Shown here piece by piece: positions 1 through 64,000 of a stretch of 64,000 nucleotides of DNA (positions are counted from its first letter, which is position 1; every line of letters begins with the position of its first letter). Position numbers and translations under genes: made by a program. Under the pieces are notes generated by a model. That model searched no databases. It saw nothing but the letters and a program-made list of their open reading frames with translations, and had not been told where the DNA came from. Source of the DNA: Eremomyces bilateralis CBS 781.70 (taxonomy: Eukaryota); the NCBI GenBank assembly GCA_010015585.1, contig ML975155.1; one strand, given 5' to 3'.

Positions 1-1516
1 CTCCTAATATCTGTACAACGTTCCATGTTCGGATAACATTATCTATATCGTTCTCTAACTTTATCATTGTATGTTGCGACTGCAAATCATTTGTTCGCAT
101 GAATGCATCGTGTTGACTAGAATCCTGTATATCCTGAAGGGAGGTTTCCCAGTCCCAAATAAGAAGAAAATCGCGTATGAAAGATGCCGATTGCGCAAGT
201 TCCGACCACTCAACATCATTATTCTTTGCATGTATGTGCTTCGGAGGTACGGCCGCGATTACAACAACTGTAAAATGATCCCCCCGTAATCTGACGATCG
301 TGGGCATTAAGGCTCCTCGCAACAGACATATCAGGTCTCCGTTTTGAATGGATTTGGCCGAGGTCTGCAGAAGCCAACTAGCGCTCCCACTTATTCCACA
401 CCCTGGTGATGTCTTGATTATGGCTTTCACATTTTGTCTACCACCCGAAACATTGTTGATACCTACCGTTGCCACCTTGCCAAGTACACAGCCCTTGCTC
501 TTAATAACCGCCGTCTCCTTTTCGTTCCAGGTATCAACGGAGACATGATCACTAAGAAGGAACTTGACCACGCGCTGCATAAGCACCCTCCACGGAAGAC
601 TATAGTCAGGCTCTAGGCCAGCTGTACTTAAATCGTCCGAGCACATGCCGAGCAAGGCATATACCTTGTCGTGGCGTTTCGTTGCCTGATGGGAATGGTA
701 CATATCAATGAGCTCGCCTAGAGAACAAATATCTAGCGAGAGTATCCCCTGCTTTCGCGACATATTCCTAGACCGGAATATTGCTCCTCGGATCAAGAAG
801 GCAACTTGACTCGTGGAGAATTTGAAGCCTGCACCTAAAACGTCTAGACCTGAGCAGAAGGCATGACCATCAATCTCTATAGAACCACATATGATCAGAA
901 TATGTCGGGCTGCTGCCATTTCTTGCAGAACCTTAAACAGTATTTAGTCTATCCGAATATTGGCATTTAAGCTTTAGTGGCTTACCCAAATTCGCCGAAA
1001 CCATGGCCGTTGAAGCAGTTGCAGAAATGCCGTTTGGTCTAATTCTGTGTTTGATATCCTTGCAGTGGTCTCGCCTGTGAGACGTATTGCCTCAAGCGCT
1101 CGATCGCTATCGTTCTCAGCCTCCCCAAGCCAAACAACTACACGGTGTGCTTTGGCGTAAATCTCTGCCATTAACGGGATCTGATCTTCTTTTTCCTTAT
1201 CATTTGCTTGGTCGATGCAAATAGCATCTATCCAGATGATTCGAGAACAGCCATGGTCTCGGAGATGTAGAAGCGCCGTGTAGAGATTTTGCGTAACATC
1301 CAAACTTTGGTTATCGATAATGATGGTCTGTGGTTTGTCCTCGCTGCCCCAAACGTACGATAGTGCTTCGTAAGGATGAGATGGTTTATTTGAGTTTCGT
1401 AAGCGATAATCGAAGAGTTCGCATCGTAAGCTCTTTGCGTCCTTTTCGCTTGGTAGCAGTCGAAGGAGGCGGATGCTGGTGGGTAGCGAAAGCTGAGAAT
1501 AACGATATTCCGACAT
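1..1516 (-). CDS. HET-domain (heterokaryon incompatibility, HET-6-like) protein, 3' end outside window
   Basis: HET motifs IRLLRL, YEALSYVWG, WIDAICIDQ, QIPLMAEIY and RPWFRRIW. A GT-AG intron at 932-985 joins ...RRIW to VLQEMAAAR..., and the frame stays open to position 1 (includes DKVYALLG). Confidence 0.9.
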
Positions 1517-1601
1517 GATGTTGGAGTCAACATGGCGAGTGGAGAACTTGAATTCTTCTTCTATCTTCTTCTAGCGCTCGATTCAGCTAGAGCTCTACTA
1601 C

Positions 1602-4370
1602 CAGGCTGGAGACTTGAGTCGAGCCACTCGCTTCATTTGCACTCGCTCGCCAAGGACTCGCTCGATGCTCGCTCAAGATTCGTAGCGAGTCTCCCGCTAA
1701 TCCTCTTCCATACTAGTCTACCAATCTTGCTGGACTTGGACCCCAGATTTGCTCGTTATGGCTATAAAACCATATGAATTACATAGCAATGACGGCTTCA
1801 TGTCGAAATTCGATGTTCATTGCTCATGTTACAAATGTACAGTAGCTCAAAACCGAAATTCAAGTCTGTGTCTTGGTCCGGTTTCACCAAAAGTCCGTGA
1901 GATTTCAAGAAAACGAGATTCCGATCATGGAAAACATCAATATGGCATCGTATACAGACTCGTACTCCTCGACCTCGTCGTCTGAGACCCCATATACCAC
2001 GGAAACAGACCGACTGCTAGAGTTTGTCCCCCTGCGACCTCAGCTCGACAAATACGGTCTATATGCGGTTGACGTTCCTCCAACGCGTCAAGCAATGCGG
2101 AAGAAACACCGGACAAGCTCCATATGGTACTGGGGGTTTACAGTACGGAAAATGGGCGATACAGAGGAAGAGATACCGTACTGGGTCTGTCGTAAATGCT
2201 GGTTTCAAGCGAAATCGATCAACGATATCAAGATGTATTCGACATCAGCTACTTCCAATGCCCGTCGACATCTCATAAACGATCACGGTTTTCTCAGGCA
2301 TGGATCGAAGGTTATCCCTCCAGGACATCCAGAATCGTGGGAGGATTTTACAGGATACCGTCAGAGGACCCTCCTCAACGCCCACACAGCCTATTTGAAA
2401 TGGCTAGTGGTTGATGGAGTGCCTTTTCGTCAGGCTTCGTCAAACAGCTTCAACGCGCTGATGGAGTCTTTAAGTGGTGGAGAGATTGAGATGGGAGTAC
2501 GCAACCATAAGTCTGTGCGCAAGAAAATTGATCTCGCATACAAGGAATGTCGTCGTCTCGTTTCTCATAAGATCTCGCGGAGTCTTAGCAATGTTTCACT
2601 GTCTTATGACATCTGGACCTCTACGAACGACCTTCCTTTCCTTGGGATCGAGGCGCATTTCATCTCCGGGGAAGGAATACCGCGTCAACAAAATATCCTC
2701 TTACGGCTAGAGGAGATCGAAGGTGCTCATACCGGCGACAATATCGCACAGCTCCTTACCAAGGCTATCCAAACGTTTGAGATACAGGCAAGGATTGCGT
2801 TCCTAATGTCTGATAACGCGGAAAACAACTCTACCGCGGTTAAAGAGCTTGGGAAGCTCCTAAATCTCACTTTATCGGGAAGGCGTTTACGCTGTAGTAC
2901 CCACATCGTGAATTTAGTTTGCCAACAGCTTTCCAGGGACCATTCGTCTAATATCGAAGCCAGCAATGACAATGGGCTTGATACTATACGACCTAGGCGG
3001 GCTGAAGGCTACACGGATTTGGATTCTGGGTTTCCTACCAATACCGACATAGAGCCCATTACCAAGCTTAAAGCTATCATTGGTCATATCAAAAAGAGTC
3101 CTAAACAGGAGAAAGAGTTCTTTACGATACAGACTGATATTATTGAGGATATGACGGGCAACGAAAAGTCCATTAAGACCGATCGGCCCCTTAGAATCGT
3201 ACGTGAGAACGCCACACGGTGGAACTCGCGGTACGATTCGGTCCAGCGAGCCATCAAGCTGCGTGTCGCTATTGATCAGTACTGCGAGCGGTATCAGCAC
3301 CTTCAGGGCCTTACCGTCGACGATTGGCGTATCCTTGAGAAACTTATCGAGTTGTACGAACCGATGAAGCATGCGACCTGGATCCTGGAAGGGAATGCGG
3401 ACCATGGTGCTAAAGGGGCTCTTTGGGAGGCGTATCCATCGCTTCTTATGATTATCCGGGCCCTGGAGGGTTTCCTCGCGGATCTTTCACAGAATCAGGA
3501 GCTCCAGGAGCTCGTAAGGGCCATACAAGCGGCCCTGGTTAAGGCGAAGGAATACCGGTCTAAGATGGAGGATATTCCTGCGTACAGACTCGCCCTTCTC
3601 CTCCACCCAAAATACAAGAAGGCGTGGTTGGACGACTCCGAAGCTAGTAGCCACAAGACTGCCGAGCTCCTACGCAAACTCCGCGAGAATGTATCCAAGA
3701 TACAGGATAATGATTCGGGTGCAGAGAATGCACAGGAGGCCTCGCAGGAGACCATCCCTAGTGATCGCCAAAGGGTCTACAAGGCCTTCCAGGCAGCCCT
3801 CGCGCCTCGTTTTGAACCACGTAATATCTCCACGCCCGATGAGGTCTCCTACTATCTCCGAGAGGCCCCTGAGGAGACTGATACGCCTATTACGTGGTGG
3901 GTAGCTAATCGCACGCGGTTTCCCGCTCTATACCAGATCGCTCTGGACCTCTTCGCGACTCCTTCCTCCGCCGCTGATATGGAGCGGATTTGGTCAGCTT
4001 GTGGGAGACTTCTTGATACCGAAAGGCCACGGATGGAGGGAAAAACGTTGAACAGACTGATTTGCCTACAGAATTGGTTTAATCAAGGTATTATCAGTGA
4101 TATGGAGCTCGAGAGGATTATCTATCATCAGGCGTCTACGGAGGCTATGTAGATAAGTAGTGTAATATAGATTATCATCCTCTTCACCATCTTCACCACC
4201 ACGAAATCTCTGTTTATACATAAGCAGGAAGGAAAGTTGGAACTTTATTTGGTTGGCGCAACCACGGCACAGGCACGCTCGCCAAGGTTCTTAGACGAGT
4301 GTGAGTAGAGTCGGGCGACTCGATTACGTAAGACTTGAGTTCGCTCAAACTCGCTCAAGTCTCCACCCTG
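1602..4370 (+). mobile_element. Complete hAT-superfamily DNA transposon
   Basis: 17-bp TIRs CAGG(C/G)TGGAGACTTGAG with 1 mismatch. Perfect 8-bp TSD TCTACTAC at 1594-1601 and 4371-4378. Subterminal (A)CTCGCTC repeats at both ends. Contains a transposase ORF. Confidence 0.95.
1927..4152 (+). CDS. hAT transposase, apparently intact
   Basis: BED-finger-like WVCRKC...RRHLINDH, YDIWT, SDN, RCSTH (CxxH), TRWNS, and the C-terminal dimerisation region WW...FPALYQIALDLFATPSSAADMERIWS. ORF is uninterrupted; first ATG at 1927. Confidence 0.92.
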   Translation: MENINMASYTDSYSSTSSSETPYTTETDRLLEFVPLRPQLDKYGLYAVDVPPTRQAMRKKHRTSSIWYWGFTVRKMGDTEEEIPYWVCRKCWFQAKSINDIKMYSTSATSNARRHLINDHGFLRHGSKVIPPGHPESWEDFTGYRQRTLLNAHTAYLKWLVVDGVPFRQASSNSFNALMESLSGGEIEMGVRNHKSVRKKIDLAYKECRRLVSHKISRSLSNVSLSYDIWTSTNDLPFLGIEAHFISGEGIPRQQNILLRLEEIEGAHTGDNIAQLLTKAIQTFEIQARIAFLMSDNAENNSTAVKELGKLLNLTLSGRRLRCSTHIVNLVCQQLSRDHSSNIEASNDNGLDTIRPRRAEGYTDLDSGFPTNTDIEPITKLKAIIGHIKKSPKQEKEFFTIQTDIIEDMTGNEKSIKTDRPLRIVRENATRWNSRYDSVQRAIKLRVAIDQYCERYQHLQGLTVDDWRILEKLIELYEPMKHATWILEGNADHGAKGALWEAYPSLLMIIRALEGFLADLSQNQELQELVRAIQAALVKAKEYRSKMEDIPAYRLALLLHPKYKKAWLDDSEASSHKTAELLRKLRENVSKIQDNDSGAENAQEASQETIPSDRQRVYKAFQAALAPRFEPRNISTPDEVSYYLREAPEETDTPITWWVANRTRFPALYQIALDLFATPSSAADMERIWSACGRLLDTERPRMEGKTLNRLICLQNWFNQGIISDMELERIIYHQASTEAM

Positions 4371-4377
4371 TCTACTA

Positions 4378-6684
4378 CTCACGCCACGCGCCCAACATAT
4401 CCCCTCATATATTGGGCGCTAGACACCCCAATCAACATACCACCCCAACCAACATAGAAATGATCCAAGCGATGAGATTTCCTATATGGAGCCCAAAACA
4501 ATGAGTTAATATACAAATTTGGCAGTAGATCTTTGCAGAACCATCCAATCTAGTAATCTCCCGACTGGATTAATTTCTAATCGCGTTGGGCAGGTTATAT
4601 CTCACTTTTTAAGACCTCCCACCATGAGGTCGAAAATGCATCACGAATTGAAACTCCTCCCATCCTTCGAATTCACGCGTTATCGCCATGATTACGATAT
4701 AGATGCAGAGGCGGTAAGACTATCACGATCCTTACGAGCTTTTTTGCGTGCTTCCTTCGCCTTTTCCGCCTTTTTCCGGGCGGTTTCCTTCTTCTTCGCC
4801 TCCTTGCGTGCCGCCTTATCTATCCTCTCCTGTTCACGGTTATCCACGATGGTCCTGCATTGGTCGACCGTAATCATGCCTCCTGAGAAGACCCGTCGTT
4901 TGTTACCCTCTCGGGCATTAAGTAATCTCATCTTTTTTGCGAGATCTGAGCCGTAGAGATCCTGCATCGCCTTCTTCGCTTCAAGGGACTGAGTCTGGGC
5001 ACCTCTACACAGCTGATCAATGCGAGGACGGAGATGAATAGGGATACTTTCGTCCTCCTGGATGAAACTGCCTAACCGCCGTGTAGCTCGTACGGTGGTG
5101 GGAGTCTTCAGGCCAGGAGAGGCATGCTGACCCTCCTGGATACCCTGCTCAGGAGGAGTCAACGGTCTCTGTTCAGCCTCTCTTGGTGGTGGGCGGATCT
5201 TCTTAAGCACCATCTCAGGGTCCCAGGGATGTATTCCAGCCTTCCGGAAACCGCTGCGGATCGTGCCCTCGGTAAGGGCCTGCTGCCTCACTTCTCCAAT
5301 CCCATCTAGAAACTCCAGCTTGGTGTATGCGGTGATACCCTGGCGGACCGCATACTCATACCTCTTCCCGTGGTAATGCTTCATTGGTTGGAAACAGGTA
5401 AGGTCGAGAGGCTGAATGATGTGCGTCGTATGAGGGGGAAAGGCAATCGGATAGATATCGTGTTCCCAGAAAAAGTCTACGAAAAGGTTCGTCTGGTGAG
5501 ATCCGTGCCCATCAAGGAAAAGGATCCTCTTTTGCCCTTTTCTACCAGTCGGTCTAGTATGGCTCTCAAAGTGACGTATCCAATCGAGTGCGAATAGATC
5601 GTTACTAAACGCCTTCTCCGTAGCACCAAGAAGTATATCCTCATCGATATTCATCCCATCTTGGACCCATCCTTGAAGGATACATTTCCCATTCATGATA
5701 AGAGCGGCAGGAATCTCACGCCCCTTCGCATTTACGGCCTCTACGACGATAGCTACTTCACGGTTCTCCGGGACCGCCATTCGGCTATAGTTTTCGTCGG
5801 AGACTACGCGAACGAGCACGATTAAGGAGGGGCTGCCTACCCCGATCATAAATCCGGATTCATCCATATTCCATATATTCTCAGGTTCGATATTCTGGTC
5901 ATTAATGATGAATTCGACGCCCTAGAACCAGCTCTGGATAGACTCGTAATCCTCTGCCTCTCGTCGCTTTAGATCTCGCGTCCTCTGCTTCATGGTCTTG
6001 ATCTCAGGGTGTCGTTTAAGATACCGCGCAACCCAATGCTGACCCAGAGGCGGAACGATAGACCCCGGTGGTCCACCGTTATATTGATCTAGTGCGAACT
6101 CCGCAGCTGCTTTGAATTGCGCTTTCGTCGGTGGTAGACGGAGTACATCTAACCGTCGTATATATTGAGCGAGATATTCCTCTGCAGAAGGAGGAAGGCG
6201 AAAACAAGTATCTCCGGGCCGCCTAGAGCGGGACCCGGTGGTATTGAGGCGGGCGAGGATACGACGGTATAGAGATTGGGCACCAAAATGCCGCGCCGCA
6301 GCCGCTGCATTAGGCTGTTCGCCTGTACGGACCGATTGAGCAGCCAATTCCACGCGTTTCTCCTCGAGTAAATATTCAGACATGATGGGTGGTGGTGAGT
6401 ATTAGGTAGGGCAAAACCGTGATACAAATTGATGGTCTTGACTGACGAACTTGAGCAGAGTAGAACACAACGAAACAATATCGGTAGAATATCAGGAAAA
6501 AGACTAATTCCTTCAGAATTGGTGCATCTTTTAATTTACTATCAAATTTGTATGGAAACCACAACGGGAGGCGAAATAACGCGAAACGTCGCGTTGGAGA
6601 TCATTTCTATGTTGGTTGGGGTGGTATTGATTGGGGTGTCTAGCGCCCAATATATAAGGGGATATGTTGGGCGCGTGGCGTGAG
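4378..6684 (-). mobile_element. Fot1/pogo-type Tc1-mariner DNA transposon
   Basis: ~86-88-bp TIRs starting CTCACGCCACGCGCCCAACATATCCCC (4378-4465 and 6599-6684; one substitution and a 2-bp indel). Flanked by TA at 4376-4377 and 6685-6686. Confidence 0.95.
4692..6383 (-). pseudogene. Fot1/pogo transposase (HTH-CENPB + DD35D) interrupted by one in-frame TAG
   Basis: ORFs 5922-6383 and 4692-5867 share a frame and are separated by TAG at 5922-5924 (SWF*GVEFII...NIWNMDESG). Catalytic MDESG / FLDGHGSH / QPLD, with 35 residues between the last two Asp. Confidence 0.88.
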
Positions 6685-6690
6685 TAGATA

Positions 6691-8062
6691 CTGTGAGGGG
6701 TCACTCCACCACAAGATGCATCACCAATATAAATCAATCGATACATTACTATTACAAAGGCTAACCGCTCTAAAAACTTCATAGATGGAAAGAACAGGCT
6801 AATATTTAGTATACCAGCCCTTTGCCTCAAGTACAGCCTGCAGACGACGCGGTAAACTCTCAATTAGCGCGTTTACCTTGTCTTGGCCGATGGAATCCCA
6901 GGCCTCTATTATTGCGCGCATCATCTTGATCCTATCGACCTGGTTATCCTTTAGACTACCAAAATCCGGGTATTTTCGGTATAAATAATCTTTCATCTGC
7001 CTCCAAATGTGCTCAATTGGATTCAGGTCTGGGCTATGAGGTGGCCAATCGATGCAAGCAATCTGATGGTCTTGGAACCACCTAGTCGACAACTTTGAGG
7101 TATGAATCCGCGCGTTATCTTGNNNNNNNNNNNNNNNNNNNNNNNNNNNNNNNNNNNNNNNNNNNNNNNNNNNNNNNNNNNNNNNNNNNNNNNNNNNNNN
7201 NNNNNNNNNNNNNNNNNNNNNNNNNNNNNNNNNNNNNNNNNNNNNNNNNNNNNNNNNNNNNNNNNNNNNNNNNNNNNNNNNNNNNNNNNNNNNNNNNNNN
7301 NNNNNNNNNNNNNNNNNNNNNNNNNNNNNNNNNNNNNNNNNNNNNNNNNNNNNNNNNNNNNNNNNNNNNNNNNNNNNNNNNNNNNNNNNNNNNNNNNNNN
7401 NNNNNNNNNNNNNNNNNNNNNNNNNNNNNNNNNNNNNNNNNNNNNNNNNNNNNNNNNNNNNNNNNNNNNNNNNNNNNNNNNNNNNNNNNNNNNNNNNNNN
7501 NNNNNNNNNNNNNNNNNNNNNNNNNNNNNNNNNNNNNNNNNNNNNNNNNNNNNNNNNNNNNNATTTGCGGTAGTATTTGGACCCCCGGAGCGCGCGTTTG
7601 ACGGTCGACTTGGACGGGGTGCCTTGGTCGCATGTGAGGGACCGCGCCAGCTCGTTGTGAGTGACCTTCGGGTTTTTTTATTTGTTGTTGAAGATAACGG
7701 AAGTCAGGTTCCGTGATCATCTTGGTCGGTGTCCTTTTGGGAGAGACTTGAACGTTCGTTGCGTACCGAACTTCTCAATTGTGTAGTCGATGGTTGAGGG
7801 CGAGCATCCGACCTCGCGCGCAATCGCTCGTTTAGACATTAGGCCCGCGTCGACCATTCCAATGATTGCAGATCGCTGTTCTGGCGTAAGATTTGCATCC
7901 TTACGCCGATTCCCGCTAATTTCACCCAAAATTGAGCGTTCCATCATTAAAATTGATGAAGATATTGATCATCTAAGATCTAGAGTCGGTTTGACGCGTC
8001 TCGTGGTTGTTGGGGCCTGTGCACGATTTGACCGGATTACTCATTACTCTGACCCCACACAG
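6691..8062 (-). mobile_element. Tc1/impala-type DNA transposon (DD34E), centre lost in an assembly gap
   Basis: Short TIRs CTGTG(A/T)GGGGTCA, flanked by TA at 6689-6690 and 8063-8064. C-terminus QDNARIH...WPPHSPDLNPIE (34 residues between D and E) ending GWYTKY at 6799. N-terminal HTH (SKRAIAREVGCSPSTI) at 7717-7947, with frameshifts next to the gap. Confidence 0.88.
7123..7562. other. Assembly gap (440 N)
   Basis: Run of n characters inside the Tc1 element. Confidence 1.
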
Positions 8063-8664
8063 TAGTTATTTGAGATGAGATCTAGGGAGAAACCTCTCTT
8101 TCACTTTTTCCTCTTTAGCAGTTCAATGACGATATTTGGTCCCTGAATCCTTTTGATCCAAACCCTCACAATCTCTTTATACAGTGGAACCTTCTCTGTA
8201 GAATCTGACAATAGGAACAGCCGGGTCATCGACGGAGATGGCCAAGCTTCGATCGCAAAAGGCTTGATCGACCTGGACTCGGTAAAATCGGCACATAACG
8301 AACCTAGAACCCCAACCACCATTGGGATCGATTGGGATCTCCACCAACAGCTGCATATTCGGTTGAGTACAGTTTAGGACTTCAACCGTTAACCGGCGGG
8401 GATGACTCCTAGCCAGGGCTCCAGGAGATCTCTGTTTTTTTTTCTTGTGGGAATTCCTGTGTTTCTTTACTCACTCAATCAACTGGTTAAGTCAAGCTTT
8501 TTCTCGCCTGCAAGTCGATCTCTATTTAGTGACGATAACTCGCATCTCATGTTTTCCAGTCCGCGTTCCTTTAAAAAGTCATTATATCATCCCCGGACTA
8601 ATCGCGGGGTCATTGTCCCATCGAAAGTCCATGGTTCCGCATTTGCGCCTTTCCGCCTTACAAC

Positions 8665-10584
8665 ATGCCAACGAACAATGCGGAACTGGACCCAGAAAAG
8701 CGATCTCTTGAAAAGGAGACTTCACAAAGCTCTACAGCACCAAGACCGAAATCTCTCACAGACAGGACGGATGGCATATCTCGTCCGGGAACTCCTTCTA
8801 CCGTTCATTCCACATCCAGCGAATCTTCCACCCCCATAGCCGCAGAGGACTCTCACAGGTCTCCTCCAGATCTAGGTCTCCGCCAGGAACAATCCTGTGC
8901 TAGCACTGTCCTTCCACCCCCTGTCATCGTCCCTCGCCACCAGCGTCGAGGCCTCCTCTCGCGCTTCACTCTCATTCCCGAAGTGACCAACCCCTATTGC
9001 TACACCGGCCGTACAAAATGGGCTGTCACAGCTGTCATTGCACTCTCCGCCGCAGCCGCCCCTATGGGTTCCGCAATTATCTTACCCGCCCTCGCTCTAA
9101 TTGCTGACGATCTTGGTGCCACGCCCACCGTCACGAATCTGTCAGTTGCGTTATATATGCTTAGTATGTCCATCTTTCCACTATGGTGGAGTTCGTTCAG
9201 TGAGCAGCTCGGGCGGCGCTCCGTTTTGATCTTTTCGTTCTTCCTCTTCGCCGTATTCGCACTACTGAGCGCCGTCTCAACCAATATTGCCATGCTGATC
9301 GTAATGCGAGTACTATCTGGCGGCGCGGCGGCGAGCGTGCAGGCGGTAGGTGCGGGGGGTATAGCGGATATATGGGAACCAAAAGAGCGTGGAAAAGCAA
9401 TGGGTATCTTTTATCTCGGCCCGCTATGTGGACCATTACTTGCCCCGATCTTTGGAGGGGCAATGGCGGAAACGCAAGGCTGGAGGTCCACACAGTGGTT
9501 CCTGTTTGCATTCGGTGTGGCCACAACAATATTGCTAACATTTGGTCTCCCTGAAACCTTACCGAGGAGCTCAATTCTGGTAGAGGAGGAGAATACGAAT
9601 GACGTGGAGCCGGAAGATAATTGTAATCAGCCGCAACAAGAGAAGGATTTGGAGAATGCTATCACCGATGCCTCTGAACCTGCTCAGCCGGTTCGAACCA
9701 CGAAATCGAACTCTGCTCCTCGAGTCGAACCTCTTACTAAAATATCCACAACTAAATCTGTCCATTTGAAAACCAAGCGGTTCCTTGGTTTCTTCCGTCG
9801 CTCCATCATCGATCCTCTCTCCATAATCCTGCTCCTTCGCTTCCCAGCCGTGGCTATTACAGTCTACTACGCATCCATTACATTTGGTTCCCTCTATTTC
9901 CTCAACATCTCCGTCTCCAGCAGCTTTTCCCATGCACCATACAACTTCTCCACTCTCATTGTTGGGTTGCTCTATATCCCAAGCAGCCTGGGGTATTTTC
10001 TCACCAGTGTTTTCGGTGGACGCTGGCTGGATTATGTCATGATAAGGGAAGCGAAGAAACGGGGAACCGTAGACGAAAGGGGCAAGCTGCTCTTGAGTCC
10101 GGTCGACCGGATGCAGGAGAACGCCTGGATCAGTGCGATCCTGTTTCCGGGTGCGCTCCTCTGGTACGGCTGGACTGTTGAGAACGGCATTCACTGGATC
10201 GTGCCGGTAAATATCCGCATTTAACATTCTCAGCCGTCTCATTCGCTTTGCTTACGATATCTGTAGATGATTGGCAACTTTTTCTTCGGCATGGGTTCCA
10301 TGATCGTCTTCGCTATGTCCGCCACGATGCTTACGGAGTTTCTCCCCGGCCGAGCCTCCAACGGTGTGGCGGTCAACAACTTCGTCCGCAACATTTTCTC
10401 CTGTGTCGGCGCCCTGATTGCCGAGCCACTGATTGGAGCCATTGGGAATGGTTGGCTCTGCACAATATTAAGTCTTGTGGCCGTTATCAGCGGCTCCTTT
10501 GTCATCCTCACCATGAAGAAGTATGGGGAGGCTTGGAGACAAAAGATGACGGAGCAGTTGGAGCTTAGGGATACTGAGGATTGA
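8665..10584 (+). CDS. MFS drug:H+ antiporter (DHA1 family, Qdr/Dtr1-like)
   Basis: Multiple hydrophobic helices; motifs SEQLGRR, GIADIWEPKERGKAMG and GPLCGPLLAPIFGG. Intron at 10207-10266. Confidence 0.9.
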
Positions 10585-10805
10585 TGGTCACGACTTCTGC
10601 ATTGTGGCGTTTGATGGGATAGTTCTGCTGCATTAGAATAGACTTGGCGTTTCTTGTCACGCAACGTTACACCATTGGGCTGGTATTGCTATCTATGGGT
10701 GGTGACAATATTAAGAGACGGACAAACAGGATTCGGTTGGGGTAGGGAGCGTATTATAGAACACCAGAAGACTTCATTTCATTGTCGAATAAAAACAGCG
10801 ATTGT

Positions 10806-12221
10806 TCATTCTTCCATTTCCAGTTCCAGAATGGAGTACACGCTTCCGGCCGGCGTCTTGGTGTTCAACAGCTTCAACTTCGGACTGGCCTGCGCAAACA
10901 AGCCTTTCCAATCTTCTAGATCCCGCTCCTTACCATTGAAGTGGGTCATCATCACCAAGTCGACCATTCTGGTTCTAAATTAGCGCATGCTTAATCATAA
11001 AACCGAAACCGACCATCCAACATACCTGACCTGTGCCTCGTCCAACTTCGGAATAGCATTCGGAGGTGGGATCAATCCATCCATGATGACCAGCTTCGCC
11101 CCCTTCTTCATCGCCGGCAGCAGATTCTCGAGGATCTTCACCGCGTACTTATCGGACCAGTCATGGCAGATTTGGCGTAAGATGTACACATCCGCGTCCT
11201 TGACCGGCTGAGGGGTGAAGAAGTCCAACGGTAGGAACGAGATCCGGGATTTGAGCGGCTCGGGGAGCGCTTCCGCACCCTGCGCGACTACGTGCGGGAG
11301 ATCTTCGACCACGAAGGTGAGGGAGGGATAGGCATTCGCAAGAGCGATGGATGCGTGGCCGGCAGAGCCGCCGATCTATATGCCTTAGCATTGGGGGTGG
11401 TATACCACCCGGGAGAGATGTTCTTCATACGTCCACGACTTTCCCATTGCCTAGCGCTGCCCAATCATAACCTTCCACCAAATGGCGCAGATGATACCTC
11501 GGACTACTCGCCATCCCTTGCATCAACCCCGCGAACCGCTTCGCCTTCGCGGGATGGTTTTGCATGTACTTGAACATGGGCATCTCCGTATCGAACGCGA
11601 CGTTAAACCCGGTCTCCGTGGTCTCCGGACTCGCGCCCCACTTCGCCGTCGCCTCCGGCATCTTAGAGACGATGTGGAACGAGTGCTCAGAGTAATGGCC
11701 GATGTAATTCTGCATAAACGGGTCGTTGCCAAGGAGCTTGGACTCGGACGTGTGTGCCACGCTGCCAACAGTGGGCTCGGTGAAGATGCCGTGGGTTATG
11801 GCATAGCGCAGCACGCGCTTGAGCTGGGACTCATCGACGCCAGCAGCGGTAGCGAGCGCGGTGAATGTGATGGGGGCATCCAGTGGGACGGATTGCGCGA
11901 TGCGAAACTGGTAAATCCAGCGCAGGGACGCGGAAAGGACGGTAGACTGCGAGTATCAACATATGATGGTCCACTGATGACGGCGGACGGATGGCTACTC
12001 ACGCCTGTGGTCAGGTTGATCAGGCGCTCTCTCGGGCCAGTCGTGATGTCGTAGATGGCCTTCGACACATCGCGAAGCTTCTGCCGCGCTGCCTGTACAT
12101 CCGGCGCCGCCGCATCGAAGTTCGGAATTGATCCGTTCGTCGTGCCTAGGAATGCGGAGACCGTCTTCGCCAGGCCTTGGATCTCGTCCGCTAGCTGTTC
12201 AAGATTTTGAAGGGGGGCCAT
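10806..12221 (-). CDS. SAM-dependent O-methyltransferase (fungal secondary-metabolism type)
   Basis: Four exons (introns about 11947-12002, 11376-11430 and 10975-11025). SAM motif VVDIGGSAGH, LDFFTPQP and RQICHDW. Confidence 0.88.
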
Positions 12222-13222
12222 TACGGAAATCGACACGAGAAAGGATTCAATTGATGACTGGGAATTGGAGAAAATAAGGAAGACTGATAAGGAAGTGGAT
12301 GAACGAGCTGGGACGTGAAGTACCTATCTATTTTCATCACCCCACCGTTCCCCTCCAGTCGGACACGTTGATGATGCAGTTAATTGTGATACCGATAGGC
12401 TACCGCTGGCATATCTGCACGTTCTAGTACGTATGTGTGGACGGAACGGTCTAAGAGCTGTAAGCGGTCGGATTTATACACCATTCGAAGGCCGCGGATA
12501 GAGTTGTGCGATTCCGGTGTCTAGGATCATGCATAAGCGGCTTCGGTTACTGGGCTGACCTGAGCCGTTGCATATCGAACCAGGTGGGTGGGAATTAGTT
12601 GATCAATATACCGTAAAGCGACTGGCCGTTCACAGTTTGAGGGATTTGAAGCTGTACTTGTCGCATATGTCTGTCGCACAATTTGCCCAGTCCTTGGGTG
12701 TCTTATCATCAGCAGGATGCCTTTCGAACCACGTACCCTCTTCCCCGCACGGCACAAACAACCCATCATGGGGATATGGAGAGGGATGGTCCATACTTCG
12801 GATCCACCCTCTCAGGGCAGTGAAATCAGTCAGATGTCGTCTAGCTGAAGTTCGATATGAAACATGCGAACCTCACGTTGTGTAACATGTCGTGCGTGTG
12901 TTGTGTAACGCTAAGACGGACCAACAATGGGTGGAGGAGCCAAGGAATCTATTAGCCTTAGAGCCTCAGGTTTTAACTCCTGACCCCTGTCTGGTCGGGG
13001 GATCTCCCTGCCACTGACCTCATCTCGATGTTGCGCCGAGGCACTTGATCAGATTGATACCGACGTTTGGCCACCTTAGCATTGCGGGTGAAATGGACAG
13101 ATTCCACACGGTTATTCGGAGTATTGAATTGTACTCCTTTGACACTGCTCCCATACCCTCAAGCTGAAGTGCCCTTGGACATTGTTAGAAACAAAACCAT
13201 CAAGCAAGTCAAGATAGACAAC

Positions 13223-14125
13223 ATGGACTTGAACAGCCTATTCGATGTCAAAGTAAGCACCCGTTTCTCTCCCTCCCTTGGTATCTCCGTGCTAATTCAA
13301 CACCATTTCAGGGCAAAGTTGTCCTCGTAACCGGCGGAGCTAAGGGCATTGGCCGTATGATCTCGGAAGGGTTCGTCCAGAATGGTGCCAGAGTTTACAT
13401 CTCATCACGAGACGTCAAAGCATGCGATAAAGCTGTGCAAGAGCTGAACGCCCTTGGAAAAGGACAAGCCTTTGCCATTCCCGCCGATTTTTACAAGGAG
13501 TCGGAATGTAAGAGACTGGCGGACGAGCTCAAGAAGAGAGAGAAAGGTACGCGGCGACCACCGTATAGACCATGGCAATAGCTGACCGACTGAAATAGAG
13601 CTCCATGTCCTCATCAATAACAGCGGCAGCAATTGGGGCGCTGCATATGACGAATACCCGGACTCTGCCTGGACTCGCGTGCTAACCCTCAACCTCCAAC
13701 GCGTCTTCACTATCACCCAGCTAGTCACCCCCCTCCTCGAAGCTGCCTCTCGCGACGGCAATCCGGCCCGCATCGTCAACATCGGCAGCGTCGACGGCCT
13801 GAAGGTCCCCTCGCTGGAGACCTTCGCGTATTCCGCTAGCAAAGCCGGCCTGCACCATCTGAGCCGGGTGCTCGCGAACCATCTGGGACGGCGGAACATC
13901 ACGTCCAACACGATTGCGTGTGGTCCGTTCCAGTCGAAGATGATGGCGGCGACGTTGGAGAAGTTCCAGGGTATTATCGAGAGTGGAATTCCTTTGGGGC
14001 GGATTGGGAAAGAAACGGACATCGCGGGGACGTGCTTGTTCTTGAGCAGTCCGGCGGGGTCGTATGTCAACGGAGCCACGATAACGCTCGATGGCGGGTC
14101 GGTAATTGGGTCTTCAAAGCTGTAA
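13223..14125 (+). CDS. Short-chain dehydrogenase/reductase with C-terminal PTS1 (-SKL)
   Basis: TGGAKGIG, NNSG and YSASK motifs. Introns at 13253-13311 and 13547-13598. Protein ends GSSKL*. Confidence 0.9.
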
Positions 14126-14680
14126 AAGAACGGATCATGGATCTATTGGATAAGCATGGGCAGCACGGTCTTCAATATTTACCTATGGGATTATGCTGGA
14201 AGGGTTCCCAATCTTGCTTTAGTTACTATATAAAATTAGTGGCTTGTATATCAATCTGGAACTTATCCAAACAAACAAAAGCATTGGGCCTTTTGAAGAT
14301 AGGCATTATGAATTCGATGTCAGAAAAAAATTCTTTCATTCCATACGGCAATCTGTTTAACTAACTAACTGACGTGGTGAACTGGTGATAAATCTCCTGT
14401 GATACCATATCGATGATATCGTGGACCATGAACCCCTGTAAACAGAGGAGGCCTTGGCGGGAATTCGAAGAGCACGTCGCGTTGACACTTCAACACCTGT
14501 AGGTATCTTTGATGGCCTTCAATACCTTATTTCCCCCACAACCATTCATCTGTTAGGACTACACCTAGTTGAACTGGCGAGTTTCACTTAATTCTAATCT
14601 ATCCAGTATTCGTATGCCAGATCTACCCACCTCAACCCCTTCCCGTAATATCTTTCGGAATCCCAACACATCCATTCGAC

Positions 14681-16089
14681 ATGGGTTCACGCCTCCTAAA
14701 CGCGCCCATCGTGCTCGATAATGGCAGCGGGACGATCCGAGCTGGGTTCGCAGGACAAGACCTACCGAAATGCTACTTCCCCTCCTTCGTCGGGCGACCG
14801 AAGCACGTACGAGCGTTGGCCGGCGCGCTGGAAGGGGATGTGTTCATAGGACCGAAGGCGCAGGAGCTGAGGGGGCTGTTGAAAATCAATTACCCGTTGG
14901 AGCACGGCATCGTCACGGATTGGGATGATATGGAGAAGATCTGGCATTATGTATATGCTGAGGAGTTGAAGGCGATGAGTGAAGATGTGAGTATAACCGG
15001 GAACACTTAGCTTCGGTAGGAGCTGGTGCTGGATATGGAGAATCGCATATGGAATTTGCATGGTATACGACCGGACTAACATATCTGCAGCATCCAGTCT
15101 TACTGACCGAACCTCCCTTAAACCCCCGCACGAACCGCGACATCGCTGCCCAAATCCTCTTCGAAACCTTCAACGTCCCCGCTCTTTACACCTCCATCCA
15201 AGCCGTCCTCTCCCTCTACGCCTCCGGACGGACCACTGGAATCGTCCTCGACTCCGGCGACGGCGTGTCGCATGCCGTTCCCGTCTACGAAGGGTTCGCG
15301 ATCCCCAACTCGATCCGGCGAATCGACGTGGCCGGCCGCGACGTCACGGAGTATATGCAGACGCTGCTGCGGAAAGCGGGCTATGTGTTTCATACGAGTG
15401 CGGAGAAGGAGGAGGTGAGGAGGATAAAGGAGACGAGGAGTTATGTGGCAATTGATCCGGTGAGGGAGGAGAAGGAGTGGGCGCAGCTGCAGGGGAAGGG
15501 AGAGCGGGGGGTGGAGTATGTGTTACCGGATGGGATGAAGATCAAGGTGAGTCTCACCATTTCTGTAGTGAAGCGATTGGATGGTGGAGCGACAGGGGGA
15601 GAGCAAAGCGACTTCGTTACAGCAGTGGTTATGCAAAGTCACTGACACATCTTCCCAGGTTGGCGCAGAGCGTTTCCGCGCACCAGAAATTCTCTTTAAT
15701 CCTGATATAATCGGCCTGGAATATCCCGGCGTGCATCAGATCATCGTCGACTCCATCAAGCGGACCGACATGGATCTCCGGAGAGCGTTGTTCGAGAGCA
15801 TCGTCCTCTCTGGCGGATCCACGCTCACCAAAGGATTCGGCGACCGCTTGCTGCGCGAGGTGAAGAAAGTGGCGCTCAACGACACGAAGATAAAGATCTT
15901 CGCGCCGCCGGAGCGGAAGTACACGACGTGGACGGGGGGAAGTATTTTGGCGGGACTGAGCACGTTCAAGAAGGTATGTGGATTCGTTGGTCAAGATGAC
16001 TACTCGCGGCTGACTCTATGGGATAGATGTGGGTGGAGAAAGACGAGTGGCAGGAGAATCCCGATATCATTCATACCAAGTTCTCGTGA
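14681..16089 (+). CDS. ARP1: Actin-related protein 1 (centractin, dynactin subunit)
   Basis: Actin-fold motifs [28 protein letters not shown] and APPERKY, with Arp1-type residues ([13 protein letters not shown]). Exons 14681-14986, 15091-15546, 15659-15973 and 16027-16089 give 379 aa. Confidence 0.93.
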
Positions 16090-18613
16090 TGACGAAACGT
16101 CGGTTGGTATGGAACGACTTGTGCTATCTCGGACGGGTTGTGCGGATCGGACCATTCCTGGTGTCATTTGTGGTAAATCGCAAATGCATCACTGGCATTG
16201 GGAATGATTCTCAGGGACCATGGCGTTGGCCTGCGTCAACGCCATCCGTTCCCATCGGTCAGAACCCGACTGTTCACCCCTTGGTGGCTGGCAAGAGCGA
16301 GCTGTCTTCCCTTTGGATTTTCGGGTCCGCTTGTTAAATCTTCATCGAGCGTGATCTACCCTTAGCGTCCGCCGTCCTACAATGAGCGAGCAATCCGGCA
16401 ATTTTTTGGAGCGCGCTAGATACCCCCGCATTCTGGGATTTTGATTTTTGGGCGCGCTCGCGGGAAGACTTTGTTGTTCCTCCCTGGAAATCTGGGGTCT
16501 AGCGCGGTTTTTTGGGTTCATGGTGTGATGATCCAAGGTTCGGGTCAGGGGATCCGGGAATGGGAGGATGGAACCCGAGCCGTCTCCTGAGGTTCACACT
16601 ATTACGTACGATCTCCGAGCATGAGCTTGAACGCAAGCAAGGGAACAGCGAAATCTTTCACGAGGAGAGTGCGGGCTGCTGAGAATTGAGATGATTGTGC
16701 CATTTGTTCGTGCTGAAGGAATTCAAAAACTCGAAACGTGTAGAATTTGCCATTCTGGGGAATATTAGGCGATCGTCCTGTTCTGGGAGACAAGCCGCAA
16801 TGCGAAACGTAACACCGTTCCTCCGTAACCTTTCCTAAGAATATCAATTGCGTAACGAGGTAATGCTGGTGCCTGGTAGTAATTTGGCATGCTGTGCCTC
16901 ACAGTACAGTCGTCACAGACAAATTGATAAAGGTATGGAGTGACAGGAAGGGTCGTTCACCCACCCTCTTCAACCTTTCGACATCACTGTAGGGGGACAA
17001 ATACCATTACTTAGCTGCACATGGTTGCGATATATTAGCCTGAATACCCAATGGGGAAGAGAAAGGCAAGGAGCGTAGAACCCTCGAAGAGGGAGAGATT
17101 CTTCGACCGACAAGCCGTAAGAGCGGCACTTCTTCTGAGACATTGCACGATAGACAACTTTTGGTGCCGTAACGCAGTCGAATACTCAACTGGAAATCAA
17201 ATGGGACACGATAGCCAATTTTCGCAAGAATTGGAATGGACGACGCCATCTGCCGTCAGTCAGGATGCCGCATCGTGAAAACTCTGCTCGCCTCCACCGA
17301 TGGTCCAGTCTTCGCCATCCAATTCGCATCGTGAAGTGCCAAAACCGCAACTGGAACCTTCGCAATTTCCAATGGGCGACACCCCGGAAAATCTCTTCAG
17401 TCACACGTTGTCTCGCATTCGGTCGTTAGTCAGAACGAGGTTTTCATTACCCCCAGGAAACCAGGGCCGGTTCCTATTACCCTCACGAAACTGACGCCCT
17501 CCCAGTTTCCTCGCAACGTGACCCGACGAAATCTTTTCATCGGTGGATGCCAGAGAGCGCACTGGCCAGTCAAACGCCGCAAACGACATGCGAATGGCGG
17601 GTCGACGGGGTCGCTCCCCCTCGCATGGCCCCCGGTTCAGGGCGGAGAGCGGCGGCTACTGCTAGCTGGGCGGCGTGGCCTGGGCGACATTCGCCAGTCG
17701 TTCCAGCACATGCGGCGCGCAATTCATGATGGAAGGATTCAAGTTTAATTGTAGAATGCATCATCGTATCGCATCATCGCTGAGGTGAAGCACAACAACC
17801 GATGGACCTCGTCGCAATGTCGACTTCCTTGGCTGGCCCCGTCGCGCATCGGGAATGGATGTTACATCTGACCAGGCTGGCGGAACCCTTTGGGGTCTGG
17901 ACAAGGACTTGGACGCCGGAGAACAGCACATTGGCAATATTGTGCAATGAGAGCGACATCGAGCAAATGTCATCTTCTCAGTCAATAATGGGTTTTGGAA
18001 GTCGCAAAATTCTTCGGTTCCTCCCAATTGTCACCAAGTTCCTCTTCTAGGTCGCAACGGCAACCGTCCGGTAAAGTTCAGCATTCCTACGATGACATGA
18101 CGGTATGACAGAATGATCCTAAGCAACGTCCAAAATGTCAAGCAAGGAAATTTCCTGGTCACAAGGCATGGCATGAGCGTCGTGGGCTTGTGGCTGTTTT
18201 CCAGGAAAAAAGTGCAGGGCTGCAGCAGTTGGGCGTCACCCACCGCGTCAGCCAGCGGCGGGTGTTCAAAACGGTTCGCCAGCGATGGTCTGACTGGGTC
18301 CATCTGGCAGCTCCAAGCTCCAAGCCAGGGCCCGGTCAGGATGCGGAGAAGGGCCAAGAAAGACGATCGAATGGGTCCCCAATTCTATTTCCAACATGTT
18401 GCCGTTAACTGAATAGCGCAACCACCGCTTTGAGGTACTTTCTGACTTCTGACGCACTCCACCACCATCGTGATGTTGCAGCTTCTGCAGAGTTTTCCCG
18501 CTGGGCGTGGTGAAGTGGTCCCATGGCCCTTGGATTTCTCGGTCCATCCACAGGAATGGGTCAGCCGTCTGGGGTAAATCCGTAAAAGTCTAAAAGTCTT
18601 TCAGCGCGTTCAA

Positions 18614-18620
18614 TATAAAT
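18614..18620 (+). promoter_or_regulatory. Probable TATA box of the Par32-like gene
   Basis: TATAAAT about 190 bp upstream of the ATG at 18808, followed by a pyrimidine-rich tract. Confidence 0.45.
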
Positions 18621-18807
18621 ACAGCTCGGGTACCTGGACCTGAGTTTGCCCACTTTTTCTTCAGCATTTACCTCCAACATTAGAGTTCTTTGACCATACC
18701 TAACTAAAGTCACTCACATCTATCCAATAAATCTATCAAAGTCTATTTTGCGGTTCTCTCCCCAAGTCTATCACATCGGCCCTCCACCTCCCCACGTCAA
18801 CCGTACG

Positions 18808-19296
18808 ATGTCAGTTTCCTCATCGTCCTCATCCTCCACCATGGGCTCCTACCACATCACCGAACCCCACCCCTCCGTCCCCTCCAGCCACTACTTCCAC
18901 TCCGGCCGCGGCGGCGCCGGCAACGTCACCCAAGTCGACCCCTCCCAAATCTCCTCCCCTACTACCGCCACAGGGCCCGCCTCCGCCATCCCCCTCCATA
19001 CCAACCCCTCCGCCTATGTCGCCGTTGGCCGCGGCGGCGCCGGTAACTTCCGCCACGAGAACGAGCGCGCCATCTTCAGCTTCGACGAGGAGCTTGAGCG
19101 CCAGCGCAAGCTGACCGAGAACGCTGCGCCCGTGTACATGACCGGGCGGGGCGGAGCGGGGAACTGCTTCGCGTCGGGGAAGGCAGGAAGCGTGAGGAGC
19201 TCGCAGACGGGAGGGAGTGATCGCTCGGGGAGGAAGAGCCTCGAGGGCGCGTGGAGCCGCGTGAAGGGCAGCTTCAGTGGGGCGAGCAAGCAATAG
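18808..19296 (+). CDS. GRGGAGN-repeat protein (DUF3602 / yeast Par32-like)
   Basis: Three GRGGAGN motifs in a small Ser-rich protein. Confidence 0.8.
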   Translation: MSVSSSSSSSTMGSYHITEPHPSVPSSHYFHSGRGGAGNVTQVDPSQISSPTTATGPASAIPLHTNPSAYVAVGRGGAGNFRHENERAIFSFDEELERQRKLTENAAPVYMTGRGGAGNCFASGKAGSVRSSQTGGSDRSGRKSLEGAWSRVKGSFSGASKQ

Positions 19297-19413
19297 CGCC
19301 GCGGTGACGGGGCTCGATTAACGACTTTACCGGATTGGGATGTCAACATCCTCGGCGCATCGGTCTGGTATTGATTTCTTACATGGTGTTCGAATGGATC
19401 ATGGCTCGGAAAG

Positions 19414-19456
19414 CAGGGCAAACGAACAGGGCAAATGAACAGGGCAAACGAACAGG
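19414..19456 (+). repeat. 13-bp tandem repeat CAGGGCAAA(C/T)GAA x3 in probable 3' UTR
   Basis: Read directly from the sequence. Confidence 0.85.
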
Positions 19457-20972
19457 GGGAACGGGAACGGATGATCATCTTCAGCGGGAAAAAGTGTTTC
19501 AAAGACGGCATTTCGGGGTTCGCATTCGGATGGAGCTGGTGTATTCAGTCTCATGTCCTTTCTGGCATTTCTTCGATTTGAACGGTCGAGTTGAATTCCG
19601 GCGGATATACCCCAAGCCCCAAACGAGGGTGCCGCGCAACTGTGGCGAGACAGTTTACGATTACGACTTTATTGATATAATATAATTCATTTTTACTCCT
19701 CACTTACCCTTGTGCACTACTACTGAAGGAAGTGCCTCCTTGCTCCATCGTATTATGCACAATTCTTTTGAGTGAGGTACCTAGAACTGGAAGGATTACC
19801 GCAACAGCAGGAAGAGCGCGGCCTGGAAGTGGAAGCATCTTGTGAGCCTAATTTCCCTCGGCGGACTGGCTAGAAAAGCAACCGACAGCAGGGGAACCGG
19901 GATGAGCTGTTTCTGACTGTCTACAGACCGAAAGTTCAGTGCTCGCAGTGCAATGTTGTAGGAATTTGGAATATACCTATGTAGATTTCAGGGCCACGTC
20001 CCATGTGGCTGCAAAAGCAAAATCTGGGGAAGTAGACCCCTTGACGTCACTCGGCTTCCAACAGGGTATCGCACAGTCCTGTGCGACTGTCATTGTGAAT
20101 TCGTGATAGTTCACGCCAATCACGACATTCATTCTTCAAAGCTGGTCCTTGAATATAATCCTGATACGGCCATAACCTTTGATCGTATCGTGTCGCTGTT
20201 CCAGACCGGTGGAATGATTCAGTGTTGTTGTCCATGACCTGAATAGCTATACGGAGTATTTCCCCTGTTGTTCCCCCCCTATTGTTCGCCTGGACAATGA
20301 TCTCTCCCATCTTGCTACCAGGGCGGACATGATGGTGCTTGACAAGGCAGAATATATTCGGCCTGGATCCTCCCTCGACCTAGAACCCCAACTGTAAGAA
20401 AAAGAACTTCCAAGAGCACTACTACAAACATTTTATGAAGCAATTTCAAGGCATGGGTGGTGACAAGTGAGACGCAGGTTATGGGTTACCCATTCAGACC
20501 GGGTGCTTCGACTCGGCCCCAACCGTGAAGCATCATAGTCGATTGCTCGAAACTAGCTTTGCTGATAATTGCCGGTAGTCTGATGATGACTGGAGAGCAT
20601 GATTGCGCCAATTCGTGGGCCTCGTTGGCTCGGTACCATGGACTATACGGGTATCCTGAAGGTGCTCCGACACCATTGACCGACTAAGCACACTCCAGAC
20701 CATGCAGTATGGCGTCCACGTATGGCTGCTTTCAAGATGGTTGCTCTCTGCCATGCAGCTTGGGACATTTAGCACAAGGTCGTCGGAGAACTGCTCCCGA
20801 GATACCATGATATCTCCACCAGAGCGGTCTGTCAGATTTGAGGAGTGAGATGTGGAAATCATCCTCTGCCAGCAGGCTGAGTCCAGGTTTCTCCGTCAGC
20901 ACCTCCCCCGCCATATAATTTTGATGGACAGACAGTGCAGTCTTCCTTGCTTTTTCACTTCCGTCCCTTGAT

Positions 20973-21959
20973 TCATCCCTCCGATTTCCTCAGCGAGTTG
21001 TAATGCTCACCCAAGCCGAAACCATGGCGATAGTATGCCAGCCAGATATCGTCCTTTTCTGCCCCATTCTCTTTCTGTCGCCCCGACTCTATGCTCTCCA
21101 CCCTTCCATTCCCTTGTACCACATGGATGGTGACCCCATACGCCCTCGCCAACGCCATCAACTCCAAATGGCCCCCCCACTCCCCCGTCTCTTTCACCTT
21201 CCGGACATAATCCACCAACGGCTCCTCCAAAAACGCCTCAAAGTCCTCTTTATGACTTTCGATATACTCCCCCGCCACCTCTCTCACCACCTTATACCCC
21301 CCCTTCCCTTCCTCCCCATCGTTCACCACGGCAACCTCAATCTTCGGCCGCAACCCCCGCTCCCCTAACTGATCCGCCACCGCTGCATACAAACAATGTC
21401 CATCCGCCCTCACCTCCCGCTCCACCAACCCCCGCCTCCGCGTCTCCGCCAGCATCGCCGTCCGCTCCTTTTCCCGCAGGTCCGGCATTGACGCCGCTTC
21501 TTCCGCGGCTTGTGCGGCGACCTCGTCGCGCTCCGCAGCCCGTCGAGCAAGGCGTTCTTTTTGCCGGTTGCGTTTGCGGGGTTGGGGTTCGGATGTGGAA
21601 GGTGGGTTGGGATCGAGGGTGGTGTTGGCGAGAGAGGATGTTAGGGAGGCGGTGGGATCGGTGGCGAGGTCAGATTTATACACACCATTTTGCGATGGGG
21701 GTTGTGTAGTGTTGGGTTCGGTAGGCGTATTATTGTCTAGGATATCTTCTTCCGCGACGTCGGCGGTCTCGGATGGGGTAGGATCGCCGTTCAATTCTGC
21801 GAGTTCGCGGGCATGGCGGTCTTGTAGTTCGCCTTCTAGACGATTGCACTCATCGGTCACGCCTTTGCGGGTCTTCTTGGAGGCGTTTTTCTTCTTCTGC
21901 GCGATGCGAGATTGTAGGTCGCGCAGCTCTTTGGTGTGCCGGGAGACAAGAGCATCCAT
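20973..21959 (-). CDS. OTU2: OTU-domain deubiquitinase (OTU2/OTUD6-like)
   Basis: N-terminal RH.KE..DLQ coiled coil, DGHCLY catalytic Cys motif, WGGHLEL and LGEHYNSLR. Confidence 0.9.
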   Translation of the reverse strand: MDALVSRHTKELRDLQSRIAQKKKNASKKTRKGVTDECNRLEGELQDRHARELAELNGDPTPSETADVAEEDILDNNTPTEPNTTQPPSQNGVYKSDLATDPTASLTSSLANTTLDPNPPSTSEPQPRKRNRQKERLARRAAERDEVAAQAAEEAASMPDLREKERTAMLAETRRRGLVEREVRADGHCLYAAVADQLGERGLRPKIEVAVVNDGEEGKGGYKVVREVAGEYIESHKEDFEAFLEEPLVDYVRKVKETGEWGGHLELMALARAYGVTIHVVQGNGRVESIESGRQKENGAEKDDIWLAYYRHGFGLGEHYNSLRKSEG

Positions 21960-22364
21960 TATGAGCGAAGGACAGAGGGGTCGAGCCTTATAGGAAGTGT
22001 AAACGAGAGAGAAAGGCTACACAAAAAGATATGTTCCGCGACAGAGGCTGAATTGTTTGGCCTAAAACTGAGAACGCATGTCGAGGTCGTCAAGTAATTA
22101 ACGGAAGTGTACAAATACGCGGAACAAATCCTCAAGTGCCACTTATCCCAAAGCGGTTAGTGCGGTGCCGAGGCCATTGTGGTCTTTATCAATGAAACCT
22201 TAACTTATTCACAGATCACAGGTATCTAAGAATCAACCTATTATACCTTATCTCACGTACTACATTTTAAGGCACTCGACTGCGTTCCGCCTATTTGATC
22301 CCATTCAGGTCGACTCGCTCTACGCGACTTACATGTGGTCAAGACATGCTCCTCAATAATCGAC

Positions 22365-23083
22365 ATGTTAACCACACTTCCAGCAGTGCAGTCGTTTGAG
22401 GTCATCAATCCCACTGAAACCACCGTTCAATTTACCGTCTCTACGCGCCGTCGGGGCCAAGGTTTCGCAAGTCATGTTTTTGCCTACATAAAGGTCGCCG
22501 TTCGCATCCTCTTGGGCGCGTCTATTTCGCTGCTGTTATTTGTGAAGTGGAGCCATGACCGGAATACTATCCCTCGATGGTTGTCGAGGTTTACAGCGCT
22601 AGAGGCAGGAATCGGGCTGGTCGAGCAGATGGAGTGGATGTATCTAATACCAATCAGCATCGTAGGTTTGTGGCTGGCGGTAAGGAAGGGTTATGTTGGT
22701 ATGCATGTCCCCCTCGGACCTTCACACTCAGTCTAATGGTGAACAGAAGAGTCTCTGTTGGTGCTACGCGGTTTAGGTGTACAGACCACAACATCTAGCT
22801 CGACATATTTGACTACGCCAACTTCTCGCTTTATTCCTACGACGGCAATTCAAGATATCTTTCTACACGAAGCATTCAAAGGGTTCGAAGTGCGCTTCTA
22901 CCTTTCAATTGTAGTCGAGGATGAAGAAGACGCCGTGGTAGTCTTTCCAGTAAGTCCAACCTAGGCACATCTGTATGGCACTGTAACTGACAACAGGGAA
23001 TCAAGAAACTGCTCCCAAAAAGGCGCATCCTTGAGCCCGTCTGGAGGGGAGCAAAAACCTGTTTATATAATCCAAAGTCTTGA
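22365..23083 (+). CDS. GPI15: GPI-GlcNAc transferase subunit PIG-H/GPI15
   Basis: Two TM helices, then EESLLVLRGLGVQT...FIPT..IQDIFLHEAF...FYL.IVV...VVVFP..LLP. Introns at 22699-22746 and 22950-22996. Confidence 0.85.
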
Positions 23084-23101
23084 ACATCATGTCTCTTTGC
23101 C

Positions 23102-25071
23102 TCATTCATCGGAGTCTCCCAATGGACCCTCTCTCGGGAGCTCTAGAGGTGTTATTCCCTTCTTAGCAGCCCACTTTGCATTGATGACATCAGGAGTCTC
23201 AAGAAGCTCCAGCTTCATCACAGGTGTGTAGACTCCCCTGGGTTTTGTAACGTTCCCGCCATCAAATACCTTTATGCTTCTAACAAATGTAAGCCAGATG
23301 TCATTCCGCGTTCGACGAGCACATACCTCTTCTGCGAAGACTTTCGTCCCTCCTCCGAGGGGGGAGCCAGACCACGCCCTCGCATCGCCGTGACCTGCAT
23401 TAATTGCGCGGCGTGCACCTCGTCGATCTTTCTCGAGCGCCACGTGGACCACATCACGTCAACTAGGCCGTTGAGCCCCCATTTCCCTCCGTGGGCGCTG
23501 GTTTTGGCCTTGGCCACGTTCGATGGATCATCCGGATATACCCAGTCTAGTGCATCTTCCCGCTTTTCAGAATTCTCGCCTGGGAAGACGCAATCCCAGA
23601 GAACCAAGGGGGAGTCCGAAGCTATCTCATAGTTTGGCCTCCTGGGATTTTTGCGGACGTCGAGCAATTCCTTTACGATGGTTGGCTTCTCCAGGCCCTG
23701 GCCCACAAGGAACAAAATGGCAGCCATATGCCGGACTTGGTTGTACAAGAACGCCGAGCCATGAACCACAAATGCGTATACTTTCGGCTTCGGGCTTGAA
23801 TTGCCATCCGAACCAGCCGAACCAGACACGGCTTCAGCGCTTAGGAAAGCCGGATCATCCAGGGAGGCGATCTCCTCGATGTCAGTATGGAAGATGACGC
23901 GCTCGAAATTCGTCAACTGGCGGGTCGCGTCCATCTTGGCGAAGTTTCGGAAGTCATGATTCCCGAGAAAATAGCTCGCCGCTTCTTTCATTTTGTCGAT
24001 GTCCAACCAACTCCCCCCGTTTTCGCCGGCACGGGAACCTTGGGCGCCCGGGATAGGAAGATATGCGGGTTGGGTGAAGAAATATTTGTACCGCCGCTCT
24101 CGGCACGAGAATCGGGCGGAAAATCCTGGGGGGGGAGAGGGGCACCAGGCGAGGATGCGGATCTCGGGGGGAAGGAGTTGGTTTAACAAGTGGATATAAG
24201 GAATCTCATCCTTGATCGGATCAAACGGCGTCTCTTCTTCCTCGACATCAACTGGGTCTGCTATCCCTTCGACGGTGCGTTCCGACGCTTCGGCGGCATC
24301 CATATCACTAGTTTTAGACGCGGTGTTGTTCTGCGGTTGTGACGTCTTTGGCAGAGGTTTATTACTCCTCACGCGAATTCCAATCACTTGTCCAAATGAG
24401 CTCACGCCCTTGTCCGTCCGGCCGCATTTTGAATAGTCGCACCCTTCCCAATAGATATCTCTAACCCTCTCCGAGCCATCGTACTCCGCATACACCGGCT
24501 CTTCCTGGCCATCGCCTTCATCGGCCACTTCTTCCGATCCGTTCGGTCGCCACCTTGTTTTCCTGCCCTTCCGCTTAATCCTAGGAAAGATCAAGCGTGT
24601 TTTCATCAATGCTTTCCATAGCTCCTCCTCCACTGTAGGAGCTGGTGGGATCGTATCTCCCGGCGCCTCGTAGCCGTTCAAATGGCGGCCCAGATAGGCC
24701 AATTTGAGGGCGATGAAGCGGGTATTGTACCGCGAGGGGTCGAACTGGTTTGGTTTGCGTCTTCGTCGCTGCTCAGCTTGCGGAGGAGCTTCCCTGAGTA
24801 GTTCTGCGAGTCTGCGACGAATCTATGGTTAGCAGCCGCGATTCGTGGAAATATCCGACGATGGGGGGATATCCTACTGTATATTTTGCGACTTCAATTG
24901 CGACTCGAGGTCGGAAATGCGGGCTATGAACTGCTCCGAGCTCCAGTTCGTGTATGGAGCGATCTGTGACTGCATTGTGACGAATTTTCCCAGTCGCAGA
25001 GAAGGTAAAAGGTGCGTGCAGACAGATATTCTAGAGGTAGGTCGCAGGAGGCTTAAAGGAGATAATAACAT
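23102..25071 (-). CDS. DEG1: tRNA pseudouridine(38/39) synthase, TruA family (Deg1/Pus3)
   Basis: RFIALKLAYLG, CGRTDKGVS (catalytic Asp), FSARFSC, HDFRNF and GSAFLYNQVRHM. Introns at 24812-24877 and 23280-23326. Two in-frame ATGs, at 25071 and 24975. Confidence 0.9.
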
Positions 25072-27220
25072 AATCTACCTTTACACAGAGCGTGCACAGC
25101 TACCCCACATTGCACTGCTGTTCTTCAACAATGATAGAAATTCGATAAATTGTTCGTGGTGCGTAATTATTTGTTGACGCGGGAGTCAATTGATTTCGAG
25201 AGCCTGATGATGCCTGAGGCAACTAACATGGGTGCCTGCATGACACATCAGCATCAGCATTGCATGAGGCTGAGGCAGAGGTAGAGGGTGAGGCGAGGCA
25301 GAGGCAATATGATGAGACCTCCAGACTGGACTCCGCATTCCTGACCATCTCCAGAATCATTACTCTCTGACGCTCAATGATGAAGAAATGCTGAAAAGCC
25401 TGCTGCATCTTTCTAGGTTGTGGTTAATCTGATGCTTTAGAACTATATCATTGCTATATTATGGTACCGTAGTCTTTACATAGCCCGACGGGTTCAATCA
25501 GTTACAAGTTACAACAGAGATAGAAGATGATACCTCGTTTCCATTCCAGGCCCTCATATGGGAGTGTTATGCCCACGAGGCCATTCTGTTTTTCGGGTCT
25601 ATGCATAGTCTCAATGCTCCATTGTATGGATGGACATTTGACCGAGTTCTTGGTTTTTGTGCAGCACATACAAAGTTCAAGTTTGGGGAGGAGTTCCGCA
25701 AAGGTGGTATGAAGAACAGGAGACTGTTTCATGATGATATCTGGTGATATCTTCCGTTGTGGTGGCGGGAATTGATATCCATGCCCCCTTGATTACCATG
25801 AATCCAACTCAGTACAAGTTTTGAGGCCTAGAGCTATATTTCAGGACCATCAATTTCCTCCATGACGGATACTCTAGGATCGGATGGATGGAGGAGCTTT
25901 GAGATCGAGCAGTGAGGTGATGATATCCGTCAACCCATGCCCATTCCCTGTCGGCTGTTACGGTTGTGGCGCCAGGCGCCAGGACTCATGATAATTACGG
26001 AACACCACCGATGTCGTGCTTCCTGTCGTGTCTGGTTTCGTGTCAAAGAAACCATTGACTCTTCTCCGTTCATTACCCATTTCCGCCTCAACGGTTCTGG
26101 ATATCCCCGTGCTACTCGACATCGTAATTCCGGTTGCACCCCAGCGGATCACAGCAGCTCACAACGGGGACACCTGGTCTTGAGCGTCCTGAAATGGCTT
26201 GCATTCCATACAGCATCGAGGCCCAACCGCCATGGTGTGCGCAGACATTGGAAGTGCGGCCCATGCCGAAGCGTTGCCCCAGGGGTCGGATTCCAAGCCA
26301 ATCTGAATGCAACTCGGAGATATTGCGCATCGCGCGAGTGGTTCCGCGTGTCGGCGAGCTGCCAATTTGCATGAGGTGACAGACGGTTGGAGAGCTCCAA
26401 CGTGGCTCCAATAGCCTCCCACCACGGGAAAGCACGGCAAACTTGCGTTTTATCACCACTTGCAAACGGGTGATTCCTCCTGAGAGGACCACGATACCTG
26501 TGTGATCCCTCGCTAGTGATGCACATGGACCGAATTGATCGGAGTGTCACAACTCTTTTCCCTCTGATGTCAACTAAAGCAGATTCCTGTCCGTTCCGAC
26601 CTTGATACACGGCCTCGGAGAAACGGGGGTGGCCTGGACTGGTCGAGATTGACGTATCGTCATGGATTTGTGGCGACCTGGTGGGCAGCAAGGCGAGTAC
26701 ATGCACCGACGTGTCGTTCTCCCTCGTCTCGAGTCTATTTCGCCTCGAATTATAGCCCAAGTCGCAATCCTTTTGGAAAGTTCGTGTGTCTATCCTCGTC
26801 TCGTGATGTCCTCTTTTCATTTCTCCGTGCATATTGAGGTGTTTCCTGCCTCGGTGGTTATGCTCTAGGATAGACCCATCCGTCCCCAATTCTTATCTTC
26901 GTTAAGTCCGCTTCAATTCCATTGGCGAGTCTTTGTGAATCCATTGAACTCTATTCGAAAGACGACTTGTCGCTCAATGCCCAAGTCGTCGTCTCACCAT
27001 GCCCCACGTTGCTGTCCCTTAAGCCATATCCCAGTAGGACACCCCACACTTCTCTCCGCGAATACCGCCATGGTGCGGGCATACATCACGCGCTATTGTC
27101 GCAATTGTCCTGAAAACTGTTCTTCAACTTCAAAAATGCCTTTCTCGTAGCGTGGCGATGCTACTCTTCACCGTTGATCACATCGATCTCCCCTGAACGC
27201 AATTAGCATACCGCGAAGAC

Positions 27221-30200
27221 ATGTCGCGGAGGTTCGCGAACATCTCCTACGCAGAATGGAGGAATCCGTACGATTCCACCCCCTATCGGGTGGACTTCTC
27301 GGACTACTCGGTTCCAACTGGAGAGTTCTCATATGTCTCAACAATACCTCTCCCGCCGCCTCCTGTATTCAACGATCCAGGAGTGAGAATGGTGTATGAA
27401 GAATGGAGTGACGACGAAAAGGATGCGGTTATGACCAATGCGGGTTCGTATATCACCCGTTGTGCCCCCTTTGATACTGATATTGATCGATACAAGCCCC
27501 TCCTGCTCCGGATCCGCCTGCTCCGGACCCCCCTGCTCCTACGGAAGAGGAGCCTAAGATTGAAGCACCAGCTCCAGCGCCAGTGCCAGCTGCGCCAGCC
27601 GCTCCACCACATCCCGCAGACATAGTTCCTCCGCCTTCTCCAACATTATCAACTGTTTCGACGAAAGCGTCGAGTATATCGGGCAAAGCGAAAGAGCAGA
27701 AAAAGAAGGCTAAGAAAGCGCCTCCACCGCCTCTCTTTTGGACGAGACACAAACCTAAACCACCAACAGCAAAGCCCAACCCCAAACCAGCCGATGCACC
27801 CAAGAAAGCTCGATCACCACCCCCAGGGCCTAAGGAGGCGCCACCGTCAGCCCCTGAACCGCTGCCTCCATCAGCGGCAGAGGCTAGACCGGTAGACAGC
27901 CCGGATGCGGCCCCTTCCTCTGCCCCCGAACCTAAAGACCCTGAACCGCCTCCACCGGCCGCTAAACCAGAAGAAAATGCGCAAGATGCACCACCTTTGG
28001 CGATTGAACCACCCCATCCTCCAGTAGAATCACAAGAGCCCGCTAAACTCGCCGAAGCAAAGGAAGAAACCAAATTAGATGAGTCTAGCACTAAGGAATC
28101 CCCAGCCGAGCCAACCCCAGAGGATCCTCCTACCAAATCTTCAGAACCGGAGGCGGTGAAATCAGACGAACCTTCTGTTGCCGAACTCTCATCTGCTGCT
28201 GAAGATACAGCAAAGGAAGCCGGTGCAGCTGCTGAAGCTGCACCAACAGAAACTCAGCCTACGCCTCCCCCCGCCGCGACTGATGACGCTCCCAGTGCGC
28301 CACAAGATGCAACTCCCGCAGACAATCCTAAAGAGGAGTCCGAAAAGGATGTAGCGCCGGAGCCTGTCCCCGCCGAGCCAGATGCGCCTGTTGATGATAA
28401 GGATGACAGTGCTCAACCACCTGCTGCCGAACCAGAATCCTCAGCAAAGAAAGAAGAAGATAAATCCGAGTCTACCAAAGAGTCCGAGGAGCCTGCTTCT
28501 GAAACTGCGCCCGCTGCTGACCCTGAGCCCGCTGCTGATCCGGATCCCGCTGCCGACCCGAAGCCCGCTGCTAACCCGGAGCCCGCTGCCGACCCAGAGC
28601 CTGCTGCCGACCCAGAGCCTGCTACTGACCCTGAGACTGCCAAGGAGCCGGAGTCTACCGCTGCACCCGAGCCTGTCGAAGAGCCCGAACCTACAGCCAC
28701 ACCCGAGTCAGTTGCCGAAGCTGAGCCTGCTGCTGCACCCGAGCCTACGAAGGAGCCCGAGCCTGCCGCCCCATCTGAGCCTGCCGCTGAAGTGGATGCT
28801 TCTGCAGACCCTACGCCTGGTGCAAATCCTCCCACCGAATCTCAGGCCCCGGAAGAACCTGTGCCTGCCCCGGATCCAGAGACTGTCAAAGACCCAGAGC
28901 CTGCCAAAGACCCAGAGCCTGCCAATGACCCAGAGCCTGCCAAAGATCCAGAGCCTGCCAAAGGTTCAGAGCCTCCCAAAGATCCAGAGACTGCCAAAGA
29001 TCCAGAGCCTGCGACCAAGTCAGTGGAAGATCCGGAACCGAAACCCGCTGATGATATCAAAGAGGAACCGGAGGAAAATGCTCCTCCTGCCGAGCCTACG
29101 CCGGTAGACCCATGTCCTGATCCATTCGAAGAACAGGCCGTCGAGACTGTTAATGAGGAGTCAGCAACTCCAACTCCACCTCAACCTAGTGAGCCTGACC
29201 CGGAACCACCAGCCGTTGTTGACTCATATTCACCACCTTCACCTTCACCCATCCTCCCCGAAGCACCAGAACCTCCGGTGAGCGGGGTGAATGCGCCTCC
29301 AGATGCAACCTCGGAGCCTCCAGCAATTGATGGATCCTCTACCGATCGTCCTAGCTCAGTCAAATCGAATCTCAGTTCGAAGAGCGTGTCATTCGCCGCG
29401 GATGTTGTTGACGGCGCTCATGGAAAGCCAAAGCGCGTCAAGGGAAAGCCGATGATAATCCGTGAGAGAGCATCCCCTCAAAAGAAGGCTAAGGGTGGCA
29501 GCGAAGTTGGTAAAGCTAAAAGCGTTATCAATGAGGTGACAGAAGACGAAAATGGTGCAGATGGTGGAGTGAAACTGAACGAAGCTAAAGCTGGAAGCGT
29601 GGTGTCGGAGAAAGAGTCAAAAAAGAAGAAGGTGAACGGAATGGTCAGGGAGCGGACCAAAGAGAAGCATGAGGCAAAAGATAAACATGAAGAAAAGGAG
29701 AAGGAGTCGAAGAAGAAGGGGGGGAAAGAGAATAAGGCGAAGGAGGAGGAAGAAAAGAAGAAGGAAGCCCTTCTGGTCAGGAAACCTAAAGGCAAGAAAG
29801 AGAAGGGTGGGAAGGGCAAGAAGAAATTGAAATCAAAGGCTGCGGACTGTGATCCTGAGAAGGGCGCAGAAGAGGAGCACGCAGACCCGGCTTCACCTGA
29901 TGGCAATGCAGCAAGCACTGCGGTCGACAACCCTAAAGGCCAAACTGAGTCAGCCGTCGAATCTGAGCCTGCTCCTGCAGCAGAGGTGACAGATGTGCCG
30001 AATGACGCATCCAGTGACGAGCCTGTTGGATCTGTACAAAAGTCCACCGACACCCCCAAGGAAGATATTAGTGGAAATGCACCAAATGAGCCCAAGCCAG
30101 AAACAGCAGTCGAACCATTACCTGCGGAACAGCACGACGCCGAACAGCCAGCGACTGATGCCGAGGGAGCCGCTTCTGGTGTTGATGATACAGCTCTAGA

Positions 30201-33200
30201 TCAAGGTGAAGCCACTGAAACCACCGAAGCCATTGAACCCGAAGGAGCCAAAGAGGTGCCTCTACCAAACCCCGCGGAGACGGCATCTGTTCTGGAGAAA
30301 GAAGAAACATCGGCCAGTATGGGCCAAGGCACCTCAAATCCCGAAGATCATGTTCCTGGCACTTTTCCCGACGCGCTTGACGACGGCCCCGAAAAGCCTG
30401 CTTCAGAAAACTCTACCATTCCCGTCGAAGTAGTCGTAGCTGCGGTTGTTTCCTCTGCAGTTGTTGCTTCCGAAGGATCTGAAGATGACGAATCGAAAGT
30501 GGGGCCTTCGAGGCAGGAAGAGGCCACAGAAGAACATACTCCTGAGGTTGTATTGAGTGAACAAGAGCAACAGCCTCTCGAAGGTCCCAGTGAGCCTGAA
30601 GCCAAAAATTCTTCCGCAGCGACTGAGCCTCCTGCAACTGATCCCCCTACGACGGAGCCTACCGATGTCGAACCGGCTGCGACTGAGCCTACTGAAATAC
30701 TTTCTACCGAACTCGAAGACCTAATAGCTGCTGCCACTAAACCGCAGGTTGAAGTCATCAGTGCAACCGAAGAAAACGCCCCCGAACCAGGTCCTGCACC
30801 CGACAACACACCAACTCCTGAAGGCCAAACCGACGATGCAATCATCGAATCACCAGGAGATGGATCCGGAGTCGAAGATACAATTGCTCAAGGACTAAAT
30901 CCTGTGGCGAATGAAGCGTCCACTCCCCATGAAGATGGCTATGCTTCCCCACCCACCGAACGCCCAACGGCTGAACCTGGAGATGGTGACAAAATTGTGG
31001 ATGAAAAAGAACTTGCCGCGAGTGATACGCCTGCTCCGTGTGAAGAAGGCCCAGCTGCTGCAGCCACTGAAAGTTCTGCAGGTGAGGCAACGGAAGCAGA
31101 TGATTCAGTGCGAGTGGCGGATAACGATGAGCCGCCTATGCAGCCCGAAGCCGTCGAAGACAGGATAGAATATATGCCAAACTCTGAACCAGAGAACCAG
31201 GAATGTCCAGCCTCGAGCGATCCCACTGCGGTTGTAGCAACGGAGCCGGAGGCCTCCAGTCCACCAGCCACTGAATCGTCGACAGTATCAACAGACGTGG
31301 AACCGACTGAAACTCAACAAGCAGGAGACCAGGACCCACCAACATCTGAAACCCAGGCCGAAAATACCGACCATCCCCATGTGCCTATTTCGGAGGAGGC
31401 GGCGGTAGTGGTGGCAAAACTAGCATCGGTGTCCGACCCAGCAGAATCAGTTCTACCACCACCTCAAGAATCGCAGCCAGGCCCAGCTGATGCCACCGAA
31501 ATTGCTTTTGTAGCTGAACCAATAAATGAAGATTTAGAAAATGCACCAGTTGAGCAGATGGGCCAAATCGCACTACTGGACCCAGAAGCGTCCGTGAGCG
31601 GACAGGCTGACGGAGCACTCGAGGAATTGATTGTGGGGTTAGAAGCAAAAGAGAATCTTCAGCCGGATAGTTCGATTGATGGAGATCAAGTAGGGAAGAG
31701 CAAGGAAATGCAGGACACACCCAGCCCTGAACATTCAGCGGACACTCCGAGCGAAGCAAATCTACCTGAATTGACCCCTGCAACGACTGTAGACGGGATA
31801 TCAGAGCCAGGCACCGACACTGCAACGAATGAAGTGGCCTCGGTAGATTCAAAGCCACTTGAAGATGCTGCTCAGGAGGCCGAGTCTGCTAAAGTAGATC
31901 CGGAGCCAGAGGTCAGCACTGGAGGCGATGGAGCTGCTGATGCTGACAAGCTTAGAGAATTGGATCGGGCAGAACCGCCAGTCGAACAAGAGCAACCTGA
32001 AGTGGAACGCCCTGCTGGAGTCGAAGCAGAGCCTAGCGACCAATCTACCGAACTGTTGGAATCGAAACCCGAAGGTGAGGAGAGCAAACTAGATACAGAC
32101 AAACCCGAAGCCGTACCGGAAGTGAGTGACACTGCGGCTGGGCCAGCAAAAGACACGGACGGTGAGCCTACCCATGATGGAAAAAGCGGAGGAGACGCTC
32201 CCACCGATGGCCAGCAAGAAGACTCGAAAGCAGAAGCACATTTGCCACCTCAAGGGGAACATGAAGACGGGGACGAAGCTGGAACTGCGCCAGAAGCACC
32301 TGAAGGGCCATCTTCGCAACTAGCTGAGTCTCCAGTTGAAGAAGCTTCCAATGATGCGCCTTCTGGAACGGAAGTAGGTATAAGCGAAGAAGGGGAAAAA
32401 GGTGAAGAAGCTTCTGCCCCTGAAGGTGTGGAGGAAAAGCCTATGGGTGAAGTGGCCGAATCACCTAGACAAGAAGCTGAAATGGCGAAGGAGTCGGAAG
32501 CACCTGCAGATGAGAAAGAGGCAAGTGACGCTGCTCCAGAGGTTCTCGAGAAGTCACTGGAAGCAGGAGATGTGAACGTGGAGGCTCCAGCTGAAACACC
32601 TGCAACTGAGACACCTCCGGTTGAGCCTACACCTGTCGAAGTGTCCAAGGAGGATTCTGCAGGGGCGAACAATGAAGAACCCGTGCCAGAAGTCCATGAA
32701 GAGCCGACGGGAGACTCGGCGACAGGCACAGAAGAAAAGGTCTCTGAGAAATCTGTAGATGAACCTGTCAGCGAGAATCAAGCAGAAGTTCCCCCGGATC
32801 CACCCGCAGAGACTCCACCTCCAGAGGCTCCCGCAACAGAGGCTCCTCAGACCGATACTCCTCCGTTAGAGGCACCGGCAGAAGATCCCTCAGCAGACGG
32901 TGCTGTGGAGGATGCAGCAGAGGCACCATCAGAGGCACCGCCTGCAGATGAGTCAAAAGAGACGCCCACAGAGGTACCAACGGACGCGCCATCGGACTCG
33001 CCAGTGGAGGCACCGCCGGCAGAGATACCAAAAGAGATACCCGGAGAGGCACCTGCTGAGGCACCGGAAGCACCACCCGCAGACAAACCCAAAGAACCGC
33101 CAGCAGAGGCACCGCCAGCAGAGGTGCAAACAGATAATCCCATAGAGGAACCATCGGATACCCCTGTGGACGCCCCTGTAGATGAAGACATACCAATTGT

Positions 33201-34827
33201 GGCAGAAGTAGACACAGCTGGTGGCGAAGAAGAGGTGAACAAGCCTGAACCGGCGAAGGAATCAACAGGCAAAGACACAGAGAAAGAGCCTGAGGATGCA
33301 AAATCTCCTGACGCTCCGCTTGAAAGTCAAATCAAAGAAGCAGGAGTGAAAGCTGCCGTTCCCGTAGATGACACACCGCCACCACAAAACGAGTCACCCA
33401 AAACACCACCCAACGAATCCGCTGTTACCGACGACTCGGTATCTCCAAAGTCTCCTCCTTCACCAGTGGTAGAACCGAAAAGATCACGACGTCATTCACA
33501 CCATCATCACTCGAAAACATCTGAGAATCGACGGGACAGCCACACAAGTTCGAAAAGACGCGAGAAAGCAAGCTCCAGCAAAACTCGAGAGATGAAGCAC
33601 TCTGGCACCAAGCGGTCTTCTGAAAAAGACAACCGACACACATCGTCCCATCGTCGCCGCAGTGATGCTGCCGAAAGCCCTGAAGAGCGCGCTGAACGGC
33701 GTCGGCGCCGGGATGAACGTGCGAGACGCGATGCCGAGGAACAACAGAAAGCACAGGAGGAGCAAGAACGACTTCACCAAGAGCGGCGAGCAGCTCGAGA
33801 AGCTGCGACCAAAGAGCTAAAACATGACGAAGAGCGCCGGCGACGGCGACACGCCGAACGCAAAGAGCGGGAAGAGAAATCTAGGGTAGCAGAACGAGAG
33901 CGAGCCGCTGCAGAACAAGCGGACCGCCAACGAAGGAGGGAGGAACGACGGGCGAGGGAACATGCGAGACGCGCTGCGGAAGGCGATGCAGATTTCGTCT
34001 CCAAGGACGGGCCCTCTGAGGACACAGGATCGCCCCCGAAACTGTCACGCAGAAGCACGGGTGATGCACGTCCTCGTGAACGGAAACAGGACCCCAGCCC
34101 GGCTTTCGGTGGGCTCTTCAAGTCCAATACTGGTGGGTTCTTTGGGATGTTCTCATCGTCTGAGAAGAAGGAAAGGGAGCGAGCACGAGTGGCAAAGGCC
34201 GAAGTGGATCGCCGTGAACGACATCGACGACGAAGAGAATCAATGGCAGACAAAGGAGACGCGCCTCCGCAACCGGCCCCTGCAGAAGAAGGGACAAGAG
34301 ACGCTCCGAACGATGCAGCTCCAGATGATGCTCCAACGGAACCGGCTGCCCCTGACGCCCCACCAGCCCCCGAGCTTATCCCCGAAGAGCCTCAGGCAGC
34401 TCCGCCAACCGAGCCTGCCGCCCCAGACGAAGTACCACCGCCAAAAGACCAGTCTCCTCCCCGCCGTAGCAAGCGCCATTCGCACCAGGACACATCCGCA
34501 CGCCGCCGCCGCACTATATCCGACCGCGACCGACCGAAGAGCATGCGTGTCGATGGCCATAAGGACCGAGACCGGGACAGGCATCGAGAGCACACACATC
34601 GGCGCCGTGACAGATCGCACCGATCTGGCTCGGATAGGGATAGGGCTAAGGAAGATCAGGGGACGCGGGAACGGTCTCCGGAAGGGAGCGATCGGGCGAG
34701 GACGGGTGGGCGAGAACATGGGGAGGGGAGGAGGGAGAGGGTGAGGGAGCCACGGGAGCGGGTCAGGGAGAGAGAGACGAAGCGGAGTTCCGGGTTTTGG
34801 GGGAGTTTGAAGAAGATTATCCTTTGA
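27221..34827 (+). CDS. Very large (~2517 aa) low-complexity, probably disordered Pro/Glu/Ala-rich protein of unknown function
   Basis: 7.3-kb open frame. Probable first exon 27221-27443 joined in frame by a GT-AG intron at 27444-27496. No globular domain recognised. Confidence 0.8.
28511..28636 (+). repeat. Coding minisatellite, 7 x 18 bp (PAADPE-like hexapeptide)
   Basis: CCCGCTGCTGACCCTGAG-like units in tandem. Confidence 0.9.
28864..29007 (+). repeat. Coding minisatellite, 8 x 18 bp (PAKDPE-like hexapeptide)
   Basis: CCTGCCAAAGACCCAGAG-like units in tandem. Confidence 0.9.
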
Positions 34828-35181
34828 AAGGTTTCAGGGAATCGGACGAAGCGAGATGGAGCGAAGGCATTTCGGATTCTTGTGATGACGACTAATGACG
34901 TCTATTGGCGCTGTAGGATATCTGTATGACTATTGTCGCCACGACTCTGATGATGCGATCATGTTTGATATGCATGAAGACATGTCTCCGGTTTACTGTA
35001 CATATAACTGAGCGCTCAACTGAACTGAACTGATGAACTATCCGTTTATCTCCTTTGATGGTAGTCTAGCTGAGGCAGTATTCATGTGATAACACCAGTG
35101 GATACCCCAAAGTTCATGTGACCTAGCCAATATCGAATATATATACCAAATCATTCACAATCCTGCTGTATGTGGGTGGCC

Positions 35182-35291
35182 TGGAGTGTGGTGCACTGGT
35201 TAAGCATAATGTTCTCAGGTTTCGACACGCAGGCCGGGTTTCCCTTGTCAGAACGTGTACGTGCGTTCGATTTCAGGGGCTGGCACTACAT
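35182..35291 (+). pseudogene. Degenerate intron-containing tRNA-like element (anticodon register CAG) or tRNA-derived SINE head
   Basis: A-box/D-arm TGGTGCACTGGTTAAGCAT, anticodon stem ATGTT/AACGT around CT-CAG-G plus a ~30-nt insert, T-loop GTTCGATT, and acceptor TGGAGTG/CACTACA. The 3' side of the T-stem does not pair. Confidence 0.4.
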
Positions 35292-35650
35292 AGCAAAATA
35301 TTGGGCTCTGGATTACTGCCTTGAGTGATGTTCCAGCTACCGCAGAAAAAAATCGTAAACCCCCAATTATAAAAACCTGGTCGGGGGTGTTTCAGGGCGC
35401 CACCGGTGACCAGCTTTTTGTTATTGGGGACTAGGAGAGGAAGAACTCTCTTCGCTGAGTTTTGGCTCGTTTTTAGAGTAAAGGCCCAAGTCTTTGCTTT
35501 GTTGACACCCAAACATCCAAACACCCACCAAGGAATTGCTCCTATGTGATCCTTGATACAGATCACCGCTGTCAAAGGTCTATCCCGTAATGGAACTAAT
35601 AATCGCATCCGCCTAGTACGAAGTCCAATGGGAAACGCTAGACCATATGT

Positions 35651-36921
35651 TTAATATTCAACCGATCGCTTGATAGCATCGTAGATACCTTCCTCAAGGT
35701 CAGTGTTGATCAGAAAACGGAAGTTGGAAACTCACGTGTCACGTCAGGGATATTGAACTTTTCAAAAACCAGTCCAACATGCGTAGTCCAGCCAGCGACT
35801 CGGATCACCGGTGCCTCCAGACGAAGAAACGAGCCTTCCTGGATCGTAGCGGCAACCTCCGCACCGACGCCCGCGTTTACCATGCTCTCATGGACGATAA
35901 CAGCCCGGCCGGTCTTGTTCACGCTTTCCCAAACAGTGGGTCTATCCCACGGATGTATCGACCGCAGATCAATCAGCTCCACGCTGACCCCTAGATCTTT
36001 CTCGATGGCCTCAATGGCTGCCGAACACGAGTAGAGGGGCGTGCCGTATGAGATGACCGTGACATCCTTTCCCTGCTTCAAGACTTCGGCCTTGTCCAGG
36101 GGAAGGAAATACGGATCCATAGGCACCTGCTCCACGGCGGCGCGGTAGAGGATCTTCGGCTCGAGGAACACCACGGGATCGTTGCAATCCAGGATGGCCG
36201 ACAGTAACATCCCTTTCGCTTGGATGGGACTCCGCGGCACGACAACGCGCAGTCCCGGAACGTGGGTGAACAGTGACTCTGGGGACTGCGAGTGGTATAG
36301 GGCGCCGTGACCGACTCCACCGGACGGCATACGAACCACCAGGCCCCCAGAATGCATGCCTCTCTCGCCATCTGGACCAGGCTTGCCGGTCAAGCCCGCC
36401 CTATATCTCATCTTCGCCGCCTCATTCACCAGCTGGTCAAAGGCAGGATACACATAGTCCGCAAACTGTATCTCCGCTACCGGTTTCATCCCTTCCGCGG
36501 CACATCCGATGGCAAACCCGACTATACCTTGCTCCGTCAGCGGGGTATTAAAGACGCGCTCGCTGCCAAAGTCGGCAGCAAGGTCCATGGAGCACCGGAA
36601 CACGCCGCCAAAGGCAACGTCCTCGCCGAAGAGGAGGACTTGCTCGTCGGAGGAGAGGGCATGGCGGAGGGCGGAGTTGATGGATTGGAAGAGGTTCTGG
36701 CGGGAGGTTTTGGATTTCCGGGCGGCGGGAGGGAGCAGAGGGGTGGCGAGGGCGGAGGAGGCGGTATGGTGTAGGATCGGGGTCGTCGAGAAATCTATAG
36801 GCTTGTTCAAGCGGGCATTAGGAGGATGTGTCGAGTAATTGCGTCTTGAAGATGTCGATGTCGTGGTTATGGTGGGGAAGATGTGCCGGTGACGGCAAAG
36901 CCATCGTTCTAATGCTACCAT
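35651..36921 (-). CDS. Branched-chain 2-oxoacid dehydrogenase E1 beta subunit, mitochondrial
   Basis: Basic presequence, GEDVAFGGVFRC, FNTPLTEQGI, AEIQFADY and GHGALYHSQSPE. Intron at 35689-35735; last exon RIYDAIKRSVEY*. Confidence 0.93.
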
Positions 36922-37550
36922 TTTATGATATGCAACACTAAATTTGCAAATCTACGACTAAGAGAATGGAAACCAAGGCGAGCTGCATTGTCTAGGAGGA
37001 GAATAAGAATAAGGAATTAAAGATTGTCTACTATTGTCCGGAAAGGTGTCGGTTGAAGCAAAGATGGAGAGAATCAAGTGCGGCTATTCGCGGTGGTGAA
37101 TGTTACGCCACAGAACCCCCTGGCTTAAAATCACGTAAATCCCTATTGTGGCTCAGTCATGCCTTACATAATATATCTGTATCGAGTCGTACAGTGTAGT
37201 TGTGCAGTGTGTACACTGTACAGACGCAAAAGGAAATTGAATGGAACACCGACGCCAACTACATATATTAGTTAAACCGGAATTGAAAAGACGCTTAAGC
37301 CCTTGTCTACCTTTCAGAACCGCGGGTGAATTGATCCCTTTATGATTTAACTCATTTAAGTTTGAAGGAGGCTCTACTGCAGCCTCCCTGCACTGAACTC
37401 TGAAGGCCCCGCTTCTCGCTGCGCGCGTTCACTGTGACTTCTTCCACGCTTCTTCAATCTTCATCTCCATCTCCCTCCATCACTGCCCGAAAAACCCTTC
37501 GGAAATGTTGAGCTCCTGCTAACATTCTCACTGTCTGTTAGCGAGCTCTG

Positions 37551-39993
37551 ATGGCGAGGACAATTGCTGCCGGGCGGTCAATGGCCGCCGCGTCCTCAGT
37601 TCATCTCGCCTTGCGCGTCCTGATGCTTGGTGTTACTCGATTGCCATTGGCTTCTGCCATCCCACTCTCCATCCTCCGCGTAGAGGCACCTGAAGCACCG
37701 AAAAGCCCGAACGACCTGTCGTTATGGGCTTTCCTTGGAACTGCTTTTGCTTTGGTCGTGCTTGGAGGTGTATTTGCGGGTCTGACCATCGCGTATGTTG
37801 CCCATTGCCCAACGAAAGAGTGCCAGCTGACGCGTATTTAGTTTAATGGGTCAAGATGAGATCTATCTTCAGGTCATTGCAACGTCCGGCGAGGGGAAAG
37901 AACGAGAACACGCGCAAAAGGTCTTGCAGTTGCTTAAAAGGGGGAAACATTGGGTTCTGGTCACTCTCCTCTTGAGCAATGTCATCACCAACGAGACATT
38001 GCCTGTCATCCTCGACCGATCCATTGGTGGAGGATGGCCTGCTGTACTCAGTAGTACGATCCTAATTGGTATGTATTCCATCGTATCCGGGCAAACTGGA
38101 CTACGCTGACCGGTCATGCTCCTAGTCATCTTCGGAGAGGTCATTCCTCAATCTATTTGCGTTCGCTACGGCCTACCGATCGGTGCATGGATGTCGGATA
38201 TAGTACTTGTTCTGATGTGGATCATGTCTCCAGTCGCTTGGCCAACCGCAAAACTCCTCGATTATCTCCTCGGCACAGAACACAAAACGGCGTATAAGAA
38301 AGCAGGATTGAAAACTTTGGTGACGTTACACCGAACGCTTGGTACGAGTCCAGACGAACGTCTTAATAAGGATGAAGTCACCATCATTAGCGCAGTTCTG
38401 GATTTGAAAGAGAAGCCAGTTGGAAGCATCATGACGCCGATCGAGGACGTCTTCACATTGTCCGCGAACGCCGTGTTGGATGATGAAATGATGGACAGAA
38501 TCCTTACGGCTGGATACTCCCGAATCCCCATATATGCCCCAGATCATCCTCAAAACTACGTCGGGATGTTGTTAGTTAAGATGCTTATCACGTATGATCC
38601 GGAAGACGCCATACGGGTTCGCGACTTCTCGCTTGCAACCTTGCCGGAAACAAGGCCCGAGACAAGCTGTCTCGATATTGTCAATTTCTTCCAAGAAGGC
38701 AAATCACACATGGTCTTGGTTTCGGACTACCCAGGAGAACCGTACGGTGCTTTGGGCGTTGTTACTTTGGAGGATGTGATTGAGGAGCTCATTGGAGAGG
38801 AGATTATCGACGAATCCGATGTCTTCGTCGACGTCCACAAAGCTATTCGAAGAATGGCTCCGGCTCCTCGGTCACGAATCCCGAAAGGTGAGGTTGTAAC
38901 GGCACCGGAACCAGGGACTCATACCAAGCAAGAGGATGAGATCCCGGTAGAAGGCCTCGAGTCATCACTATTGAACCGATCCGCCATCATGGACAGCGTG
39001 GATGGAGCAAATGGGACGGATCCTAGAAAGCAGTCGCTCCCCGACCTGTCGCGAAGTCCGCGAGATACCACACTTTACATGCGTCGTCGCAAATCGGCCG
39101 ATGCCAATCAGTCCGCGACTATTCCTGTAAAGAGCAGCAGCGAAGAAGTTCGCGCAGCCTTGAAGCATCTTGGCCCGAGCAACCTTGCATCGGCACCAAA
39201 ACAGACGAAGATCAACACAGTCAAGATCAAGCCAGGAAATGGTGTTTCAACGATTCCCGAAGATGCGGCTATTTCCCCGTCCCAATTCCTACTATCTCCG
39301 GAGCCAGATAAGAAGTCCGCGGGGGCTTCGCCAAACGTCCCAATCTCAGCAGGCCGGTCTGCCAGCGACGCGGTACATCTCATCCAGCAAGTCCAACAAC
39401 CGAACTATGGCACCCTTGCGAGCTCTCCGGCACCCAAGACCGAGCCGTTACCTAGTCCGGACGACAATGGCAAAGACAAAGCGAGCGCCGATGATAAGCA
39501 AGACACCAAACAGCACGATGGCGACCACCTTTACCCTTACAAGGAACGTAGCGCTACCCGCTCCACTGGCAATCTCTCCACCACATCCGGTAAATCGGGC
39601 AAGATCATTATTCCCTCGGAGCGCCCTCCTTCACAATACAGCAACCATAGCACGAGCACTCTCGGGGGGCTAAAATCACCATTGTCACCTTCTAGCGACG
39701 AGCCACCCCCTCCGAGGACCACTGCGCGGTCAGGCAGCATCACGGAGAACCTAGTCGACGCGGGTGGAATGAAGAAAATGGTTCTTGACCTCCAGCCCGG
39801 GGAAAGCGACGTTGAGGCTGAAGCGACTGGGGAGCCCAGTAGCAGCAAGCAGCCGGGGGAGACGCAGGAAACGAGTGCGGTGGCCGATGATGACAAGAAG
39901 AAAGGTAATGCGAAGAAGAAGAGGAAGAAGCGGCCGCATAAGAAGAAGGGTAAAGATGGTTCGGCCGAGTCGCAGCCTTTGTTGAAGCATTGA
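37551..39993 (+). CDS. MAM3: CNNM/DUF21 + CBS-pair metal homeostasis membrane protein (Mam3-like)
   Basis: [57 protein letters not shown] and [17 protein letters not shown]. Introns at 37793-37841 and 38069-38125. Confidence 0.9.
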
Positions 39994-40123
39994 GTCAGAT
40001 GCAAGGCTCCCTATTTATAATCCCTTCCAATGTTTCCTGATATGCGGACATGTTTTAGTCCGTCCGTACATCCCAATGCCTTAGAGGTTAATATTACTCC
40101 TTCCGGTTTTGCAAATAATGTTT

Positions 40124-40492
40124 TCAACGGCGTAGAAACGCAGCCCTAGCCACCAGGGTCTTGAACACCACTGGATCGTCATACTGTAATCAATGGACTG
40201 CCCCTTCCCCTACATTCGCGAACGCCAAACAGCAAAATCTCGAAACATCCCCCACCATCACGCGGCAGTCCCCCACGCTCGCCAGTCGCCACACTCCATC
40301 CTGCCACCACGCACGCGAGCCTAAAACGTAGATCCCAGTGACATGCATCTCGAGCGCGCGAACGACATGTCCTTCCTCAGAACCATGCCAGGGCCCGGGG
40401 CGCCCGGTAAGGTGTTTCGGAATCTGCAATGCGGTAGACTTTTCACGGAGGCGGACGTGGTTCCACGGACTGGGCAGTGCGACGTCACACAT
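40124..40492 (-). pseudogene. Possible decayed alpha/beta-hydrolase C-terminal remnant
   Basis: Reading through the TGA at 40190-40192 gives VGEGAVH*LQYDDPVVFKTLVARAAFL, which resembles the GHW.Q...P..F...V..FL end of alpha/beta hydrolases. No intact upstream frame was found. Confidence 0.25.
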
Positions 40493-41142
40493 CGGGCATT
40501 CCCCGACTCCGGGCAGGTAGGGCTGAGAGACATGGGACCTGCGGCTGGAGTTGGCGGCTAGGTTTTTGACGGGGCGATGACGACTATAGAGGGGTTGTTA
40601 ATGCGGAATTCAGTGACGAAACATGGAGACGGCAGAGGCGGTCGTCGGTTGGTATCAGTCGCATCAGTCAATCGGCAAAGGGTTGCTGGAGGTGGACAAG
40701 CAGCGGTCTCGGGCAGCGGAGCAGGAAATCATGAGAAGAAATTGTAGCGATGGAATCGATACGTTTGGTAATAAGGTAGCTTTTGATTTCTAGTTAGGAA
40801 TAAGAAGATGAGGAAACTAAGCGTACAGCATCAAAAGACTTTGGGTCTGTGTATCTAACTAAGCCTCCAAGATATTTTTACCGAAGGAGCTGTCATGCTG
40901 GTATGATTCGTCAACAAAGAAACAGTGAGATATGCCATAAAGCCATAAAGCCGCCAGAAGGCTGCATGCAGGAACTAAGAGTGAATATGTAGAGCCGGAA
41001 CCAAGCCGATCATACAAGTTTTTAAACCCAACGCGCGTCTAGAGGAAGAGAAAGTCGAGTCCCGGACGGCCGACAATCTGCGTGCCGTCATCACGCCTCG
41101 CATCCAAGCATCTCATCATGACCATTTAGAAAAGTGGTCGGT

Positions 41143-43854
41143 TTAATGAAAGCCAAATCTGGATTCCATGCCCCACTCTCCCATTCCACCATGGAAGTGA
41201 TGATGCCCCTCATGCAGCATCCCTGGATCTGAGATGGTGGCTTCGGGGGTCATCACGCCTGAGTGCAGCCCCTCGACTGAGTCACCCATGGTAGTATACG
41301 GCATGAACATATTTGGGGCAGGCGAGCTGCTATGTGTGTGATGGAGTGGAGTGCCGGCGCCCGACGGACCAGACATGCCGTCAAGCATATGGTGTGAAGG
41401 GATATCCTGTGGCATCGAGTCCGAACCGCTGGCGGCAGAGACGGCGGACTTCGTATCCCAAGACATGGTCACGGCAGGCATGCCGAGATCCATGGAGGAT
41501 GGGAACATGGTGTCGTCCATGGGCGGAAATTCGCCCATGTCCATGTCCCCGACCGCAGCGGCGAAGCGGGAGGATGGAGAAAGAGGGTTGGAAGTAAACG
41601 ATTGGGGAGGGTCGTAAGTAAAGGACTGGAGGCTGTTGGAGGCGGAATGCATGGATTTGCTGGAGGCAGGTCCACGGAACATGATATTCGACAGAGCCGG
41701 GGAGGTAGGGCAAGTGCTAGAAGGGCTAAAGTTGAAGCCGTTAGGTAGGCCAGCATCCATGTGAGGACCTTGGTATGTAAGGTCGGGGACATCGGAGATT
41801 CCAAGCATGTTGTTGGATTCGGAGCGGCTCGGAGTGTGAGGCTGGGAAGTTGTTCCGCTGCCAAGGCTAGAAGTAGGACTTGGCACCGATCGCGGCCCCC
41901 GACCCAGGTATTGCTCAAACCCGACGCGAGCAGTCTTGAGACGCTTCTTAACCGGGCGAAGGAGTCGAGCCGATGCGAGGATTTCATCCCTAGCAGTGTT
42001 GTGCAATCGTGCGGCGAGGGATCCCAGTCTTGCAGCGGAACCGAGCAGAACCCGGGAATCTTTCGATTTGCTATCGGTTGCAAGTCTGCTGCGGAAGAGC
42101 TCCAAAGCACGTCCGCACGAATCTAATGCCAAGATAAACACGTCGGGGAATGAGGAGCGTTGGCGTGTCGAGCCGGATCGGATCATATCTGATCGAGAAC
42201 CCTCCGAGACCTTGGCAAGAATCGCCAGAAGGTCGTCCGCTGACTCGAGGAAGCAATTGATGGTCCTGTCGTTGATTGTCTTGTCCTGGGTTGGATTCTT
42301 AGACGCGGTAGTGCTACCGCGGGGGAAGAGGAAGTGAATGAGAATCGTGTGGTGCACAGTCAAGAGAAGCGCTTGAGAGGCACTATCGTCGACTTCCCGT
42401 TTCAGAACCCTGATGCTGTCAATGAAGACGCCGCGAGCACTGCTGCAGATGCTAGCGAAATCGGGACTGTGGTGAAGAGAAACAAGGCGGCGGAATCCTT
42501 GAAGAGGTCGCTCTTGCCAAGAACCAGAAGGGAGGTCGTCTATGCCATTGGGGTCTTGGGGGTAAAGTGCGTAGACGTGAGCAATCGCAGCGGAAACATG
42601 GCTCAAAGGCCACATTTCACGAATAACGCGTCTTTGAATCTGCAGGGTGGATAGGTTGTCCGAAGCTTCGTCGAGCTTGATAAGACTCGAAGAGGAATCG
42701 TCCATGGGTAGGAAAAGTTGGGGGAGGAGTCCCGTCAGTAGGTGGGAGAAGTTATGGCCCAGCTGCATAAATGACCAAAGAGTGAGGGAGAAAATTGTCC
42801 ACCAGAGGAAGGATAGAAGCTCCCTCTCGACCTCCCGAACGTCGATACCGTTGATGAGACTAGGTTCGAGCTGACGATCCTTCAAGCCGACGAGCATTTT
42901 GCTTGCTAGTGTTACATAAGAAGTCGATCTGCGGATGCTGGAGAAGCACAGTTCGTGCCAGCCAAAGAGGGTGAGTGCCTGAGCAGTGGAGAAGCCGCAA
43001 TCAGAGAGCTTTCTGTCTTGAAGTTGGCGCTGAGCAAACCGGAGGAGTCTGTGGCCCCGTTCATGCGCCGTTGAGTGGTCGTGGGCGAAGCTGGCATCCG
43101 CCAGAATAACGGCAAGGAGGGCGTCATCTTGAGTTTTATTTCGGACATCGCGAAGAAGGAGGGTTTTTGACACCAGAATGGAGAGTGGGTGAGTCGAGAA
43201 CCACACCTCAATCAACTGAGTGATCCTACGGCTGTCGTATTCAGTGAGAGGGTTTGGCTCGGCCTCGAAATAATCGATCATGGTAGTGGTTTGGTCGTTC
43301 GCCAGTGAATCGACGCAAAGTTTCGCGCCACCAGTTTGGATATGCTGGCATCCCAACCCGCCAAACTTCGCAGCGATCATGCCAACCAGGTCTTGGGTGA
43401 GTAATGATAGCCAGCCATCATAACTCAGTGATCCGGGCTTGGATATCTCAGAGCGGCCGGCGCTCTCTGTGCTGGACTCAGAAGCCCTTCGGTTGAAGCT
43501 CTCCATTTTCTCCCAACAATTGTCTCCATAGATCTTCTCTAGCTCTTGGCCGATGGTATCTCCCCTTCCAGAAGCGCCCTCGGCGCCCAGTATCCCCTCA
43601 GCTCCATTTGTGAACTCGGCATGTGAGGTAGGTGGTGAGGGGAAGAGTGACTGTGTGACAGGACTACCGTGGGCGAAGGTTGGATCACGGTCACCCGAGG
43701 TGTTGCGGCGTGACCTCGTCTCTGAGACGTCGTAGATGCAATCTTGGTTTCGTTCCTTGCAGGCTTCACATATACTGCTACCAGAGCACTTGATCTTGCG
43801 AGCCCGGCAGAAATGGCAGCTTCGTCGAAGGTTCTGACGCGGGAATGAAGACAT
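41143..43854 (-). CDS. Zn(II)2Cys6 transcription factor with fungal-specific TF middle region (903 aa, single exon)
   Basis: RRSCHFCRARKIKC....ICEACKERNQDC immediately after the ATG at 43854; Ser/Pro/Met-rich C-terminal tail. Confidence 0.9.
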   Translation of the reverse strand: MSSFPRQNLRRSCHFCRARKIKCSGSSICEACKERNQDCIYDVSETRSRRNTSGDRDPTFAHGSPVTQSLFPSPPTSHAEFTNGAEGILGAEGASGRGDTIGQELEKIYGDNCWEKMESFNRRASESSTESAGRSEISKPGSLSYDGWLSLLTQDLVGMIAAKFGGLGCQHIQTGGAKLCVDSLANDQTTTMIDYFEAEPNPLTEYDSRRITQLIEVWFSTHPLSILVSKTLLLRDVRNKTQDDALLAVILADASFAHDHSTAHERGHRLLRFAQRQLQDRKLSDCGFSTAQALTLFGWHELCFSSIRRSTSYVTLASKMLVGLKDRQLEPSLINGIDVREVERELLSFLWWTIFSLTLWSFMQLGHNFSHLLTGLLPQLFLPMDDSSSSLIKLDEASDNLSTLQIQRRVIREMWPLSHVSAAIAHVYALYPQDPNGIDDLPSGSWQERPLQGFRRLVSLHHSPDFASICSSARGVFIDSIRVLKREVDDSASQALLLTVHHTILIHFLFPRGSTTASKNPTQDKTINDRTINCFLESADDLLAILAKVSEGSRSDMIRSGSTRQRSSFPDVFILALDSCGRALELFRSRLATDSKSKDSRVLLGSAARLGSLAARLHNTARDEILASARLLRPVKKRLKTARVGFEQYLGRGPRSVPSPTSSLGSGTTSQPHTPSRSESNNMLGISDVPDLTYQGPHMDAGLPNGFNFSPSSTCPTSPALSNIMFRGPASSKSMHSASNSLQSFTYDPPQSFTSNPLSPSSRFAAAVGDMDMGEFPPMDDTMFPSSMDLGMPAVTMSWDTKSAVSAASGSDSMPQDIPSHHMLDGMSGPSGAGTPLHHTHSSSPAPNMFMPYTTMGDSVEGLHSGVMTPEATISDPGMLHEGHHHFHGGMGEWGMESRFGFH

Positions 43855-45988
43855 TGTGAAAGAGATATAGGAAATAGACGACAGGGGAAAATAGTCTACG
43901 AAATGAACAAGGAACGGAAGGGCATCACTTGAGTTGAAAGGAAGTGAGGGGAAATCTTGGTCGAGGCGATGGTGCAAAATAAATAATTCGAGTGGGATGG
44001 AATGTTATACTTAAATTCCAAGAACTCAGGCAGCCAAGGCCGAAAATGGAAAGACGGAAGGTTAAAGACATCGTATGGAGACATACCTCAGCTTCTGACT
44101 CCGGTTACACTGGATCTGACGTTGGAGGGGGACTAAACGGCCAGCATTGGTACAGAATGCTCTACAATCCTTCGATGCACCTAAGCCGGCGGGATGGCCA
44201 AAAGGAGGAAAGCGGTAGGTATGCTACCGGGAGCGTCGGACGGACAGTTCAGATCTCAGGATGATGAGCGCAGCCTCGTGTGCAGAGGCGCAGGGTCCGA
44301 TATCAAAATCCAGAATGACGGTAAACGACGACGTGTGTATTACGCACGGCCCCGGGCAGACTGTGCAAAGAGCTTTCCTAGCCATTGTGTGGATGGATGT
44401 CCGTCATTCGGGATCCGACGTATCAGGCTAGCCTTACATCAACTGGAGTCTGGAGATCGGTGGCTGACAAGAGTTGAAAACCACGGACCCTGCGCAATTC
44501 TGATACATAGTACCATGCAGGAGAGTTAAAGGTAGCAACATATGATCATCAGGTGGAGGTTCGCTGTGTTGGAACTTGGACTAGGACACAGGGGACTCGG
44601 GCCATTAGGTCTAACCGTGGAGCAGGGAGCGGTATCCTAATTCCCATGCAGGTTTGCCAAGCCGAGATTCGGTGGGTAGGTCGAGGGAACAGTCGAACGG
44701 GACACAAGTGAATGCGATGATAATACGGACAAGGGAAGGGATCATCCTACATGAAGCAATATCTGAAGAGGTGGAGAGTACTGGTACAAGGAAAGCGACG
44801 AGGCGAAGTCGCTAGGCGAGGGTACTCGAGGGAGTGAAGATCGGAACGGTTGGTGTTGTTAGGGCGGGGAGGTTCCACTCGGCTCGGTCCAAACGGTATT
44901 AATAACTACTTACTTAATACTAGAACTGTTGGTGTCACAGTCCACAGACATCATGCTGTGAGAGGAAGAGGCCGAGTATTCGGTGGATGGAAAATGGAGA
45001 GAAATGGAAATGGAAGGATTGACGTTCATTGTTTGTCTGAGGTGAAAATGCCAAGACCCGAGGCACATGACATGGTGACATGCGCAATGGCAAGGCGGAC
45101 AAGACACTCGGCAATGGACATTCTACAGTGTCCCAACTGTCAACATGATTTATTATTAATTCCAGCTTGACGAATTGCACGGAATAACTCAAGCTCAACT
45201 CCTGCTTGCGGTACTGGGATGGTGATAATTACAGAATCTCTGCAGGGTGCAGGATGAGGTAATTACGGTAGAGTCACTAATGCCACTAATTAATTACCCC
45301 GAACGTGGCTGTGCCGACACTAAGGGCCCGTATTACCGTTTCAACCCGACTCATATTCCCCATCAATACAATCTATCTATTCTTATCAAATGCTTTCGTC
45401 TTTTCGGAATATATTCTACTTTGATACATGTCGGAATTGATGGAACGGGGAATTACAAGATGGAAGTCTTCAATCCCCTCACCCTGGCTCCCCCCGCAAT
45501 AGAATTGCCCATGACGTGCGCGGAGATATTCCCCGCTATCCCCAATCCGGATTCCCTCCGAACCTTCGTGAGGTGCAGGCAATCCGACCAAGGCAATCAA
45601 CGGTCTCGTCGATCAAAGCCGAATATGCTGTGTCCGAGTCCTTGGATCAAAAAACTCTTGGGTTGGGAAAATGAGATGTCACGAGCTGAGAGCCTTGGTG
45701 GTCGTCGTCACCGCTTCTAAGACATTGTCACACAGCTTCTAAACACACCGAATGTTCCCTGGTCACACTCGCAACGTGTTATAGCAGGTAGTATCATGCA
45801 TGAGGGATTTTGAAATTAATTGATTTAGTGATGTCCTCATCTTCATATGCGTATTAGTTGAAGTACAGCGGTACTCCGCCCACTAAAAATTCTAAGAATG
45901 CTAAGAACGCAGCTAAAAGCGATCGCTATTAACAGCAGCGGACCCCAGTCATAATTTCATAAATCCCCTTCGAGTATCGATCGACAAA

Positions 45989-47303
45989 TCACCATTTCAC
46001 GTCCGCGAGGCCAACTCGGAGCTTCTCAAAGTCAAAGATAAGGTATTTGTCCATCACGAACTGATCCCCGAAATTCCCGTCCGACATCTCCCCGTATCCC
46101 AAAGTCCGCACGTTGAGCACACACGTCGCCTCGTCGATGTTCTCGACGTAGTATTTGGCGGGAATTTCCCATACTTTGTCATGGCCGCTGAAGGCGTACT
46201 TGATCGGTGGCAGGGTGTCCCTCTTGTTGCAGTCGACGCTGAAGAACGACTGGTTGCCGTTGTTCGGGGGCCACTGAAGCGTGATCGGCTCCGCCTGAGC
46301 CAAATCGACCAGATAGGCGTAACCGTCGATGGAGAGGGGTGCTCCGCGGCCGAAGCTGGCATGGTCGAAGATTGCCGCGCCCCCGGTCGTCTTGTTGATG
46401 GCCACCGGCTCATCGCCGATGCTCATCTGGGAAATATCCAGGGTCCAGTAGTTAATCACCTTAGGCTCCCAGATGAAATTTTGGTAGTTGACCCAATCCC
46501 AGATGGTGATATCGTACCAATAAATCTTCTTATCCTGGATGAGATCGCGGCGGTAGCCTCCCATGGTTTGGATGGCGTCGTATCCGTGGCAGCCCTCCTT
46601 TTCGACATCCGGGCTGCCGTCATAGCAGTAGTGGAATGCTGTCAGGCCAGTTGCCCAGGCGCCGGACTTCCATTGCTGGTAGAAGGTAGATTGATAGTCG
46701 GCTGGATACAAGTCAGCCTTGTGGTCTGAGGATACGGGACGAGCACTAGTTCCACTTACGTTTATCACCCTCAAACACGGGTGACATTCCATATACTCCG
46801 GCAAACGGGAAAGCCATTGCAGTACTATCAAACGAGAAGTCCGAAGCCTCGAACACGACAGTCGAAGTAGCAGACCCGACTGTCGTGACTTCTGTTGCAT
46901 GCTCAACCCACATATCCTCGTAGAAGAAGAAATGGTTTGGGTTCCAGTTCATGCGAGGATATCTGTCGGTGACATTGCGGAAAGTCTTCGACTCGGTTTG
47001 ATTATAATATGGTTGATCGTGGTTCAAGCACGCCCAGGTATTTTCCTCGTCCCCCATACATTTGGTAGTGAGCGTGTACATCTGGACCCAAGTCCAGTCG
47101 TTGAACATGGGGATGGTCTGTGGAGGGTTTCCAATCGTGACGTTCAGTAGGTAACCCGCCCAGGGGTGCCGGTCATGGGGGACATCATAGACACCAGGCC
47201 TTGACATCGGAATTTGGTTCTTCGAGACGGCTTCCAACTCCTGGGCCAACGAGGGCACCGCCCGTAGGGCCAAAACCAAGGCAAGTGTCTTCAGAACACT
47301 CAT
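45989..47303 (-). CDS. Secreted pepsin-fold (peptidase A1-like) protein with atypical catalytic motifs
   Basis: Signal peptide, YLLNVTIGNPPQT, GVYGMSP and FGDQFV..KYLIFDFEKLRVGLA. DWTW and DHAS replace the two D(T/S)G motifs. Intron at 46702-46759; 418 aa. Confidence 0.82.
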
Positions 47304-48248
47304 GTTGAATGTGAATACACTGAAATGAGTGTTGATTAAAAGGCCGTAGCCAGGACAGTCACGATGGAGGACAATATTGTTCCAAATCTTGTCTTGATGA
47401 CCCGATCATTATGGGGACCTGTCTTGTCTTTTGAATTGCACCATAGCGGAAAATAGTCATCTCAGTCACACCCGATCCCCCGCAGTGAGGTGGAAGGACC
47501 ACTAACTCTTCCGTGAAACACCAGAAATCGAGTTGAAACAAAATCCGTCAGGGATCTTCGACAATACGGAACTCCGGCACACGGCGGCGAGTCTGATCGA
47601 AGTTCAAGTATAATTGCGTCCAGATGGTCTTTACCAGATTGGGATCTCCATTTGCCAACGGAACGAGACCTTTGACCAATCATCGGGGAGCGAAGTGCTA
47701 AGCTTTGGACCCTAGAAGCTATCATTGGCCAATTCTCTAGGGAATATTGAGCTAGGCTAAATCTGGACTAGTGGCTGCAACATGTATGTCAGCATGGTTG
47801 AGCCGCACTAGAAGCGCGACTGGAACAGACGCGATCACGATGCTTCTAGACCTGAGGCAAATGAGGTACATGAAACTGCTGTCAAACCCACTTCATCTGT
47901 CTATCAAACAGCTTCAGCCACCACCTGAAGCTCTCCCATGAGCATCAGCTTCCGCAAGGAGTAGGACTCCCTGAGGATGGAGGAGGCGTGTCGATGAGAG
48001 CAGCTGTTTTGCCATCATGAGCGCAGCTCCAGCATCAGGCCCACTGTATAACTGAGGACGAGTTATAATGATATGATACCCAAAGGTTCGCAAGCTCTGA
48101 GGCTTGTTCGTCGACAACAGTTTTCGAGGTCTGTTAATCTTAACGTCAACTCTCACGAGACCTCAACGCCTCTCACTGATCCAGCTGGTCCTGGGTTTAT
48201 TGAGCATACTTTCGTTATTTCGATCCAGCTTCTTGTTATATCCTACCA

Positions 48249-49130
48249 ATGGAAACCGTCCTCCATATTCAAGGAGATCCCTCCTCTCACCTAACTCCCC
48301 TATTCCTCGTCCACGCCGTCTCCGGTCTTGCCCTGCCCTACCTTCGTCTTGGGTCAGTGACTCGGGGAGAGGAGTTCCTTGACGCTGGTCGCCCCGTCTA
48401 CACCATCGGTTCTCCCATCTACAACACTAAGCAGTATCGCCTTCCCTCCAGCTTGGATGAGCTTGCTCGCCAGTATGTGGCCCTACTGAAGTACCAACAG
48501 CCCGAGGGCCCCTACCTCCTTGGCGGCTGGTCCATGGGCGGGATGGTAGCAATGAAGATGGCCGACGTACTCCTTTCCTACGGCGAGGAAGTCCTGAAAG
48601 TCATCATGTTGGATTCACCTAATCCGGAGGCCACCCCGGCATTCCGCAGTCACCGCGAGTTCGAGACCATGCTCGGGAACGCCTACGGTGCGGTTGCTCA
48701 GCGTCTGGGCGTCGATGCCACCATGGAGCCAGACTTCGACTCGTCTGAAGACGACGACGAAGATCTTTTCCTCCAAGGGGGCGAGCTTCTGTCAAGGCTG
48801 CACCATCACGTTTCAAACGGCCTGCGCATAATCGCCAATGTCAAGCTAGGGACCATGTTCACCTGCAAGCAAACTTACGACGCGGTCCTGATCAAGTGCA
48901 CCAAAGCTCCTGCACAGCTATCTACCACTGGAAGCACCCCGAACCTCAGCTACGAGCGCAAGCTTTTCCAGAAATTTTCCTTCCGCGAGAAGAACATGCT
49001 GTGGGACCCCCGCGTTTTCCGGAGCTTCAGGTCCATTCCGATCCACGCGGACCACGATGGCATTCTCGATGACATGGCGGCGCCAGAGTTGACCAGAATC
49101 TTGCAATCTGTGCTGGAACAAACCGGTTGA
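48249..49130 (+). CDS. Free-standing thioesterase (PKS/NRPS TE-domain type alpha/beta hydrolase)
   Basis: PLFLVHAVSG, QPEGPYLLGGWSMGG (GxSxG), MLDS and DHDG (Ser-Asp-His triad candidates). Confidence 0.88.
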   Translation: METVLHIQGDPSSHLTPLFLVHAVSGLALPYLRLGSVTRGEEFLDAGRPVYTIGSPIYNTKQYRLPSSLDELARQYVALLKYQQPEGPYLLGGWSMGGMVAMKMADVLLSYGEEVLKVIMLDSPNPEATPAFRSHREFETMLGNAYGAVAQRLGVDATMEPDFDSSEDDDEDLFLQGGELLSRLHHHVSNGLRIIANVKLGTMFTCKQTYDAVLIKCTKAPAQLSTTGSTPNLSYERKLFQKFSFREKNMLWDPRVFRSFRSIPIHADHDGILDDMAAPELTRILQSVLEQTG

Positions 49131-50282
49131 ATATCCAAGTCATACAAAGAGAATCAGTTACGCTCGTTTAATGATCATCATACACGCTAGAACATGAATG
49201 GGGCTGGTGTGGGGGACCCTCCGTTGCATCATATCTTGTTCTGGGTTTCATTCATTAGGGTGTTTGGCGTGGGATAATTGACAGGCGACATGCATCAAGG
49301 TGGCTAGCTGGGCATGACAGCGCATTGTAGTTTTAGACGGAATAGACAGGACATTCAAAGGCTCCATCCAATCTATGACAAACAGAATGAAGTGATGAAT
49401 TAAATAATACGACATGCAGAATCGGAACCTTACCATAGAACGGAGAGACACGATGTGCAGAGAGGCTGACAATTGCGCTCGCTACCAAAATCCGACCTGC
49501 TTCCAGCTCTGAGCTCACCTCCTCTGTCGCACGGAGACCAGAAACCTGTGGCGAAAAGGCACCGTTTCATCTTCCACCAAACAGCAAAAGATCTGTCGAG
49601 TCAGCCAATGTTTCAATCGCCGCCACCTCTGGTTGGGTGGTGGAGCCGGGGTGTGCGATGTAATCGACGCGAGGGGCAAGGGGGTTGGTTCCGCAGGGCT
49701 GAAGAACATGGTGGACTCCGAACAACAACACCACGCCACAGAGCCACGATTTCGGAGAGTATACCCCATCCTCTGATCCTCGGGGATGGGTTTGGTTGCT
49801 TGGACCTTCACTGCGACGCTCATGAAATCTGGACCTGGATTTCTAATGTGGAGTACATCGATCAACGGTCCGCTCTATTTTACCAGGCATTCTATGTTTG
49901 GATACCTTATTGGTATAGCAGGGACTGCTTTTGATGAAGTTCTAGTTCCGGAAGCCCTGGAGCCGCATCTCCATACCGTTAGTTTTTGCCTCTATGGAAC
50001 GCTCACATCATGCACATATGGATATCTGAGTCGGGCTCCGCGATCGCCATCCAACACCTCCGAAACTGGGCTCCACGATCCGTTCGTGTGCGCAACCACC
50101 TGGTCAACGTGATATTCGCTTCCTAGAGACTTGGAAGAATGTCAAGTTCTTAAAAACTGACTTCGCTGGCGTCGTTGTCAAATCATGTTGCCATTCGATA
50201 TCAGCTTTTCCTTCTAGACTTCGGTTCGAACATCATTAGGCAGGTCCTATTTTGTAGCGCTTGCGACACATTCTTTGCCAAT

Positions 50283-52195
50283 ATGACGCCTTCTAAGGGT
50301 CGCTTTTCTTTTCTCTTACCACTTACGTGCTTGATTGGCTCCGTGGCTGCGGCGCCACTGGAAGAGTTCGTGACCAGACAGAGTAACCTGCTGGCCTGTG
50401 TTCGCTCTGTTTTTGGAAACACTTCAGATGCTCGAATAGTCGGACCCACGGATCCTACCTTTACAGATGCGAGACTCGGCGAGAAGATCCAGTATGAATT
50501 AGAGAACGAACTCGACAGGAATGAGCGGAAGCTAACTTTTGGATAGATTCGATGAATTCCCCTCGTTGATTGTTTTCGCCGAAGATGTTTCCGAGGTCCC
50601 TGCTCTTGTCAATTGCGCTCAGAAATCAGGAATTCGTGCCGTTCCCCGGACCGGCGGTCACCAGTAAGTCTAGTCTTTCTTTTCTCTCGACAATGGGATC
50701 TGGATTATGCGGTGGTATTGATGCCTGAATACTAAACCCCAGGTTTGGGGGCTCAGAGTGAGGGGTCAATATAATACCTATTTCAGCCCACTACTTCCAT
50801 CTCGTATCAAGATAGCGAAACCTGACATTCGAACAGCTTTGAAGCCTACTCCACGTTGACAGATACAATGACTATTGACATCAGTCACATTAACTACGTA
50901 CAAGTTTCCGAAGATCGAAACACTGCCGTTGTCGGAGCCGGAATTCGACTCGGTGCGCTTTATAACGTCCTCTGGAAACACGAAAGGTCGTTCAATGGCG
51001 GCATTTGTCCAACAGTCGGTCTATCCGGCTTCTTGTCTAGTGGAGGATTCAGCAATCAAATGCGCGACATGGGACTCGGGATCGACTACATTCAATCCGC
51101 CAAGGTTGTCCTTGCAAATGGCCAGCTTGTCACCGCTTCAGCTTCCGAAAACCCGGACCTGTTCTGGGCAGTCAAGGGCGGCGGTGGCGGTACGTATGGA
51201 ATTGTTGTGGAGTACGTCCTGGAGGTCCTGGAGTATCCGCGATCTAGCATGGTTCTGATCAACTGGAACGAGACCGATACCAATACGGTTCGCTATGATG
51301 TTGCGAAGCGATTCCTGGATTGGGCACCAAGGCAAGATCGCCGATTCACTTCCCAGGTCAACGTCTATGGCACAACTGTCCAGGTCGTTGGGCAGTTCCT
51401 CAATGCCACTGGCGAGGAACTGACCGCGCTGATCAATGATTCGGGACTCCTCACCATCGGGAAACCAGAGCCGATTATTGACGGTGGCTGCAATCAACTC
51501 AATTCCCGTCTCTTCGGATATACCACGTTCGACTGCCAAGCTGATAACGAGGTCGACCCTCTCATTACCAACGTGGTTCCTCAAGCCTTCGAACCAGTCG
51601 GCAACTACCCTCGGTTCGGGTATAATGATGTTCCAGCGGACCCTGCTGCTCCAGTGGCTCCAGCCTGGCCACGCTTCTGGCGTATTGCCAAGTCATTCAT
51701 CGTCCAAAAGGACAACCTCCTTCCAGATGACGCACTGAGGAATGTCATTGACCGGATTGCTCAGCTCCCGCCGGAAGCTAGCGCTTGGGGAGAGTGGCAT
51801 GCGTGGAACTTGTCCTCCACGGCAGATGGAAGCGATGCCTTCGCCTGGAGAGATCAAGCATATGCCCATCTCGAGTTCCAGATCCGTGGCTCCGACGATA
51901 TGGACGTACAGAACGGATATCATGACTGGATGGCTGATTTGGAAGGCTACCTCCGGCCTATAGTTGGGTAAGGCTGAGCACCCGAATTTGTAACAGATCC
52001 AAGACTAATGTCCCTCGCAGTCCGGCTTCATACACTGGCTACGCCGACTCCAAGATCTCAGTGAATCCATTGGAATCCTACTTCGGCAACAACGTTTGCA
52101 AGCTCATTAATGTCAAGAACCAATATGATCCAGGCAACTTCTTCCAAAATCCGGCTAGCATTCCAGTGCGTGCGGAGAATGGGTTGACGTGCTAG
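50283..52195 (+). CDS. Secreted FAD-linked oxidase, berberine-bridge-enzyme-like
   Basis: Signal peptide, RTGGH (His for covalent FAD), GGICPTVG (Cys for bicovalent FAD), NPDLFWAVKGGGGGTYGIV and C-terminal YFGNN..KL..VK..YDP.NFF. Introns at 50492-50546, 50664-50836 and 51968-52020. Confidence 0.9.
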
Positions 52196-53489
52196 ATGTC
52201 TCGGGAAGCATTGCATGGCGTTGGTTAGTGGTTGAGTTGGCATAGACGCATATTTCCTTGCATATTTCCTGTACCGATGTACATTACGTTTTTTGTATAT
52301 TCAAAACCATCCAATCACAGTAGGATTCTACTAGTGTCACGAATATCCACTGCACGAATAAATTCCGCAACACTGCAGTGCATTCAAGATTTCCTCCGTG
52401 TTGCAAAGGGAGGCTCGGCGGCAGCTATCGGACAGCAGCTTCGACTAACAGAGCATCATCGGCAGGGTTCCCAGATGACGTAGGCGATGCAGGTGCCATG
52501 TAGAAAAGAAGGAGAGGTGAATGTTCGATAGGAATCTGGATGATTGCGGCTACCAAGGCAGGATACCGGCTGGATGGAATTCGGAAAGTTGTGGCATCGT
52601 GGCAAGAACTCAAGACAGAGTTTCACAGATGCAGGTACCGGATGAACGTTTCAGAATATTCTGAAACGATGTGGCTGAGGGAGATCACAGTTCTCGGAGT
52701 CCGAGTCTCATCGGGCCTTTTCGTTGTTGTTATTATTGAGGCCGTGAAGGAGCGAAGTCAAGATTGAGGCTCGAATCGCGGTGGTCAATGCGCAGTGGGG
52801 AAATCTGGATTCTGGTGGCTGGTGCATAACTGGCATGGGTGGCACAGATAATGTTAATTTGCACCTTCTATTTATGAAATCCGACCAGACGTGCCAGAGT
52901 CTAAATGCACGTGATATCGGCTCTCAGCTCAATCCGTCCAACTTCTTTCCTGGTCTTGTTGATCTCTTCACGTTCAGTTCCCAGAGTCCCGAATGCCCCG
53001 AGGATTGGCGCAAACTCGCATTAAGCTTCAATGCTCCATCTCCGACCTATCGCAGACATGGCTACGTGTCCGTATTCCCCCAAATTGACTTATCGCAATT
53101 TGCAAGGACCCAAGGGCCCAAGGGCCAAGCACCACGACGTGTCAGCCTTGCCCCCATCAAACTACATCCGAACCACTCCAACAAACGAACCCTCTGCCGT
53201 TGAATGCTACCCTAGCTCGTATTTCCTCACTCGCCCCGGTCCCAGAATCATTACAATGTCACAAAATGGTTACAAGAGTCCAAGTCAACTTCGTACACAG
53301 ACACCTAAGTCGGGCGATTAGATTGTCGATGCTAACCCTAAGCGAACCACCTGGCCAATACTACCAACGCCTGTCGTTACAATGTCCGTCCACGATGTGG
53401 TATCCGCCCATGCACCGGTCTATCCATACCCAACGCCGATATATTGCAACATAGTACAACGGAGAATTTAATATCGTCAAAGTCATTGC

Positions 53490-54727
53490 TCAGAATAGCT
53501 CCTGCATCGAGCTACTTAGTCTGTCGGTAGACTCTTTCAAGGACGCTTTGAACTCTCCGCGGACAAATGTTGTCAGTGCGCCGGAGATGTGGCTGCCGTG
53601 CATCCGTTGGCGGGAGTAGACGTCAACAAAACGATCCACAAGGCTACCCATGCGCTTTAATTGGCGTAGGATGAGTTGCATCTTGATGCTCTCCTCATCC
53701 TCTTCGTCGAGGCGATAGGATCCTAGTGTAAAGGCGGCATCCATGTCTCCCTGGTTAAAGAGCGACTCTTGAGATGACCCGGATACGGAAGAGGAAGAAG
53801 AACACGAGGAGCTCCGTTGAGCTGTAACGGTGCGATAGGTTCGCAGAACCTTGGATATTATTAATGACAGGAGGAGAGCCAGCTCCGGGTCTGCCGAGCA
53901 TTCGCAGTCCACCAACTGAGATATGGCATCGATGGCTTTGCGATTGCGGTCCAGAATCCGATCCGCGCTCAGCGTAGATTGGGCCAACTCCGCAACACCA
54001 TAGAGGTTTTGCAGAGCAGTGATGCCGAGGTTCATGCAATCATGGTCCTTCGAGCATCGTTCGGGCAACTCTGTTGTCGGAATGACGTCGGGGAATGGCT
54101 TGAAGCCGTCGTCGAAGCTCTCATCAGAGAGAGGTGGTGTTGGGAAGTCGTCCATGGGACCCATTCCAGAATGGACCGACGCGGCAGAACCATCGAAATC
54201 GAGGTACATATCCATGAGATACCGATCAGGAATTGCCATGGGCGGTGGTGGAAACATGCCCATTGAAGTCTGCGGGGAGAGGTGCAGATCTTCTGGCGGG
54301 AAGAACAGCGGCTGTTGAGGGTTCATTGTGTGATCACCAAAACCGCTCACGTGCATCAACTCTGAGGGGCCGTTAGCTCTGCCCTCGCTATATATTTCTG
54401 TTTTTCTATGGGGGGTGGCTTACCAGGTGTGCAACTGCCGTAACTGCTGTCTTGGCGAACGAAGCCGTCTGTGAGGCCCTGCTGTTGCAGGGCGGCCTTT
54501 CTTTTGGATGCTGGCGGCTTTCCTATCCTCCGAGAAGGGCTGTAGTTGCACGGAAGCTTGAGGCTGGAGCAACGAAGGCAACTAGGCCTCTCCTTTCCGC
54601 ACTTGACCTTTCGTTTGGAGCAAAGGTCGCAGGAGTCCTTGACCTTTCGGCGAGGTGGTTTGCCGTTGGCCCGAATGGGCTTGTCAATGGGAATTGATTG
54701 GCCTTCTGATGATGTTGGAGCAGACAT
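53490..54727 (-). CDS. AflR-like Zn(II)2Cys6 pathway-specific transcription factor
   Basis: KVKDSCDLCSKRKVKCGKERPSCLRC...PC.YSPSRR.G, and an AflR-type C-terminal region (NRKAI..I..LVDCECS...ALLL.LII.KVL..Y; LGSYRLD). Intron at 54362-54423. Confidence 0.88.
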
Positions 54728-56972
54728 TATGGAAGAAATCTAGCCTAGAGGATATGCACGAGAGACTGGCTGCTCAATCCCACTTATAGGTGCGCTGGTG
54801 AAAGGCAGTGGACAAGTCGCATTTTCTATCTCCCAGGTTCGTATCACTCTAAGGTGGTACCGTCTTCGGCCAGGTTGTCTTCCGTGACAATTCCTGGAAT
54901 TCACGGATGGCACGAGGAAGCAAAGCGGACGGATATGGAAATTCTCGTGTCGAGCCTGCGGACCTGGCTCGTGCTGATTTGCTGGAGGTGGAGGGTGGAG
55001 AGGGAGTGTATCCACCGGGTTGGTTAGGAAGCACAACCGCATTTCAACGGATCCGTCATGGATGGGCCCATCTGATCGTTGGTCAAGCTACAGGGTATGG
55101 GGCAGGACATGGCGACATACTGCAGGACACACTGTCTAGAGTCGTCAATGATTGCAGGGACCGCTAAAACGGTCCATCGTGGGGGGCAGTGCGAATCGGA
55201 CAGCCACTTCTACTCCATTCGAGGTCTGGTCCATAGTGAGGGGTATGGCCTGGCCGGTCCGATGTTGGTGTTGGACCCGTCGGTGAAATGGTGGGGCGCC
55301 TGATGCTACAGTCCTGGGAATATGATTTCCCAAAGGTACAGCATGCTATTCCCTACAGCATGCTAGCCTCGCTACCAAATTCCATAGCGGCTGATAGCAA
55401 TGTGCGACGCGAGCAAATCAGCATCTCTCACCGCGTTAGAGACTACTGCAATATTGCGGATGGCTTATGCTATGGACGGATAGATCGATGGTGGCACTCT
55501 TATTAGCACGCCAAGTGCAAGGCTCTCTGGGCGCCCGTTGGCTTTGGTGGGAAGCAACATCATTCGCTTAATCGCTTGACATCAATGGCTTGGCGATCAT
55601 GCCAGGATTAGGGTCCTGACGATGTTGATCCTCCAGCCCTCTTGCACTCGAACCGAGCCTCTATCGAGAAACAATTGCCAGCATTACCATTTGGTCTTTC
55701 TCCACTGAGAATCTTGCCGACATGATGTGCTTCTATAAGCATATCTTCGGTTATTTGGTTCATGCTTCCCAAGCCCTAGCCGGCGCAGAGACGAGTCCCG
55801 GACACACCCCAGGCTTCCGAACCTCTCCCTCTAGTCCATTGTTTACCAGAATTTCGGTGAATGAAACCGAAAATCCGTTTTCCTCCCCCGGAATCGAAAA
55901 AACTCTGAAACCTTAGCTTTTAGAAAACTCTGAAGCCACTCCGTCTGTGGGAGGCAAATGCACCAGCCTTACGCGCACGACGCCGACAAAACACCTATTC
56001 TGGTCCGGATCAGCCCTACGCAACTGAAGGTGCAGCGTCATACCCCGTGGGGACTTTGACCACGATACTCTCGGTATCGAAGCATTGTGAGGGTCGGTAG
56101 AAGATTCCATTGCATGAGACATTATGTGGTTGGACCACGGATCTCTCAGCTATTCCAGTCCCACCAGTCAGCTCCGAGTAATTCTCGGAGACATGAGACG
56201 ACATCTCATCGTATCGATGGCTTGCTGACTTTTGCTTCTTTACAGCCAGCTGCAAAGGATCGGTCGGTTGGATGCTCGACTAGTTGGACGAGTTGACTAC
56301 TGCGAGTTCTCTATCTGACAATTTTCGTCCTCGTTGTACCGTTAGAGACTTCATTAAAGAACCCCTTACCTAACTTTCTGGTGGGTTTGCAGACCGTCGG
56401 AGCAGAACCTTAATGGGAATGATCGTCTTTCCAAATTTACACCGGCGACTAAGCCCTCGACCCCAGAGCCCTGCCTAGACTCCATACAATACGGCGATTT
56501 CTGGGGAAGGCGCGTGGTCGGCCCGACCGTCTTTGATTCAGTGCTGTTACGGTAAATACGACACTTCGCGTTAGATCGTGATGATATCTATTTTCAGAGT
56601 GGCATCCTTGTAACGTTCCACCAAACCGAAAGGGCCATTGAACGTCTTCCTTTGTGTTGTACCAAGACGTGACTGGCAGACCGCCTCGAATCTCTCTACG
56701 ACGAGCGCAATAGCGGAGGGTGGGCAGTCATCTTCGCAGTTCATACGGCACGAGGACACATTGGACAGGATTGCGGTGTGACAGAACTCCTTTGTACGCC
56801 TCTTGCACTATCGCTCGGTTAACCCAAATACATCGAAGGTCCACCACTAAAAGGCACCTATATACCAAAACAACAAAGATTGGAGATTACTAAGTACAGT
56901 ACTTCCGCTATCTCGCGTTCTGCGACACCGTCCATCCCAGGATCACAATCCTTTATTGGATGACAATAGAAA

Positions 56973-58346
56973 TTACCACAACTCAGCCAATACGGACTCA
57001 GCATTATATCCATAAATCCATTGAGAATTCATGGTCGGCCCCATCCACTTCAACAGCGCCCAGATCACCCATTCCTTGATGGACTGTTGGATAACCGATT
57101 TGCTGGTCTTCCGAAGGTTTCCATTCTTCGTATTGAAGTCTTGGATCTTCTGGAGACGTGTGATTCGGTGCTGCTCCCAGCTCCGAACCGTCTGGTCACG
57201 AAGTTCCTGGTCGAAACTCGAATCATAAAGACGGGAGAAGAGGTATCCAAGTGTCTCCGCATCCTCGAGCGAGGTTGCGCCACCTTGACCGCCCTGTATG
57301 CTCGATTAGCAACTGTTCCGGTTCGCGGTCAGAGCCTGTATGACGGAAACATACCGATGGCGGCATTGCGTGGGCAGCATCACCAATTACGATGACGCGC
57401 TTCAATGGAGAAGTCCAGTTGGTTCCAGGGGAAACTTGGTAAAACCTGTGTGACTTAGTATTAGTGGCGGTGTGAGACCCGGAACATTGAACACTTACGG
57501 CCAGTTGGTCAGAGATTCCGGAGCGGCACGCTCGCACAGCGCCTTCACGATTGGGGGCCATCGTGAACTGCTCGTCAAAAACCGCTCTTTCACCATCTTG
57601 GAAAGAGTGGCCTTGTCCGCATCGAACGCAACCCATTCTTCCTTGGACTTTTCCTCCGTCTCAAATGTGGCGAAGTAGCTGATGCTCTTACCGGCGCTCG
57701 ATGCAGGCATGATTGCGAAGGAGCCGGTGGCACCGAACAGGAAACACGGCAGATGCAGCCCTTGCAGGTCCACATCGGCGAGGTCGCTCATCTCGAACGT
57801 ACCGGAGATTCCGGTCAGGCCCTGAAACTCGGGCTTCGCGTGTGGCCGGACGAAGGGGCGGACCTTGGAGTGGATGCCGTCGCAACCAACAACGTAGTCC
57901 GCCGTAACGGTTTCTCCGTCCTCGAACTCGATGGTTGCGCTGGAGTCGTCCTCGCTCGTAACGCCGACGCATTTCTTCTCATAGTAGATCTCAACCCCGA
58001 CGCGGCGGCACTGTTTTATCAGTGCGTCGCGCAGCTCCGAGCGCTGGATTCGCAGAGCAGGGAAGTTATAGATCTTGTAACTGCCGTTGTAAACCCGGGC
58101 AAGCTCGACGCCTTGGCCGTTGGTGAAGGCCACGGTCTCAAACGCATAGCCAATGTTGCGAACTTGGTCATAGACACCGGCGTGGTCGAGTACTCGAAGA
58201 GCATTAGGAGAGAGGGCGATATTGCCGCCTGCGGCAAAGTCTTTTGCTTCCCGATCGTAGATCACGCAACTGATCCCATGCTTCTGAAGACTGAGCGCAA
58301 GCGTGGCACCAGCCAAGCCTCCACCACAGATTGCGACTTGGACCAT
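56973..58346 (-). CDS. FAD-dependent monooxygenase (group A flavoprotein hydroxylase)
   Basis: VAICGGGLAG, VGCDGIHS and IGDAAHAMPPS|GGQGG...LED. Introns at 57446-57498 and 57294-57354. Confidence 0.9.
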
Positions 58347-58494
58347 TTTCGCGCAAATGGATAATTATTCAGTAAGTGTTGAAAGAAGGAAATGCAAGTG
58401 AAATTGGAAGGAAATGCGCTATTGCGGCCAAATTGGTGAGTATCGCGATATGTTTATGCCATGGTCGAAGTGATATATACAATCATGTCCCGTT

Positions 58495-58505
58495 TCGACG
58501 ACCGA
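58495..58505. promoter_or_regulatory. Candidate AflR-type site TCG-N5-CGA in the divergent FMO/PKS promoter
   Basis: TCGACGACCGA about 150 bp upstream of the FMO ATG. A single 6-bp-specified match could be chance. Confidence 0.35.
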
Positions 58506-59395
58506 TTCGGACAGCACGGTCTCCGCTCGTGAACGGCCATCATGTTTCATCTTTCAGCAATCGCTTCGAATGATGCAAGACATGATTTTGGACGGAATCA
58601 CAATTGCAGCCCTCTGCGGTACTGCCGTGATGTGGCGGCTGTGTACTGACCCTGGTCCGCATGTCGATCACTCCACGGGCTCCGAAGTAAATTTTCCACC
58701 TTGAGTATGAATGGAACTTGACTAGCTCAGCCTTACAGATAACAACCCAACGGGTAATAATCTGGAGAACCAACACCGATCCACATGGGAATACCCGCTC
58801 TTGTTGTAACCAGGTCCGCTGAGAGTCTGTCATTGGGTGCGATATCCGCACCTTGTCCCGTCTTGTTCTCATCGCTACTCATGTCCTGTGTTTTAGAAGT
58901 CAAATCATTTCATTGTCTAGTAAAGTCTTGCCTTATTGTCCTCCAATATGCATTCAATGTCTCATAGTATACAGTCGGATTGGCAGCATTGTCTTTGGAG
59001 GTTACGGAGTTCGATTCTATCAGAACGGCGCCCATATGTGCACATAATTGAAGTCGGTTCTGCCGTCCGCAAATCTGCGGAACCGGGATCCCGAACCGAC
59101 GAACTACTCCATTTGTTGTCCTGCCCGATACTGGGGTTCAGGATTATGGTCCTGTGGGGGTAATTAATTCAGTGGAGTCTGGCCATGCGACTTGAGAGTT
59201 ATTCTTATCTGGTGCTGGACTTGCTTGACCCTATACATACACGCCACTGCTCCCATCCATTTCCTTCCAAGATATTCCACATTGAACTGATTTCTTATTC
59301 CCTATTATCTATTCCCCATCTCTCAACGCAGGCCGACATCAACTTGTTAATGGTTTGACACCGTAATACTGTCGTTTAGATCAACTTGTTCAACC

Positions 59396-62300
59396 ATGTC
59401 TTCCCAATCTTCAGCGGCTTCTTCTCAAGCCTCGCTTCAAAATACCATGAACCCCGACCCATCAGTTATTATTGGCATGGCTTGTCGTGTGCCTGGCGCG
59501 ACAACCCCCAGTAAGCTATGGGACAACATCGCTGAGAGGAGAGACCTCCAATCGAAGATGCCCGCCGATCGATTCAATGTCGATGCCTTTTTCCATCCCA
59601 ATGGAGCCCATAAGGGAACAGTCAGTATTGCCTACACCATAGACCTGACACAGCTACTGATCTTCACCAGATGAACGCCCGATATGGCTACTTCCTTGAA
59701 CAAGATCTCGGCATGTTCGATGCCGGTTTCTTTGGTATCTCTGGCAAAGAAGCCGAAGCCATGGATCCCCAGCAACGATTGCTTCTAGAGGTGGTGTACG
59801 AGGCATTGGAGAATGCTGGCATCACTCTGGATGAAATCAGTGGTTCCTTGACTTCGGTCTTCTGCGGCAGCTTTACCAACGACTACATGGCAACGACCGT
59901 CAAGGATCTTGAATACTACCCCCAATACTCGGTCACCGGAACCGGAAATTCCATTTTGAGCAATCGTATTTCTTATTTCTATAACCTTCATGGAGCGAGC
60001 GTCACGTGCGACACCGCATGTTCCTCTTCCCTCATTGCCCTCCACTGGGGCAATGGCACTCTTCAAAATCGAGAGGCCGACATTTCCATCGTCGTCGGCT
60101 CCGCCCTTCATTACGACATGAACATCTACCAGATGATGACGGACCTGAGCATGCTCAGCACCGACGGGCGCTCTCGTGCGTTTGATAACGGTGCGAGCGG
60201 CTATGTCCGTGGTGAAGGCATTTGCGCGACGGTGCTCAAGCGCCGGAGCGACGCGGTTGCCAGCGGCGATTCCATTCGTGCCATCGTGCGGGGCACCATG
60301 GCTAATCACGATGGTCGCAAGGCGGGCATTACCCTTCCCAATCCGATAGCGCAGGAACAGCTCATTCGGCATACCTATAAAATCGCTGGGCTGGACCCTG
60401 CAGACACCCAATATTTCGAAGCTCACGGTACCGGTACCAAGGCTGGTGACCCCCGTGAGACCTCTGCTATCGGAGCGGTCTTCGCTCCTAGCAGAGAAGA
60501 GCCTCTCTATGTTGGCTCCGTCAAGACCAATGTCGGCCATCTTGAGGGTGCTTCCGGCCTTGCCGGTATCATCAAGACTGTTATGGGACTTGAGAAGCGC
60601 AAGATCCCACCGAACATGCTCTTCAAGAACCCCAACCCGGAAATCAAGTTCGACGAGTGGAAGATCCGGGTGCCAACTTCAATGGTCGATTGGCCGGAGA
60701 AGAACGGTGTCCGCCGTGCTTCTATCAATTCGTTCGGCTACGGTGGTACAAACGCACACGTCATCCTGGAAGCTTACACGGAACCCGAAACCACCATTCC
60801 TCGTCAGATCTTGCCTGGAGCTCTGGCGTCTATGGTGGCTAGCCGTCCATATCTCATCCCGCTTACCTCCCACATTGAGAAAGCCGGCAAGCTCCATATC
60901 TCCGCTCTCACGGAATATCTTGATGCGCGCGAAGATGCCAACGTCGCCGATCTCGCATTCTCGCTCAGCAGCCGCCGCACCATGCACCCCTTCCGCTCAT
61001 TCGCGATTGGACACGACCGAGCATCAGTTACCAGCGATATGACCAACCCTCAACCCCTTGCCAAGTGGACGGCTGCCGAGTCTGGCCGAACCAGAATTGG
61101 TATGGTCTTCACCGGCCAGGGTGCTCAGCACTTTGCGATGGGCCGTGAACTCATCCAGAAGTCTCCGCTCTTCAAGCAGTCTCTCGAGAAGTGTGATACT
61201 GTCCTCCAAAGCCTGCCAGATGCGCCCAAGTGGTTAGTCATTGAGGAAATGACCAAGTCCAAGGAGGATTCCCGCGTCACCCAGACTGAATTCTCTCAGC
61301 CTCTGTGTACTGCTCTTCAGTTGGCTATCGTGGACCTCCTCAATTCTTGGGGCATCAAGCCGGCCGCCACCGTTGGACATTCATCCGGCGAAATGGCCGC
61401 GGCTTATGCTGCTGGTATCCTCACCTTTGAAGGTGCCATCATTGCTGCCTACTACCGTGGCCTCTACATGTCCAATACCTCTGCCAACACTGTTAAAGTT
61501 TCTGGTGGAATGATGGCTATCGGCCTGACCGAACCCCAGGCCAAGGCTGAACTGCAAGCGTTTGAGGGTCGCCTTGCCATTGCAGCAATCAACTCCCCTT
61601 CCAGCATCACCATTTCTGGTGATGAGGATGCCATCCTGGAACTCAAGAACACTCTTGTTGAACGCAAAGTCTTCGCTCGCCAGCTCCAGGTCGCTCAGGC
61701 TTTCCACTCTCACCACATGTTCCCGCTTGCCCCCGCTTACGAACGGGCATTGAACTCCTGCCCGCAATTTAAGCCGCAGCCCCCGACTTGCCGAATGTTT
61801 TCGTCTGTCACTGCTCGCTTGGCGGATTACACCCAAATGGGTGCGGCTTACTGGGCAGCAAACATGACTGGGACTGTCCGATTCTACGAAGCCTTGACTG
61901 GCATCTTGCTTAATGACAACGATGAGCAAAACGTCGATATCCTTCTCGAGATCGGAGCTCATGCTGCTCTCAAGGGTCCCTCTCGCCAGGGTGTCACCTC
62001 CTTGAAGCTGGATCTGCCATACCTCGGATCCCTCACTCGTGGTGTGCCGGACTATACTAGCCTTCTCCAATGCGCTGGCCAACTCTTCTCGCTCGGCTAT
62101 CCAGTGGACCTGGTTGCAGTCAACAAGGATCAGTACCTTTCTGATGGTGCTGTGGTCCAAGCAGACACCGGCAAGAAGCAGACCGACTTGCCAACCTACT
62201 CCTGGGACCACAACCGCTACTGGTGCGAAACTCGCTTCACCAAGGGACATCGCCTCCGACCATACCGCCATACCATCCTGGGTAGCCCCATCACCGGGTC

Positions 62301-64000
62301 CATTGATAACCGCCCTCGCTGGAGGAACTTCCTTCGCCCTGGCGAGATCCCGTGGCTCAATGAGCACGTTGTTGATGGCAAGATCATCTTCCCTGGTGCT
62401 GGCTACATCAGCATGGCCATCGAAGGTGCCCTTCGGTTGAAAGGCGGTGTTGAGAGCGTGAAGGCTATCCGCATGAAGGACATTATGGTCAAGTCTGCCC
62501 TAATCGTTAGCACTGCTGACATGGGTACCGAAGTCCTCCTTGAGATGAAGCCGGTCACTACGTCTGCGAAGAGTCGATCTGCTGAATGGTACGAATTCGG
62601 TGTCTATTCCTATGATGAGAATGAGCGCTGCTCTGAGCACTGCCATGGTCTCATTGCCGTTGATAAGGGCGCCGCCGCTCCAATTGCGCCGATCAAGAAT
62701 TATCCGGCGCTTGACGCTTTGCGTCTCGAGAGCAACCGCAGCCAGATGCCAAGTTCCTTCTATGCTCATTTGAATGACCTCGGATTGCAGTATGGTGAGA
62801 ACTTCCGTCTTGTCTCCGGCAATGTTGAGAGCGGCCCTGGATACGCTTATGGGCCCATCACCTACGATCCAACCGCTGTCCTCTCAGCAGAGGAGTTCGA
62901 CAAGACTGTTTTGCATCCATCGCTCCTCGATTCCACTTTCCACGTGATCTTTAGTGCGATCGAGAGCCGTTTGGGACGTGCTTTGGATGAGGCATACGTT
63001 CCGTCCTTCATCCGCAGCCTTGACATTTCTGGCTCCTTCGTCGACTCTGTCAGCGACCGCAGCACACAGGAGTTCAATATAGTCTCCTTCACTGAGCTGC
63101 CGACCCACCGCGTCGCCGTCAGCGACCTGGTTCTGACCCAGGGCGACCATCTCGCCCTTGAAATGCAAGGCCTTGAGGTCACTGCTTTGGGCACTGGTGT
63201 CAACGATGGCCAGGAGGGCCGCTCGCTGTTCTTCCGCCAACGCTGGCAGCCGTCCTTCGACTCACTCACCTCGTCTATAAACACTCCTTCTTTGCGATCT
63301 CTTGCCAGCGTCGTGGATGTTTTCGTGCACCAGCACCCTGACACTCGCATCTTGACCTTCTCCGCCAACTCCGAGCGCGTCACCGAAGTCCTCAAGTACC
63401 TTGGCACTGCTGCGCATGAGAGGCGACGATTCAAGTGCCTTGACATCGCTCAGTCATCTGCCAACGGTGATGCTGCGAAGTACGAAGAGATCAAAAACAA
63501 GAGCGGCGGCCTAGTTGATATCCGTGAGCCGAATACTGAAGAGCTTTACGACCTCGTCATTATCAGCGACGGGTCTGGTGTTGACCCGCTCCCGCATATG
63601 AAAGATAACGCTGTCGTCATCTACGATGGCGCCAACTTGCCGACCAACCCTGACCTCGAACAAGTCTTCTATAAGGACGGAATCCTTTCCGCTTACAGGC
63701 GCCCTCGCACTGCCGTGGCTCCTGGAGACTTGACTGTCATTGTGTCGTCCCTTCTCAGCAAGCGCGTTAGCTCGATCATCTCCGCCATAAAGACTAGCGC
63801 TCCAGCATCTGTCAACACCATGACCTTCGCTGAACTGTCCAAGAGCTCTCAGCCAATCACTAAGGATGCCATTGTCCTCTCCAGCTTCGATGAGGGCATT
63901 GACGACGCTGATACATTCGCTGGAATCAAGAAACTCCTGGGTGAGGTTCAGAAAAACGTCGTCTGGGTCACCGAAGGTGCGGTTATGGAGTCCTCCAATC
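59396..64000 (+). CDS. Highly reducing iterative type I polyketide synthase (KS-AT-DH-pseudoMT-...), 3' end outside window
   Basis: Intron at 59621-59670, then an open frame to the window end. [62 protein letters not shown]. Degenerate MT-like segment near 63330. Confidence 0.95.

Follow-up and report, generated by a model that had tools for sequence, protein, structure and literature searches.

The seven consecutive genes that follow MAM3 (CNNM/CBS) in the 64,000-nucleotide stretch of Eremomyces DNA analysed here (the window) probably represent a reduced and rewired cluster of the pyranonigrin clade (Ia-A), in which a 3-acyl tetramic acid would be released by a thioesterase (TE) and then undergo non-canonical oxidation. 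This reading draws on the whole-length identity of the core synthase to PynA and PytA, its nesting in the KS-AT tree, orthology of two further genes to PytH and a known thioesterase, conserved linkage and the published roles of the Pyn proteins. It also draws on the lack of an ortholog of the relatives' P450 or flavin monooxygenase (FMO) in the genome, on promoter palindromes, the splicing of 7 of 8 introns and the precedent of NoppC. The ring-forming enzymes are lost and the pocket of the adenylation (A) domain is altered, so that the product is probably an undescribed relative of the pyranonigrins; the pathway type is already known, and no new kind of system is present here. The seven genes are:

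41143..43854, minus strand: Zn2Cys6 transcription factor (TF), 903 aa, one exon (PF00172+PF04082); putative PynR-like regulator by conserved linkage
45989..47303, minus strand: pepsin-fold protein, 418 aa, exons 47303-46760 and 46701-45989; predicted dehydratase of PytH/PynH type
48249..49130, plus strand: stand-alone thioesterase, 293 aa (PF00975); predicted PynI type
50283..52195, plus strand: BBE-like FAD oxidase, 543 aa, 4 exons (PF01565+PF08031)
53490..54727, minus strand: AflR-like Zn2Cys6 TF, 391 aa, 2 exons (PF00172+PF08493)
56973..58346, minus strand: group A flavin monooxygenase, 419 aa, 3 exons (PF01494)
59396..64000, plus strand: 5' part of the PKS-NRPS gene, the rest of which runs to G000:C7:1058071 (~window position 71149)

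Their order is as described in the earlier note, and the Pfam domains agree (Zn_clus+Fungal_trans, Asp, Thioesterase, FAD_binding_4+BBE, Zn_clus+AflR, FAD_binding_3 and KS/AT/DH). The six tailoring and TF gene models are open frames with canonical GT-AG introns and the core gene model agrees with the full-length 3,885-aa record P0225; judged by their frames, all seven genes are real and intact. No tailoring gene was found in the 70 kb read to the right of the PKS-NRPS gene, where the first recognisable genes (histidyl-tRNA synthetase, a TRP/FLC channel and others) are all housekeeping genes. By this gene content the PKS-NRPS gene is the predicted end of the cluster, and the "right half" formerly placed outside the window reduces to the remainder of that gene. 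Within the gaps, all 107 of 107 intergenic frames of at least 55 aa lacked a Pfam match above the curated cut-off (four matches were sub-threshold), and 569 frames of relatives, compared with the window and loci L002-L004, disclosed no hidden or broken P450, methyltransferase or MFS gene, all matches but two falling on known genes, and those two being marginal and located outside the cluster. Gene set and gap frames together thus hold no methyltransferase, transporter or P450, no trans-ER or Knoevenagelase, and no frame of the type of the N-methyltransferase PynC or the reductase PynE. The genome assembly consists of 95 contigs; on one of them (C24) a gene that matches the NAD-binding protein of a relative at 42% sits alone, with no satellite cluster around it.

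The core protein comprises 3,885 aa, its gene extending 7.1 kb past the window, and has the architecture KS-AT-DH-psiKR-ER-KR-ACP-C-A-T-R with no MT match. It had been taken for a highly reducing PKS (HR-PKS) without a release module, a view overturned by the domains C, A, T and R, encoded in frame to the right of the window, which make it a PKS-NRPS hybrid. Identity is 51.9% over 3,901 aa to PynA (pyranonigrin E), 47.4% to PytA and 47.0% to An18c0020, and the KS-AT tree places the protein inside a 34-member group with these three (support 0.99), a position which, in a tree without outgroup from other clades, shows nesting among known Ia-A members only. The KS, AT, DH, KR, ACP, C, A and T motifs are intact and the ER nucleotide motif HSAAGGVG is identical to that of PynA. 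The R domain is degenerate in the same way as in PynA, with TGAESYIG and with YFKTR in place of YxxxK, the normal SDR motif. A cis ER together with the lack of trans-ER and Knoevenagelase is a mark of clade Ia-A (Table 1 of PMC7421883), and the core synthase is classed, from its sequence, as a PKS-NRPS of the pyranonigrin clade.

Three of the smaller genes point to the same family. The pepsin-fold protein shares 45% identity over 396 aa with PytH (Q0CZG7), and its structural model (pLDDT 89.6) matches proteinase A in Foldseek (E 3e-22). Both Asp of the catalytic positions are kept, in DWT and DHA rather than DTG (DWT aligning to the DTG of cathepsin D), and are invariant in 32 of 32 aligned family proteins; the protein lacks the two D-T/S-G motifs of a proteolytic A1 aspartic protease, and is predicted to be of the dehydratase type, not a proteolytic pepsin. 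The thioesterase has an intact triad (Ser of GWSMG, Asp122, His269) and is 38% identical to an A. niger thioesterase seven locus numbers from members of the pynA cluster, which suggests a PynI-type releasing enzyme. The BBE oxidase carries the His of RTGGH and the Cys of GICPTVG, which we take to indicate the bicovalent FAD type, and is 52-58% identical to the BBE oxidases of the related loci L011, L012 and L015. By linkage it would be of PynB type, the labels PynB, PynD, PynG and PynR being derived here from gene content and linkage in these three loci and not from those sequences themselves. The same loci show no PKS-NRPS within 10 kb of their pepsin gene.

The suggestion that one pathway combines a trans-acting thioesterase with two tailoring enzymes of the secretory pathway is borne out by the co-occurrence of homologs: three long loci of relatives carry TE, pepsin, BBE and TF genes together, and 19 of 47 pepsin-like matches lie on contigs of equal size to a TE or PKS-NRPS match, which was taken as co-occurrence. 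(An alignment scan gave 7 of 325 candidates; a first scan of metagenomes, with a single exon as query, confirmed 0 of 26.) As for the two signal peptides that had been claimed, the pepsin-fold and BBE proteins do have hydrophobic N-termini, a property defined by a Kyte-Doolittle window only. The gene combination, held to be uncharacterised, proved to be that of pyranonigrin E (pyn), namely PKS-NRPS, TE, aspartic-protease-fold dehydratase, FAD oxidase, FMO and Zn2Cys6 TF, as far as the available text of PMC7345139, PMC7902601 and PMC8362661 describes it. This identification follows from the identity to PynA and PytA, the likeness to PytH, the TE match and the presence of the BBE oxidase and left TF in related clusters; the match extends to four to five of the seven genes and excludes the FMO and the AflR-like TF.

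The pocket of the A domain reads DLTYFALVQK, a combination that recurs in no other of 68 homologs and departs at positions 239 and 322 (Val239 -> Thr, Thr322 -> Leu) from the pattern of 54 of 67 homologs, the Ser-activating PynA and PytA being among the comparators. In the A-domain tree the terminal branch of the Eremomyces sequence is the longest of 68, and Botryosphaeriales members of Ia-A that lack FMO and P450 group with it (support 0.96). Amino-acid specificity cannot be read from the pocket letters here; in a joint estimate serine leads, somewhat short of an even chance, followed at a much lower and equal level by threonine and by the sum of other residues, and slightly below these by alanine. 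A rival reading, which we rate as rather unlikely, is a substrate switch: alanine or some other small residue without a hydroxyl is loaded by the A domain, the C5 methyl is turned into the exo-methylene by the BBE oxidase without help, and the pepsin-fold dehydratase has become redundant. The unique pocket with its Thr322 -> Leu change, the long branch and a pocket deviation comparable to that of the Gly-loading An18 group agree with it, as does the conversion by PynB of a reduced form back to the exo-methylene form (in the accessible parts of PMC7902601, with the direction from PMC7345139). It counts against the main reading that the pocket change could remove the substrate of the pepsin-fold enzyme. 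Against the switch, the gene of the pepsin-fold protein remains intact and both Asp are present; in deviation from its family it is no higher than rank 4 of 32, and it keeps two candidate TF sites. Val239 -> Thr could restore a hydroxyl contact for serine.

The FMO is only 23-26% identical to the FMOs of L011 and L012, which share 64% with each other, and is predicted to belong to a different subfamily rather than to be their ortholog; the identity of >40% expected of a PynG/PyrC-type FMO was not reached against proxy sequences from related loci, used in place of PynG, and neither a closer protein nor an ortholog of the relatives' FMO was found in the Eremomyces genome. Its closest relative is an uncharacterised Colletotrichum protein (65% over exon 1), none of its ten near relatives bears a characterised name, and an Atlas search gave the general family only. 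Nor did two proxy queries and a family search find in the genome an ortholog of the relatives' PynD/PyrB-type P450. With both enzymes missing, the fused gamma-pyrone of pyranonigrins would not be completed. That a canonical pyranonigrin is nevertheless made, because unlinked enzymes, or the FMO of the cluster with a promiscuous P450, complete its gamma-pyrone, is improbable: P450s are numerous in the genome (102 matches at exon level, with 92 of 110 candidates scored), which is assembled in 95 contigs, but the best match to the relatives' P450 reaches about 29% (E 1e-8) against 41-59% (E 1e-53 or better) among the relatives themselves, and the P450 nearest to the cluster is unrelated and 46 kb off.

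The left TF is 32-42% identical over about 690 aa to the TFs of L011, L012 and L015. The palindrome TCCGY-N6-RCGGA is enriched in cluster promoters of the relatives (9 exact matches in 68 kb against 0.22 expected, and 0 for the reversed control) and recurs in those of Eremomyces. With a position weight matrix (PWM) trained on relatives only, each of the five best-scoring sites of the window is located in a promoter of the cluster; together these promoters make up 11.8% of the window:

47572..47663, unstranded: candidate PynR-type sites 47572 and 47646 in the pepsin/TE divergent promoter (PWM ranks 5 and 2)
49519..49536, unstranded: candidate PynR-type site upstream of the BBE gene (PWM rank 4)
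58521..59082, unstranded: candidate PynR-type sites 58521 and 59065 in the FMO/PKS-NRPS divergent promoter (PWM ranks 1 and 3)

Site 59065 is an exact match. When one mismatch is allowed, the window alone shows no enrichment of the palindrome (10 against 7.8 expected), and promoters of the window were part of the set in which its shape was first noticed; we regard it as a candidate PynR site. The AflR-like TF falls in AflR clusters of the Atlas at 0.97, has no match in L009-L015 and only weak PWM sites upstream. AflR-type sites follow the pattern TCGN5CGA, of which 8 of 20 lie in 19.4 of the 64 kb, no enrichment. The membership of this TF in the cluster is uncertain. Neither FMO nor AflR-like TF has a counterpart in related loci, and both could be passengers.

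In a public run (X1) that is not registered as RNA, the contigs of which are nevertheless spliced, 7 of 8 predicted introns are removed: 3 of 3 in the BBE gene, 2 of 2 in the FMO gene, that of the AflR-like TF and, on a 12,400-nt contig, the first of the PKS-NRPS. The left TF is covered by a 3,091-nt contig. The joint of the pepsin intron was not seen and the pepsin/TE stretch is thinly covered, which is not counted as silence, and contig depth cannot rank the genes. A decaying cluster, with tailoring genes lost, no selected product, and FMO and AflR-like TF as unrelated insertions, would account for the absence of several family genes and for a core protein above the median deviation from its family in most domains; seven intact frames, splicing in four intron-bearing genes and retained promoter sites make it quite improbable. 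Reductive release, with an N-acyl amino alcohol set free by the R domain and oxidised to an N-acyl amino acid by the BBE oxidase, has a precedent in the PKS-NRPS and BBE pair SapA/SapB (as described in the available part of PMC11375781) and the required domain is present, but this domain has the degenerate motifs of PynA and a PynI-type thioesterase with intact triad is kept, so that we consider it very unlikely. An HR-PKS whose free or esterified polyketide is released by a trans thioesterase, suggested by the KS-AT-DH portion inside the window, is rejected by the sequence and has a negligible probability, since the same frame continues past the ACP into the NRPS module (C, A, T, R) and both the 3,885-aa record and the 12.4-kb spliced contig fit a hybrid.

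For the reduced pyranonigrin-clade pathway we propose the following course, in the light of the roles of PynA, I, H, B, G, D and C as given in the accessible text of PMC7902601 and PMC7345139. By orthology, the megasynthase would build a beta-ketoacyl chain, unbranched and saturated in part, and couple it to a small L-amino acid; the thioesterase would then set the chain free through a Dieckmann cyclisation that yields an N-H 3-acyl tetramic acid. Two further steps would take place in the cell wall or the secretory pathway: dehydration of the side chain of the amino acid by the pepsin-fold protein, giving an exocyclic alkene, and regeneration of this alkene from its reduced form by the BBE oxidase. 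The unrelated FMO, which shares its promoter with the megasynthase gene, would carry out the one oxygenation; our single likeliest guess, a tentative one, is an epoxidation of the side chain closing to a dihydro-pyrano[2,3-c]pyrrole. The left TF would drive the cluster through TCCG-N8-CGGA sites. It is possible, if somewhat unlikely, that the amino acid was switched and the PynG/PynD pair replaced by a newly recruited FMO already in the PynR regulon.

With the class corrected to a PKS-NRPS of the pyranonigrin clade, a gene set that seemed to be unknown now yields a prediction that can be tested. With one synthase and four enzymes the cluster is suited to heterologous reconstruction, and its product would reveal the output of a clade Ia-A pathway that lacks the P450/FMO pair. 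The two pocket changes allow the specificity of fungal A domains to be probed in a natural variant, and TCCGY-N6-RCGGA, should PynR-type factors bind it, would provide a way to delimit such clusters. Should amino-acid switch and FMO recruitment both be true, the cluster would hold a tetramic-acid scaffold not yet described, a natural switch of A-domain specificity and the first candidate PynR element for awakening many silent Ia-A clusters.

Among known systems, pyn of Aspergillus niger (PynA, B, C, D, E, G, H, I, R) shares a 52% identical PKS-NRPS of the same domain set and motifs, the PynI-type TE, the aspartic-protease-fold dehydratase, the FAD oxidase and a Zn2Cys6 regulator; by contrast, the Eremomyces cluster is without P450, N-methyltransferase, PynE-type reductase and transporter, has an FMO of another subfamily and an extra AflR-like TF, and differs from the pyn pocket DLVYLATVQK. 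The pyt cluster of Aspergillus terreus (pyranterreones), compared through PytA and PytH only, shares its PKS-NRPS (47%) and pepsin-fold protein (45%) and has the pocket DLVYYATVQK. The pyr/pyv/An18 group (pyranonigrin A, pyranoviolin A) shares a PKS-NRPS (47% to An18c0020) and a proposed release by a trans hydrolase, but loads Gly (DLGYLCCVQK), possesses a P450 and has a changed ER motif; no pepsin-fold protein appears in the gene table of pyv. The same loss of FMO and P450 within the same clade is found in Neofusicoccum, Macrophomina, Penicillium vulpinum, Pseudogymnoascus and Oidiodendron (Minami et al. 2020), though with the pocket DLAYIAQVQK; this state applies to 5 of 72 evaluable published members, for which we found no products described. 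Finally, nopp/cpa/ttc (olumilides, curvupallides, triticones), likened from text and not from sequence, have other core enzymes and another tailoring set, and share the route from a PKS-NRPS tetramic acid via an epoxide to a pyrano[2,3-c]pyrrole, a closure for which NoppC alone suffices in the nopp pathway.

The window corresponds to G000:C7:986923-1050922 (G000 being the assembly). The seven genes lie where the earlier note had placed them, each with its expected Pfam family. Six have open spliced frames, of 903 aa (left Zn2Cys6 transcription factor, TF), 418 aa (pepsin-fold protein), 293 aa (thioesterase, TE), 543 aa (BBE oxidase), 391 aa (AflR-like TF) and 419 aa (FMO); their introns are of the GT-AG type and have branch-point motifs. 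The core gene, previously read as an HR-PKS, is instead a PKS-NRPS hybrid, since its frame runs past the window edge through psiKR, ER, KR, ACP, condensation (C), adenylation (A), thiolation (T) and reductase (R) domains to a stop at C7:1058071; it is matched by the 3,885-aa database protein P0225, and a methyltransferase domain found no match in it. Nor does the right half supposed to lie beyond the window exist: the next recognisable genes are a histidyl-tRNA synthetase, a TRP/FLC channel and other housekeeping genes, and the cluster therefore comprises seven genes over ~30 kb. None of 107 intergenic frames (at least 55 aa) reached the Pfam cut-off. Just past the PKS-NRPS (G000:C7:1058700-1059000; ~8700-9000 of the adjoining stretch L002), short broken frames with 0 Pfam matches resemble a TPR-repeat remnant on visual inspection. 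On the housekeeping side, a transketolase-fold gene (window 35713-36951), similar to branched-chain keto acid dehydrogenase E1-beta, adjoins MAM3. The window holds 440 N bases.

P0225 shares 51.9% identity over 3,901 aa with the record of PynA (P0350), the synthase of the pyranonigrin E pathway in Aspergillus niger, 47.4% with PytA (pyranterreones) and 47.0% with An18c0020. A midpoint-rooted tree built from the KS-AT region of 67 sequences, from which other hybrid clades were left out, places it inside a 34-member group with these three (support 0.99), its exact sister having a support of 0.12. The KS, AT, DH, KR and ACP motifs and the C motif HHIAVD are intact, and the ER motif is that of PynA. 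In P0350 itself, a stretch of ~12 residues that other A. niger members have downstream of the KS active-site Cys is missing, probably through an intron-annotation difference.

The A-domain pocket, whose positions follow GrsA numbering anchored on motifs, reads DLTYFALVQK and occurs in no other of the 68 sequences (near-duplicates included, 55 bacterial rows dropped). Among 67 homologs, two of them with gaps, 54 carry DLVY[YFL]ATVQK, including the Ser-loading PynA and PytA; the An18 group, described in the accessible parts of PMC7345139 and PMC7575713 as loading Gly, has DLGYLCCVQK. The window sequence forms the longest terminal branch of the A-domain tree (rank 1/68; ranks 3, 5 and 8 for other regions) and ranks 5/68 in pocket deviation. 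Because Ala301 is retained, the loaded amino acid, judged from sequence, likely still bears a side chain; the strongest rival reading is a switch to Ala. In the tree the window sequence stands beside Botryosphaeriales hybrids that are likewise without FMO and P450, a grouping that may reflect long-branch attraction. Three of these PynA-clade hybrids (P0306, P0316, P0340) have the pocket DLAYIAQVQK and are another variant subgroup; for Neofusicoccum and Macrophomina, the available table of PMC7421883 marks both FMO and P450 as absent.

Other cluster genes travel together elsewhere. By an assembly-level proxy (equal length of the longest contig), drawing on 119 listed of 250 TE matches and, from 120 listed of 530 synthase matches, on the 64 that are fungal, 19 of 47 non-self pepsin-like matches co-occur with a TE (13) or PKS-NRPS (8) match, and the named cases, spanning four fungal classes, have consecutive locus tags. 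In Hirsutella the pepsin-TE pair (P0026/P0180) and the PKS-NRPS match (P0252) sit on separate contigs, which may point to a split cluster. A metagenome scan of 325 candidates gave 7 loci, i.e. three distinct long and two short ones (L012-L014 counted as one). Each of the three long loci has genes homologous to the TE (39-43%), the pepsin-fold protein (39-58% by segment), the BBE oxidase (52-58%) and the left TF (32-42%), which makes the left TF the conserved regulator; the AflR-like TF has no match in these related loci (L009-L015). Orthology holds for four to five cluster genes.

The canonical tailoring pair is absent from the cluster. The long loci L011 and L012 contain an MFS transporter, a P450 and an FMO; in none of the three long loci is a synthase visible less than 10 kb from the pepsin gene, and the PynD-/PynG-type label of their P450 and FMO is therefore read from gene content. 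Their FMOs are 64% identical mutually and 23-26% to the window FMO, and no closer match turned up in G000 (6 matches, best 27%). The window FMO comes closest to an uncharacterised protein of Colletotrichum (65% over exon 1), and none of 10 checked relatives bears a characterised name. A canonical product completed in trans is the next rival: a P450 family search gave 102 matches in G000 (92 of 110 candidates scored), the nearest 46 kb away. The relatives' P450s (41-59% identical to each other), however, reach only 24-32% against 30 G000 P450 loci, and fragments from the two related loci gave 0 matches and a best match of E 1e-8; with these queries their ortholog was not found in the 95-contig assembly. 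A P450 gene ~5 kb left of the window (G000:C7:980790-982265) is unrelated to the relatives' one. Elsewhere, a lone NAD(P)H-binding protein (G000:C24:349991-350701), 42% identical to one in the long locus L015, sits amid unrelated genes; the match crosses a stop, perhaps an intron. Loss of FMO/P450 is not unique to this cluster: the accessible supplement 2 of PMC7421883 lists 79 rows for clade Ia-A, of which 7 are insufficient, 5 are scored as without both and 5 as without P450 only, taking 'x' as absent, in agreement with its Table 1.

Regarding release, the TE, in which the catalytic Ser, Asp and His are all preserved, is 38% identical to an A. niger TE located seven locus numbers away from members of the pynA cluster. 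An unlikely rival, SapA/SapB-type reductive release (available text of PMC11375781), would draw on the R domain, which is present with the degenerate motifs common to PynA and PytA. PytH and the pepsin-fold protein share 45% identity; the model of the latter (pLDDT 89.6) structurally matches proteinase A and renin, and both catalytic-position aspartates are invariant in 32/32 aligned sequences, in the context DWT and DHA/DNA/DYA, not DTG. PytH-like proteins are common in Trichoderma (P0041, P0043, P0044, P0047, P0048), with no Trichoderma TE or PKS-NRPS among the matches listed; in that genus the dehydratase-like protein may act in a different pathway.

Cluster decay, another unlikely rival, could account for the absent pair but sits poorly with the open frames and with the public sequencing run X1, in which 7 of 8 predicted introns in window 41000-60900 are spliced as predicted (BBE 3, AflR-like 1, FMO 2, PKS-NRPS 1; the pepsin-fold joint was not seen) and the synthase contig measures 12,400 nt. 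The run is evidence of transcription in a single study, not of co-regulation. A further X1 joint (56091-56245, + strand, 153-nt, GT-AG) in the gap between AflR-like TF and FMO, which has no Pfam match in any frame, is possibly a spliced antisense or non-coding transcript. When gapped words were searched across 11 promoter regions, CCG-N8-CGG words came up, the shape being first noticed in a set that included the window promoters. In 68 kb of sequence from relatives, the exact palindrome TCCGY-N6-RCGGA is present 9 times vs 0.22 expected at the G000 rate (87 sites), its reversed pattern 0 times. With a matrix built on 14 non-coding sites from relatives only, the five best window sites (58521, 47646, 59065, 49519, 47572) are all in cluster promoters, as are 4/4 sites scoring at least 12 (0.22 expected); the AflR-like gene has weak sites only, and simply counting sites with one mismatch across the window gives a number expected by chance. 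The partly accessible literature searched gave no paper on a PynR site.

In the pyranonigrin E pathway, as far as the available text of PMC7345139, PMC7902601 and PMC8362661 describes it, PynA assembles malonyl units and L-Ser into a tetramic acid, release needing PynI; PynC adds a methyl group, the gamma-pyrone is formed by PynG and PynD, PynH removes water from the serine arm, and PynE/PynB convert the alkene to its reduced form and back. By analogy, the PKS-NRPS here would make an unbranched, partly saturated acyl chain, joined as amide to a small amino acid and released by a TE-driven Dieckmann reaction. The pepsin-fold and BBE enzymes would then form an exocyclic alkene, placed outside the cytosol because both have hydrophobic N-termini and FmqD (available text of PMC11375781) is a secreted BBE precedent. 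The new FMO would contribute one oxygenation; our lead guess is pyrano-pyrrole closure through an epoxide, which a single enzyme performs in the nopp pathway (accessible part of PMC12340962).

Up to the tetramic acid the cluster would thus work like the pyranonigrin E pathway, and by its synthase sequence it belongs to clade Ia-A, but it differs from pyranonigrin producers in the FMO/P450 pair. The literature within reach, with subscription papers mostly outside its scope (related work: PMC7575713, PMC8403587, PMC6915911, PMC4979870, PMC12918583, PMC12368960, each available in part), yielded neither a characterised P450-less PynA-type cluster nor the pocket DLTYFALVQK. The cluster is a variant of the already known pyranonigrin-type pathway.

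Follow-up and report, generated by a model that had tools for sequence, protein, structure and literature searches.

The gene at positions 45989 to 47303 of the window, the 64,000-nucleotide stretch of Eremomyces bilateralis CBS 781.70 analysed here (assembly GCA_010015585.1, contig ML975155.1), is a member of the PynH/PytH family and probably encodes a pepsin-fold pathway enzyme of a PKS-NRPS (tetramic acid / pyrano[2,3-c]pyrrole) cluster and not a protease. An earlier note on this DNA, made from the sequence alone, had proposed a repurposed pepsin fold serving the cluster, and this proposal is supported by homologs carrying the same DWTW and DHAS motifs, by the linkage of such homologs to clusters, and by the role of PynH as a biosynthetic enzyme in excerpts of reviews. 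The novelty implied there did not hold, since the name and description of the family date back to 2015 (Yamamoto et al., through excerpts of reviews); judged by sequence, the PynH-like gene is an addition to an already known protein family.

Gene structure and predicted product

The gene model comprises the following features:

45989..47303, minus strand: PynH-like gene, ATG to stop, with two exons and one 58-nt intron
47303-47301, minus strand: start codon ATG
46760..47303, minus strand: exon 1, encoding residues 1-181 and the first base of codon 182; N-lobe
46702..46759, minus strand: intron of 58 nt, GTAAGT...CAG, phase 1, with a CTGAC branch-like site
45992..46701, minus strand: exon 2, encoding residues 182-418; C-lobe, with the Pfam PF00026 match
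45991-45989, minus strand: stop codon

Splicing gives a stop-free translation of 418 aa. Exon 1 encodes a signal-like N-terminus (approximately residues 1-21), Cys82, Cys92 and three N-x-S/T sites, while the entire protein has six conserved Cys and five N-x-S/T sites, and a hydrophobic N-terminus is found in all of the aligned full-length relatives (23/23). The predicted 58-nt intron is supported by homology, as relatives lacking it have an open reading frame that continues across the junction (ORF 9899-11209 in locus L003 and ORF 3-1310 in locus L008). No splice joint was seen at 46702-46759 in the contigs of one sequencing run, the type of which was guessed to be RNA and the contig depth of which cannot rank genes. 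The missing joint might be taken to suggest that the gene is decaying or unexpressed, although one RNA-like run is not readable as silence; we find this hardly credible, given that the reading frame is intact in both exons, that the splice signals are canonical and that all family-invariant residues are retained. The earlier description of an intact ORF with a clean intron and no look of decay was correct.

Fold and motifs at the catalytic positions

Three segments occupy the positions that are diagnostic in canonical A1 proteases:

47088..47099, minus strand: DWTW, residues 69-72, in place of the first catalytic D-T-G-S (Asp codon 47097-47099)
46920..46946, minus strand: WNPNHFFFY, residues 120-128, at the position of the canonical flap Y-G-x-G in the alignment
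46355..46366, minus strand: DHAS, residues 294-297, in place of the second catalytic D-T-G-T (Asp codon 46364-46366)

In both the profile-to-PDB and the MAFFT alignments, the two Asp of the window protein align with the catalytic Asp of FDTGS and DTGT. Alignment to canonical A1 enzymes thereby confirmed what had been read from the sequence before, namely that both Asp are kept, at the codons given above, while the motifs around them are rewritten. The D-T/S-G-T/S motif is absent from both lobes, its columns being filled by DWTW and DHAS, and flap residues Tyr75-Gly76 are not present. The block corresponding to canonical YG(T/S)G aligns with F-F-F-Y after an inserted W-N-P-N-H, in a loop where the alignment is approximate; the aromatic segment does fall at the canonical flap, in line with the replacement suggested earlier.

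The Pfam family 'Asp' (PF00026) matches the C-terminal exon only (E 8.8e-8; 32.4 bits vs. a cut-off of 19.9), and exon 1 matched no Pfam family at E<=1. The profile built from the family matches 55 A1 sequences of the PDB, among whose solved structures no member of the PynH/PytH family was found, the best matches being ordinary proteases at 18-20% identity. The comparison of an AlphaFold model with pepsin-type structures that the earlier note had proposed was made with the closest full-length relative, P0003, rather than with the window protein; this model has a pepsin fold (pLDDT 92.8) and was matched to known structures by Foldseek with E 3e-25, a TM score of 0.78-0.83 depending on the target, and 18-20% identity. 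Between the signal-like segment (~21 aa) and Asp69 of the window protein there are approximately 48 residues, and in the relative's model the first strand starts 29 residues ahead of the Asp. By comparison with canonical propeptide lengths, this would leave no space for a propeptide of the pepsinogen type, so the little propeptide room claimed before was borne out.

Pattern searches in 78 sequences (P0003-P0080), many of which are fragments, recovered DWTW in 56 of the 57 relatives in which the N-lobe motif could be located, and DHAS in 30 of 34 for the C-lobe motif. The motifs are therefore far beyond chance, and the relatives lack the canonical DTG. As judged from the aligned sequences, DWTW and DHAS are family signatures rather than traces of decay. 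In full, the window protein reads FNDWTW and FDHASFGRG, and PynH and PytH read DWTW and FDHASYGRG; the signature (F/L)xDWTW plus FDHAS(Y/F)GRG was derived from the alignments made here and is not a published definition. Both Asp are kept in 23/23 aligned full-length clade members, in the window protein and in five proteins of a sister clade, P0037, P0040, P0059, P0064 and P0070. In the latter, DWTW is kept and the second motif is DEGS or DQDK, indicating that the family does diversify.

Relationship to PynH and PytH

Two of the matches connect the window protein directly to named proteins. The 90%-identity cluster of match P0014 includes PynH of Aspergillus niger (An11g00310, 'Aspartic protease-like protein pynH'), and that of match P0019 includes PytH of Aspergillus terreus (ATEG_00917, 'aspartic protease-like protein'). 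Identity of the window protein to PynH (P0186) amounts to 46.7% over 377 aa (E 9e-129), and that to PytH (P0178) to 45.2% over 396 aa (E 6e-121). In the tree, it falls within a clade of 26 rows containing both PynH and PytH (support 81/90), from which the sister clade (99/98) and the canonical A1 proteases (100/100) are separate. Within this clade the window protein forms a branch of its own without a well-supported partner, being at most 52% identical to any relative. When 1.84 billion representatives were searched with the profile, 43 matched at E<=1e-30, and ordinary DTG/DTG proteases entered only from ~1e-10; in sequence space, the family is sharply set apart from DTG proteases.

Genomic context

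The genes surrounding the PynH-like gene in the window are:

41146..44004, minus strand: Zn2Cys6 / fungal-specific transcription factor, 32-42% identical to factors in loci L003, L004 and L007 and conserved beside the module
47304..48248, no strand: divergent intergenic region of 945 bp between the PynH-like gene and the thioesterase gene
48249..49130, plus strand: stand-alone thioesterase, 293 aa, PF00975; PynI-like by position and role
50283..52195, plus strand: BBE-like FAD oxidase, 543 aa, with FAD_binding_4 and BBE domains, three introns and a signal-like N-terminus
53493..54739, minus strand: AflR-type Zn2Cys6 regulator, with an intron at 54362-54423 seen in the RNA-like contigs
57226..58364, minus strand: FAD_binding_3 flavin monooxygenase, 3' end approximate
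59396..64000, plus strand: 5' part of a hybrid PKS-NRPS, which runs off the window; start approximate

The same RNA-like run that was searched for the intron of the PynH-like gene contains eight splice-like joints in neighbouring genes (BBE-oxidase, regulator, monooxygenase and PKS-NRPS).

The complete PKS-NRPS (P0201) is a protein of 3885 aa with KS, AT, DH, ER-like, KR, ACP, C, A, T and R domains, and over the first 1462 aa it shares 55% identity with the representative of the PynA cluster and 50% with that of PytA. Its start lies 12 kb from the pepsin-like gene, and the thioesterase, BBE-oxidase, regulator and flavin monooxygenase genes lie between the two. The thioesterase is 40-44% identical to those beside the pepsin-like gene in L003, L004 and L007. 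No PynI-named entry was present among the best 120 thioesterase matches listed, and the enzyme is called PynI-like because of its position and domain type only. The BBE-like oxidase, which fits the role of PynB, is 52-58% identical to the oxidases of the same three loci, whereas the flavin monooxygenase is only 23-27% identical to those of related loci. The window contains 20 matches to TCGN5CGA (AflR-type sites) vs. 21.4 expected, i.e., no enrichment. The interval from 44 to 59.7 kb yielded no gene for a P450, an N-methyltransferase or an NAD-binding reductase, and the cluster may extend past position 64000. The cluster in the window does not simply duplicate the pyn cluster.

The neighbourhoods of homologs, which had been named as a check on the idea of a cluster enzyme, agree with it, as thioesterase, oxidase and PKS-NRPS genes adjoin the family members in many fungi. 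In L003, L004 and L007, a thioesterase gene stands head-to-head with the pepsin-like gene and is accompanied by orthologous BBE-oxidase and Zn2Cys6 genes (L005 and L006 gave match figures identical to those of L004). In these three independent metagenome contigs, the module of regulator, pepsin-like protein, thioesterase and oxidase thus recurs. In named fungi, where linkage was inferred from locus tags or accessions, a family member lies a few genes from a PKS-NRPS or thioesterase in A. niger (CAK48264 and CAK48258), A. terreus (..001315 and ..001318), Xylaria (g1381 and g1377), Ophiocordyceps (5410 and 5404), Trichophyton soudanense (H105_08631 and H105_08627), Gyalolechia (006427 and 006428) and Colletotrichum jinshuiense (000412 and 000413).

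Taken at face value, the pepsin fold, the signal-like N-terminus, the conserved disulfide cysteines and database names such as 'acid protease' and 'probable secreted aspartic protease ARB_07536' would fit an ordinary secreted acid protease that stands beside the cluster by chance. However, neither lobe has D-T/S-G, the flap Tyr-Gly and the propeptide are missing, the family is sharply separated from DTG proteases, and its linkage to thioesterase and PKS-NRPS genes is conserved across many fungi, making such a coincidence very improbable.

In the literature searched, no work was found that links the term 'aspartic protease-like' with cluster terms. Papers on olumilide and on PKS-NRPS phylogeny do not mention the protease-like gene, and the published gene lists of the pyranoviolin and pyranonigrin A clusters contain no protease-like gene. 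The dermatophyte family member ARB_07536 is described, in the part of the source available, as up-regulated along with the adjoining PKS ARB_07534 in 'cluster B'.

Proposed function

In excerpts of reviews that refer to Yamamoto et al. (2015), PynH is described as removing water from pyranonigrin H, whose serine-derived hydroxymethyl side chain becomes the exo-methylene of pyranonigrin E, and a pynH knockout as building up the hydrated precursor; in the same excerpts, dehydration is reported within the family for PynH only. The window protein most likely acts as a dehydratase on a small molecule rather than as a protease, and the hydrolase, cyclase and binding or resistance roles suggested earlier give way to dehydration to an exo-methylene as the reported family activity in these excerpts. 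We propose that the window protein would perform a beta-elimination of water, equivalent to that of PynH, on the intermediate of its own cluster. One carboxylate of the retained Asp pair would act as a base on the acidic ring C-H, and the other Asp, or an invariant neighbouring His, would act as an acid on the leaving hydroxyl, while the Trp-rich motif and the aromatic flap may form a pocket for a planar heterocycle. The signal-like N-terminus, the six conserved Cys and the five N-x-S/T sites suggest that the protein may be active in the secretory pathway or extracellularly, as the BBE-like oxidase probably is.

Non-catalytic A1 homologs exist, and the fireman's-grip Thr, as well as the Gly of both motifs, is replaced in the window protein, which also gives a weak match to TAXi_C (E 1.6e-4). 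Hence, one may ask if the protein is an inert pepsin-fold binder, similar to the plant TAXI-type inhibitors, that binds or shields a metabolite or a partner enzyme. The TAXi_C match is, however, below its cut-off (22.0 bits vs. 23.9) and TAXi_N is not matched at all. Moreover, a binder of this kind would not be expected to retain both Asp, which are conserved in all 23 clade members, the window protein and the five sister-clade proteins, and the accumulation of hydrated precursor in the pynH knockout, as given in the review excerpts, speaks for catalysis. We therefore consider an inert binder improbable.

The dehydration of a serine-derived side chain, as proposed from PynH, has also to be weighed against the adenylation domain of the synthetase. 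At ten positions, which we take to be those that determine specificity, P0201 agrees with PynA at seven (7/10). At two of these presumed positions the window enzyme carries T and L, residues that no other of the 14 synthetases in the comparison has there; PynA, PytA and nine more carry V and T. Therefore, the loaded amino acid, and hence the side chain of the substrate, may not be serine. For fungal adenylation domains, specificity codes predict the substrate poorly. The window protein could thus belong to the same family and yet catalyse another reaction or use another substrate, such as a non-serine side chain (threonine-type, giving an ethylidene), a hydration, or the opening or closure of a ring. 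Besides the adenylation pocket, which differs from 13/13 relatives at the two presumed positions, the absence of the P450 and methyltransferase genes of the pyn cluster from the part of the cluster seen in the window, the separate branch of the window protein (<=52% identity to any relative) and the diversification seen in the sister clade with DEGS or DQDK are in favour of this. On the other hand, every signature residue of the PynH/PytH clade is retained, the thioesterase / pepsin-like / BBE-oxidase module is identical to that of the relatives, and the codes predict poorly, so that a departure of this kind seems unlikely.

Returning to a PynH-type dehydratase, a broader scheme can be sketched, which as a whole we regard as possible though doubtful. 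PynH-type proteins would be secreted pepsin-fold lyases in which the acid/base chemistry of aspartic proteases is reversed, the Asp pair and the invariant His eliminating water. With the BBE-like oxidase, which also has a signal-like N-terminus, they would make up a late-stage 'exocyclic alkene' module (regulator, PynH, PynI, PynB) that is conserved, operates in the secretory pathway and spans Eurotiales, dermatophytes, Xylariales, Colletotrichum and lichen-forming Teloschistaceae. As the adenylation pocket differs from that of 13/13 relatives, the product of the window PKS-NRPS would in this scheme be new, possibly a non-serine pyrano-pyrrole or tetramic acid.

Public names of the family members are mostly 'acid protease', 'eukaryotic aspartyl protease' or 'probable secreted aspartic protease', and members so named in dermatophytes and plant pathogens could be taken for proteolytic virulence factors. 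The combination of DWTW/DHAS with thioesterase/PKS-NRPS linkage gives a simple criterion by which they can be re-annotated as biosynthetic enzymes. In addition, the gene marks clusters that are likely to make exo-methylene pyrano-pyrrole or tetramic-acid compounds, of which the window cluster is a variant.

Comparison with known systems

The family shares with pepsin-family A1 enzymes (e.g., pepsin, renin, cathepsin D and saccharopepsin) the bilobal fold, both Asp at the catalytic positions, Cys pairs at the positions of the first and last pepsin disulfides, and the hydrophobic-Gly psi-loop motifs, at an identity of only 18-23%. In contrast, D-T-G-S and D-T-G-T of the A1 enzymes are D-W-T-W and D-H-A-S in the window protein, its flap is remodelled and its propeptide is absent. 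Pepsin-family A1 enzymes are proteases, whereas the PynH family is reported, in the excerpts of reviews, to act on a small molecule.

The plant TAXI xylanase inhibitors and Plasmodium HAP are further A1 scaffolds with altered catalytic motifs, and HAP chains are the top PDB sequence matches of exon 2 (E 1.9e-5). The TAXI and HAP matches are confined to the generic C-terminal lobe of the window protein, and, unlike the latter, both lack DWTW/DHAS and are found outside PKS-NRPS clusters. TAXI proteins are inhibitors, while HAP has kept its protease activity with His in place of the first Asp.

PytH, from the A. terreus pyranterreone (pyt) cluster, has the same motifs as the window protein and is encoded three genes from the PKS-NRPS PytA, but it belongs to a well-supported Aspergillus sub-branch distinct from the branch of the window protein. 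PynH, from the A. niger pyranonigrin E (pyn) cluster, likewise shares DWTW / FDHAS-Y-GRG and the six conserved Cys, with two replacements in the window protein, N for V before the first Asp and F for Y after DHAS. Both the pyn and the window cluster contain a PKS-NRPS, a thioesterase, an FAD oxidoreductase, a flavin monooxygenase and a regulator, whereas PynD (P450), PynC (N-methyltransferase) and PynE (NAD-binding) are absent from the part of the cluster seen in the window, which has an extra AflR-type regulator relative to the pyn cluster.

An intact pepsin-fold gene with altered catalytic motifs

The pepsin-fold, PynH-like gene runs from 47303 to 45989 on the minus strand in two exons with an intact frame, and splicing it in silico gave a product of 418 residues, uninterrupted by any stop, with the following features:

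47303..46760, minus strand, exon 1 of the PynH-like gene
46759..46702, minus strand, intron of 58 nt with ends GTAAGT / CAG
46701..45992, minus strand, exon 2 of the PynH-like gene, followed by the stop codon
residues 69-72 of the window protein, DWTW
residues 120-128 of the window protein, WNPNHFFFY
residues 294-297 of the window protein, DHAS

Both Asp codons lie exactly where the earlier note had placed them, and its observation of an intact pepsin-fold gene with altered motifs was confirmed, both Asp residues being retained. The predicted 58-nt intron is supported by homology, since intron-less relatives are continuous across the junction; the RNA-like contigs of a single sequencing run gave no confirmation of it. 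The protein carries six Cys, five N-x-S/T sites and a hydrophobic, signal-like N-terminus, and as only about 48 residues separate this segment from Asp69, a pepsinogen-type propeptide does not fit.

The Pfam pepsin model PF00026 matched the C-terminal exon alone (E 8.8e-8; 32.4 bits, cut-off 19.9) and exon 1 had no Pfam match at E<=1, indicating that the N-lobe is very divergent. A profile of the relatives matched 55 aspartic protease sequences of the PDB at E<=1e-3 (best E 4.5e-10), with the Asp of DWTW falling on that of the canonical FDTGS. A MAFFT alignment with canonical A1 proteins placed this residue identically, aligned the Asp of DHAS with that of DTGT and matched the aromatic segment to the Y-G-T/S-G flap of the canonical enzymes. 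We modelled the structure of P0003, the closest full-length relative, in place of the window protein itself, using a 106-row alignment (mean pLDDT 92.8, pTM 0.88). Foldseek matched this model to renin, saccharopepsin, pepsin and cathepsin D in the PDB (best E 3e-25; target-normalised TM 0.78-0.83; 18-20% identity). Neither Foldseek nor sequence searches of the PDB found a closer solved structure, and the family thus seems to be without an experimental structure in the PDB copy searched.

Conservation of the motifs and identity of the family

A word-indexed search of longer proteins with exon 2 as query identified 23 relatives (414-499 aa, 44-57% identical), in whose alignment D-W-T-W and F-D-H-A-S were among the nearly invariant columns. 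When 1.84 billion representative proteins were searched with a profile, 402 of them reached E<=1e-3 and no more than 43 reached E<=1e-30, and matches weaker than about 1e-10 were ordinary proteases with DTGS and DTGT. Motifs were counted over the database proteins P0003-P0080, many of them fragments, taking as denominators the sequences where the pattern located the motif: DWTW was present in 56 of 57 (the exception being DITW) and DHAS in 30 of 34 (exceptions DYAS, DEGS twice, and DQDK), while both Asp were kept in all full-length sequences aligned. Close orthologs therefore carry DWTW/DHAS, the opposite of the canonical DTG that the earlier note had named as speaking against its reading, and on sequence grounds the motifs are neither chance nor decay.

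Exact-sequence cluster look-ups provided the family name. The 90% cluster of P0014 includes A. niger An11g00310, "Aspartic protease-like protein pynH", and that of P0019 includes A. terreus ATEG_00917, "Aspartic protease-like protein pytH". Sequence identity to the window protein is 46.7% for PynH and 45.2% for PytH. A maximum-likelihood tree of 34 rows was built, without fragments or near-duplicates, from the window protein, 25 clade members, five sister-clade members and three canonical proteases. In it, the window protein occupied a separate branch inside the PynH/PytH clade, and the sequences closest to it, including those of Teloschistaceae lichen fungi, were about 50-52% identical. The family has been described and named since 2015; the PynH-like gene adds a fairly divergent new member to it, encoded in a cluster variant that is itself uncharacterised.

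The five sister-clade members kept DWTW but had DEGS or DQDK as second motif. These pepsin-fold proteins from outside the window (P0037, P0040, P0059, P0064 and P0070) are 24-29% identical to the window protein, and one of them, from Aspergillus tanneri, shares a 5.6-Mb contig with the PynH-like gene of that species.

Dermatophyte members (the P0027 cluster; Trichophyton, Microsporum, Arthroderma) carry DWTW/DHAS, but their public name is "probable secreted aspartic protease" (ARB_07536), a label that is probably misleading. One of them, H105_08631, lies four genes from a PynA-like PKS-NRPS, H105_08627. According to a 2025 paper, ARB_07536 was strongly up-regulated together with the neighbouring "LovB-like" PKS ARB_07534, both belonging to one secondary-metabolism cluster.

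Genomic neighbourhood

The PynH-like gene is surrounded by the following genes:

41146-44004, Zn2Cys6 transcription factor, on the other side of the PynH-like gene
48249-49130, stand-alone thioesterase of 293 aa, head-to-head with the PynH-like gene, 945 bp apart
50283-52195, BBE-like FAD oxidase of 543 aa, three introns defined by RNA-like contigs, signal-like N-terminus
53493-54739, AflR-type Zn2Cys6 regulator
about 57226-58364, flavin monooxygenase
from about 59396, PKS, continuing past the window end

The full product of the PKS is P0201, a database protein of 3885 aa from the same contig, and since it has condensation, adenylation, carrier and reductase domains, the enzyme is a hybrid PKS-NRPS. 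Over the first 1462 aa it shares 55% identity with the representative of the sequence cluster that contains PynA, and 50% with that of the cluster containing PytA. The stretch between regulator and monooxygenase (54424-57292) is covered by RNA-like contigs with a 153-nt GT..AG joint at 56092-56244; it holds no ORF of at least 70 aa with a Pfam match, and may represent either a cluster gene missed by annotation or extended untranslated regions.

A single scan of metagenome contigs from JGI yielded ten loci with a pepsin-like gene, treated as seven because figures were identical for L004/L005/L006 and for L008/L009. In all three loci with long flanks (L003, L004 and L007), a PF00975 thioesterase divergently adjoins the pepsin-like gene, accompanied by a BBE-like oxidase and a Zn2Cys6 factor (40-44%, 52-58% and 32-42% identical to those of the window, respectively). 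L003 and L004 additionally encode a P450, a flavin monooxygenase and a transporter of the MFS type, and L007 encodes an ABC transporter together with an NAD(P)H-binding protein; in L008 and L010, which are short, the pepsin-like gene is followed by a flavin monooxygenase. Locus tags and accessions place family members at most a few genes from the PKS-NRPS or the thioesterase in A. niger, A. brasiliensis, A. terreus and Xylaria arbuscula, and likewise in Ophiocordyceps australis, Trichophyton soudanense, Gyalolechia gomerana and Colletotrichum jinshuiense; in several further species the two are on contigs of equal size. Homologs never located near biosynthetic genes were another finding that the earlier note would have counted against its reading; the linkage in many fungi is the opposite.

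Other features of the window

An open frame of 2446 codons on the plus strand (27487-34827) is strongly biased in composition (Pro 15.5%, Glu 15.4%, Ala 13.7%) and has its first Met at codon 655, an Arg/Asp/Glu-rich C-terminal tail and no Pfam match even at E<=1, which suggests either a disordered protein of great length or an artefact of the bias. Two adjacent ORFs at 14983-16204 (plus strand), each matching the actin Pfam model, are probably one ordinary actin-family gene split by an intron. The region 977-7677 contains a HET-domain ORF and then three transposase remnants:

977-1570, HET-domain ORF
1846-4149, plus strand, hAT transposase remnant
4695-6401, minus strand, pogo/Tc5-type transposase remnant (DDE_1 and HTH_Tnp_Tc5)
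6802-7677, minus strand, DDE_3 transposase remnant

Possible function

In pepsin, two carboxylates act as an acid/base pair around a water molecule, and the two small motif residues of proteases, Thr and Gly, allow a peptide backbone to approach. Here, Trp/Thr/Trp and His/Ala/Ser stand in their place and the flap has turned into a cluster of aromatic residues, which would speak against a peptide as ligand and in favour of a flat, hydrophobic one. The Asp pair, with the invariant His beside the second Asp, would be well suited to an E1cB-type elimination, in which one group might remove the acidic proton from the ring beside the lactam and the other donate a proton to the side-chain hydroxyl as it leaves. 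The window protein and the BBE-like oxidase both have glycosylation sequons and conserved disulfide cysteines as well as a signal-like N-terminus, which suggests a secretory-pathway or extracellular location for the last steps.

In review accounts, pynH knockout yielded a new pyranonigrin, and PynH creates the C-7 exo-methylene of pyranonigrin E by removing water from the serine-derived side chain of pyranonigrin H. The gene lists of the glycine-type clusters for pyranonigrin A and pyranoviolin name no PynH-type gene, which fits a function linked to the hydroxylated side chain. Family, motifs and context come from the present analysis and dehydration is reported for PynH; the remaining mechanism we infer. 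The earlier proposal of a repurposed, cluster-serving, non-proteolytic pepsin fold was thus right in spirit, as far as sequence-derived family, motifs and context indicate, but dehydration was not among the chemistries it suggested (hydrolase, cyclase or binding/resistance protein).

Comparison with the pyn cluster

Several differences argue against regarding the gene simply as a PynH ortholog. Gene content differs from that of the pyn cluster, no P450, methyltransferase or NAD-binding reductase being found between 44 and 59.7 kb of the window, and the flavin monooxygenase shares only 23-27% identity with its counterparts at the related loci. Moreover, at two of the ten positions that we take to determine adenylation-domain specificity, P0201 has T and L, whereas PynA, PytA and nine others (11 of 13 related synthetases) carry V and T; the residues of the two pyranonigrin-A-type enzymes differ from both patterns. 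Because the adenylation pocket differs, the building block loaded by the PKS-NRPS of the window may differ from the serine of the pyn pathway, and so may the exact substrate.
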